The translations under genes were made by a program, and so were the position numbers. From the NCBI GenBank assembly GCA_951406725.2, contig OX597835.1, positions 36,580,001 to 36,644,000 of the forward strand: 64,000 bases of DNA. The letters run 5' to 3'. This document shows positions 1 through 64,000 of the stretch, in pieces; the first letter of the stretch is position 1, and each line of letters opens with the position of its first letter. Below the pieces are notes generated by a model. It searched no databases, had not been told where the DNA came from, and was given only the letters and a program-made list of their open reading frames with translations. The DNA is from Octopus vulgaris. Taxonomy: Eukaryota.

Positions 1-1479
1 AGATAAAGTGAGAGGGACGGAAGAAATATGGATAACAGCTAAAGAGAGAGGCGAGGGAAGAGAGCGATATAGAGAAAGGATGAGAGAGAGAAAGAGAGAG
101 AGGGACGATAAAAATCAGAGAGGACGAGAGAGAGAAAAGATAGGTGAAGTAAGAGGGAAAGAAAGATAGACACAGACAGAAGAGAGAGAGAGAGAATGAA
201 AGACAAAATCATAAGATAAAGGAGGTGGAGGAGAAGAAGTAGTGAAGGTAAAAAAGTAAAAGCAGATAGGAGAGGGGGAAGACGAAGGGAACGAGGGAAG
301 AAGAGAATGATGAAGAATAAGAAGCAACAAGGTCGATTATGAAAAAGAGGGAGACAGAATGTAATGTGTACGTGTGTGTGTGTGTACGTGTGTGTGTGTC
401 TATAAGTATATGTGCTTGTGTTAATGCGTGTGTCTGTGAAAGCGAGGGGGAAAGTAGTAGTGACAGAGAGGGAGTAAGAAAGAAAGAGTGTAAGTTATAG
501 GGAAGAGATTAAAATAGAAAAGAGAGAGTGCAGATTGAAAACGATAGACTAAGAACTGTAAAGGGGGGAATACAGGAAGAGGGTAAGGTATGTGTGTGTC
601 TGAAAGAGAGTATAATGGGGGAACGGGAGGGGTGTCTACACGCATATGATTACAATAAACGGATTCTTCTCCACCTGTCTATAATGCAAACATAGATTTA
701 TGAATGCATATGTATACATAGAGAGAGAGAGAGACATAGAGTAGCACAGAGAGAGTGGGTATCCGTTTATTGTAATCACGGTTCGGATCTTTTTAGTTAA
801 CAATGACTAGCTGATAATATTAAGCGGAGCATTTAAACGAGTGTATTTGGGTCCCATTTATTGTATAACATTTGATAACATCTGTGTGTATACACACATA
901 TCACATACACACACATACACACGCACACACATACACATCACGTCACACATACACACACATACACACACATACACACACATACACACACACACACACTCAC
1001 ACACACACATACGCACGCACGCACACAAGAGTGTAATATTGATCTCAGTAATTAACCGACATTTATTTCATGGACCTCTCAAGGGTAAAAATCAAACTAG
1101 TTGTGGACGGTATTTGAAGGGAAAACGTGGAGGGACATTGAGTAAATACCAGAAGGTAATTCTTTGGCCGTTTTACCGAATTTGGGAGAAGGTCGGTGAG
1201 TGCGTGCGCGCGATCTTGGAATGGAAGAAATTTAAGGGAGAGAGAGAAGGGGAGGAGAAAACAGTATAAGCAGGAGGAGTAGTAGAAGTGTAAACGGAAC
1301 ATAAAGAGAGGGTAGAGAGAAAGAAGGGAAGATCAATTTAGAGAAGGTGGTAACAGAAAAGGTAGGGAGAGTGTAGAAGAAAAAAGAGAGTGGAAGCGAG
1401 TGAAAGAAGAGGAGAGAGGGAGAGATATACAGATAAGGTAGTAACGGAGAGGTGGAAAGAGGGTGTATAAGGAAATGTA

Positions 1480-1850
1480 GAGAGGTAGTGGTAGTGAGAG
1501 TGAGGGATCAATACTATGAATGAACGACAGAAGAGAATAGCGAGTGAGTGGTTGTGGGAGGTAAGACACATAGAGAGATAGTGGGAGAGAGAGTGAGGGA
1601 TCAATACGATGAATGAACGACAGAAGAGAATAGTGAGTGAGTGAGTGGTTGTGGGAGGTAAGACACATAGAGAGGTAGTGAGAGAGAGAGTAAGGGATCA
1701 ATACGATGAATGAACGACAGAAGAGAATAGTGAGTGAGTGAGAGGTAAGGCACATAGAGAGGTAGTGGGAGAGAGAGTAAGGGATCAATACGATGAATGA
1801 ACGACAGAAGAGAATAGCGAGTGAGTGAGTGGTTGTGAGAGGTAAGGCAA
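1480..1850. repeat. Tandem repeat, about 85-95 bp unit, about 4 copies, purine-rich
   Basis: gggatcaatacgatgaatgaacgacagaagagaatag recurs near 1504, 1596, 1694 and 1780. Confidence 0.85.
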
Positions 1851-2354
1851 CAGTGAGAGGGAAGATAAGAAGGAAAGGACAGAGGGAAGGATTGAAGGGA
1901 AGAAAGGATAGAAGTGGGGAAGGAAAGGAGGAAGAACTGTGCGAGGAAGTAAGGAAAAGAGAAAGAAAGGGTTGAAATAAAAAGGGAGGGAGAACGTAGA
2001 AAGGATAGAAGGTATAGTGGTGAGGGCGGCGGCGTCGTTTGTGGCGTAAGTGGAAAGTATAAGATTAAGAATGGACGAATGTTTATGATGATGTGTGAGT
2101 GTGTGTAACGCGTGGATAAAACGTGTGTACAATGCGTGTATCATGCGTGTAACACGATATGATGTATAAAAAAACTTGTCTTCACTTCACAGACTTTGAA
2201 CAATGCTTTCTTTTGTTTTGTTTTGTGTTCTTTGTGTTAGTTATTTTCTTTTTTTAGTCCAATTTTTCCAACTCTAAAATAACCTACCTTTTAACTGTTG
2301 TCTTTTCCTTGACGAGTCAGTCGTCTGCTGCGTGGCACACATTCACACACTCAT

Positions 2355-5286
<2,932 letters not shown>

Positions 5287-5464
5287 CCATTTGGGACAAA
5301 GTATGGCTGAACTTCGGTTCTTGGGGAGAGAACGCAAATCCCTAATTCATTACGATATCTGGGACTATAAAAATCTGCAAGACCTTAAGATTTAAAGGAT
5401 GATGAGCAAAACAACATGCTTTCCTTCTAAGTAGGGAGCTGGACAACATTCACTCTAAATTAAA

Positions 5465-5566
5465 AATAGAAAGACGTGATCTGGGCATTATTGTACACAA
5501 CGATCTGCGTTGGACAAACCGCATCTCTAAGGTTGTCAAGAAGGCTGACGAGCTGCTAGCGTCACT
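5465..5566 (+). mobile_element. CR1/L2-like LINE ORF2 fragment
   Basis: Translates RDLGIIVHNDLRWTNRISKVVKKADELLASL, a typical post-RT motif (DLG..D..L.W..H...V.KA). Confidence 0.6.
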
Positions 5567-5780
5567 CTCTTTTACTCTTTTACTTGTTTCAGTCATTTGA
5601 CTGTGGCCATGCTGGAGCACCACCTTTAGCCGAGCAAATCGACCCTAGAACTTATTCTTTGTAAGCCTAGTACTTATTCTATCGGTGTCTTTTGCCGAAC
5701 CGCTAAGTTATGGGGACGTAAACACACCAGCATCGGTTGCCAAGCGATGTTAGGGGGACAAACACAGATGCACACACACA

Positions 5781-5833
<53 letters not shown>

Positions 5834-6509
5834 ACACATATATATATATATACACATAAATACGACGGGCTTCTTTCAGTTTCCGTCTACCAAATCCACT
5901 CACATGGCCTTGGTATTCCCGAGGCTTTAGTAGAAGACACTTGCCCAAGTTGCCACGCAGTGGGACTGAACCTGGAACTTTTGCCGAACCGCTAAGTTAT
6001 GGGGACGTAAACACACCAACATCGGTTGTCAAGCGATGTTAGGGGGACAAACACAGATGCATACACACATACACACACACACACACACATATATATACAT
6101 ATATACGACGGGCTTCTTTCAGTTTCCGTCTACCAAATCCACTCACATGGCTTTGGTCGACCCGAGGCTATAGTAGAAGACACTTGCCCAAGTTGCCACG
6201 CAGTGGGACTGAACCTGGAACTTTTGCCGAACCGCTAAGTTATGGGGACGTAAACACACCAACATCGGTTGTCAAGCGATGTTAGGGGGACAAACACAGA
6301 TGCACACACACATACACACACACACACACACATATATATACATATATACAACGGGCTTCTTTCAGTTTCCGTCTACCAAATCCACTCACATGGCTTTGGT
6401 CGACCCGAGGCTATAGTAGAAGACACTTGCCCAAGGTGCCACGCAGTGGGACTGAACCCTGAACCATGTGGTTGGTAAGCAAGCTACTTACCGCACTCCA
6501 CTCCTGACG
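5566..6509 (-). mobile_element. tRNA-derived SINE family A (OR1-like) with a triplicated internal segment of about 245 bp
   Basis: tRNA-like head and gagtaaaa-repeat tail; the junction ggactgaacctggaac/ttttgccgaacc occurs twice (about 5978 and 6221). Confidence 0.85.
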
Positions 6510-6980
6510 CAGTACATTGTTTTGATTCAAGAGGTACAAGATGGAAAACTTGAGACAATGTAATGGCACTCTGTTAGGATTTTTGTAGAATTTACAAAGC
6601 CAAAGTTTGGCAACAGTTCTTCAATGAGTTTCCAGATACTGATGACAGTACACCCATCCTCGTTTAGCACGAGTACTTTCGTTTTTGGTTTTGATTTTTG
6701 TTTTTTTTACCTTTTTTACAGGTTTCTGCAAGAATTTTAGTCGGACAAACCGACTCCAGTACTTATACTCTTTACTCTTTTACTTGTTTCAGTCATTTGA
6801 CTGCAGCCATGCTGGAGCACCACCTTTAATCGAGCAACTCGACCCCGGGACTTATTCTTTTGTAAGCCCAGTACTTATTCTATCGGTCTCTTTTGCCGAA
6901 CCGCTAAGTAACGGGGACATAAACACACCAGCATCGGTTGTCAAGCAATGCTAGGGGGACAAACAGAGACACACAAACAC

Positions 6981-7041
<61 letters not shown>

Positions 7042-7048
<7 letters not shown>

Positions 7049-7593
7049 AGGGATATTAGCCAACCGAATATGGCTAGGGACAGGGCAGGGTGGTGGGGGT
7101 GTCACTGTTGCATTTAGCCCCAGGCGAACATCAACGTCACCAGATAGGCCTGACGCCATCACGGCGTCCTCTATCCTGCAAAGGGAGATCATTCACCAAG
7201 AAGCCGATACCACACACGGACCTAGGTTTCAAGGTGTATTGCCTATTATCAACGTGTGGTAGGCATCGCTTCTCGATGAACGACCAACTGTGCAAGATAT
7301 ATATAAGGATTTGCCTACCACACGTTTGCCTACCACACGTTGATAATAGGCAATACACCTTGAAACCTAGGTCCGTGTGTGGTATCGGCTTCTTGGTGAG
7401 TGATCTCCCTTTGCAGGATAGAGGACGCCGTGATGGCGTCAGGCCTATCTGGTGACGTTGATGTTCGCCTGGGGCTAAATGCAACAGTGACACCCCCACC
7501 ACCCTGCCCTGTCCCTAGCCATATTCGGTTGGCTAATATCCCTTATATTACGGAGCAGTCACTGTCTATATCTCATTTAGAGAATTATTATTG

Positions 7594-7594
<1 letters not shown>
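7042..7594 (+). mobile_element. Hairpin-plus-tail element (putative non-autonomous Penelope-like element)
   Basis: 224 bp inverted arms (7042-7265 and 7327-7550; one mismatch seen), unpaired tail 7551-7594, (TA)n on both sides. Confidence 0.75.
7331..7384 (+). ncRNA. Type I hammerhead ribozyme motif, U3-A8 core variant (mirror copy 7208-7261, - strand)
   Basis: taccacacg-TTGATAA-t-agg caataca cct-t-GAAAC-ctag-GTC-cgtgtgtggta: stem I 9 bp with a 2-nt bulge, short stem II, palindromic loop 3, GUC triplet. Confidence 0.7.
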
Positions 7595-7625
<31 letters not shown>

Positions 7626-8169
7626 GACGGGCTTCTTTCAGTTTCCGTCTACCAAATCCACTCACAAGGCTTTGGTAGACCCGAGGCTATAGTAGAAGAC
7701 ACTTGCCCAAGGTGCCACGCAGTAGGACTGAACCCGGAACCATGTGGTTGGTAAACAAGCTACTTACCACACAGCCACTCCTGCACATATCATTTTTTAA
7801 AATTATTATTTAGGCCATATAGTTATTCTAACGGTTCCTTTGGGCGAATCGCTAAGTTACGGTTACGTAAACACACCAACAACGGTTGTCAAGCGGTGGG
7901 GCGGGGGAACAAACACAAAGGCACACACACACACACACCGTCTACCAAATCCACTCACATGTTTATGGTGAAAAAAAAATGCTGGCCCAAGGAACTTAAC
8001 CCGGTGTCATGTATTTGAAAAACAAACTAATTATTTCACGATGCTTTATCAACTAGGAAGTTCTAAGTTCAAATTCCACCGAAGTCGACTTTGCCTTTCG
8101 TCCTTCGGAATCGACGGAATAAGTACCAGTTGAGCACTGGAGTCAATCTAATCGACATGTATCCCCTTG

Positions 8170-8508
8170 GGATCTTTTCGGTTTGAACGGCAGTTTTTAA
8201 CATAATTTCTAGGTAACTAAAAAATATTAAACTTCGTATACTGGTAGAATGTGTTTATAAAACATCATTTTCTCTTGGCTTTCTTGAGAAAATTCTGTAG
8301 TTTGTAACGGCACATAATGCCAGTGATTGGTTAAAATTGCAGAAATGCAAGAAATTAAAGACGAAATATGTTACAAAGTACAGAATTTTCTCAATAAAGC
8401 CAAAAGAAAAAGATGTTTTATAAACACATTCTACCAGTGTACGAAGTTTAGAATTTTTTAGTTACCTAGAAATTATGTTAAGAACTGCTGTTCAAACCGA
8501 AAAGAACC
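8170..8508. mobile_element. Merlin-like MITE, symmetric variant with about 135 bp inverted arms
   Basis: Ends GGATCTTTTCGGTTTGAACGGCAG / CTGCTGTTCAAACCGAAAAGAACC; 8-bp TSD tccccttg. Confidence 0.75.
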
Positions 8509-8939
8509 TCCCCTTGTTTAGTTGTTTGTTCCCTCTCGAGCCATTTCTGGCTCATTAGGGCCAGTTACCCGATTTCCTTGGTATATAGGTTCCCCACCTG
8601 AACGGGACGCCGGTCCGTCGCAGATGAGCTGCAAGATGCAGGAGGAAAGAGTGAGAGAAAGTTGTGGCGAAAGAGTCAGCAGAAGTTCGCCATTACCTTC
8701 TGCCGGAGCCGTGTGGAGCTTAGGTGTTTTTGCTCATAAACACACACACATCGCCCGGTCTGAGGTTCGAACCCGCGATCCCTCGACCGCTGCTCTAACC
8801 ACTAGGCCATGAGCCTCCTCACCCTTATTTATTTAGAGCATACATATTACATGCTCAACATAAATATTGGTTTTAAAGTTTTGGTACAAGGACAGAAAAT
8901 TCATGGGTGAAAGGGTGAGGGCAAATCGATAACATCGTT

Positions 8940-9433
8940 CCCGAAAAGATGAAAGACAAAGTTGATCTCGGCAGATTTTGAACTCAGAACGTAGCGGCAG
9001 ACGAAATACCTATTTCTTTGCTACCCACAAGGGGCTAAACACAGAGAGGGGACAAACAAGGACGGACAAAGGGATTAAGTTGATTATATCGACCCCAGTG
9101 CGTAACTAACTGGTACTTATTTAATCGACCCTGAAAGGATGAATGGCAAAGTCGACCTCGGCGGAATTTGAACTCAGAACGTAACAGCAGACTAAATACC
9201 TATTTCTTTACTACTCACTAGGGGCTAAACACAGAGAGGACAAACAAGGACAGACAAACGGATTAAGTCGATTATATCGACTCCAGTGCTTAACTGGTAC
9301 CTAATTTATCGACCCCGAAAGGATCAAAGGCTAAGTCAACCTCGGCGGAATTTGAACTCAGAACGTAGAGGCAGACGAAATACCGCTAAGCATTTCGCCC
9401 GGCGTGCTGACGTTTTCTGCCAGCTCGCCGCCT
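8940..9433 (-). mobile_element. SINE family B (OR2-like, Nin/Deu-domain core), head plus three tandem bodies (last one partial)
   Basis: Core gtcgactttgcctttcatcctttcggggtcgataaa; tail-to-internal junctions at 9009/9010 and 9199/9200. Confidence 0.8.
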
Positions 9434-9908
9434 TTGACGAACGAAATGCCGCTAAACATTTTGCACGTGTTTACGTTCTTGATTCCAAATCCTGAAACTT
9501 TGAGAGAGGGATTTAGTCGATTAGATAGACCCCAATGCTCAACAGGTATTTTATCGGCCCCGGCCCCAAAAGGATGAAAGGCAAAGGGGACCTCGGCGGA
9601 ATTTGAACACAGAACATTAAGAGGGATGATACTGCTAAAAATTTGTCCGACCTATTAACAATTCTGCCAGTGAGCAGAAATTAAGTTAATGTTACAAGGG
9701 AGGTAACTGTTGCTTATATTCCAGTACTATCTCAGCAGGGCGACGACCTGTCAAATTCGTTAGGACGTCGGGCTAAATACTTAGCAGTATTTCGTTGGTT
9801 TTCATGTTCTGATGTCAAATTCCGCCGAGATCGAGACTTGGCTTTTCATCCTTTGAAGGCACATGGCTCAGTGGTTAGAGCGTCGGGTTCGATTCTCGGA
9901 CTGGGCTG

Positions 9909-10332
9909 GGATCTTTCCGGTTTGAACGGCAGTTTTTTTTCTAGCGGTGTCATATGAAATTGTCACCCATAATTATGACCCTAGTATCGATCTATTGCAT
10001 TTCAATCTGTTTTAGGGTTAGGGTTAGGGTTAGGGGTGGGGAAAAGGGTATCTTTTTTTCTTAAAAAATGTAAATAAACCCAATCTGTTTCTTAAACGAG
10101 GGACATTTTCATACGGCACAGAATGTTTTCACCTCAATAGACGTCATTGATTGGTTGAAATTGCAGAAATTGAAGAAAAAATCAACAAATATCTTACAAA
10201 CTATAGAATTTTCTCAATAAAGCCAAGAGAAAAAGATGTTTTATAAACACATTCTACCAGCATACGAAGTTTAAAAGTGTTTAGTTAGGTGGAAATTATT
10301 TTAAAAAACTGCCGTTCAAACCGAAAAGATCC
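9909..10332. mobile_element. Merlin-like MITE carrying (TTAGGG)4
   Basis: About 28 bp TIRs starting GGATC; 8-bp TSD ctgggctg; inserted in a SINE head; TTAGGG x4 at 10012-10035. Confidence 0.8.
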
Positions 10333-10789
10333 CTGGGCTGTGTGTCGTGTTCTTGAACAAGACACTTTATTTCACGTTGCTCCAGTTCACTCAGCTGTTG
10401 AAATGGAGAGGAGAGGCTGGTATGCATGGATGACTGCTGGTCTTCCATAAACAACCTTGCCCAGACTTGTTCCTCGTCGGAGAACTTTCTTGGTGCAATC
10501 CCATGGCCATTCATGAGGTAGTGAGTTCGATTCTCGGACCAGGCTGTGCATCGTATTCTTAAGCTTTATTTCACATTGCTCCAGTTCACTCAGCTGTTGA
10601 AATGGAGACGGGAGGCTGGTATGCATGGGTGACTGCTGGTCTTCCATAAACAACCTTGCCCAGATTTGTTCCTCGGAGGGGAAATTTCTAAGTGCAATCC
10701 CATGATCATTCATGACTGAAAGGGGTCTTTACCCTTTACCTTTTTACTATTTCACCCTAAGAATAAGGAAAAACCAACTCGATACCCAC

Positions 10790-12190
10790 TGTAAAAAGGC
10801 CACGGGGTAAAAAAAAAACACCAAGGCATTTTAGTCACCATGGCGCAATTCACTCTGCCAGAAATTTGGAAACGACACGCTGTATTTCTTGGCATTCGCG
10901 CAGGAAGCCCCAAAATGAACATTTCAGAATGTTTTGGTGCCAATCTGAAGACAGTGGAGAGGATTCGGAAAGAGTTGGATGAGTCGAATGGTGATTACGG
11001 AGGAACGGCAGCTGGGAAAATTTATTCTCATCGTTCTGATAAGAAAAGAACTCCTGAATTTTTGGTGAGATCCAGGCCATGATTGACAACGATCCCTTCA
11101 AGTCAATCAGGTCCACATCCAGGGACATGGGAGGGTCTGCGTTTCTTATCAGGCAGGTAGTGGATGAAGACATTCGGTATTCCTCATACAAGATGAGAAA
11201 GGGCCAATTTTTATCCCAAGCCATCAAGGACAAAAGGAAAGACAGCGCTATGAAGCTTTTGAACAAACTCAAGCATCCCCTCCGACTGAACATGCTTTGG
11301 TTTTTCTCAGAGAAAAATCTCTTCCAGGATCAGATGGTGAACACACAGAACAACCATTGACTTGCTGTGTCCCCAAAACATCTACTGAGAGTGATAAAAA
11401 TCAAACATCCAGTCATCATGGTGTTTGGAGTGATCACTAATGATGACGACGTTATACGTCCATTCATCTTCCCACATGGCCTCATACTCAATACAGAGGT
11501 CTACACCAAGTGCCTGGAGGAGGTAGTGCTGTCTTGGGTGAAGAGGGTGACTGCTGGAAGAACCTATGTCTGACAACAGGACTCTGCACCATACCACACA
11601 AGCAGGAGAATTCAGTCATGGCTCTCAGACAATTTCTGCGACCACACTACTCCTAGCACCTAGCCACCTGCTCCCTAGATTGCAACCCCTTGATGTGTGG
11701 GGCGCAGTTGAGCAAGAGACCAGCAAACTCCTTGTAACACCAACGATGAACTGAAGGCAAGGATTATCGCAACATTCACCAAGGAGACCGCCCGGAAGAG
11801 TTGCAGAAGATTCCGTAGTCGTTTGGAGGTCGTGGTTGAAGCCAATGGCGATTTTATTGAATAAATTTACTCATTAGTATTTCAAAATATTTTTATGTAA
11901 TTTTGGTAAACATATCTGTTAAAACGAGATATCTGTGTTATTTTCTTTCGTTTTTGGATTTGGTTTGCAAGATTCTTTATGAGTTCGTGTGTTGAAGCAG
12001 ATTCTCTTGTGTCTGGGTAAAATTTCCACTTATTTCTTATTTTTATTTTCCTAAAATTTTCGTTGCATTTTGCAAACTTGTGAGTGTGTTACACTAGAAG
12101 GCACAAAAAGAAAATGACTCTCCCCAGACACAACAGAAGGTGTTATTTTCATTTTTGCACAATTTAAACAATTTATTCACCGCACCCTCA
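10790..12190 (+). mobile_element. Decayed Tc1/mariner element (maT/DD37D-like transposase pseudogene)
   Basis: Frameshifted ORF pieces: HTH region, WFFSEK, KHPVIMVFGVIT, QDSAPYHT, DCNPLD..WGAVE; outer limits approximate. Confidence 0.75.
11946..12139 (-). mobile_element. Internally deleted copy of the 53.7 kb hairpin-plus-tail family
   Basis: Shares ggatttggtttgcaagat...gttgaagca and gactctccccagacacaac with 53716-54091; flanked by the 11-bp direct repeat gtgttattttc. Confidence 0.65.
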
Positions 12191-12665
12191 GTGTGTGTGC
12201 GTGTGTGTCTATGTTTGTGTGTGTGCGTGTGTGTCTGTGTTTGTGTTTGTGTGTGTGTGTATGTGTATTCGACGGACTTCTTTCAGTTTCCATCTACTAA
12301 ATCCGCTGACAAGAAATTGATCAGCCCGAGGCTATAGTAGATGACGAAACGTGATGGTCACGGTTAGAATGTAGAACTGCTGGTGCAAGATTGACCCAGA
12401 ACTGAATAACAACAACCACAATACTTTTAGCAGGCATTACATTTCACCCCCATAAATTCCCTTATTGCATGTCAGAGAGTGCAGGATCTGGTGGATTACA
12501 GAAATAGACTGAGCAGTAGAGAAGGGTGTAACAAGTCGCAGCTGTCGCTTTGCACCCTCTTACTATTCATCTCTGAGGTTTCTTTGGGATCATAGTAATG
12601 TCGAAGAGAGAGAGAGAGGGTGAAGAGATAGAGAGACAGAGAGACAGGCAGACAAACAGACAAAC

Positions 12666-12793
<128 letters not shown>

Positions 12794-12860
12794 GATATAT
12801 ATATGTATTTTACCTTGTTAACAATTGATTACACCTGCGTTAAACTCCATTTATTTATTC

Positions 12861-12921
<61 letters not shown>

Positions 12922-12923
<2 letters not shown>

Positions 12924-13677
12924 GAGAAAGAAGCAACAAGAATGGATTGGTTTTTAGTACAATTGTTTCATACAAAGACAGGCTTTATTACAAGTTGCAA
13001 AAATTGCAGCAGATAAAAGTGTCCCGTACTCATCAGCTAAAATACATTTGAGTTCTCTAGACATCTTAGTGGGTGAGGTTATACTCATGAAATATTGGAG
13101 ATAGTTCCATTAGAGGCAGATATAGGTTGTAAACAGTTTTCCAAAGTTCCTTAGTGATGATGCACAGTCTTATCACAGATTTTTAAAAACTTATTAGTTT
13201 CGAAGAGAAGATGAATCAATCCATAGTGTAGATTTAAATTTCCAGAGATATGAGGAGGATGATGCACAGACTTATCACAGGTTTTTAAAGACTTATTAGC
13301 TTCACAGAAAAGGTGAATTAATCCATAGTGAAGATTTACATTTCCAGTGGTAAGATGAGGAATTTCATACTCACAGACGATGTATTTAACCATTATTAAT
13401 CCACAATCATTTCATGCTAGATGTCTAGAGAACTCAAATGTATTTTAGCTGATGAGTACGGGACACTTTTATCTGCTGCAATTTTTGCAACTTGTAATAA
13501 AGCCTGTCTTTGTATGAAACAATTGTACTAAAAACCAATCCATTCTTGTTGCTTCTTTCTCGTTTATAATCACCCCACATTACTGTATGGATAACACCAT
13601 ATAGTTTTTCTGGTGCATCTAAGTTAAGTACCACATTCAAGTAAATTCATTGGAAGTTACTTGAATCTTAATTGCTT

Positions 13678-13680
<3 letters not shown>
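12922..13680 (+). mobile_element. Hairpin-plus-tail element in (TA)n (putative Penelope-like inverted pLTR)
   Basis: About 145 bp inverted arms (12922-13066 and 13419-13563), spacer containing a tandem duplication of about 105 bp, tail 13564-13680, (TA)n on both sides. Confidence 0.78.
13443..13533 (+). ncRNA. Type I hammerhead ribozyme motif, canonical core (mirror copy 12952-13042, - strand)
   Basis: ttttag-CTGATGA-gtacgggaca...tgtctttgtat-GAAAC-aatt-GTA-ctaaaa: 6-bp stem I, extended stem II, palindromic loop 3. Confidence 0.82.
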
Positions 13681-13732
<52 letters not shown>

Positions 13733-13811
13733 TAATCCAAAGAAGAAAACACAAAAAAACACTACAACGCGAGGACGTGGAACAAATATAGGAAAGAAGG
13801 AAAGAAGGAGG

Positions 13812-13846
13812 GTTTAACGTTTCGAGCGGAGCTCTTCGTCGGAAAC
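13812..13846 (-). ncRNA. Minimal hammerhead-like motif (CCGACGA core)
   Basis: gttt-CCGACGA-a-gagc tcc gctc-GAAACGTT-aaac, in a short element between (TA)n and (GATA)n. Confidence 0.5.
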
Positions 13847-13915
13847 ATAGGAGAAGGAAAGATCCAGAGAAGGCAAGACTGAGGGAAAAAAATCGCCAAC
13901 GGCACACACGAGGTC

Positions 13916-14001
<86 letters not shown>

Positions 14002-14042
14002 GTAGATAGATAGGTAGGTAGGTAGGTAGGTAGGTAGGTAGG

Positions 14043-14109
<67 letters not shown>

Positions 14110-14171
14110 GTAGGTAGATAGATAGATAGATAGATATATAGGTAGGTAGGTAGGTAGATAGATAGATAGAC

Positions 14172-14213
<42 letters not shown>

Positions 14214-14234
14214 GTAGGTAGGTAGATAGATAGG

Positions 14235-14284
<50 letters not shown>
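13916..14284. repeat. (GATA)n/(GGTA)n microsatellite
   Basis: Directly visible. Confidence 0.97.
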
Positions 14285-17101
14285 TGTTTCTTTATTAGCC
14301 ACACAGGGCTGCACACAGACGGGACAAATTACAAGGTAGAGCTTTTCTTTTGGGGATAAAAAAAGGGGGGTTGGTTTTCGATCAAAAGGGATCGTAAAAG
14401 GAAAGAAAGAGGAAAGCAAAAGAAAAAAAAAGGGGGGGGTAAAAATAAAAGGAAAAAGAAAAAATCGATCAATAGAGATCGTTATCAAGAAATGTCAATA
14501 TAAAGTGTAAAGGGGAAGACAGGTGAGGTTTACCCGTGGAAAGAAAAGCCTACGGAAAAGACCACGGTAACCACGGTCAATGAAGTCACATGTTACATTT
14601 TTTTTTACAAATAAGTAACTCTCTGTATTAAATTTTTACCGTTCATGGGATCATGGTCAAGGTGGCTTCGTCATTCATACGTGCCATCCTTGATACATTC
14701 ACCCATCTTTTTTGAAAACATTCGCTAGACAAAACTTGCCTCTCTACTCTCACTTTCCTTTTCAAGTGATACTTGAGGAAGTTGAGAGATTGACCAGAGA
14801 GGAAAGTGTTTGTGTCCAATCCTTTCAGACGCGTCCACCAGATACATTCTTTCGCCATAGCCACAAGGATGATAAAAATAGCTCTTCCATCCCGTTTGAA
14901 GGAAGGAGGCATAACAATATTGACGATAGACTCAGCTGATAAACCGACACGTCCCACACGTGACAGCAGTCGTTCGACATAAGTCCACAGGTCGGAAATT
15001 GTTGGACACTGCACGATTGCGTGCGGGACGGTTTCGTCGCTCTAACCGCATCTCGGGCAGGTTGGCCCCGTGTTTCTCGAGCCATGCCTATAGAGTTTAT
15101 CCTGAACGGGTAGCGCTTCTCGGTAGCACTGCCAGGCCAGGGATCTCTGGAAGTTGTCCATAGGTCCCGGCCCGAAAGTCGTCTCAAAAAGGCGGGTCAG
15201 GTATTCCTCGTCGACGCCCAGGTTCGCCCCAAGATCGTCGTCGTACCTCCCCTCCACTAATCCCCTATAGAATGCTTTGGTTGTGTTGAAGTCACTCAAG
15301 GTCGACCCGGGACGGCATAGTTGCTTGAGAACAACGCGACACTCGCGGTGCCATTCGCCCTTCCTCGGCCTCTTTTTGATCCGCGACTGCATTTCGGTCA
15401 TGGAGACGAGCTGCGGGAAGGCGTGCCTCACAAACGGCGACCACACCTGTTCACCGTCGTCTACATAGAGCCGGAGATGTCGCAGTCTCAGCGCGTGTCT
15501 GCGCATCATCAACTACGGCATGCCCAGCCCTCCTTTTAACGGGTGTTGACAGCAAATGGATCGCCTGACCATCGGGACGCATCCTTTTCACAAGATGCGG
15601 AAGAGAATGCGTTCTAGTTTGGTGTTGGTAGGGTCGGGACAAGGTACGACGGTCAGGCGGTAGTAGATGATGACGCGATGTACGTGTTCGCCACCTCCGC
15701 CCGACCTTTTAGGGACAGTTTCCTCTCGGCCCATTCCGGGCGAGAGTGACCACCCTACTCATTATCTCGTTCCAGTTCTTCTCCATTTGGAGGTCCGGAC
15801 CGAACCAGACCCCGAGCAACTCGACGGGCCGTCCGTCCAGCGTCCCACAACGGAGGCGCTAGTGGACGGCATGGGCTTGCTTCTCCAGGTGCCGAGCCGA
15901 GCCGAGCCGAGCCGCAAGCCCACTGACCTTTCCCGGTTGATTTTCGCTCCTGTCACCGCTTCGTAGTCTTTCAGTGTCTCGCCGACCAGCTCAGTGTGCT
16001 CGTGGCTTGACACTTTGACGGTGACGTCGTCCGCGTATGCAGACACGCTCGTCCCGCATCCCAGTTCTCGCGGGATGCCCCTCAGAGTTGCCAGCTTCCG
16101 CAGTAGTGGCTCGAGAGTCAATACGTATAGAAGCGACGAGAGGGGGCATCCCTGACGGACCGAACGTGCAATGTCGAAAGGTCTCGATAGATGTCCATTT
16201 ACGCGAATTACCGAACGGATACCTTTGTACAAAGTAGCTATCCAGCCGCGGAAAACGGGACCGAAACCAGCCGCTCTCAGGACTGCCTCCAAGTATCGAT
16301 GGTCCACCCTATCGAAAGCTTTCGATTGATCTAAATTGATCAGGGCCCCACACGTGCCAGGTTCCTTAACTACTCTGTCTATGATGTAGCGCATCATGGA
16401 TGCTCCGGCCCGGCACGGCGCACGCTTGTGCGTTGTCGACCAGTTTCTCGATGACAAGCGCCAGCCTCTTGGCTAACACCTTTGTCAAAATTTTCATGTC
16501 TGCATTGAGCAGAGTGATTGGTCTAAAGTTATCTATAACGTTCCTCTTGTTTGGATCTTTCTTCAGCAGCGTTTCGGCTCCTCGACTCACAAAACCGGGT
16601 ATGCTCCCGCTTTGCTGCCAGTTGCAGTATACCGCTGCCAAGACGTCTCCAAACAAGTCTGGCATACAATTGTAAAACTCGTAGGGCAGACCATCCAAAC
16701 CCGGCGATTTGTCTCTCGAGCATTCTGCCATTGCGTCCCGCACATCCGCCGCCGTGATGGCACCTTCACAGCACTCTGCCTCTCTTGCCGAGAGTCGTGG
16801 CAGGCTGTGCAGGTAGGCACTGAAGTCCACCCTGCGTTCACGCTCGCCACTCGTCCCGTACAGTCGGGAAAAGTGCCGCTGAAATGCCTCGCACATCTTG
16901 CTGGGCTCGAGCAATTCGCGCCTTTGTTCGTCTACCAGAGACCGAATGGTGGCTTTGTTGCCCTGCTGCGCCTCCACCACCCGGGCCTCTCTCGCGGCTC
17001 CAACACCTTCCATCCTTAGAACACGCATCCTAGCCCTGACAGCACACCCTTCGTGTTTGGCGTTGAGGTGTTGGTCGAGGGCCAACCTCGCCGCTTCTTA
17101 T
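14285..17101 (-). mobile_element. 5'-truncated Tx1-clade (L1 group) LINE with a frameshifted ORF2 RT
   Basis: KSPGLDGLPYEFY, NFRPITLLNADMKIL, LDQSKAFDRVDHRYL, VRQGCPLS, AYADDVTV, C-terminal CPRCG...H knuckle; AATAAA at the 3' end; (TATC)n on both flanks. Confidence 0.88.
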
Positions 17102-18120
17102 TGATAGATAGATAGACAGACAGACAGTGGTGGTGGTGGTAGTGGTGGCGGAGGTGGTGGCGGCGGCGGTGGTGGTGGCGGTGGTGATGGTGGTGGTGGT
17201 GTCGGTGGCGGTGGTGATGTTTGTGGCAGAGTTGAATGTTTCAGTCGAAGTCGCGTCTCGCCTTCACCTTCGAAATGCGGAGTAGATGAAACCATGGCGA
17301 CTGAAGAAGGGGAATTTTCCTTGTGTTGTATGTCCTGTACTCTATTTTTTCGTTGTTTAAGAAAAATGTCCAGTTCCTAGGTTTTGTGTTTATATTTTCG
17401 TTTCTCATTGTGTTCGACGTTTTTTTGGTGTCCTGTACCCATATATGCATGTATATATACATGTAGACGTAGGTACGTACATATATGTATGTATATATGC
17501 ATATGTTTTATTTATTAATTTGTTATTACACGACAGAACGCACGCATCCATTTCTAAGTAAGTTTGTCCGTAGTAGTAGTAGTAGTAGTGGTTGGCTGTG
17601 AAGCTGTCGTCTGGGTTCTTCCAATTTCTTCGTGTGTCGGCGGCGGCGGCGGTGTTGCCGTCCAATGCTCACACCTGCACCTGTGTTGCTTCTCCCCCTC
17701 CTTCCCTCCTTCATGAAGCTGTGGGGAAGGCAGGGTAGGGAAATCAACGTCGTAAGCGTTGTCAAGGAGACCGGCGTTCTTTTCGACAACGACTTCAGGG
17801 CTTGAAGACGCCATGCTCAAAGCAGAAATGGCCAAGAAAGCCGAAAACCATTTTTTACAAAATCAGGAAACACGCCACACAGGGCAGGTTTCCCGTACAA
17901 AGATTTAGTTGAAGAAATCGACCCCAGAACTAATATTTTCTTCAAAGTCTGGTACTTATTCTATCGGTGTCTTTGACGAACCGCTACGTTACGGACACAT
18001 ACATACGCGCGCGCACATACGATGGGCTTATTTGCTTATTTCAGTTTCTGTCGATCAAATCTACCAACAAGGTTTTATGCTATATAGTGTAAGACACTCG
18101 CGCACGCGCATTTGATAATA

Positions 18121-18617
18121 TTGTTTGTTCCTTCTCCAGCCGGTTTCCCGGTTTCCTTGGCGTATAGGTTCCCCACCTGGACGTGACGCCGGTCCGTCGC
18201 AGTTGAGCTGCAAGATGCAGGAGGAAAGAGTGAGAGAAAGTTGTGGCGAAAGAGTCAGCAGAAGTTCGCCATTACTGTAGAGCAGTGCTTTTCAAACTTT
18301 TTGCTGGAGTGGAACCCCAAGGAAACATTCCACTGGCTCGAGGAACCCCTGTGCAGTAATTTAATAGTCTTGTGCACACATATCTGCACAGGAGAATTAA
18401 AAATTACTGCCGATTTTAGCAGTTTTGTAACTTCTTGCGGAACCCCTGGACTGTACTGGCGGAACCCTAAGGTTCCATGGAACTCTGGTTGAAAACCACT
18501 GCTGTGGAGCTTAGGTGTTTCGCTGATAAACACACGCATCGTCTGGTCTGAGATTCGAACCTGCGATCCCTCGACCGCGAGTCCGCTGCTCTAACCACTA
18601 GGCCATGTGCCTCCACA
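18121..18617 (-). mobile_element. tRNA-derived SINE family D (other copies about 8520-8820 and 30405-30706; related 23850-24140 and 62900-63197)
   Basis: Head ggcacatggcctagtggttagagcagcgg...ggttcgaatc with A/B boxes; shared body. Confidence 0.75.
18283..18501 (+). mobile_element. hAT-type MITE
   Basis: TIRs cagtgcttttcaa / ttgaaaaccactg; 8-bp TSD ctgtagag/ctgtggag; second copy at 45285-45485. Confidence 0.8.
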
Positions 18618-19560
18618 CATTAGATAATTATAAACAAGGAAAATAGAATTCAAAGCAAACCTACACAACCGTGTCTCACTCACCAACTTTGTTTCCCAAT
18701 AACCTCAAAAAAAAAAAAAAAAAAAAGTTAATGTTTTTTTAATGAAATTCTCTACAAATTGCTTTCAAAAGGCGTAGATTTCTGTTATAGTGGAATATAA
18801 TGTGAAAACAAAAGGCGGCGAGCTGGCAGAAACGTTAGCACGCCGGGCGAAATGCGTTGCCGTATTTCATCTGCCGTGACGTTCTGAGTTCAAATTCCGC
18901 CGAGGTCGACTTTGCCTTTCATCCTTTCGGGGTCGATAACTTTAGTACCAGTTACGCACTGGGGTCGATAACTTTAGTACCAGTTACGCACTGGGGTCGA
19001 TAACTTTAGTACCAGTTACGCACTGGGGTCGCTGTAATCGACTTAATGCGTTTGTTTGTCCTTGTTTGTCCCTTCTGTGTTTAGCCCTTTGTGTAAAGAA
19101 ATATATAGTAAAGAAATATATAATGTCAAAACAAAAAAAAACCCCATAAAACAAAGACAAAAAACATTGGTGGGTGCTTCCCAACCACATGGTTATGAGT
19201 TCAGGCCCACCGTGGGACACATTAGGTAAGTGCTTTCTACTATAGCCCCCGGCCAACCAAAGCCTTATGGGTGGATTTGGTAGATGGAAACTGAAAAATG
19301 TCCATCATGTATGTGTGTGTGTGTGTGTATGTGTTTGTCCCCCTCACCATCGCTTGACAACCGATGCTTGTGTGTTTATCTCCCTATAAGCAAAAGACAC
19401 CGACAGAATAAGTACTAGGCTTTTAAGGCAGTACTCCAGTATGGCCGCAGTCAAATGACTGAAACAAGTAAAAGAATACTATATGGCGTTCCTGTAGAAT
19501 AACGTCGCAAATTATCTAGAGGTGCGCACACATACTGACATGCATCGGGGTTTTTTTTTT

Positions 19561-19958
19561 TGATCTTCTCGGTTTGAACGGCAGTTTTTTCTAGCGGTGT
19601 CATATGAAATTGTCACCCATAATTATGACCCTAGTATCGATCTATTGCATTTCAATCTGTTTTAGGGTTAGAGGTGGGGGAAGGGTATCTTTTTTCTTCA
19701 CAAATGTAAATAAACCCAATCTGTTTCTTAAACGAGAGACATATTCATACGGCACAAAATGTTTTCACCTCAATAGACGTCACTGATTGGTTGAAATTGC
19801 AGAAAAAAACATCAAATATCTTACAAACCATAGAATTTTCTCAATAAAGCCAAGAGAAAAAGATGTTTTATAAACACATTCTACCAGTATACGAAGTTTA
19901 AAAGTGTTTAGTTACGTGGAAATTATTTTAAAAACTGCCGTTCAAACCGAAAAGATCC
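19561..19958. mobile_element. Merlin-like MITE copy in poly(T)
   Basis: Same TIRs and body as 9909-10332. Confidence 0.78.
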
Positions 19959-20369
19959 TTTTTTTTTTTAATTTCAAGTTCCATTTCGTAGATGTGTATC
20001 AGGATGAATGGGCACCCACCAATTTTTATTCCCCCCCCCCCCGCTAAATTCCAATATAATCGCAATCTACACAGTCCGAAAGGTATTGAAGGAATTTTCA
20101 TTAAAATATATGCATTTTTCTGAAAGTTATGAGGAAACAAAGTCGTGTAAGGGGGTAAACTTGTACAGATATGCATATTCAAATAGATGTGATGGTCGTG
20201 GCTGGAGCGACTTTGGTCATAACTCTGTGCTGATTTCGGTCTAAACAATATTAGTAATAACAGTAAGCATTGGCAATCATCTTCCTTCTTGTGAAATTCC
20301 CTCTTTAATCATGAGAATTTCCACAGCTAAAGTACAAGAGAAGGCTTGTAAAAGATTTGTCATCAATCA

Positions 20370-20878
20370 ACCAGAGGGGAGAGAGAAAGAGAAAGGGTAA
20401 TGAGAGAGAGAGAAGGAGACAGAGGGTAACGAGAGAGAGAGATAGGATGACGAAAGAGAGATTGGAAAAAGAGAGATGATAGAGAGAGGATAACGAGAGT
20501 GAGAGAGAGGGTAACGAGAGAGAGAGAGAGAAGAGAGAGAGGATAAGGAGAGAGAGAGGATAAGGAGAGAGAGAGGATAAGGAGAGAGAGAGAAGAGAGA
20601 GAGGATAAGGAGAGAGAGAGAAGAGAGAGAGGATAAGGAGAGAGAGAGAAGAGAGAGAGGATAAGGAGAGAGAGAGAAGAGAGAGAGGATAAGGAGAGAG
20701 AGAGGGGATAACGAGAGAGAGAGAGGGGATAACGAGAGAGAGAGAGGGGATAACGAGAGAGAGAGAAGTTAAAGAGAGAAAATATAATAATGAGAGAGAG
20801 AGAGAGAGAAAAACACACACGCGCGCACACACACACAGAGGAAAGCAGAAAGAAAGTGAGAGAGAGAGAGGGGGGGAG
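20370..20878. repeat. GA-rich purine tract just upstream of the WDR91 start codon
   Basis: (GA)n interspersed with gataag/gataac units, ending about 50 bp before the ATG. Confidence 0.85.
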
Positions 20879-20925
20879 TAGGTGCATAGCGAGCGACTCC
20901 AGTAGAGGGCGTTGCAGTCGCTGAG

Positions 20926-21048
20926 ATGGCGGCCGCAGCAACTCATGTCGACGAATTGGTGAAAGAATATCTTTTACAGCGAGGCCTCACTTCTTCTTTC
21001 CGTGCATTCGAGTTGGAACTGAAGAATGAGAAAGAGAAAGGACTCCGG
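20926..21048 (+). CDS. WDR91: WDR91 coding exon 1
   Basis: ATG at 20926; MAAAATHVDELVKEYLLQRGLTSSFRAFELELKNEKEKGLR resembles the vertebrate WDR91 N-terminus as I recall it ([21 protein letters not shown]...DKEKGFR); donor CGG/gtaagc, phase 0. Confidence 0.93.
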
Positions 21049-22067
21049 GTAAGCATACGCGTATTTATATATATCTGTCTATATGTACCTCATAAAGCTT
21101 TGATGTCGGGCACCTGCTGCTACTATTTGCTGATGTTAATCATGATTATGATGATGATGGTTTCGGTTTCGCTTCGCTTCGGTTCCAGTTCTATGGATGA
21201 ATGATCACAGTTGGCTTTTTCTTGGTTCTTGTGCTAAAACCTGGGGCGGGGACGACGAATCAGTTGCAATCTGTCCTCTTGCTACCCGTTTCAGCCAAAC
21301 AACAACATAAACAATATACTTACACAACGATACACACACACACACATATGTATATATACATTATATATATTTCTTTACTACCCACAAGGGGCTAAACATA
21401 GAGGGGACAAACAAGGACAGACATAAGTATTAAGTCGATTACATCGACTCCAGTGCGAAACTGGTACTTTATTTATCGACCCCGAAAGGATGAAATGCAA
21501 AGTCGACCTCGGCAGATATGTATATATACCTATTTCTTTACTACCCACAAGGGGCTAAACATAGAGGGAACAAACAAGGACAGGACAAAGGGATTAAGTC
21601 GATTACATCGACTCCAGTACCTAACTGGTACTTAATTTATCGACCCCGAAAGGATGAAAAGCATAATCAACATCGGCGGATATATATATATATGTACCTT
21701 ATATAATGAGTGTCTACTTTTGATATGTGTGCGTGTACCCCTACCTATCACTTTTCTTTTAATTCTACCATCACCACCTCCAGAGCTATTTTACTAATAA
21801 TTTTACGATTTCTGTTGCATAGTACCACCACTATACACCTGTAGATGTCTTAGAATTATATTGATTAATACTAACTGTTCCTTTTAAATTTTTATTCTGT
21901 AATTAACTTGCTATACGTCTAAACCACTTCAAAGTTGTTATTAAAACACCTTGTGTTGTCTTCACGCATCCTGTTTCTGTTATTTCGTTTTTTAACTTGT
22001 AAATCCTGGATCCAAATGGCTTTGATTTTTCTCATTATCTATCCTTGTTTCGTTTACATATTGATTG

Positions 22068-22161
<94 letters not shown>

Positions 22162-22880
22162 ATCTATCTATCTATCCATCCATTATACATTTATGCGAGT
22201 TAAATATGCTTATTGAACGTAAACAAAAATATATTTATAACACATCGCTGTCAGTAGTAATAATATATCTATATATATATACACACACGCATATATATAT
22301 ATATATACATTTGGTGATACGAACAGGAACAAGAATATATATAATTAATAATTTAAAAACAAGCTGACTCTAGGACCGAGAGTTTCGTGTGTTGGCACTT
22401 AAACTAGTTACAAATCACTTATAAATTTGTATACCAGTGATAATGGTAGTTCCTTATATATAGACGTGCATTTGTATGTACATGTGTGTACATATATATG
22501 AATGTGCATGCGTATATATTTGGTTAAGGGTGTATATAAGTCCCGTTGTTTGTATCTAAGCCAACATGATTACTCATTCCGTGTATGTATTTATTAGCTT
22601 GATAAGTGACATGATCAAAGATCTTGTGTTGAAACTAATACAGTTCTGTTATGCAAGTGTCACGATACACTCTAAATCACGTACTACATTGTATACATCA
22701 TTTAATAAACACGGAATTTAAATATGAGCTACTGTAAATTTTATACTCCGGTTTTTTTCACTAATCGGACGTGTTTTTGTTATTTAGCGTGCTGTGTAGT
22801 ATCCTGCTATTTTCCAGGCTCAAAACACATGTATACATACGTACACACACAACACAATACGCACATACATACACGCATAC

Positions 22881-23278
22881 CTATTTCTTTACTACCCACT
22901 AGGGGCTAAACACAGAGAGGACAAACAAAGACAGACAAACGGATTAAGTCGATTATATCGACCCCAGTGCGTAAGTGGTACTTATTTAATCGACCCCGAA
23001 AGGATGAAAGGCAAAGTCGACCTCGGCGGAATTTGAACTCGGAACGTAGCGGCAGACGAAATACCTATTTCTTTACTACCCACAAGGGGCTAAACACAGA
23101 GGGGACAAACGGATTAAGTCGATTATATCGACCCCAGTGCGTAACTGGTACTTATTTAATCGACCCCGAAAGGATGAAAGGCAAAGTCGACCTCGGCGGA
23201 ATTTGAACTCAGAACGTAACAGCAGACGAAATACTGCTAAGCATTTCGCCCGGCGTGCTAACGATTCTGCCAGCTCGC
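22881..23278 (-). mobile_element. SINE family B, head plus two bodies
   Basis: Junction at 23064/23065 is identical to those at 9009 and 9199. Confidence 0.82.
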
Positions 23279-23614
23279 TGCATACCGTTATATACACAGT
23301 TGTTTTTCTGTTTGTTTGATACTACTCTTTATCATCATCATTTAACGTCTGCCTTCCATGCTGGCATGGGTTGGACGGCGTGGCAGGAGCTGGTAAGCCT
23401 GAGGACTGCTGTATGCCTTTCCTATCGCCAGTCACATTACAGGGTGGACTGGGTGGTTTTTACATGGCACCAGCACCGGCGAGGTGACCAAATAACTTGC
23501 AAGGCAAAGACCCTTTGAGAGGTGGAGTGGTATTGAAAGGGGTGGCTTTGTACTAGGTGATGAGGGGTTAGAGTATGACAAGCTGACAGAAACAAGTGAC
23601 TTGCGGTAGAAATA

Positions 23615-23809
23615 CGAGGGGATGCTGAAAATTTCCCGGCATTAAGGGTGTCGCGAAGGGCCTGGTTGGAAGCCCAACCTTCCAAGTTCTTTTACAGAGC
23701 TTAGAAAAAAACTGAAGGATTGCTGCAATAAATGTGTGAATCTGAGAGGGAAATACGTTGACTAAAATCATAACTTTACCCAAATTCAGGAGCTTTTCAG
23801 CACCTCCCG
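23615..23809. mobile_element. Mariner-derived MITE
   Basis: TA-cgaggggatgctgaaaa ... ttttcagcacctcccg-TA. Confidence 0.65.
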
Positions 23810-24307
23810 TACATCGATACTACTAGATACAATAAATAAGTTATCAATATCACCGTGACTGACCAGGCTATCAGATTGTGCTACACATCGCTGGTCACAA
23901 TGCGCTTCGCATTGTTTTAGCCTTCAAATGACGCCACCCCACTGGCTAAGCGAGCAGGCCAACAGAAGAAAGAGTGAGAGAAAGTTGTGGCGAAAGAGTA
24001 CAGCAGGGATCGCCACCACCCCCTGCCGGAGCCTCGTGGAGCTATAGGTGTTTTCGCTCAATAAACACTCACAACTCCCGGTCTGGAAATCGAAACCACG
24101 ATCCTACAACCGCGAGGCCGCTGCCCTAACCACTGGGCCATTATTAATATGTTACGTGGTATATTCTAATTCCAGGTCACAGACACATTTCCACTACATT
24201 CATCTTTATTTATGTGTCTTTCTGTCTTGTCTTGTTGCAGACCAGATTTGACGAATGAAATACATTTTGTCGAACGTTACCTGTTTAATTTAGTGAAACA
24301 AAGCGTG

Positions 24308-24346
<39 letters not shown>

Positions 24347-24485
24347 CTTTATATGCCAAACGGATCATCAATATACATATCCTGTTCCTCTTTTTACTCC
24401 CATACATAAACACGTACACTTCACAAGACTTTGAAACTATTGTTCAGTTTTCTCTCTCTCTCTCTCTGTTTATTTCCTTGTGTTC

Positions 24486-24521
24486 CTTTCTGTTGAAGAG
24501 CGTAGGCTCGAAACTTAAAAG
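24486..24521 (+). ncRNA. Degenerate minimal hammerhead-like motif (second copy 50796-50831, - strand)
   Basis: cttt-CTGTTGA-a-gagc gtag gctc-GAAAC-tta-aaag; A6 is substituted in both copies. Confidence 0.4.
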
Positions 24522-25056
24522 ACTTTCTCAACTACCCGAGCGTCAAACTAATACACCTGTTTGTTGTTTATACTCTTGCCTTCGTCTTTTGTTCTGTGAA
24601 TTTCACTTATATCGTTTAGTCTCAGGGCAATCCTAATCGAACAGACTTAGTCGATGACACCCCAGCCGTGACCATACCATCTTCTTTGAGGATATTTATG
24701 GACAAAATTATCCAAACTGCTTCCTGCTATTTTTAAGACAGCAAGACATGCTTTGAAGGAGATTTCTTTGCTAGTTCTAACAAGTGGCGAATTTGTATTG
24801 CTATTGTTTAGCCCTTGGCCAGCAGAGATGTTATCGAAGGCGTTCCAATTGTGCTCATCACACATATCTTTACACGTAGTTTAGACATAGTGTGTGACAA
24901 AACAAGTTGTAGAAAGTGTCTTCTTTTTGTTATTTATTTAGCGATAATATTGTGCCGTTTAAGAGAGGAGATATGGCTGTCACCTCTAGCCAGCTCTTCC
25001 TAATAATCTGTCCTGTTTGCGTTTGATAAATTCAATTAATTATAGTCGTAGGTACT

Positions 25057-25090
<34 letters not shown>

Positions 25091-25369
25091 CTGACAGATA
25101 TGTAGGCTGAGAGATATGTAGGCTGAGAGATAAAGTGATGGTGGTGGTGTTGGTAGGGTTAATTAGTTTATCAATGCCAGAGCAAGAAGTTTGATGTCAT
25201 AGCATTCTCGTGACTAAATACACACACGCACTTGTTTATGTGTGCATATGTAATTAATGTTCCCATTAACACTATATTTTAAAATAGCCACTGTTAGATT
25301 ACGGCATCACGTGCACGTTGACATATGTATGTCTGTGTGTGCGCATGTATGTATATGTATGTATGTATG

Positions 25370-25411
<42 letters not shown>

Positions 25412-25454
25412 AAGGCCTAGATAACAATGACCTGTCCGTATTGTGTAAATCAAA

Positions 25455-25856
25455 GGCGGCGAGCTGGCAGAAACGTTAGCACGCCGGGCGAAATGCGTAG
25501 CCGTATTTCTTCTGCCGTTACGTTGTGAGTTCAAATTCCGCCGAGGTCGACTTTGCCTTTCATCCTTTCGGCGTCGATAGCTTAAGTACCAGTTGCGCAC
25601 TGGGGTCGATATAATCGACTTAATCCGTTTGTCCTCTCTGTGTTTAGCCCCTTGTGGGTAGTAAAGAAATAGGTATTTCGTCTGCCATGACGTTCTGAGT
25701 TCAAATTCCGCCGCGGTCGACTTTGCCTTTCCTCCTTTCGGTGTCGATAAATTAAGTACCAGTTACGCACTGGGGTCAATGTAATCGACTTAATACCTAT
25801 GTCTGTCCTTGTTTGTCCCCTCTTTGTTTAGCCCCTTGTGGGCAATAAAGAAATAG
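25455..25856 (+). mobile_element. SINE family B, head plus two bodies, 15-bp TSD
   Basis: TSD gtattgtgtaaatca (25438-25452 and 25857-25871); internal junction at 25672/25673. Confidence 0.85.
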
Positions 25857-26684
25857 GTATTGTGTAAATCACGGTCATTTGCATGTGCTTCCATCCGTGT
25901 AGTTGTTGCTGTTGCGACTTGCTACCCACGCCCCTGCTGTCGGAACACTTTAAAAAAAAAAAGAAGAAAATTACAGACTTACTTCCCTTTACGTTCTGTG
26001 TTTAGCTCTTACAGGAGTTAACTTTTGTCGCTTTAACTCTTCCAAGATCGATAAAATAAATATATGCACCAGTCATGTACTGAAAGATACGATCGAAGCG
26101 ATTAAAAATGCCCCCCCCCCTATCTCTCCTCTCCCTCCTTCCTGAACGCAAACAAACAAACAAACAAACAAACAACAATCTGTATGGACTTCTGCCTTTT
26201 AGCAATGCACGCAAAAATAATGGTTGCAGTAATAGTTATGTCCCTTTGCTTTTAGCTTTCCAGGTACGGCCGCGCGGTTGAGAAGTGCTTTTGGCTTCTT
26301 CCTCAGTAAGAACTCCTGAAATGTGCATTTACACCTTCTATCCATTTATCCGTCTTCGATGACGGCGCAGGAGTGGCTGTGTGGTAAGTAACTTACTTCC
26401 CAACCACATGGTTCCAGGTTCAGTCCCACTGCGTGGCAACTTGGGCAAGTGTCTTCTACTATAGCCTCGGGCCGACCAAATTCTTGTGAGTGGATTTGGT
26501 AGATGGAAACTGAAAGAAGCGCCTCGTATATATGTATATATATATATATATATATACGTGTGTGTGTGTGTTTGTACCCCCAACATTGTTTGACAAACGA
26601 TGCTGGTGTGTTTACATCCCCGTAACCTAGTGGTTCAGCAGTGTGTATCTGTGTGAGACTGTCACATTCTGTTTGTTTATGCCT

Positions 26685-26732
<48 letters not shown>

Positions 26733-26779
26733 TCTCTCTTCCTCTCTCATTGTATTCTTTTCATTTCCCTTGTTTTTAG

Positions 26780-27044
26780 GTCGACAAATTGCTGGACCAG
26801 TTACAGCAATATATCTCCTCGTTTGACTTGACCAGTCTTCGAGAATACTGGTCTCGCCTCAACACACGCCTCTTCTCACGTCTTGACCAGCGGTACATGG
26901 CCGGAGTGCGGAAAATGGAAGTCGGTCTCCTCAAGTTTTATCTCATATATGCAACGCAGAACAACAAGCATGACAAGATAATGGAATTCTTCGAGAAACT
27001 CACAACGGAGCTTCAGAATCAGCCCGAATTTCGAGAATGGTTTA
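26780..27044 (+). CDS. WDR91: WDR91 coding exon 2
   Basis: Acceptor tgtttttag; VDKLLDQLQQYISSFDLTSLREYWSRLNTRLFSRLD...ELQNQPEFREWF; donor A/gtaagt, phase 1. Confidence 0.93.
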
Positions 27045-29225
27045 GTAAGTATATTGTTAAATTTAACAACAACAACAGTAGTAGCAGCAGTAGTAGTAGT
27101 AGTAGCAGCAGCAGTAGTAGTAGCAGCAGTAGCAGCAGCAGTAGTAGTAGTTGTTGTAGTAGCAGCAGTAGTAATAGTAGTAGTAGTAATAGTAGTAGTA
27201 GTAGTAGTAGTAGAAGTTGCAGCAGCAGTAGTAGTAGTAGTAGTAGTAGTAGTAGCAGCAGTGTTGCCGGGTCATAGTGCTAGTCATCTTATTACCCTTT
27301 TTACATGCTGGCATGGGTTGGACAGTTTGACAAAAACAGATGAGCCTGAGGGCTCTGTCAGGTTCTGTATTGGCCTTGGCATAGATTCCCTTCCTAATGC
27401 CAACTTCTTTACAGAGTGTACTGGGTGCCTTTTTTTGCAAGGCATCAGCACTTGTGGGGGTCGCCAAGTACCCGGAAGATAAGACATGGGTAAAATCTAT
27501 GTTTCCTGTATATTTTGCTTCAGTGCCACTCCAATATTGTTACTACAACACGCACTACACCACCCTGCACCACTGTAAGTTCAACCACATATACTGTAGT
27601 TACAACCACACCACCATAGTCAGCACCAAATCACTACAGTCCGCTCCACACCTCTCTAATGACTACCACACATTCTACAGCTACAACCTAACCTCTGTAG
27701 TCACCAGCACATACTATAGTCATCTCCACTTCACCATAGTCACCTCCATACTACTAGAATCACATTTACTATAGTCAAGTGCCACACCTAGCAGTTGAGG
27801 GAACCTGTGGAAGAGGTAGACCCAAGAAGACATTTGACATTTGAACATTGGGCCTCACTGAGGCAATGACTAGTGACTGGGACCTTTGGAAATATGCTGT
27901 GCTTGAGAAGACTCGGCAAGCGCAAGTGAGACCATAACTTTGTGGCCTATGCCAGGGGTGTAACCAGTCCACTTATGCATACCTTTCCTTCATTGGACAC
28001 TAAACTCTGCTTGCGAAGGCAAGTGAAATCGAAATCAAATTTAATGACTGGCATTTGTGCTAGTGAAATGCTAAGAGTACCATACAAGTGAGATCGTTGC
28101 CAGAGCAACAAGCTAGCCTCCGTGCCGATGGCATGTAAAAAACACCATTTGGGAGTGATCATTACCTGTGTTGTGCAACTATGGGCACTTGTGCTGGTGG
28201 CATGTGGAAAAAAACATTCGAGCGAGATTGTTGCCAGTGCCGCTGGACTGGCTCCTGTACAGGTGGCACATAAAAAGCACCATTTGAGCATGGCCGTTAC
28301 CAGTACCGCCTGACTGGCCCTCGTGCCTGTGGCATGTAAAAGCATCCACTACATTCTCGGAGTGGTTGGCGTTAGGAAGGGCATCCAGCTGTAGAAACTC
28401 TGCCAGATCAGATTGAAGTCTGGCGCAGCCATCTGGTTCGTCAGACCTCAGTCAAATCATCCAACCCATGCTAGCATGGAAAGCAGACGTTAAATGATGA
28501 CGATGATGATGATGACTGCTAATAAGAGAGTGAAGACATGTGGCCTTGCTATTAGAGTGTAACATGCATGATTGCAAGATTGTGGTTTCAATTCTCGGAC
28601 CAGGCGGTACATTGTGTTCTTGAAGAAAACATTTAGAAAGATTGTGCAACTTTGAGGAAGCAAGCTATATCTGTATCACTATGCTGTGCATTTAGGCCAC
28701 AATTACAGCCTTTTCATTTGCTGAGTCAGCCTAGTGTCTCATCATCATCATCATCATCATCGTTTAGCGTCCGCTTTCCATGCTAGCATGGGTTGGACGG
28801 TTCAACTGGGATCTGGGAAGCCAGAAGGCTGCACCAGGCCCAGTCTGATCTGGCTATGTTTCTACGGCTGGATGCCCTTCCTAACGCCAACCAATCAGTG
28901 AGTGTAGTGGGTGCTTTTTATGTGCCACCGGCACAGGTGTCTGACATTATTTATTTGAAAAGTAAGGTGAAAAAGAAAAAAGTTAGAAGTAAGTTAGTGC
29001 TCTTGAAATAGGTGTCCCCCTCCAAAAAACAGACACACCCTGCAGGTATGTTCAGTATGATAGAATACAATTCTATGTTAACAAATTAATGCAAATAAAG
29101 GAGGCTAACTGACCAGATCACTGGAACATTATGGTTCCATTAACAGTTCCACTCATGGTGATGGCCATGTGATTCTCGGATTACATATCTTATACTATTT
29201 AGTGTGTGTGTGTCAATATGTGTGT

Positions 29226-30020
29226 AGGTGCAGGCGTGGTTGGGTGGTAAGCAGCTTATTTATCAGCCACATGGTTCCGGGTTCAGTCCCACTGCGTGGC
29301 ATCTTGGGCAAGTGTCTTCTGCTATAGCCCTGGGTCGACCAATGCCTTGTGAGTGGATTTGGTAGACGGAAACTGAAAGAAGCCTGTCGTATATATGTAT
29401 ATATATATATATATATATATGTGCGTGTGTGTTTGTGTGTCTGTGTTTGTCCCACTAGCATTGCTTGACAACCGATGCTGGTGTGTTTACGTCCCCGTAA
29501 CTTAGCGGTTCGGCAATAGAGACCGATAGAATAAGTACTAGGCTTACAAAGAATAAGTCCTGGGGTCCATTTGCTCGACTAAAGGCGGTGCTCCAGCATG
29601 GCCGCAGTCAAATGACTGAAACAAGTAAAAGAGTATACTACTTAGTGTGTGTGTGTGTCTATAAGCGTGTAGGTGCAGGCGTGGTTCTGTGGTAAGCAGC
29701 TTATTTTCCAGCTACATGGTTCAGGGTTCAGTTCCACTGCATGGCACCTTGGGCAAGTGTCTTCCACTATAGCCTCAGGTCGACCAAAGCCTTGTGAGTG
29801 GATTTAGTAGAAGGAGACTGAAAGAAGCCTGTCGTGTGTGTGTGTTTGTCCCCCCCTCCATCACCGTTTGACAACCGGTGTTGGTGTGTCTGCATCCCTG
29901 TGACTTGGTGGTTCGACAAAAGAGACCGATAGAATAAGTACTGGGGTTGATTCATTCGGCTAAAAATTCAAGGTGGTGCCCCAGCATGGCCGCAGTGTAA
30001 TGACTGAAACAAGTAAAAGA
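29226..30020 (+). mobile_element. Two adjacent SINE family A copies
   Basis: Two heads (about 29226 and 29672), each followed by the family A body and tail. Confidence 0.8.
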
Positions 30021-30126
30021 TGTAAGATATATATCTTCGATCTACTTTCTCTTTTTTGTTTTTTTAGATTTTTTTTCTTTATTTTCTTCCTTTTGTCTAT
30101 TTAAAAATTTTTGTCTTCTTTTCCAG

Positions 30127-30249
30127 TTTTACCTTTTGTTCGGAATCCAGAAGAACATCCATTATTTTCAATCCATTTCACACGCCAATGGCAGGAAACC
30201 TATTTTCTATCACTTCACAACTTCCTCAGCGCTGTCTTACAAGTTATCC
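30127..30249 (+). CDS. WDR91: WDR91 coding exon 3
   Basis: Acceptor ttttccag; ILPFVRNPEEHPLFSIHFTRQWQETYFLSLHNFLSAVLQVI; ends at the U12-type donor C/ATATCCTTT, phase 1. Confidence 0.9.
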
Positions 30250-31756
30250 ATATCCTTTTTCTGTATGCGTGTTTGAAGATTCTTAGTCTTCTAACAAAAT
30301 TTTTGTGCACTTTTTTTATTACTTTTCTGATTATTAAAATATTCTTCTTATAAGCCCATATTCATACGTACATACATACTTACACCCTACCACAAAAACA
30401 CATATTGTTTCTTTTGTTCCTTCTCGAGCCATGCCTGGCTCATAAGGGCCGGTTTCTTGGCGTATAGGTTCCCCACCTGGACGGGACACCAGTCCGTCGC
30501 AGATGAGCTGCAAGATGCAGGAGGCAAGAGTGAGAGAAAGTTGTAGCGAAAGAGTCAGCAGAAGTTTCGCCATTACCTTCTGCCGGAGCCACGTGGAGCT
30601 TAGGTGTTTTCGCTCATAAACACACACATCGCTTGGTCTGAGATTTGAACCCGCAATCCATAGACCGCGAGTCCGCTGCTCTAACCACTAGGCCATGTGC
30701 CTCCACTAAAAAATTGTTTTGACTGAAGCTCTTATGATACTACTAATTTATCTTTGCAACACATATTGTTGCTATTATGCAAAACTGTTGTAAGTCCAAA
30801 ACGTTGCTTTTTCAGTAAATGTAAAAAGAGTTTTGCCATTCCATTACTTTTTACATTAGCAACAGTTTCAGCTTAACAATGACACTTTGTTGGGTGCATA
30901 AAATCGTTGGCAAAACCCTTCGTTTGTGGGACTTATTACACTTTTGAAAAATGCAAAACTGTTGTACTATACTTTGACAATTTTCATCTGAAGGAGCTGG
31001 AGATACAATAGTTTGACAAAAGAACTGGGTATTGCAAGCAAAATTAAATATTGCAAAAAAAAAAATGCATTTGGCCAAATTTGGACATACTACAGTTTAA
31101 CATAATATCTCTATCCGCTCAGTCGAAATCAACTCTCGGTTACTCGATGGATCAGTGTCCTCCAGTCAGTTCTATCCTGGGCCACTTCTCTCAGATTGGC
31201 TATGTCCATTCCGGTATCACTCTTGATAGTGTCAAGCCAGCAGGTTCTTGGTCGGCCTCTTCCTCTCTTGCCACTGACCATTCCAAGCATGATGTCCTTC
31301 TCCAGGGATTTTCTCCGCATAATATGACCAAAATATGCCAATCTATGCTTGGTGATCCTAGCTTCTAGCGACATTTTCGGCCTGATCTTAAGAATTTCTC
31401 CATTGGTGAGCCTCACTGTCCATGGAATCCGCAAAAGTCTTCTCCAACACCAAAGCTCGAATGCATTAATTCTCTTCTGGTTAACATAATAGCAATGATA
31501 TATATAATGTCCAGCCCATATAGATGGGCTGGACATGTCGCCTGGCTCACCGATAATCGGCGGTCCGCGCAGTTGTCGAGTGGTACTCGCGCGAGCGGTA
31601 ACCACCACTTGGAAAGCCTCCACGATGGTGGAGTTACGATTTCAGGAGGACAATTGGGATCACGTGGATGAGAAAGGCGCGATCCAGTGGACTTAACTGA
31701 TTGGATTTCAGTTAAGGATTTCATTTTGTGTGATTTTTCCTTAATTCCATTTCCAC
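30250..31756 (+). other. U12-type AT-AC intron (WDR91 intron 3)
   Basis: 5' site ATATCCTTT at 30250; branch-site match TTTTCCTTAAT at 31735-31745; terminal AC at 31755-31756. Splicing gives an ungapped QVIPRPTLLAF, aligning with vertebrate QCMPVPVILNF as I recall it. Confidence 0.88.
31110..31480 (-). mobile_element. RTE-clade (BovB-like) LINE 3' fragment inside the U12 intron
   Basis: RINAFELWCWRRLLRIPWT...YFGHIMRR...KRGRGRPRTCWLD...QDRTDWR. Confidence 0.88.
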
Positions 31757-31839
31757 CCCGTCCAACACTGCTTGCTTTTGAAGAAGACACACTTCAGAAG
31801 AAGAAAATCCTACAAGAAAATGAAATGCTGAAAATGAAG
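31757..31839 (+). CDS. WDR91: WDR91 coding exon 4
   Basis: Follows the AC acceptor; PRPTLLAFEEDTLQKKKILQENEMLKMK (coiled-coil-like); donor AAG/gtattg, phase 0. Confidence 0.88.
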
Positions 31840-32536
31840 GTATTGGTTCTCAGTACATCTTTTCTTTCTTTCCTTCCTTCCTTCCTTTCTTTCTTTCACA
31901 TAAAAAACACCCACTACACTCATGGAGTGGTTGTCATTAGGAAGGGCATCCAGCTGTAGAAACTCTGCCAGATCAGACTGGAGCCTGGTGCAGCCTCCAT
32001 GGCTTACAAGACCCTGGTCGAACTGTCCAACCCATGCTAGCATGGAAAACGGACGTTAAATGATGATGATATGTCAATTTAGTCAAAAATATACTGGACC
32101 TGATTTAAAGATGGAATGTCATGGTTGGATTCCTTTGATCCTATGTCTCCTCAGTTACTGGCTCAGGGAAAGATTTTTTTGGTGGGGGCAGATGAGAGAG
32201 GGAGGGTAGCTTCTGGGGGTCTTTGGTTGCTTGCCTGCTTTATTGAGTGAATGAGCATAGTTAACCCTTCATTATTTAATCCGTTAGCATTTAAACTGGT
32301 GATGTCCAGCCCGAATATTCTACCTGTTTTATGTTCAAACTGGTCAGATCCTGTCTCCCATGCTGACCCTACATTGTAAAAATGAAGTTACGTCATCAAA
32401 ATCTCAATGCATGATTAATTTTTAAAATGTGTATAAATAAGCATTACCTTTGACAGTGTAATCTGAATGCTAAATTTTACTGTTTCACGTTCAAACCACC
32501 CGGATTTGGCACCCTTACACCAGCCCTACAATGTCA

Positions 32537-33006
32537 TCTCTATATATATAAACGGCAAAATGTCTGTCTGTGTGTGTGTATATCCTTTATACAAATCCAC
32601 AATTTTTCAGTTAAAGGGCTCGCACTTTCTATGGTCATTTAAAACCATCCAAGGGTGGTCGTGCACATCTTTACATTTCCCCAGTCACCCCGCAAAGCCA
32701 TTAAAAAAAATCAATAGAAGTGACTTTTTTTGTGAATTTTCTATCCAAAACCCAATCAAAATGCCTGAATCTTGATACGCCAATTAAATGCCAGCTAGCT
32801 GTATGTGATTGGTCAGAGATTTGGACAGTACTCGCGTGTATGTGCGCATCCACGCAGCTGTATATGCATGCACTAGCACTATGACCCAGCGTTGCCGGGT
32901 CATAGTGCTAGTATATATATATTTGTATATATATATATATATTTATTTGTGTGTATATATATATATACTAGCACTATGACCCGGCAACGCCAGGTCATAG
33001 TGCTAG
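32537..33006 (+). mobile_element. Non-autonomous Helitron with two tandem 3' termini
   Basis: 5' TC(TC)TATATATATAAA; 3' palindrome gcactatgaccc...gggtcatagtgCTAG at 32911 and again at 33006; inserted between A and T with no TSD. Confidence 0.72.
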
Positions 33007-33371
33007 TTCTAGAATAAAGCAATCACCTCATTGAAGTCTCAAAGCTACAAGATATCATCATCATCATTTAATGTCTGTTGTCCATGCTGGCATGGGTTGA
33101 ATAGTTTGATCAGAGCTGGTAAGCTGGAGAGCCACGCCTGATTTGGCATGGTTTCTACAGCTGGATGCCTTTCCTAACTCCAACCACTTTACAAGGTGTG
33201 CTGGATGCTTTTGACAGAGTAATCCTATCGCTAAAGGGTCGATATAAAGTTAATTACTATACCATATTTAGATTGGTGCTCATAGGGCCTTAGCTTTGTC
33301 CAGACCACCACAGTCTTCCTTTTGCCATGATATTAACAAATGTATGTTTACTTTGCTCTTGCTCTTCCCAG

Positions 33372-33496
33372 CTTCATGCCCAGATCCAAGCTGAAGCGGC
33401 CAAACACAGTAACAGTGGGGAACGACGACACACAGTCTCTGCTGACCTTGTGCACCCTTCTGAGGAATTGATCTTTGATTTTTCCGGTCTTTCAGA
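33372..33496 (+). CDS. WDR91: WDR91 coding exon 5
   Basis: Acceptor tcttcccag; LHAQIQAEAAKHSNSGERRHTVSADLVHPSEELIFDFSGLS; donor GA/gttagt, phase 2. Confidence 0.8.
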
Positions 33497-33644
33497 GTTA
33501 GTATTTCTTATTCTTAATCTAAACTTTGTATCTCTAAAATGGATGTTTGTCTGTGATATGGTTTTTTGTTTTTCTTAATATTCCTTTGTTTTTTTGGGTT
33601 ATTTTTTTGTCACATTAACTTCTTAACAACATCCTTTAAACACT

Positions 33645-33975
33645 TCTTAGCAACATTCTTTGAAAAGGTTAGCAACATTTGCCCCCTCCCCCGTTAGCAA
33701 CATTTGTTGTCCCCTTGTAAGCAGCATTTGTTCTCCCCCTTGTTAGCAACATTTGTTGCTCCCCCTGTTAGCAACATTTGTTGTCCCCTTGTTAGCAACA
33801 TTTGTTTCCCCTTGTTAGCAACATTTGTTGTCCTCCTTGTTAGCAGCATTTGTTGTCCCCTTGTTAGCAACATTTCTTGTTCCCTTGTTAGCAACATTTG
33901 TTTTTCCCTTGTTAGCAACATTTGTTGGCAACTTGTTAGCAACATTTGTCAGCCACTTGTTAGCAACATTTGTTA
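33645..33975. repeat. Minisatellite, 24-27 bp unit (ttgttagcaacatttgttgtcccc)
   Basis: About 12 tandem units. Confidence 0.9.
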
Positions 33976-34388
33976 AACATGTTACCAAACACTCATCAAA
34001 CACTTGTGTACAAAATTCTTCTGGAATTTGCTAGTTACATTCACCGAGCATTTGTTGGCAACATTTGCAGATGGGCTTCTTTGAAGCAGCATCAGTTGTC
34101 AAGCAATGCTGTGGGGATAAAGATAGGCACACAAATATATACACACACATACATATATATATGACGGGCTTCTTTTCAGTTTCCGTCTGCCAAATCCACT
34201 CACAAAGCTTTGGTCGTGCCATGCAGTGGGACTGAACCCAGAACCCTGTGGTTGGTAAGCAAGCTACTTACCACACAGCAACTCTGTGATATCATTTAGT
34301 AAATGAAGAATAAAGAGGTTAATTTCTTGTCCAAATGGGAATCAAATGTTTGATTGTTATAATATTTCTTCTTCCTGCCATATTGCAG

Positions 34389-34758
34389 TGAGTCTCTCAA
34401 TGAAAAGACTAAGAAGACCGGGAAACGGTTTGCGCTGAATTTCTCTTCATCACCTCTGCTTGGCAAGAAATTAAGTGTGGCCACTTTAAAGAAATCAGAA
34501 TCATCGACGGCTCCAAAAGAAGTACCGAAATCTTCAAAAAACCGAAACAACCAGGGCTTCCCTATAATCAACGGAGCACAGGCTAACACGAGTGGACTGA
34601 AAGTTGGTTCATTTGGCAACATATCCGGATCACCTTCACACTCTGAGGAAAGTCTTTCAGGAGTGGCCAGCAGCCGATCTCGACACCAAATGGAGGAGTA
34701 CGAAAAGCAGCGGCGAGCCCTTCTTGGACTGTCCGATTCCAGCCGTTCCAAAGATAAG
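34389..34758 (+). CDS. WDR91: WDR91 coding exon 6 (Ser/Lys-rich linker)
   Basis: Acceptor tattgcag; phase matches exon 5 (GA+T=Asp); open frame ESLNEKTKKTGKRFALNF...SSRSKDK; donor AAG/gtaaaa, phase 0. Confidence 0.78.
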
Positions 34759-35689
34759 GTAAAAAAAATAACTTCCTCTCTGTATTTGCTCTTTTTTCTT
34801 TTTTTTTGTTTTCTCTGTTTTTATTACTTAACAGTATGACTATCTGCCACCCCATCCCCACCCCTCTCTTTTACTGTTTTTCTTCAAATCGATGACAGTG
34901 CTCCAGCATGGCCTTACCTGTGATTATTTATACTATTAATAAAAAGGGCGGCGAGATGGCAGAACCGTTAGCGCACCAGGCAAAATGCTTAGTGGTATTT
35001 CGTCTACCGTTACGTTCTGAGTTCGAATTCCGCCGAGGTTGACTTTGCCTTTCATCCTTTCGGGGTCGATGAATAAAGTACCAGTTTCGCACTGGGGTCG
35101 ATGTAATCGACTTAATCCGTTTGTCTGTCCTTGTTTATCCCCTCTACGTTTAGCCCCTTGTGGGTAGTAAAGAAATATATTTATACTACTAATAAACTTA
35201 AAAAAACAAGAATTTCTGAAAACCATTTTGCCTGCCAAAGGGAAGGTTGGGTTTTGCAGGTTCCAAGACTGTCCACTAATAATACTTGTCATCTTTCCAT
35301 TTTTAATGCAGCGTTTTATGAAATGCATCAGAAGGGATGCAGTGCATGTGTCTGTCTGTCTGTCTGTCTTGCCCGCTCTCTCTTTATATATATCTCTTTG
35401 TCCTGCTCTTTCTCTGTCTGTCTCTATCTGTCCATCTGTTTATATATGTAAAGATGTGATTCATGGAAGTCTGGTTAACAACCATCACATGTTGTTAAGC
35501 CATGGAAGTGCATGCCTATATGTGCATGCATTCATTCATGCATGCACTCACACCAGGCTTTTGACCCGGCACCATAATAAGACTCTTGCCTGTATATGCA
35601 TGTCATCATCATCATCATCATTTAATGTCCATCTTCCATGTAAATATGTATATACATATGAAATAATGGAAGGAGCCAGACCAAGATTT

Positions 35690-36960
35690 TAAAAAAGAAA
35701 ATTTTTCCCAAAATATTACTGGAAGTTTGTAAATATCGTCGACATGTGGAAGACAGTTTAGGCGGGCGTTTGAAACAGCTCCACTGTCACAACTCACCAC
35801 TTCTTGAATTAGAAATAATTTTGAAGCAAACGGAACTGTTCAGGATGTCCATAAGAAACGTCCCCAGAAGATCGCAAACATCAAAGAATTCCACTAAACA
35901 AGAAAGGATACAAGAAACGTATTGCCAGAGCTAAAGGAAGTCTGTGTGGCAAGCAAGTTGTGAGAGAGGAATTTCAAAATCCAGCATCCATCGCAATCTG
36001 AAGCGCTGTCATTGGTAAAAATTTACATTCCAAGAACAGCCCGTTCTCTTAATGAAGACAATCTGGATGAAAGAGTAGCGTGTTGGAAGTGGTACTTGGT
36101 AAGATATGCAGAAGATACACACTCTCCTCCAGTGAAAATTGTTTGGAGTGATGAGACTATGTTTAACCTTTTAGCATTTAAACCGGCCACATCCGGCCAA
36201 AAGTATTCTGCCTGTTTTATGTTCAAACTGGCCATATCTGGTCTTTCACACCAACTCTACAATATCGTTTTAAAAATTAACAGCTACTTTATCAAAATCT
36301 CATAGCTACAAGATAATGCATGATTAGTTCAAAACAATGTGGATGAAGAAGAATTAATTTTGGCAGAATAATGCGAACACTAAAGGTTTAAATTAAAATG
36401 GCTCAATTAACTGCTTCATTTGCACTGACTGGGGATCAGAGAATCCGCATAGTACAGAGGAATATCATGTTAATTTACCAGGAATTACAGTACCATGCAG
36501 CTTATCAGCAAAAGGATTAATTGGAACATTCTTTTATTACTTTTCTGTGACTAGTTCCATTTTCTTGAACTTCTGCAATGATCTGTCATGCTAAGCATTC
36601 AAGAGGACGTTGAAGATATGGAGTTTTATTTCCAGCAAGATGGAGGTAACCCCACACTATCATCATAATAATGTAAGGATCTACCTTGATGAGATTTTGT
36701 CAAATAGGTTGATTGGATGAAGAGGTTCAGTAAAATGCCTTCTATGTTCACCTGGCTCACACCACAAGGATTTTTTTTTTCAATTATTATTGTTACATAA
36801 AGCATAAACTTTATTGTACAAAATCGGCAACAGCTGATGAAAATTGAGGGTGGCCATGGAATGCAAGTACCGAGCAAAATATTTCTTGGTATTTCCATTG
36901 CTTCAACACCATCAGCGGTACCTCAATCAGTGCAGTCATCTGTTTGAAAACAGGCTTTCC
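35690..36960 (+). mobile_element. Highly decayed Tc1/mariner (rosa-like) transposase remnant, interrupted by a TTAA MITE at about 36165-36388
   Basis: Fragments IVWSDETMF and FYFQQDGG.PHY. Confidence 0.55.
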
Positions 36961-38406
36961 TAAAAAAAAAATTTAATTCTGTCTGTTTGTAGATTCTGTT
37001 ATTTTATTTATTTATTATTTATTTATTTTTTCATGATGCTGGCATTAGTGAGGTCACCAAGTGACCTGCAAGAAAAGGCAAAGAAAAAGCCTCCCCAACT
37101 GAGTAGGTGTGTATTTGAGTAAGATAGAAGTGGCTTTGTGCTTGGTGTTGACTGGTGAAAGTATGATAGATGTACAATCACTGCTGTCTTACTTTAGAGG
37201 GCTACCCTACATTACTACAAGGGTGGGTGAGAGTAGCAGGGAAGAAAATAAAGATGGTAGTGGCTAGGTGAAGGTGCATGGCTCAGTGGTTAGAGCATCA
37301 GGCTCCCAATCATGAGGTAATGAGTTTGATTCCTGGTCTGGGTTGTGTGCTGTGTTCTTGAGCAAGACACTTTATTTCACGTTGCTCCAGTTCACTCAGC
37401 TATAGAAATGAGTTGTGACATCACTGGTGGTGCCAAGCTGTAGCTGCCTTTCACTTTCCCTTGGATAACATCAGTGGCATGGAGAGGGGAGGCTGGTATG
37501 CATGGGTGACTGCTGGTCTTCCATAAACAACCTTGCCTGGACTTGTGCTTCAGAGGGTAACTTTCTAGGCACAATCTCTTGGTCATTCATGACCAAAGGG
37601 GGTCTTTACCCTTTACCCTTGTGACAGGATGCCAGAACAAACTCTCAGTGTATGAAAAGGTGAATATAAAAGAGAATAGGATACAGTGGAGAAGGCTAGC
37701 CTGTGGATTTGGTTAAAAAGAGACGATGAGCGATGGCTAGAAGAATATTGAGCTTTATTTGATAACCAGCTGATCTAGCAAGTGGGGCCTCTCATCAGTG
37801 AGGGGGGAGCCGGTGTGCATTGACGCCGTCGAGAGGTAGGCCCCGAAACAGCGCGCATTCTCTCCTGATGACCCCATACACTTGCTGGCTTCCGACATGC
37901 GGAGTTTTTGACTGGTAGCACTTGCATGTGCAAGTTGTTTGCAAGACGTAGTGGGTGGGGAGGAGAAGGAGAAGACGGATAATCTCATAAGCGTGGAAGG
38001 GGTGAATAACAGAGTGGTGGCGGTGTTCTTAATGGTAATAAGCAGAAAGAAGAGGTGGAAGGTTAGAAAGGTAGAAAGAGGAGGGGACAAATGGCAGCCC
38101 CGGGGTCGGAGAAGAGCAAAACCTGTAGATTGATCAGAAGTAAGGGGACTATGTGCAGGGTGTAAGAGTGGAGGGAGGGAGATATACAGTGACAGAGCTA
38201 GAGGTCAGAGGTACATCAGTGGTGGTGGTGGTGGTGGTGGTGGGGCTATAACATGGTGGGTGAGGACATCGATGGTGGATACAAGAGAGTGTTGAGAATG
38301 ATAGCAGATATGAAAGATATTTTAAAAAGGAGGTGTGGCAAATCTAATATGCCACTTGAATGAGAGTGAGCGATGACTAAAGACACAGAAAGGGTTTAAT
38401 CATTAA

Positions 38407-38623
38407 CCCTTTAGCATTCAGATAATTGGGTCAAATTTTATGCTCATTTATTCACATTCTTTTGAGTTCATCATGGATTATCTCATAACTTCGAGATTTT
38501 AATGTGATTGCTTATTTCTAGAAAGACATTGTAGGGAAGGTGTGAGAGGCTGGATCTGACCAGTTTGAATGTAAAAGCGGTAGGATATTTGAGCTGGATA
38601 TGGCCAGTTTAAGTGCTAAAGGG
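38407..38623. mobile_element. piggyBac-like MITE (related copies about 32279-33240, 36165-36388, 41636-41852 and 52307-52700)
   Basis: TTAA-ccctttagca ... tgctaaaggg-TTAA. Confidence 0.7.
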
Positions 38624-38664
38624 TTAATGAAAACGAAGGATGGATTTTAGTAGGAAGTTGTTTA

Positions 38665-39066
38665 GGCGCAGGAGTGGCTGTGTGGTAAGTAGCTTGTTTA
38701 CCAACCACATGGTTCTGAGTTCAGTCCCATTGCATGGCACCTTGGGCAAGTGTCTTCTACTATAGCCTCGGGCCAACCAAAGCCTTGTGAATGGATTTGG
38801 TAGACGGAAACTGAAAGAAGCTTGTTGTATATATGTATATATATGTGTGCGTGTATGTTTGTGTTTGTCCCCCTAGCATTGCTTGACAACCGATACTGGT
38901 GTGTTTATGTCCCCGTCAGTTAGCGGTTCTGCAAAAGAGACCGATAGAATAAGTACTGGGCTTACAAAGAATAAGTCCCGGGGTCGATTTGCTCAATTAA
39001 AGGCGGTGCTCCAGCATGGCCGCAGTCAACTGACTGAAACAAGTAAAAGAGTAAAAGAGTAAAGAG
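38665..39066 (+). mobile_element. Full-length SINE family A (further copies 26363-26640 +, 44087-44500 +, 49425-49815 -)
   Basis: Head ggcgcaggagtggctgtgtggtaag...ttcagtccc; tail (gagtaaaa)n. Confidence 0.88.
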
Positions 39067-39165
39067 AGCAGGAACTGGTAACTCAAAAGGTTAGGAGGGA
39101 GATATGTGCCGATTCCACCCTCAAGTGATTACAGCAGTTGAGTAGTGCCATAGTTAGAAGAGTAA

Positions 39166-41148
39166 TGGTTGCTGGAGTTGGGCTCAGCATATATACATTG
39201 GTTGCTGAGGTGTAAGGAGTAGGTTTTATGGAGCAATGATTGATGGGGCAGATTGGTTGCTGGGGTTGGGCTCAGCATATATACATTGGTTGCTGGGGTT
39301 AGGCTCAGCATATATACATTGGTTGCTGGGGTTAGGCTCAGCATATATACATTGGTTGCTGGGGTTGGGCTCAGCATATATACATTGGTTGCTGGGGTTG
39401 GGCTCATGGGCTCAGCATATATACATTGGTTGCTGGGGTTGGGCTCAGCATATATACATTGGTTGCTGGGGTTGGGCTCAGCATATACATTGGTTGCTGG
39501 GGTTGGGCTCTTGGGCTCAGCATATATACATTGGTTGCTGGGGTTAGGCTCAGCATATATACATTGGTTGCTGGGGTTGGGCTCAGCATATACATTGGTT
39601 GCTGGGGTTGGGCTCTTGGGCTCAGCATATATACATTGGTTGCTGGGGTTGGGCTCAGCATATATACATTGGTTGCTGGGGTTGGGCTCAGCATATACAT
39701 TGGTTGCTGGGGTTGGGCTCTTGGGCTCAGCATATATACATTGGTTGCTGGGGTTGGGCTCATGGGCTCAGCATATATACATTGGTTGCTGGGGTTGGGC
39801 TCAGCATATATACACTGGTTGTTGGGGTTGGGCTCTTGGGCTCAGCATATATACATTGGTTGTTGGGGTTGGGTTCAGCATATATACATTGATTGCTGGG
39901 GTTGGACTCAGCATATATACATCGGTTGTTGGGGTTGGGCTCTTGGGCTCAGCATATATACATTGGTTGCTGGGGTTGGGCTCTTGGGCTCAGCATATAT
40001 ACATTGATTGCTGGGGTTGGGCTCTTGGGCTCAGCATATATACATTGGTTGCTGGAGTTGGGCTCAGCATATATACATTGGTTGCTGAGGTTGGGCTCAG
40101 CATATATACATTGGTTGCTGGGGTCGGACTCAGCATATATACATTGATTGCTGGGGTTGGACTCAGCATATATACATCGGTTGTTGGGGTTGGGCTCAGC
40201 ATATATACATTGGTTGCTGGGGTTGGGCTCTTGGGCTCAGCATATATACATTGGTTGTTGGGGTTGGGTTCAGCATATATACATTGATTGCTGGGGTTGG
40301 GTTCAGCATATATACATTGGTTGCTGGGATCAGGCTCAGCATATATACATTGGTTACTGGGGTCAGACTCAGCATATATACATTGGTTACTGGGGTTGGG
40401 CTCAGCATATATACATTGGTTGCTGGGGTTGGGCTCAGCATATATACATTGGTTGCTGGGGTTGGGCTCAGCATATATACATTGGTTGCTGGGGTTGGGC
40501 TCAGCATATATACATTGGTTGCTGGGATCAGGATCAGCATATATACATTGGTTGCTGGAGTTGGGCTCAGCATATATATATATTGGTTGCTGGGGTTGGG
40601 CTCTTGGGCTCAGCATATATACATTGGTTGCTGGGGTTGGGCTCAGCATATATACATTGGTTTCTGGGGTTGGGTTCAGCATATATACATTGGTTGCTGG
40701 GGTTGGGTTCAGCATATATACATTGGTTGCTGGGGTTGGGCTCAGCATATATACATTGGTTGCTGGGATCAGGATCAGCATATATACATTGGTTGCTGGA
40801 GTTGGGCTCAGCATATATACATTGGTTGCTGGGGTTGGGCTCTTGGGCTCAGCATATATACATTGGTTGCTGGGGTTGGGCTCAGCATATATACATTGGT
40901 TGATGGGGTCGGGCTCAGCATATATACATTGGTTGCAGGAGTTGGGCTCAGCATATATACATTGGTTGATGGGGTCGGGCTCAGCATATATACATTGGTT
41001 GCTGGGGTTGGGTTCAGCATATATACATTGGTTGCTGGGGTTGGGCTCAGCATATATACATTGGTTGCTGGGGTTGGGTTCAGCATATATACATTGGTTG
41101 CTGGGGTCGGGCTCAGCATATATACATTGGTTGCTGGGGTTGGGCTCA
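39166..41148. repeat. 33-bp minisatellite array, about 2 kb (ttggttgctggggttgggctcagcatatataca)
   Basis: Tandem units with 41-bp (ttgggctc duplication) and 31-bp variants. Confidence 0.96.
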
Positions 41149-41261
41149 GGTATATTCTCCTCCCTGCATATATATATATTGTAATGCCTACCATTTATCA
41201 TTCAATTCTGATTGCACCATTATGCAAATTAGATAGACCAGCTTAGTTCTGTTTATGCTCG

Positions 41262-41300
<39 letters not shown>

Positions 41301-42308
41301 AAGTTATTTTAGCAATTTCTTTTGAAACAATTAACAAAAAAGTAACCCACTAACATTATTTAGATTTATCTCTTTCTCTTACTCATCTTTTTCACTCTTG
41401 CATGAAGATTGAGTTCTTCCACAGCTTGTTAACTTATCTAACACAAACACAAAACACACACACACACAGTGGCTGTCCACTTGTTTTCAAGTATGACCAC
41501 TTTTAAGTCCTGGGGTCGTTTTGCTCGACTAGAGGTGGTGCTCCAGCATGGCCGCAGTCAAATGACTGAAACAAGTAAAAAGAGAAAGAGAGGGAAATAG
41601 TACTTCTCTCTCAAAAAAAAACCCCACTTTAATTTGACCATTTGACAGATTACTCTGTCAAATGGAATACTTATTTTATTGACATTGTCTTGAATTATTC
41701 ATCCATTATCTCATAGCTTCAAGATTTCAATGTTGTGATTGTTTATTTTCAAACTGACATTGTAGAATAGGTGTGAGAGGTCTGATCTGGCCATTTTCAA
41801 CATAAAACAGATTATTTTGGGCCGGATATGGCTGGTTTAAATGCTAAGGGGTTAAGCTTATATTTATATCATTAATTAAACCGCTATTTTAATACTCCCT
41901 TATACAGGGTGGGACAGAGAGAACAGAGGTTTTTTTGAAAAATTTGCAAAATCATTAATTTAGCTGTAAGCAAATTTTATTGACATCTTTAAAATAAAGC
42001 TGGGCCTCTTCTTGTCAGGTGTCCCAGATGAACCAACTTCACGGCAGGAGGTGCAGATGAGGGCAGCTGCATCAAACTCTCTCATGCACCAAATGTCAAT
42101 TGCTAAAAAGCATTCGTGAAGTAAAATCATGTAGCAACACCGAATTGCAGTGCCTCAGCATGGCCACAGCTCGTAAGCTGAAACTAGATAAAATAAAAAT
42201 AAAAAAATGAATAATTGTGTTCACATTGAATTAGCATTCGTCAAAATCAACTGTGGGAAACAACATCCATCATGTGGTGTCCGTTTTCGTTGATGCATAT
42301 TTCTGAAG

Positions 42309-42643
42309 ACAATTGCAGCATGGAAGGTGTTTATAAGCCATTTAAGGAACACACAAAACCGTTGGATTCACTTCAACATTTAAATTTAATTTATCAAAAT
42401 ATTTTCGTCGCTTTGAGACCGCTACCTTTTCACTGACAAAACTTTGTGATGCAGCACAAAGTTTTGTCAGTGAACAGGTCGCAGTATTAAAGCAACGAAA
42501 ATATTTTGACAAATTAAATTTAAATGTTGAAGTGAATCTAACGGTTTTGTGTGTTTCTTATAAACACCTTCCACGCTGCAATTGTTTCCGTTCCAGCACA
42601 CGATCTCAGATCAAGTCACTTGCTATGCAAGTACATCTCTGTA
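42309..42643 (+). mobile_element. Hairpin-plus-tail element with 12-bp TSD
   Basis: About 135 bp arms with essentially no loop (42309-42585), tail 42586-42643, TSD atatttctgaag (42297-42308 and 42644-42655). Confidence 0.75.
42463..42513 (+). ncRNA. Minimal hammerhead motif, G3-C8 core variant (mirror copy 42390-42440, - strand)
   Basis: tttgtca-GTGAACA-g-gtcgc agtattaaa gcaac-GAAA-atat-TT-tgacaaa; 7-bp stem I; the two arms together give stem II gtcgc/gcgac. Confidence 0.6.
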
Positions 42644-45284
42644 ATATTTCTGAAGGCGTTCTTGGAAGTTGGTCTCCACTCTCTCCAGCATTGCTCTGTT
42701 GATTTGGGCAACTTCAAGTGAATGGCTTCCTTCAAATCAGCCAGTGTATGGGGCTTATGTGCATACACACGTACCTTGAGATTTCCCCACAAGAAATAAT
42801 TACACATGGAGAAATCAGAGGACTGAGGGGACCAAGGAATGTCAGCTAATGTTGCGATCACCAAAGAGAGAGCAAAGAACGTCCATTGATGCTCTCACTG
42901 TATGGGCCATCACTCCATCCTGCCCTAACCACACACATCGAATAGGCATACGTTTCTGTCGTAATTCAGGCACAAAAAAGTTACTTATCATCTTGATGTA
43001 ATGTTCGGAGTTCATAGTAACAGCATTTCCATTATTTTTGTCTGGTTTCCAAAGAAATGTGCGGTTTGCATTATCATGTTGGAAAACAACACCCTTCCTG
43101 TTGGCCAATTCTGGACGTTTCTCTTGAATTGCTTTTAACTCATCCAGTTATGTGCAGTATTTCTCAGAATTAATTGTCTGGTTATTTGGGAAAAGCTCAT
43201 AGTACAGAATTCCTTTCCAATCCTACCAGACACAAAGCAAGACTTTTTTAGGGTGAAGACCCGTTTTTGGGGTGGCTAAGGGTGGCTCATGTCACTTACT
43301 CCAGGATCACTTTCTCTGAACATTTCGGTAGATAATCCATTTCTCATCACCTGTCACAAGTAAGGACCAATGACAACAGCTTTTTCAGCAGCACACCAGA
43401 CCTTCACTTTTGGTCTGTGCAGTGGTCTTTCATTCAGTTCTCTCAGATTTTCAAGAGCCTGATAATGACAGTTCTGTTGATTCACCATGCCATTGAGATG
43501 AAAATGAGCTTCATCGCTCATTAACAAAACGAAGTTGTTATTTGCCTCAAAATTCCATCTGACATGTGAAGTTAAGCCGCTGTGCAAAATATGCCTTACC
43601 GATTGATTACTGATGCCAAATTTAGTGGAATGCCTCTGAGCGGAGCTATTTGGACTTCGTATCAAAGCTTATCTGATGTGTTCTACATTTTCCAGGATCC
43701 ATACCCTTCATGGCACCCCCACCAGTCTCCTATTCATTAGTGTATCTCATGTAGGAAGTGCATTTACCCAACATAAGATTGTGTTACAGGTGGGAACAGC
43801 TCGATTTTGGTGAATGTGGCACCGAAACTCATGCTGAACTGCTGTGACAGACTCGTTATTCTTCATGTAACTGTCATAGGCAAACATGCAATGCTCTATC
43901 GTCCACAGCACCATGGCTTCACCTGACAAGAAAAAAATATAAGACACCACAGACCGAATGGTACCTGTCGGACATGTGTCCATCCTACTGGGGCTGAGTA
44001 ATAACCATTTCAAAAACATCTGTCCTCTCTGCCCCCACCTCCTGTACTATCGAAACAAAATTTAAACAAATATATTTACATCCTACAGGCGTAGGAGTGG
44101 CTGTGTGGTAAGTAGCTTGCTTACGAACCACATGGTTCCGGGTTCAGTCCCACTGCGTGGCACCTTCGGCAAGTGTCTTCTATTATAGCCTCAGGCTGAC
44201 CAAAGCCTTGAGAGTGGATTTGGTAGACGGAAACTGAAAGAAGCCCGTCGTATATATGTATATATTTATATGTATATGTGTATATGTTTGTGTGTCTGTG
44301 TTTGTCCCCCCAACATTGCTTGACAACCGATGCTGATGTGTTTACGTCCCCGTTACTTAGCGGTTCGGTAAAAGAGTCCTATAGAATGAGTACTAGGCTT
44401 ACAAAGAATAAGTCTTGTGGTCGACTTGCTCGACTAAAGGCGGTGCTCCAGCATGGCCACAGTCAAATGACCGAAACAAGTAAAAGAATAAAAGAAAGAA
44501 TAGAAAATCCACTTACACACTTAAATGTATAAATATGTGCACACAATCGCACGTGCACTCACACAAAAGCACGTACACAAACACATATAAACGTAAGATG
44601 TTAGAAGACAACAGATAGGATATTAGGACAATAATTACAAATATACTGTTAAATATTAAACAGATTCAACAAATTCATGTTATAATTATTTCAAGAAACT
44701 TATAAACTATTAAAAAAAAATCCACACCAAAAGATTACTCAAGACACACACACACAAATACAAACTAATTTCACCCTCCTTAATATTCCTCACAATCTTC
44801 TTTGAGAACAATAAGTTCAATAGAAAAACCAAACCCTTACCCTAGGCTGTTTCGCTTTTCCAATTGACCATTCCTCATTTTCAACTTTGTTTTTTTTTAC
44901 TCACCCATCTTCCTCTCTCTAACTTTCAACCTTTTATTTCTCAAAATTTTATCCTTTACTCCAAAGTAATTCTTCTATAGACACCAGGCCTGAAATTTCG
45001 TGGAAGGGCATCGGTCAGTTACATTGGTCCCAGGTGCTCAACTGGTTCTTTGGTGGAATTTGAACTCAGAATGTAAAGCTGGAAAAAATACAGCTAAGCA
45101 ATTTTCCAGCACTTTAATGAGGATTCTGCCAGCTTGCTACCTTTTTTACTCCAAAATAATAAAATAGAAATATTATTTCCCTCTTTCTTATAGATTTCTC
45201 TTCACAAGTCTAAATAAGTATCTTAACACTTGTTCCTTGAAATGAAGCTGTTGCCATTTTTCTGTATAATATCTTACATTAGAA

Positions 45285-45485
45285 CAGTGGTTTTCAACCA
45301 GGGTTCCGCCAGTACAGTCCAGGGGTTCCGCAAGAAGTTATAAAACTGCTAAAATCGGCAGTAATTTTTAATTCTCCTGTACAGATATGTGTGCATAAGA
45401 CTATTAAATTATTGCACAGGGGTTCCCCGAGCCAGCGGAATGTTTCCTTGGGGTTCCGCTCTTGCAAAAAGTTTGAAAAGCACTG
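45285..45485 (-). mobile_element. hAT-type MITE
   Basis: cagtggttttcaa ... ttgaaaagcactg; perfect 8-bp TSD cattagaa. Confidence 0.82.
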
Positions 45486-45585
45486 CATTAGAATATTGAT
45501 ACTAATGGTTGAATAAGCTGTCAGGCAAAACTTCAAGTTGCAGTCAAAACTAGTTTCATAATAAATATGACTCCTATTAGTTTTA

Positions 45586-46856
45586 TTGGGTTGTCCGGAA
45601 AGTTCGTACCGATTTTTAAAGGAAAGAGAAAGGTCAATAAATACTTGCCATTACATTTTTAATCAACCAAATATGAACCATTTTGTTGCACAATGCGTCT
45701 CCATCTTTTCTTTATCTTGAAAATACCCTCTTCCCAGAATTGAGGTGGTTTCATGGCAAAGAATTCATCAAGGTATCTTTTTACGTCGTCCAAGGAATTG
45801 AAATTTTTACTATTAAGTCTATTCTGCAGAGATCTGAATAAGTGGAAATCCGAAGGAGCAATATCTGGTGAATATGGAGGGTGGGGTAACACATCTTAGC
45901 TAAGCTGCAGCAATTTTTGTCTGGTTTCCAAAGAAACGTGTGGTTTGCACTATCATGTTGGAAAAGAACACCCTTCCTGTTGCCAATTCTGGATGTTTCT
46001 CTTGAATTGCTGCTTTTAACTCGTCCAGTTGTGTGCAGTATTTCTCAAAATTAATTGTCTGGTTACTTGAGAGAAGCTCATAGTACAGAATTCCTTTCCA
46101 ATCCCACCAGACACAAAGCAAGACTTTTTTAGAGTGAAGACCCGCTTTTGGGTGGCTCATGTCACTTACTCCAGGATCGCTTTCTCTGAACATTTTGGTA
46201 GATAATCCATTTCTCATCACCTGTCACAATTTGCTTTAAAAAAGGCACACTTTCATTCCATTTATAAAGCAAATCACAGATGGAAATGCGATCCAAAAGG
46301 TTCTTCTCACTCAACTCATGTGGTACCCAAACATCGTAGTGATTTGTATACCCAAGCTTTACCAGGTGCTCATGAACAACAGATTTTGATAGGTTGAGGC
46401 TTTCTGCCAATTCTCAGGCTGTGCAATGTGAGTTATTCTCAAATAATGATTTGATTTGGTCATCATCTGTAGTGGATGATCTGCCTGATCGCTCTTTATC
46501 AATAAGGCTACAATCTCCAGCTCGGAACCTTGCGAACCACTTCCATACAGTTCTTTCCGATAAAGGAACATCACCGTAAACTGCGCATATTTCTTTGGTT
46601 GTTTGTGAGGCATTTTTCCCTTTACGGAAAAATAAAAACATCAAGTGCTGAAAATGAACTTTCTTATTTTCCATTTTAAAGGGCTACAGAATTAACAAAG
46701 GTTATAGGAACATAAACCTTCTTCCACAAAAAGATAGCTTAAACTGTACTCTAAATAGAGGTGTAGTTAAATCCTATTTTATGGACTCAACCATGTTCTA
46801 AAATAAGTCAAAAGGTAAGCTACTATAAATCGGCACAAACTTTCCGGACAACCCAA
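45586..46856 (-). mobile_element. Full-length mariner (mellifera-subfamily-like); transposase pseudogene 46674-45659
   Basis: About 30 bp TIRs ttgggttgtccggaaagtt..gattt with TA TSD; MENKKVHF..FFRKGKNASQ, WVPHEL, IVTGDEKW, HPPYSPDIAPSDFHLF; stops and frameshifts present. Confidence 0.92.
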
Positions 46857-47454
46857 TAAATGTCCTCTCTTATGTGCTTCATATTTGCAAATCTTCTACT
46901 GTCTTTAAAATTCCTTTAAAGTAACCCCAAACAAGCATATAATCTTCTCTTCTCAAACGTGATTCAACGTCATGTAGCCCCTCCACAGCAGGAAACCCCT
47001 TCTTCTCCAGCCCTTTTCTCTCGTACTTAACCTTTCTCCACACCTCAGATTTCGTAGTCATGCAAGCTGTATGACTAACACTCTACTGATGACGGCATGA
47101 AAAATGCACCTGATGCACACTGTAAAGTGGTTGGCATTTAGGAAGGGCATCTAGCCATAGAAACCATGTCAAGGGAGACGCTGAAGCTTGATACAGTCCT
47201 TGGGCTCATTGGATCCTGTCAAATAATCCAACCCGTGTCAGTATAGAACATTTGCGTATAAATAGTTTTTTATATAGGGGTCATCATATGCCTATCTATA
47301 TACACATATACCTAGAAATCATTTAAATCTGCTTATTTCTGGGAGTGGCTTTTGCTATTCAAACTCTATATTCCATTTCTTATGTATTTATATATATTTT
47401 TCAACAGTAATCTTTTCTATATATATATATATATATAAGTGGTCTCATTTTTGA

Positions 47455-47535
47455 AGCTCTGATGAAGCTATAAGGTGATACACAAGCACTCAGCTATGAG
47501 TGCATTGTATCCTGTAGCAGAAACAGCTGTAAGCT
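47455..47535 (+). ncRNA. Type I hammerhead ribozyme motif next to (TA)n
   Basis: agct-CTGATGA-a gctata..gcactc agctat gagtgc..tgtagc a-GAAAC-agct-GTA-agct; the first stem II pair is an A-A mismatch. Confidence 0.65.
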
Positions 47536-47753
47536 AATGAAGTTCATTATATAATTTTTTGTTCCTTAGTCATTTATTTAATTTTTCACACACACACATG
47601 CATACGTAAGTTAGATTCCCTTGTCTAAGTCCTCTCTGTCATTCTTTACAAACCTGACATTTGTATGATGATGTTTAACAAGAATTCATTGTTAATTAAA
47701 CTGAAATATAAATTAATTGAACACACTGATAAATAAATAAGCAAACAAAACCA

Positions 47754-47788
<35 letters not shown>

Positions 47789-48492
47789 CCCTCTCTGTGT
47801 CTGTCTGTCTCTGTCTCTGTCTCTCTCTCTCCACTATTCTCCCTGTAATGTCCTAACCATCTCTTTTCTGTCAATCCTCTCTCTATTTTTCAGATCCCCA
47901 ACACTAACATCGAAACCCTGTAATTGTTGCCTCACAAAACAACAACAACAAAACATCAAAAAAAATAACAACAACAACAAATAGTTTCCCAAAAAAAAAG
48001 GGACCAACCAAATTCCTGCTCCTAAATTTACTCTACAAAAAAAAACCAACCAAACAAACCAAAAATAACAAAATTTATTTAATCGCCAAGCCTACCAACC
48101 AACCAACCTACCTACCTATCTACCAACCAATTAACCAACCTACGAACCAACCAACCAACTAATCAACCAATCAACCAACCAGCTAGTCAAACCTGACAAC
48201 CAACTGAAAACATCACTACGAACTCCATAATGATTCGAAGTTCCGCTTGCTTCTTGTACCCACCCCAAAATACCATCCGCCATCCAATGTCTTAGGCAGA
48301 TTTCCATCTTATTTTATTTCTTTTTAAATAATTTTTTTTATATTGCTTCTTGATTTTTAAGTTTATATGTTTATATATTTTCATTGCAATTTAATTTAAA
48401 TTTAATTTATTAATTTATTTATTCATTTATTCATCATATATCTATATATTCATTCATCCAATCACTCAGTCAATCATTATATATATATATAT

Positions 48493-48876
48493 AGTAATAA
48501 CAAAGGGTAAAATTAATTAATTAAGAAGTAATCAATAATTTCACCAAGTAGAATTCAGCATGAAAAAATGTAAACTTAAGTAATACTAAATAATTAGGGT
48601 TCAGCAAAGATTTGCTTTACCACATACCGAAGTTTAGAAATAGCAGCCAAAAAACGTTAGCTATTTCTTCTACTTTAAAAAGGGACCCCCAGAAAAACCA
48701 AAATACTTGAAAACAATCCACACAGGCAGAGAGGAAAAGTAATGAAAATCAATCAATATCTTGATTTTCGTTACTTCTTTTTAAAGTAGAAGAAATAGCT
48801 AACGTTTTTTGGCTGCTATTTCTAAACTTCGGTATGTGGTAAAGCAAATCTTTGCTGAATCCTAATTATTTAGTAT
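48493..48876 (-). mobile_element. Hairpin-plus-tail element in (TA)n
   Basis: 100 bp arms (48583-48682 and 48777-48876; one mismatch seen), tail 48493-48582, (TA)n on both sides. Confidence 0.7.
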
Positions 48877-48932
48877 ATATATATATATAGATAGATAGAT
48901 AAATAAAAAAAACAATGCAGAGGGGCAGAGGT

Positions 48933-49012
48933 TCACTACAGCTGTTTCAAATGTGTTTTCTAATGATGAATAAATCAATTAAATCATGTAAAAATCCATT
49001 TTCTTCAGGTGA
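48933..49012 (-). ncRNA. Type I hammerhead ribozyme motif
   Basis: tcac-CTGAAGA-aaatg...cattt-GAAAC-agct-GTA-gtga: all three stems form and loop 3 is palindromic. Confidence 0.75.
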
Positions 49013-49301
49013 TTTAAAATTAAGGATACATACATATATATGAGTACAGGTGTGGCTGTGTGGTAAGAAGCCTGCTTCGCAACCATATCTTTCCGGGTTC
49101 AGTCCCACTGCATGGCACCATGGGCAAATGTCTTCTACTATAGTCTCTGGCTGACCAAGGCCTTGTGAGTGGATTTAGTAGGGGGGAAACTGAAAGAAGC
49201 TTGGAGTCAATTTGTTCGACTAAAATCCCTCATTGTGGTACTCAAGCGTGGCCACAGTCAAGTGACTGGAACAAGTAAAAAATTTAAAAATTATATTAGA
49301 T

Positions 49302-49356
<55 letters not shown>

Positions 49357-50442
49357 TATATAATATATATATATATATATACATATATATATCATCATCA
49401 TCATTGTCGTCATCGTTTTTACTTATATTTTACTTGTTTCAGTCATTTTACTGTGGCCATGCTGGAGCACCAACTTTAGTTGAACAAATCGACCCCACGA
49501 CTTATTTTTTGTAAGCCTAATACTTATTCTATCGGTCTCTTTTGCCAAACAGCTAGGTTATGGGGACGTAAACACACCAGCATTGGTTGTCAAGCGATGT
49601 TGGAGGAACAAACACACTCACACAAACACACACATGCATATATATATATATACGACAGGCTTCTTTCAGTTTCCGTCTACCAAATCCACTCAGACGGCTT
49701 TGGTCGGCCCAAGGTTATAGTAGAAGACACTTGCCCAAGGTGCCATGCAGTGGGATTGTACCTGAAACCATGTGGTTCGTAAGCAAGCTACTTACCACAC
49801 AGCCACTCCTGCGCCTATACTTATCATTTAACATCTGTTTTTCCATGCTCTCATGGGTTGGAAAATAGACTTCAAACAATGATGATGATGGTGGTATATC
49901 CTAAAGGCCGTAAGCCTGAAGAATTGTTAATGCAGCGGACAAATCATGTAATGGCATTTCATCGGGCTTTTTACATTCTGTGTTCAAATGCAGCCAAGGT
50001 TACCTCTGCCTCTCATCCGTTCAGGGATCAATAAAATAAGTGCCAGTTTGAGCGCAACGGGGCCAAAACAGTTGACTTCCCAAACATCTCCAAACTGCTG
50101 GCCTTGTGCCAAAAGCTGTTACAAGTATTTATAAGTCGTTGTTGCATAAGTTAAGCTGCAATATATACACACTGCATGAAAGTTATAACTTACCTCAAGA
50201 TGCTGCAAAAGAAGCAGAAATCTGTTTTTTTTTTTACAAGATGTTATGTAAATAAACGTTAGAAATTAATAAATGAACGTTGTTGTTGTTTAATGTTTGT
50301 TGAATGAATTAATATGAACCCATCATAAAATTGAAAACCATGTGTATGCACATATGTATGTATATATATATATATCCATGTGTGTTCATTTGTATATGTG
50401 TCTATGTGTAAATGTGTGTGTATGTATGTATATGTATGTATG

Positions 50443-50488
<46 letters not shown>

Positions 50489-50918
50489 TGTAATTATGTA
50501 TGTATTGTTGTGTGGTTAAGAAGTTGCATCCCAGCCACATGGTTCCCTTGGATAATACTGGTGGCATGGAGAGGGGAGGCTGGTATGCATGGGCGACTGC
50601 TGGTCATCCAGCATGGTCACAGTCAGATGACTGAAATAAATAAAGAATATAGGTATAGATATAGGTATATATATATATATATATATATATGTGTGCATGT
50701 GTGTGTGTGTGTATATATGTGTGTGTGTATGTGAAATTTACAGTAAAACAGAGGACAAAGACAGGTGTATAAACAACAAGCAAGAGTGAGAAAGTCTTTT
50801 ACATTTCAAGCCTATGCTCTTCAGCAGAAAGCAACATGAGGAAATAAAGAGAGAGAGGGAATGAAAAAGACTTGTGTGGATTTAGCGATCAATCCTGGTG
50901 GTCTATCATACCTGTATG

Positions 50919-50961
<43 letters not shown>

Positions 50962-51284
50962 ATATATAATAATAAGATAAATGCACCCTTTTAAAGCCTA
51001 GCCAGGCTCATGGGCCCAGTTTCCTGGTTTCTATGGCGTATATGTTCTCCAGCTGGATGGGACGCCAGTCCATCGCAGCGTTACTCATTTTTGCCAGCTG
51101 AGTGGACTGGAGCAACGTGAAATGAAGTGTTTTGCTCAAGAACACAACGCATCAGCCAATCCAGGAATCGAAACCACAATCTTATGATCATGATGCTGAC
51201 AGCCTAACCACTAAGCCACACGCCTCCACTGTAGGGATATATAGGGATATATATATGTATATATATATATATATATATAGGTAT

Positions 51285-51416
51285 ATTAAAATCAAAATAA
51301 GCAACAAGGATATCCTTGTTGCTTATTTTGATTTTAATCACCTTATTTTCAAATTGTATGGATAATACCATACTAAATTCTGGTGCCTCAACTTAAGTAC
51401 CATATTCATCTGAACC
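51285..51416 (+). mobile_element. Minimal hairpin-plus-tail copy of the 12.9 kb family
   Basis: Perfect 54-bp palindrome (51285-51338) followed by a tail similar to 13564-13640 (gtatggataa.acca, tctggtgc, aagtacca). Confidence 0.7.
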
Positions 51417-52197
51417 TATGTATAGGTATAGGTATATACATATATAGGTATATATATATATATATATATATGTATAGAGAGAGAGAGAGGGATATGTATC
51501 AGGTCATCCCATAAGTTCTGTGTAACTTTATGTCTGTGTTTGTCCCCTACCACCACTTGCATCCCAAATGACTTAGTGGTTTGGGAAAAGAGACCAATAG
51601 AGTAAGCTTTAAAAAATAAGTACTGGGCTCAATACGCTTGACTAAAATTAAAGGCAGTGCCCTAGCATGGCCGCAGTCAAATGACTGAAACAAGTAAAAG
51701 ATAGATACACACTCACATATATATATATATATTTCTTTAATAATCATTTGAATCACTACCACCTGATTAAAATTTTTGTAGATGTGGAGGACACATCCAT
51801 CTGATCAGCTATTAGAAGAGTAAGGGATTTGAGACAAATTCGAGATGGCTTCTAGAAGTTAGGCTTCTGTTGGTCAGCTCAAGTCATGTGGTATTGATGA
51901 TGTGAAAATGACACCAGCTATTTTCTTTATTTTTAGGCTCACTTGCTTGGACAGGATGATGGCAGGACACTGGTGCCACTTTGGTGACAGGCTACAGTAT
52001 AGTGTTTTCAGTGACCTCAGTTCTTTGTTTTGGGGACATCACACGGTGGTGCTGTATTTTGGCACAAATCAGTAACTTAATCATTATTCAGTGGAGTATT
52101 TACGAATTAGTGGGAACTGTCTTTACGCAGTAGCAACTAAATTTGATGGCATTCAGTTACAAATGAGGTTGGACAATCAACATTGGTGAGCTGTGGG

Positions 52198-52531
52198 CTG
52201 TATGGGTAGCAGGGCTTAAATACTCTGCTCTTATGTGTGAGACAGCTATACACTTTAAGATCATATATTTGAATTGCCAACTGCCAATGGCTTGAAGTTT
52301 ATCAACCCTTTAGCATTTAAACTGGTCACATGGGGCCAAAATATTTCGTTTTATATTGAAACTGTGTGTATGGGTAGCAGGGCTTAAATACTCTACCCTT
52401 ATGTGTGAGACAGCTATACACTTTAAGATCATATATTTGAATTGCCAACTGCCAATGGCTTGAAGTTTATCAACTCTTTAGCATTTAAACTGGTCACATG
52501 GGGCCAAAATATTTCGTTTTATATTGAAACT
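52198..52531. repeat. Tandem duplication of about 170 bp
   Basis: tgtatgggtagcagggcttaaatactct...ttttatattgaaact occurs twice. Confidence 0.85.
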
Positions 52532-52699
52532 TGCTAGATCTGACATTTTGCAACTATCTGACATCTATCCTACGATATTGTTTTACAAATAAACAATTAC
52601 ATAATCAAAATCTTGAAGTTATGAGATAAAGCATGATTAATTCAAAACAATGTGAATAAATAAGCATTACATTTGACATGGGAATCTGGATGCTAAAAG

Positions 52700-53640
52700 A
52701 TAGAAATTGTGTACCTCTGGTGACAGCAGTATGTAGTTCATTTTTCCTGTTAACAGACACTGCAGTTGGTATAGTATGTGTAGTCTCTTGCAGTGACAGG
52801 GTTAGCAATTGCGTGTTCCAGATAAGCAAGGAAGGGCCATATCAATGATACTCCATTTGATGTTGGATAAGTCATTCTGATGGTCATGGAGCCTCTAGAC
52901 GAAGTGAGATCAAGAGGTTGAGTTTTCCTTGTTCCTGTACTTGAAGGAGTGCATGTGCTGTTTATATCTTTCCTTAAAATCATTAGCTGTCATGCCTGTG
53001 TAATGTTTTGTGATGCTATCTTATGGTACAAGAGTGTATCTATAGACTACACCTTTTGAGAGGCAAGTTATTCCCTGTGGGCAGCTGGTAGAAATTCAAA
53101 AGTTACAGGTTGCGGTGTAGATTGGAAGCTGTGTAGGTGTTTGTGGCATGTGATGAGTAAAGTGATATTGTCTAAACAGGAATAACTGACTTTAACATTG
53201 TGGGGACTGAAGGATTTATAATACCTATGGGTTCTTGGTAAATGTTTTTTTAATTAGTGTTAAGAAGCTCCTGGTTATGTTAGTTTCTAGGTTGTATGGA
53301 GGATCGAACCAGTTTATTTTTGTTTCCAACTCTCTTCAGGTTCAGGGTTTGGGTGATGTACTTCATATATATATATATATATCAGCAAATCCACTCCTTG
53401 CTAATGTCTCATTATAGTAGGGTGCAGTCAAGTTGGAGATTTTTCTGTTTGCTGATAGATTAGAGATTCTCTTCTTATGCTTGTAAATAGGTTTCTAATT
53501 ACAGTTGTAGGGTGGTTGGAGTTTCCATGGATATAAACAATTTTCTCATTGAGTTTTATATAAGAGTAGTACTTGCATGTCCACAAGTTTAGACTGGTAA
53601 GAGTGATAAGGGAGTGTGTAAACTAAGAGAGACCATGATT
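52700..53640 (-). pseudogene. Decayed Penelope-like element ORF (RT thumb, linker and GIY-YIG endonuclease)
   Basis: YIHGNSNHP, RISNLS..PYYNETLARSGF, NVKVSYSCLDNI, CP.G.TCLSKGVVYR...HYTGMTANDFKERYKQH..SF, IKWSII, NRKNEL; many stops and frameshifts. Confidence 0.8.
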
Positions 53641-53715
53641 GCTACATGTTTGTTATTGACAGGGAGTTAAAGAGAAAACAACATGAACAGAATTATGGGA
53701 AAGCAGTAAAGATTT

Positions 53716-54091
53716 ATATTTCATTTTGGGATTTGGTTTGCAAGATCCATTACGTGAGTTCGTGTGTTGAAGCATATTCTGTTGTGTCTGGGGAGAGTCA
53801 TTTTCTTTCTGTGCCTTATAATTTAACACACACATCGGTAAAATTTCCACTTTTTTTTCTTATTTTTATTTTCCTAAAATTTTCATTGCGTCTTGCAACC
53901 TTTTCAATAGTTTTGACTCTGTCCTTTATTTACACTGCTGTTATTTACTTGCAAACTATTGAAAAGGTTGCAAGACGCAACGAAAATTTTTGGAAAATAA
54001 AAATAAGAAAAAAAAGTGGAAATTTTACCGGTGAGTGTGTTATATAGTATAAGGCACAAAAAGAAAATGACTCTCCCCAGACACAACACAA
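53716..54091 (-). mobile_element. Hairpin-plus-tail element with 9-bp TSD
   Basis: About 135 bp arms (53780-53913 and 53953-54088), tail 53716-53779, flanking direct repeat taaagattt. Confidence 0.72.
53956..53993 (+). ncRNA. Minimal hammerhead-like motif, U3-A8 variant (mirror copy 53874-53910, - strand)
   Basis: cta-TTGAAAA-g-gttgc aagac gcaac-GAAA-attt...; perfect 5-bp stem II; stem I is only 3 bp (cta/tag in the mirror arm). Confidence 0.45.
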
Positions 54092-54388
54092 TAAAGATTT
54101 GTTGTGGTAAAAGAGAATGGATGATGGAGTGCAACAGGGATTGTGAAGGTGAGGTCCATAGATGCCGACTTGAAATTATAAGGTGGTGAGAGATAATTGT
54201 GACTAGTGGTAGAGGGTGACAAACAAGGAGTACTGAACTGGGATGTTTAATGCCATCCCTCACTACACAGGCATCATGATGGAAGGGAGAAGGGGTTTGC
54301 ATGATGGAGGGATGGTGGGAAAGAAGTATAATAATGACAATAGGTAATGGTTGAAGGATTGAATATAGCTGCTGTCACTTGTTATATA

Positions 54389-54551
54389 CTGTATTTTAAT
54401 ATGTATAAGGAACCCTTTTTTTTGTCAAAAATTAGGTTTGAAAAAATATGGGAGTTTCTTTTACATGGATAGTATTATTCCCTTAGAAAACCTTTTTTCC
54501 AAATTTTAAGCTCCCAAAATTAGGGGGTTCCTTATACATATTAGAATACAG
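54389..54551. mobile_element. pogo/Tc1-type MITE
   Basis: TA-ctgtattttaatatgtataaggaaccc ... gggttccttatacatattagaatacag-TA. Confidence 0.7.
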
Positions 54552-54592
54552 TACATGGCATGGTACAGAGAAGAGAATAATGAATAGGGTTT

Positions 54593-54623
<31 letters not shown>

Positions 54624-54905
54624 CCATATATATATCGTGATCACATGACTGACCAGGCTATCAGATTTTGTTACTCATCATTGATCACAATGCGCTGTTG
54701 CATTGTTACAGCCTTCAAAAGATGGCCACCCCGCTGACTAGGCAAGCAAGCTAACATTCCTACATGATCGAAAGGGGATATTAAAGCAATGTGGAATGAA
54801 GTGTTTTGCACAAGAACACAAAACTGCTCAGCCTGGAATTCGAACCCATGATCTAGTGATCATGAATGCAACACTCTTAACCACCGGGCTACGTGCCTAT
54901 GTGTA

Positions 54906-54952
<47 letters not shown>

Positions 54953-57250
54953 AATTATTAATTTTATTAGTATTGTTATTGATTAGCAGAAGTTACTGAG
55001 TGACTCATGGGCCAACAGTTTCTTGCAGAGCCAATGCTCAAAACTTTTGTCCCTTGAGTAACTCTGTCAGTTCGGCCAATTAATAATAAAATCTAATATT
55101 TAGAGTTGCATTTTCCTGTTTGTATTACCAAACTTATATACATGTGTGTGTGTGTGTATGTATGTATATATATAATCAAAAATAAGCAACAAGAATGGAT
55201 CCGGTAATTTAGTACAATTGTTTCATACTATAACATTTTATTAAAAGCTGTAAATATATATATATATTTATATATATATATATATATATACATGCGTCTG
55301 TGCATACATATATATATTAGAAGTGACACCTTCACTAATTGATACTATGAGTTCTACATTTCCAATCTTCAAAAGATATGAATTTCAGAGTAACAATTTG
55401 GGAAGTTTTTTAGCTTCTAATAAATACAACTCAACATTCTGTATTGAGTACTCTTCTTGTTTGGACCTTTTTTTTTTGCTAACATACATGAATACACAGA
55501 CACACACATGTACAACATCACCGACACACACGTGCACTGTCACACAAATACACACACACACACTTACACATGTACACCCTCACTCATACACATACGTATA
55601 CTGCATGCGACATATTATTCTCTTTGTTTCTGCTGGGGTAATGTGTCTTTGACTAACAATAAGCATCATGGCTGCATCGCAACCGTGTTTGTCTTACTAA
55701 ACTCTGCCTATGATAGCATTTAATCGCTTCTGCTTTTGTTGTATATTTGGCATTTAACCATTTAAAGAACTTCATTTGGAGTGGCAGGTGAGGGCAGGTG
55801 CCTTTGTAGTGTGCTTCTGTATTGTCTGAATAAATTTCTATATTGCAATAACATTGCTCTAGTGTCTTTGTCCAGCTTGTAACTTTTGGCATTGCAATTG
55901 GCGCAAAAAAACATGATGTTGCTATAGCAACACCACTGCATCTATGCTGCGTTATTTGTACATTATTGCTTAGACTTTAACATTCAGCTTGCCATTGCAG
56001 AAAAATATGGCATTACTACAGCATCATCATTGCACCTATATTGTGCTACTTATGCGTCACTATCCAGCTTTTGATTTTCAGCTTTCTCATCAGACAAGAT
56101 AATTCAATGTATATAACACACACACACACACACAAAATAAATGCCACATGCAAACACATGGTATATTTATAGAAGAAAGCATGCACATCTAAGTGTCAAA
56201 AGATGACACCACCATGGTTTCATTATTGTACCTCCATCTGACTACTTATGCATTGTTGTTCATTGTTTAGCTTGTAACTTTTGGCTTTGTCATTGCAGAA
56301 AAGCGGCATCAACATGGTATGATTACTATACTTCATGGTACCATTTTTTTTTTATCGTTGCTCAGCTTTTGCAGACAAACCTCTATCATTCTATCTTGAT
56401 GGTATAACCACTGCATTGCGTTGTGTCATTCTATCATTTCTACTTGACATTTAAAGCTAACCCTGTGTCATTTCATTACTGCAGTATTTCCATTCTGTTA
56501 CTTTACTTATCACATCTTTGGATACATATCACAATTCTGGAAGTTTTGTGGTCTTTTTTACAGCTTTATTTCTGCTAAAACCATGACATCACTTCAGTAA
56601 CACCACTGCGTCTTATGCTACAAAATTTCCAAGCCATACTTAGCATAAAAACTGCACTACTTACTTACTCATATGCTGTTGCTATTGTCTCAGAGGTTAT
56701 AAATTTCGCTGTAAACATTTTTGCCATAGGAAAATACACTGTAAAAAAAAAAAAAAATTGTGAAAACAAAAAAGGATCAGCTGTTTTTTGTCTTTAAATG
56801 ACAACTTCATCAACTGACCTATCAAATTAGATAAAGGTAATTTCTTTGAAATAAGTTACCTAGCTTACAGTCCGCTTGTGTGCCTACGTTTTGGTGAAAT
56901 TTCCTGTGGCAAATTTTCCTATGGCAAAAATGTTTACTGCGAATTTTCTGGATATGTATCTTGGAGACCACAAAATATCCAACATTGGTGAATGATTGTC
57001 ACACCACAAACAGCAGAAACAAGAGGACGACACGGAAGAAGCAGAAGATGACATCTTTATTCATGTGTGTAATGCTTTTCTGGACATTTTAAAATATTTT
57101 TTTGGTTTTCCTTTTGTATATAGGATGTTAATATCAACTATTTTATGGCTATTTTTTGGTCGTAATTGTTGTCATTTAGCGCCGTGATTAAGCAGATCTA
57201 TGGTAAAATGTATTCCAAGTATTTTTTTTACGTTTCTGATATACTGTCAG

Positions 57251-57481
57251 GGCGGCGAGCTGGCAGAAACATTAGCACGCCAGGCGAAATGTGTAACCGT
57301 ATTTTGTCTGCCATTACGTTCTGAGTTCAAATTCCGCCGAGGTCGACTTTGCCTTTCATCCTTTCGGGGTTGATTAAATAAGTACCAGTTACGCACTGGG
57401 GTCGATATAATCGACTTAATCCGTTTGTCTGTCCTTGTTTGTCCTCTCTGTGTTTAGCCCCTTGTGGGTAGTAAAGAAATA
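57251..57481 (+). mobile_element. Full-length SINE family B (others 18813-19110 +, 34947-35176 +, 21370-21680 -)
   Basis: TSD gatatactgtca; Nin/Deu-like core; Tx1-like 3' tail. Confidence 0.85.
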
Positions 57482-58457
57482 GATATACTGTCAAAGTCCA
57501 AAGCAAAATTATGGTTTAGAATTAACGATAGATATTAAGCATATATGGTATGCTCTGTAGAGTGGTTGGCATTAGGAAAGGTACCAAACTGTAAAAACCA
57601 TACCAAAGCTGACAGTAGAGCTTGGTGCAATCTTTTGGCCTACCAGCTCTTGTTAAACCGTTCTATGCTCTCATGGAAGACAGACATTAAACAATGATGA
57701 TGGTGATGATGCTCCAGGAATCCCATTGTGTGCATACGTGTTGGGTATTTTGCTAGAAGTAGCAGTCAAATCTCTGTGTATTACACTATGATCTTAAAAA
57801 GAAAGGAATGATGCAATAGACAGTGTAGTCTTTGATACATTGTGTCTGTAAGAAAATAAGATAGTCTAATCTGGAATATCTTTGGACATAGGCCTGCTAG
57901 GGGGTATTGCTCCAGCATGGCTTTTGCTGTAATCACTAAAACAATATGAAAAGTTCAAGAACTCTTTGATTAGTTCAGTTGGAGATGATCTGGTGTTAAA
58001 GTGCACAGCAGGGGTCGCCACCACCCCCTGCCGGAGCCTTGTGGAGCTTTTATCTTTTGCCTGAAACAAAAGATAAATGATAATGTTATCCAATATGTGT
58101 TTTTGTAAGAAGATAACATGTGATCTGAGAGAGATTGGCTGCTATTTCAAGCAGACTTGAGCAGTCATATTGAGGATGATGAGAGAAGAAAAAAAAAAAA
58201 GGGTAGTATTTGCAATAGAAAAATTTTCTCCTCTATCTACTGAGGGTGGGGTGAGGATGGAGAGAGGTTCTGTGTAGTAATTCCATGTGTTAGAAATAGC
58301 AGCTAAATCTCCCTGAAATTAGACCTTCCCATCTGAGAAATAAAGAACTCTTAGCTAACCTGAAGCTAAACACCATCTATTTATGGGCTCCGTTATTTTT
58401 GTTTTTTTATTGTGTGTATATTGGTTCCCTTTTAATGAACAATACATGATAGATCAA

Positions 58458-58648
58458 TGTGCTAGAAATAGCAGCCAAAGTCTTCTTCTGATCACCCCCT
58501 GCTAGAAATAGCAACCAAAGTCTTCCTCAGATCACACCCTGCTAGAAATAGCAGCTAGAGTCTTCCTCAAAAAATAGCAGCTAAAGTCCTCCTAAAATTA
58601 CACCCTGCTAGAAATGGCAGCCAATACCTTCCTCAAATCACTTCCTGC
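58458..58648. repeat. Tandem repeat, about 40 bp unit (gctagaaatagcagccaaagtcttcctc...)
   Basis: About 5 imperfect units. Confidence 0.75.
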
Positions 58649-59041
58649 TCTCTTAAAATATGAAGGGGCACATTCAGTATTTGTAATGATTCCAAAGTTT
58701 GGATGATCGTGTTCGGAACATCTTTGATCATAGGTGTGCTCCATCAGAAGTGACCTGGGGCTAAATAACTACAGCAATTGTATGTTCTATCACCATCATC
58801 ATCATCAACCCCTGGACATTGTCTCAAGTCCTAAAACTCATAGACCTGGTTACCTGGTTTCCATGGCATTATAAGGGTTCAAGATGACAACGTCCCCCTT
58901 GAATGGGAACCCAGTTCGTTTCAGGGTTACTCATTTACAGCTGAACAGACTGGAGCAGTTTGAAATGAAATGTCTTTCTCAAGAACAAAATGCACTCCCT
59001 GACCCAGGGATGGAAACCACCATCTTGTCATAATGAGTGTG

Positions 59042-59451
59042 GGATCTTTGCGGTTTGAACGGCAGTTTTTTCTAGCGGTGTCATATGAAATTGTCACCCA
59101 TAATTATTACCCTAGTATCAATCTATTGCATTTCAATCTGTTTTAGGGTTAGGGGTGAGGTGAAGGGTATCTTTCTTTCTTCACAAATGTAAATAAACCC
59201 AATCTGTTTCTTAAACGAGGGACATATTCATACAGCACAGAATGTTTTTTACATCAATGGATGTCATTGATTGGTTGAAATTGCAGAAATTGAAAAAAAA
59301 ACAACAAATATCTTACAAACTATAGAATTTTCTCAATAAAGCCAAGAGAAAAAGATGTTTTATAAACACATTCTACCAGTATACGAAGTTTAAAATTTTT
59401 TAGTTACCTAGAAATTATGTTAAAAAACTGCCGGTCAAGCCGAAAAGATCC
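59042..59451. mobile_element. Merlin-like MITE
   Basis: Same TIRs as 9909-10332; 8-bp TSD tgagtgtg; ends about 100 bp upstream of exon 7. Confidence 0.8.
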
Positions 59452-59549
59452 TGAGTGTGTCATCATAACCACAAGCTACATGCCTTCGTTGTATGTATTC
59501 TCATTCTTTATTCCCTTATTCATCATTGATATTTCTGATTGCCTTGCAG

Positions 59550-59916
59550 CGACCGAGCGAAGGGGACGTAACTGCCAGTCGGTACCAGGGATCACAGAGA
59601 CTTGCCAACTTTTTCCGGAGCAGCAGCCAAGCAGAGATCGATGTGAACTCCACATCGCCAGACATACGATCGACGGGATCATCGCCTTCTAACTTTATGA
59701 TCGGATGTCTGAATGAGAGTCCAAGTTTCAGCCTGAATGACCGACACGGTCAAGGTCAAGTTCAAGGACGTTCAGGGTCAGATCCGGCTCTTGGAGAAGC
59801 TTCATCTTCAATTTTGTTTGGTGGCATGAAGAAGGACTTGTCTGATAACGAGGCGTACGGAAGAGCAGACAAATTACAAGCAATGGAGTCAAATTCTCCG
59901 AGTAATTATAGTAAAG
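59550..59916 (+). CDS. WDR91: WDR91 coding exon 7 (linker)
   Basis: Acceptor ccttgcag; open frame RPSEGDVTASRYQGSQRLANFFRSS...SPSNYSK; donor G/gtattt, phase 1; phase-compatible with exons 6 and 8. Confidence 0.7.
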
Positions 59917-60403
59917 GTATTTATATTTATTTAAAATAATAATAATAATAATAATAATGAAATTATTGTATACTTCATCCGTGTCGGTGACACGTAAAAA
60001 GCACCAACAATCGCAAATATTTGCTAGCCTCCTCTGGCCCCTGTGCTGTTGGCATGTAAAAAGCACCCACTAAACTCTTGGAGTGGTTGGCGTTAGGAAG
60101 GGCATCAAGCTGTAGAAACACTGCCAGATCAGACTGGAGCCTGGTACAGCCTCCTGGCTTCCCAGATCCCCAGTCAACCGTCCAACCCATGCTAGCATAG
60201 AAAACGGACTTAAAACGATGGTGATGATGATACATAAAGTGTACACACACATATATACATACATGCATATAAATTTCTGTGTCTGTGTATATGTCTACAC
60301 GCACACATAAATTTAAATATATATAGATTTAGATGTTTGTCTTTACAGTTATATGTTTGTATATAGATATGTATATATATATATGTTACTCTTTTAGTTT
60401 CAG

Positions 60404-60441
60404 ATGATTCAGAAGAATTACCATTCCTACTGCTTAGTCAA
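60404..60441 (+). CDS. WDR91: WDR91 coding exon 8 (38 nt)
   Basis: Acceptor tttcag; DDSEELPFLLLSQ (cf. vertebrate PFIVLGQ); donor CAA/gtaagt, phase 0. Confidence 0.82.
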
Positions 60442-61253
60442 GTAAGTATGACGCTGCTTCATAATAATGTATAAATTTCTTTTATGGGGTGATAGCCATG
60501 GTTGTGGAAGCGAAGCGATTATCTCAGCATATGTGCCGTGTCTGTGTGAGCTAACTTATATACCCATTTATGTGTATGTACACACACACACACCACATAT
60601 GTGAGCATATGTGCAAAACAAGTGGGAAAAGATTAGTACTTGAATACCAAAGGTAGATTAGAATTGTATATTTAATTCAGGTTCTGTAAAACTTATGTGT
60701 CGTTGTCAGAGCAGCCAACTGGCTCCGTGCCGGTGGCACGTAACAGGGACCATTCAAGCGTGATCTTTACCAGCATCGCCTTACTGGCACCTCTGCTGGT
60801 GACATGTGTAAAAAGATTCGAGCAAGGTCATTGCCAGTACTGCCTGATTGGCCCCGTGCTGATGACATGTAAAATGCACCCACTACACTCTCAGAGTGGT
60901 TGGCGTTAGGAGGGGCATCCAGCTGTAGAAACTCTGCCAGATCAAGATTGGAGCCTGGTATCACCATCTGGTTTGCCAGCCCTCAGTCAAAATCGTCCAA
61001 CCCATGCTAGCATGGAAGGCGGATGTTAAACGATGATGATGATGATATATGTGTGTGTGTGTGTATCTATATATGGAAATGGGCCCTCTTCAATCATGAA
61101 GACCATGGGATTGCACCTTGAAAGTTTCCCTCTCAGGCACAAGTCCGAGCAAGGTAGATTATGGAAGACCAGCAGTCACCCATGCATACCAGCCTCTCCT
61201 CTCTACGCCACTGATGTTACCCAAGGGAAAGGTAAAGGCTGATACAGCTTAGC

Positions 61254-61616
61254 TTGAGAGGCGGTTGGATGGAACTTACACTCGCCTCCTTATGAGAGCT
61301 CAAAATCTCTCATAGAAGCGTCATCCAACCAAAGTACAAATATAAGGGAAATTACCACCTGTATCATCTCTTGTGAAAGGTAGAAGAGTCCAGTTTGCTG
61401 GACATTGTTGTAGAGCTGAAAACGAGGTAATTTCTACTCTTCTCCTCTGGAAGCCATCTGCTTGCGATACCAGAGGGCGCACACTCTCCTACCCTGATGT
61501 AATCTCCAGGGATACAGGCATCCAGCAACAGGACCTCCGTAATGCTATGATGGACCATGAAGTCTGGCGTAACATAGTAAATTCCATTGTCTCAACCACG
61601 GTCGAATATGATGATG
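61254..61616 (+). mobile_element. RTE-X-like LINE 3' end inserted in a SINE
   Basis: RRLDGTYTRLL...RRVQFAGHCCR...NAMMDHEVWR, (ATG)n tail, TSD acagcttagc. Confidence 0.75.
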
Positions 61617-62141
61617 ACAGCTTAGCACCAGTGATGTCAAAACTCATTTCTACAGCTGAGTGAACTGGAGAAATGTGAAATAAAGTGTCTTGCTCAAGAA
61701 CACAATGTATCCATTCATAAACACACACACACACACACTTGTGTGTGTGCAGTACCCCTGGGCCTTGCTGTATCCTCTAGTTCCAGTCGTTCCTACCCAG
61801 ATCATCAGCTCTCTGGAATCTCTTCCTTGGTTATGTCTTGGCTACTGATTTGATTTGTGATAATTCAAACAGAACATTAACAGCAACACACACACACACG
61901 CATACACACACACATGGAAGCATGTATGTATGCACATGAGCACACAGACATTCTGCCTCTCACACACACATTCTTTCTCTCTCACACACTCTCCCTCTCT
62001 CACATGCACACACATTCTCTCATATACACAAACACATTCTCTCTCTCTCACACACACACACACATGCTCACCCACTTTCACATATACCTAAACAGTCCTC
62101 CTTTAGTTACTAAGTCTGTATAATTCCATCTTTTCATTCAG

Positions 62142-62236
62142 GAAGAATACGGAGAACATCGGTCCGGCATCTGTTATTGTCGGTTTAGCAATTCTGGTCA
62201 GTATGTGGCCAGTCTGGATGCCGATGGAGTGGTCAA
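62142..62236 (+). CDS. WDR91: WDR91 coding exon 9 (first WD40 repeat)
   Basis: Acceptor ttcattcag; [32 protein letters not shown]; donor AA/gtaagt, phase 2. Confidence 0.92.
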
Positions 62237-62475
62237 GTAAGTAAATTGTCTGTCTGTCTATCAGTTTCTCTTTCTCTGTCTCTGTGCATATGGTCAGGGT
62301 GTGATTTTGGAGACTGACCACTGGATAAAGAACAGTCTGTCTCTTAGTGTGTGTGTCTGTCTGTATATGATTGTGTGTGGTGTCTGTATTTTGTGTGTAT
62401 GTGTGGTGTCAGTGTGTGTGTGGTGTGATGTTTTTGATATTGTGTTGATACTCTTCTGATATTGTTCTCTGCTAG

Positions 62476-62572
62476 AGTCTGGACATGGAGCCCTCAGCCA
62501 GCTACAAAGGCCACATGTATGGCAAAATCTCCGTTCCTCTCTTTAGAATGGTCACAGAAATCAGACAGACTT
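62476..62572 (+). CDS. WDR91: WDR91 coding exon 10
   Basis: Acceptor ctctgctag; VWTWSPQPATKATCMAKSPFLSLEWSQKSDRL; donor CTT/gtaagt, phase 0. Confidence 0.92.
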
Positions 62573-63273
62573 GTAAGTAAAACATTTAGTTTGAATTTTT
62601 TTTTTATATTATTTTTAAAAATTTATTTATCAAATGCTGTGTGTGTTAAACAAAAGCATGGCTTTGTAGGTCAAGAGTTTTCTTTACCATCCTACAGTTT
62701 AAAGTTCAACTTCGTTGTGCACCATCTTGGATGTGTGTTCCCCTACTATTGCATCCAGCTCACTAAGGCCTTGTCAGTGAATTTGGTTGATGGAAACTGT
62801 GAGGAAGCATGTCATGTTAGTATGTGTTATTCTCAAAACGCTAGTGTAATATCCCATGCAATACATATGTATACGTACATTTCTATGTGGTCTCATGATC
62901 ATGTGACTGACCAGACCATCAGATGTTGCTACACATCACTGGTCACAATGCGTTCACATTGTTTTAGCCTTCGAATGACGCCACCCCGCTGGCTAAGCGA
63001 GCAGGCTAACAGAAGAAAGAGTGAGAGAAAGAGTGGTGAAAGAGTACAGCAGGGATCACCATCTCCTGCCGGAGCCTCATGGAGATTTTAGGTGTTTTCG
63101 CTCAATAAACACTCACAATGCCCGGTCTGGGAATCGAAACTGCAATCCTACGACTGCGAGTCCACTGCCCTAACAACCGGGCCATTGCGCCTCCACACAT
63201 TTGTATGTATACATTAGTATGTATACATTAGTATATATCATCACAGTAATAATATAACCCTCTTTTCTTTCAG

Positions 63274-63368
63274 TTACTTCTGGGTAATCGATCTGGAAAT
63301 ATCCGATTGTTTGATGTGAAGGACAAGAGATCAGTTGTAGAAGCCTGCACAGATCAAAGTTACCCCAG
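63274..63368 (+). CDS. WDR91: WDR91 coding exon 11 (gene continues past the window)
   Basis: Acceptor ttttctttcag; LLLGNRSGNIRLFDVKDKRSVVEACTDQSYPR; donor AG/gtaagg, phase 2. Confidence 0.9.
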
Positions 63369-64000
63369 GTAAGGACATGACTGATTTCATCCTTCAGAAG
63401 AGTACTGCTCCTTTCATGGACTCTCATGCACTCCTGTGGGCTCTCCTTTCGTAGATGGCAGATGAAGGTCTCACAGTTTCTTACTGAACAACCCACTGTA
63501 CATTAGCTCACTCCCTCCATCAAATTAACATTACCTGCACAGGTGCAGGGTATATCACTTGTTAGATGATGAAGTAATTGCCGTGCATTGGGAAATGAAG
63601 TGTTTTGCTCAAGAACACAATTCACTGTCTGATCTGGGTATCGAAACTGCCATCTCATGATCATGAATACAACACCCTAACCACTAGGCTTCATGCTCTC
63701 ACATAGACCTTTTAGGACTGGACAAAGCTGACCCTGAAATACATGGAAGGATTATACTTGATTAGGGGTGATTTCATGGCATATCTATTCCCCACCTGGA
63801 TGGGATGCTCCTATTGCAGGATTGCTCACTTTTGCCAGCTGAGTGGACTGGAGCAACATGAAAAGAAGTGTTCTGCTCAAGAACACAACGTATTGCCTGC
63901 TCCAGGAATTGAAACTACAATCTTACAATTATGAGTCCAACACCCTATCCACTAAGCCATACGCCTCCACGAGGTAATATGCAGTGGAATAGAACCCTGC

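What the first reader, a model, noticed from the sequence alone, without database searches (positions are those of the whole stretch)
14285..57481. Abundant Nin/Deu-domain SINE shares its 3' end with a Tx1-clade LINE
Seen: the LINE terminus 14287-14328 (tttctttattagccacacagggctgcacacagacgggacaaa) and the reverse complement of the SINE tail 57438-57479 (tttctttactacccacaaggggctaaacacagagaggacaaa) align without gaps at 34 of 42 positions, and both are the extreme 3' ends of their elements. Established: SINEs borrow the 3' tail of their partner LINE. Most described partners belong to the CR1, L2, RTE, I/Nimb or L1 clades; to my knowledge Tx1 partners are uncommon. Inference: a Tx1 family related to this copy mobilises SINE family B.
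Basis: partly seen in the sequence, partly recalled or inferred. Interest (0 to 1): 0.7.

Follow-up and report, generated by a model that had tools for sequence, protein, structure and literature searches.

The report
Octopus SINE carries Tx1-type LINE tail
An abundant short jumping element in what is likely an octopus genome ends in nearly the same 42 letters as a family of larger jumping genes of the L1 group (likely of the Tx1 type), whose enzyme likely copied it around the genome; such a pairing is seldom described in animals.

Summary
The match is real: 34/42 ungapped (best copy 35/42), all 11 SINE tails in the window match, nothing else exceeds 25/42. The tail belongs to the LINE family, not just this copy: divergent contigs from two other organisms bridge tail and 3' UTR. 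The LINE is L1-group, closest to argonaut proteins, and abuts GATA repeats at both ends, as do 12 of 12 listed joints, which points to Tx1; no labelled Tx1 reference was available, so clade is inferred. The label 'Nin/Deu' is wrong: the SINE core is the UCON3 domain, not listed for molluscs in the defining paper. Best reading (0.68): this LINE lineage, probably a sister family rather than this GATA-bound one, donated the tail and mobilised the SINE. Against: 17% tail divergence, no covarying hairpin, no genome to exclude a better non-Tx1 match. No tail-sharing Tx1 pair appeared in ten literature searches; Repbase was not seen. The scan noted one unproven similar case in a protist. New variant of a known kind.

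The parts
14287..17097 (-). 5'-truncated, decayed L1-group (likely Tx1) LINE copy; no endonuclease domain left
   Evidence: tblastn of relative P0121 covers 17094-14652 at 62-65% identity; 5' junction in a GATA/GACA repeat
14643..17097 (-). ORF2 remnant: RT (PF00078) and C-terminal zinc-knuckle region; broken by frame changes near 16390 and 15840-15750 and by in-frame stops
   Evidence: intact relatives carry PF03372 + PF00078 + PF13966
14329..14642 (-). LINE-specific, pyrimidine-rich 3' UTR with no match to the SINE beyond 14336
14287..14328 (-). LINE terminal 42 nt shared with the SINE; holds an AATAAA motif and a weak predicted hairpin
13916..14284 (+). (GATA)n microsatellite at the LINE 3' junction (target, or target plus terminal repeat)
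   Evidence: joints of other copies to this repeat table 5c
17101..17126 (+). GATA/GACA repeat at the LINE 5' junction (other half of the target; TSD ambiguous inside the repeat)
57251..57481 (+).
57251..57336 (+). SINE head with A-box-like and imperfect B-box-like motifs (tRNA origin inferred only)
   Evidence: ARAGORN and Rfam find no tRNA
57340..57387 (+). UCON3 central domain
   Evidence: 33-37 of 48 ungapped against three printed UCON3 rows (hand count); motif search
57438..57479 (+). SINE tail shared with the LINE
34947..35177 (+). Full-length SINE B copy, 19-nt TSD (1 mismatch)
25455..25856 (+). SINE B dimer, 15-nt TSD around both units
22881..23281 (-). SINE B dimer; holds the best tail match (35/42)
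8940..9432 (-). SINE B tandem array (two tails, third unit cut)
21359..21680 (-). Two 5'-truncated SINE B copies in a TA-rich tract
18814..19107 (+). SINE B copy with internal 32-nt triplication and a 19-nt TSD (read by eye from flanks)

Best explanation
An abundant UCON3-domain SINE shares its last 42 bases with the 3' end of a high-copy L1-group LINE family that is likely Tx1, and the reverse transcriptase of this lineage, most likely of a sister family, likely recognised that tail and copied the SINE. Steps: (1, shown) the tail is terminal in both elements and part of the LINE family; (2, shown) the LINE is L1-group; (3, inferred) it is Tx1, because it sits in GATA repeats and among APE-type LINEs only Tx1 and R1 hold site-specific members; (4, inferred) an ancestral SINE gained the tail by template switch or recombination with a LINE RNA; (5, inferred from established stringent SINE/LINE pairs) ORF2p binds the tail of the Pol III SINE transcript and inserts it by target-primed reverse transcription at TAT-containing sites, leaving 12-19 nt TSDs; (6, inferred) the direct partner is a sister family with a looser target, since the tails differ by 17% and the SINE copies are not in GATA arrays.
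For: 34-35/42 ungapped, chance maximum 24-27. The last 414 nt of the LINE hit only family-B tails in the repeat-masked window, 9 hits besides itself; the other abundant SINE (family A) gives only short local matches, scores 17-26; 34,109/23,472/7,110/9,224 contigs from four runs of four organism labels lie on 14266-15165; summed contig depth in the LINE-only bin next to the tail (14326-14355) is 0.56-0.75 of the tail bin and of the order of the ORF2 bins; 3 of the 32 listed pieces (X7 records 17, 18; X8 record 25; 13-16 other letters each) bridge tail and UTR, and record 18 runs on into a different flank; no loose end at the tail/UTR boundary among the 24 listed. All 12 listed joints with letters between lead from inside the LINE to the GATA repeat. 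Relative P0121 (64% identical over 824 columns) scores 172-174 bits on human L1 ORF2p against 63-88 on R2 proteins; relatives have APE + RT + zf-RVT. SINE TSDs 12, 15, 19 nt and 19 nt, within or just above the 7-18 nt range given for L1-clade elements and partly above the 7-15 nt of RTE (PMC6007223); all 4 begin with TAT within one base. SINE copies are 90-97% identical to their majority (mean 94%, 12 copies); most LINE contigs are 90-99% like the window copy: overlapping ages. 42 nt at 81-83% lies in the 35-61 nt, 72-95% range of accepted bivalve pairs (PMC11481361).
Against: Tail divergence (7-8 of 42) exceeds the spread within either family, so this exact family is unlikely to be the direct donor. 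None of 11 SINE 3' ends abuts a GATA array, whereas the LINE does. The tail hairpin is not significant (z -1.16 LINE; -0.04 to -0.25 in three SINE copies; -3.12 in one) and shows no compensatory change; the inner stem is shifted by one base between LINE and SINE. No labelled Tx1 or invertebrate L1 sequence was returned, so the tree (quick method) only places the copy with an Argonauta protein. The joints are biased: only a GATA flank could be seen as a joint, and 503 rows are not shown; 66 variant rows and 1,955 loose ends are also not shown; summed depth is no copy number. The TAT at SINE junctions may be the SINE's own end. One of 4 SINE target sites has the T-stretch near -10 described for RTE. 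RTE, Dong-R4 and CR1 are as active as L1-Tx1 in Octopus vulgaris (PMC13282606) and their tails could not be compared.
Confidence: 0.68

Rival explanations
1. The SINE's partner is a LINE of another clade (RTE, Dong-R4, CR1); this L1-group family picked up the same tail secondarily from a SINE or from that LINE by template switch, so the arrow of borrowing is reversed.
For: RTE-BovB, Dong-R4 and CR1 are abundant and recently active in octopus; 17% tail divergence; SINE not in GATA arrays; tail swaps are common (PMC5786205); one of four SINE sites has an RTE-like T-stretch.
Against: Homology stops where a LINE-derived tail should (no SINE body in the LINE UTR); the SINE lacks the terminal short repeats that RTE-, CR1- and L2-type SINEs show in the tables read; the LINE version holds AATAAA where most SINE copies have AGTAAA, as expected if the LINE form is the older; TSDs of 19 nt exceed the stated RTE range.
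Confidence: 0.14
2. The tail is a fossil of descent from a Tx1-like LINE, but the SINE was copied without strict tail recognition (relaxed, L1-like or any available RT).
For: No covariation and weak folding of the tail; crocodilian SINEU is likely moved by Tx1-Mar with no shared tail (PMC4494074), so Tx1 can act without one.
Against: The SINE has no poly(A) tail; the 42 nt are kept to the last base in all 11 tails; 97 of 100 cells of a shared two-stem model pair, though this reflects sequence conservation only.
Confidence: 0.1
3. The partnership holds, but the LINE is an invertebrate L1-clade lineage outside Tx1.
For: Only L1-group membership was tested; no labelled reference in the tree.
Against: GATA-repeat junctions; site specificity in APE-type LINEs is reported only for Tx1 and R1 (PMC6007223); microsatellite-targeting Tx1 (Kibi, Koshi, crocodilian Tx1) are described; L1-Tx1 is the only L1-group class among active O. 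vulgaris LINEs.
Confidence: 0.06
4. Chance match, or a SINE scrap lying next to this one LINE copy.
For: Only one LINE copy is in the window; the match is short and partly A/T-rich.
Against: Nulls reach 24-27 of 42; divergent contigs in other organisms join tail and UTR.
Confidence: 0.02

Closest known systems
ZmSINE2/ZmSINE3 with LINE1-1_ZM (maize, sorghum) and SINEX-3_CR with L1-1_CR (Chlamydomonas): the three L1-clade tail pairs (PMC3472496, PMC3747384)
   Same: tRNA-type SINE sharing about 45-80 terminal bases with an L1-clade LINE; read as stringent 3'-end recognition
   Different: Those are plant and algal; here an animal, a likely Tx1 element, no poly(A)/poly(T) end, and no compensatory changes shown in the hairpin
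SINEU with Tx1-Mar in crocodilians (PMC4494074)
   Same: SINE likely mobilised by Tx1
   Different: SINEU has snRNA heads and poly(A), shares target sites but no 3' tail with Tx1; here the tail is shared but the strict target is not
UCON3-domain SINEs: UCON3_CM, hagfish SINE2-1 to SINE2-10_EBu, SINE2-1_CrH, SINE2-1_NAm, SINE2-15_ADi (PMC7245038)
   Same: 48-nt domain right behind the B box, 69-79% identical without gaps (hand count)
   Different: Listed for Chordata, Nematoda, Cnidaria, Xenacoelomorpha, not Mollusca; hagfish tails named there are RTE- or CR1-derived or unassigned
Microsatellite-targeting Tx1 elements Kibi (TC)n, Koshi (TTC)n, crocodilian (TTCC/TTTC)n Tx1 (as described in PMC4494074)
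   Same: L1-group RT, insertion in a microsatellite
   Different: Target here is (GATA)n; relationship by tree not tested
Octopus SINEs OK, OR1, OR2 (Ohshima and Okada 1994; paper not seen; OR1/OR2 called CORE-SINEs in PMC4824008 and PMC4758252; OK recalled)
   Same: Abundant octopus tRNA-type SINEs; family B may be one of them or a Repbase entry
   Different: Family B has no full CORE body; no partner LINE for them appeared in the passages read

Membership tests
Nin-DC / DeuSINE | Nin (part of Deu) central domain | tested here: not met
   Printed Lottia and Littorina Nin domains show no likeness to the SINE body by eye; an 11-nt Nin motif gives 8 two-mismatch hits against 16 expected, none in a family-B copy. 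The long vertebrate Deu domain itself was not seen.
UCON3-domain SINE | about 48-55 nt UCON3 domain | tested here: met
   57340-57387 matches three printed rows at 33, 36 and 37 of 48 without gaps; the 12-copy majority matches five rows at 35-38 of 48 (hand counts); a 27-nt degenerate motif from that figure hits 11 places, all family-B copies, 0 expected
UCON3-domain SINE | domain lies between tRNA-derived head and tail | tested here: met
   starts 4 nt behind the B-box-like motif
tRNA-derived SINE (SINE2) | head homologous to a tRNA with A and B boxes | tested here: inconclusive
   A-box-like motif found, B box one base off the consensus; ARAGORN and Rfam give nothing
SINE | short, non-coding, dispersed, 5'-truncated copies, TSDs | tested here: met
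   about 230 nt, 11 tails at 7 loci, TSDs at 4 loci
L1 group (L1 + Tx1) | RT closer to L1 ORF2p than to other clades; APE-RT-zf-RVT layout | tested here: met
   via relative P0121: L1 172-174 bits, R2 63-88 (only L1 and R2 are in that library); PF03372 + PF00078 + PF13966 in full-length relatives. The short window RT piece alone scored R2Bm above L1, 56 vs 45 bits.
Tx1 clade | RT groups with named Tx1 elements | not testable with these tools
   three homologue searches, two cluster look-ups and two atlas searches returned no sequence labelled Tx1; tree without references
Tx1 clade | target-specific insertion in a repeat | tested here: met
   GATA repeat on both sides of the window copy; 12 of 12 listed joints and 3 of 3 bridging contigs reach the GATA repeat; biased sample, share of all copies unknown
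Stringent SINE/LINE pair | shared terminal 3' sequence | tested here: met
Stringent SINE/LINE pair | conserved tail stem-loop with compensatory changes | tested here: inconclusive
   same overall hairpin predicted but not above shuffles in 4 of 5 tails; 0 compensatory changes in 11 rows, only one of them a LINE
Stringent SINE/LINE pair | best LINE match in the genome; concurrent activity; same target signature | tested here: inconclusive
   no genome; ages overlap roughly; TAT shared, GATA array not shared
Stringent SINE/LINE pair | tail-dependent trans-mobilisation in cells | not testable with these tools
   needs an assay

The most novel reading that the evidence does not exclude
One of the dominant octopus SINEs is the first animal SINE with a tail taken from a Tx1 (L1-group) LINE and the first molluscan UCON3 SINE: Tx1 enzymes read their RNA stringently, and machinery from a site-specific lineage drove a genome-wide SINE burst, with a short TAT match between RNA end and target (including a site inside the SINE itself) setting where copies land.
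Probability: 0.45. Interest if true: 0.72.

Novelty: new variant of a known kind. Interest (0 to 1): 0.57.

Why it matters
[quoted passage not shown] An animal case would support stringent recognition as the old state of the L1 group, relaxed later in mammals, and gives a short testable RNA element for Tx1, whose RNA recognition I found described in none of the papers read. It would name the likely engine of part of the octopus SINE expansion (SINEs are 11.6% of the O. vulgaris genome, mostly unclassified; PMC13282606) and extends the UCON3 domain to molluscs, correcting a likely 'Deu' mislabel. A site-specific LINE lineage driving a dispersed SINE would let protein and RNA contributions to target choice be separated.

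Tried and rejected
No genome is held, so no genome-wide LINE library, age profile or target logo. Shared-tail DNA patterns found nothing in viral, genome or metagenome contigs; protein-led locus searches found no relative, so no second LINE 3' end could be read letter by letter. No RNA holder was listed among runs: says nothing on expression. No labelled Tx1 reference; the tree (50 rows chosen from 179 after 75% de-replication, quick method, careful search unfinished) is not a clade test. Ten other ORFs of the window gave no Pfam hit and tblastn with seven relatives hit only this LINE: no second LINE to compare. Tail folding gave no significant stability or covariation. Nin/Deu rejected. A CORE label for family B rejected by eye against oyster CORE SINEs; Meta and V domains: the UCON3 motif was not found in the MetaSINE supplements that could be searched (one file not searched), so Meta was not tested directly. 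Family A rejected as tail sharer. UCON3 identities are hand counts, not computed. Supplements of PMC4494074, the O. vulgaris repeat library, Repbase/SINEBase, Albertin 2015 and Ohshima and Okada 1994 were not seen; any of them may already record this pair. Look-ups of earlier scan notes by sequence and place gave nothing.
Full report
Observation. The window holds 11 tails of this SINE family at 7 loci; they score 29-35/42 against the LINE end, and the next best place scores 25. No 42-mer outside these elements exceeds 24 against the SINE tail, and 5,000 dinucleotide shuffles of the LINE tail reach at most 27. A 3-nt gap extends the match by 5 bases; upstream of that nothing aligns. In the repeat-masked window the LINE's last 414 nt hit only family-B tails.

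The LINE. It runs on the minus strand from 17097 to 14287, is 5'-truncated and decayed (frame changes near 16390 and 15840-15750, several stops). Two pieces carry RVT_1. The closest named proteins are from the octopod Argonauta hians, and the tree puts the copy with one of them and unnamed P0121 at 97% SH-aLRT; with the SINE-rich landscape this makes an octopus-like host likely (inference). P0121, 64% identical to the X-bridged remnant, scores 172-174 bits on human L1 ORF2p and 63-88 on R2 proteins, and full-length relatives have APE, RT and zf-RVT: L1 group. The short window RT piece alone ranked R2Bm first (56 vs 45 bits), a weak result against. No labelled Tx1 sequence was returned by any search, so Tx1 rests on behaviour: the copy has GATA repeats on both sides, all 12 listed joints in other contigs lead from inside the LINE to the GATA repeat (503 not shown; only such flanks could be seen as joints), and site-specific members among APE-type LINEs are reported only for Tx1 and R1 (PMC6007223, passages). 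Microsatellite-targeting Tx1 families are described (PMC4494074, parts 2-4 of 5), and L1-Tx1 is the only L1-group class among recently active O. vulgaris LINEs, with 13 families (PMC13282606, parts 1-2 of 3).

Is the tail the family's own end? No genome is held, and pattern or protein scans of three collections gave no second locus. Contigs of four public DNA runs under four organism labels were laid on 14266-15165 (4 of 24 listed runs). Between 7,110 and 34,109 contigs per run lie on it, mostly 90-99% alike. Summed depth in the LINE-only bin beside the tail is 0.56-0.75 of the tail bin and of the order of the ORF2 bins (summed depth is no copy number). Three of the 32 listed pieces, from two other organisms and with 13-16 other letters, bridge tail and UTR, each reaching into the GATA flank; one then runs into a different flank. 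The only tail variant among the 40 listed (66 not shown) is at 14320 and is not the SINE letter; no loose end at the tail/UTR border is among the 24 listed (1,955 not shown). So the tail is integral to the family and not a SINE scrap beside one copy.

The SINE. About 230 nt: head with an A-box-like and an imperfect B-box-like motif (no tRNA call by ARAGORN or Rfam), central domain, a short pyrimidine-rich linker, the shared tail, no poly(A). Twelve copies are 90-97% identical to their majority. The domain is not Nin/Deu: printed Nin domains of Lottia and Littorina (PMC4758252, passages and supplement file 4 parts 3-4) do not resemble it, and a Nin motif hits no copy. It is the UCON3 domain of Kojima 2020 (PMC7245038, passages and supplement 1 part 1): 57340-57387 matches three printed rows at 33-37 of 48 without gaps (hand count), in the same place behind the B box, and a motif from that figure finds 11 places, all in this family, against 0 expected. 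That paper lists Chordata, Nematoda, Cnidaria and Xenacoelomorpha; a search for UCON3 with SINE listed 8 papers, none on molluscs by title or abstract start.

Insertion marks. TSDs are 12, 15 and 19 nt and 19 nt by eye; all four start with TAT within one base, three with RTAT (background 2.2% per position), but the SINE's own end may supply those letters. The four tandem junctions all fall at one internal GTAT site of the SINE: self-insertion with homology-guided 5' joining, or a dimeric master. The LINE's 3' junction also reads ATAT into the TATC array. None of the 11 SINE ends abuts a GATA array, which counts against this exact family as driver. The lengths fit L1-clade (7-18 nt) a little better than RTE (7-15 nt); one of four sites shows an RTE-like T-stretch. 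Four sites decide nothing.

Tail structure. LINE and SINE tails can fold into the same two-stem hairpin, but the energy is not above shuffles in 4 of 5 tails tested and no compensatory change is seen in 11 rows. A structural recognition element is therefore predicted only.

Mechanism. Most likely (0.68) an ancestral UCON3 SINE took the 3' end of a Tx1-type LINE, and ORF2p of that lineage copied it by target-primed reverse transcription after binding the tail. Because the tails differ by 7-8 of 42 while each family varies by a few per cent, and because targets differ, the direct partner is probably a sister family; sister families at 58-64% protein identity exist. Rivals: partner in another clade with reversed borrowing (0.14), fossil tail with relaxed recognition (0.10), L1-group but not Tx1 (0.06), chance (0.02).

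Comparison with what is known. Tail sharing is the rule for SINE/LINE pairs; 42 nt at 81-83% lies in the range accepted for bivalves, whose partners are CR1, CR1-Zenon, L2 and Nimb (PMC11481361, passages, no occurrence of Tx1). The survey table of SINE/LINE pairs has no Tx1 row and only three L1-clade rows, in maize, sorghum and Chlamydomonas (PMC3747384, passages and Table 1; PMC3472496, passages). Crocodilian SINEU is assigned to Tx1-Mar by target preference, with no shared tail. Kojima 2018 does not mention Tx1 (PMC5786205, passages). Octopus repeat papers name tRNA-Core and tRNA-Deu SINEs without partners in the passages read (PMC8967140; PMC10294476; PMC5804259; PMC4824008). Ten searches showed no tail-sharing Tx1 pair; the library lacks most subscription papers, and Repbase, SINEBase, the O. 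vulgaris library, Albertin 2015 and the 1994 octopus SINE paper were not seen, so priority is open. An earlier scan note on a protist describes a similar but single-copy case.

Verdict. Real feature, correct core idea, wrong domain label, clade and direct partner inferred. New variant of a known kind; interest 0.57.

Noticed in passing
window 8940-9432, 22881-23281, 25455-25856: All four tandem junctions of SINE B join a tail to the same internal GTAT site (about base 50 of the SINE); two dimers share a 15-nt deletion in the first unit. Self-targeting or a dimeric master copy.
   Followed up: partly
window 38659-39050, 44087-44487, 49428-49820 and about ten more: A second abundant SINE (family A, about 390 nt, CORE-like body by eye, internal TA/TG tract) shares a 45-60 nt module with family B (end of the UCON3 domain plus the following stretch) but not the LINE tail: module exchange between the two families.
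   Followed up: partly
window 13916-14284 and 17101-17126; table 5c: The LINE family appears to target (GATA)n; one joint implies a copy cut down to only about 29 nt of tail inside the repeat. I saw no GATA-targeting Tx1 in the passages read.
   Followed up: partly
window 18814-19107: SINE B copy with a 32-nt unit repeated 3.2 times and a 15-nt duplication of its end.
   Followed up: no
window 8060-8156, 9509-9615, 9736-9854, 49971-50048, 45052-45091: Older, more divergent (74-84%) relatives of family B with the UCON3 region but no shared tail detected; possibly an earlier family with another tail.
   Followed up: no
window 25812-25853: SINE tail variant with AATAAA, like the LINE, that folds into a long stem (z -3.1); may be nearer the ancestral tail.
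   Followed up: partly
window 39252-41149, 33693-33974, 1478-1846, 52199-52531: Minisatellites of 33 nt (55 copies), 24 nt, about 92 nt and 168 nt.
   Followed up: no
window 8525-8822, 28191-28510, 32266-32474, 9907-10743, 8200-8509 and their copies: At least five further dispersed repeat families with 3-7 copies each, unclassified.
   Followed up: no
proteins P0144, P0275, P0161: A related L1-group lineage (about 40% identical) with hundreds of near-intact ORF2 copies in unnamed assemblies; their 3' ends would show how old the tail is.
   Followed up: no
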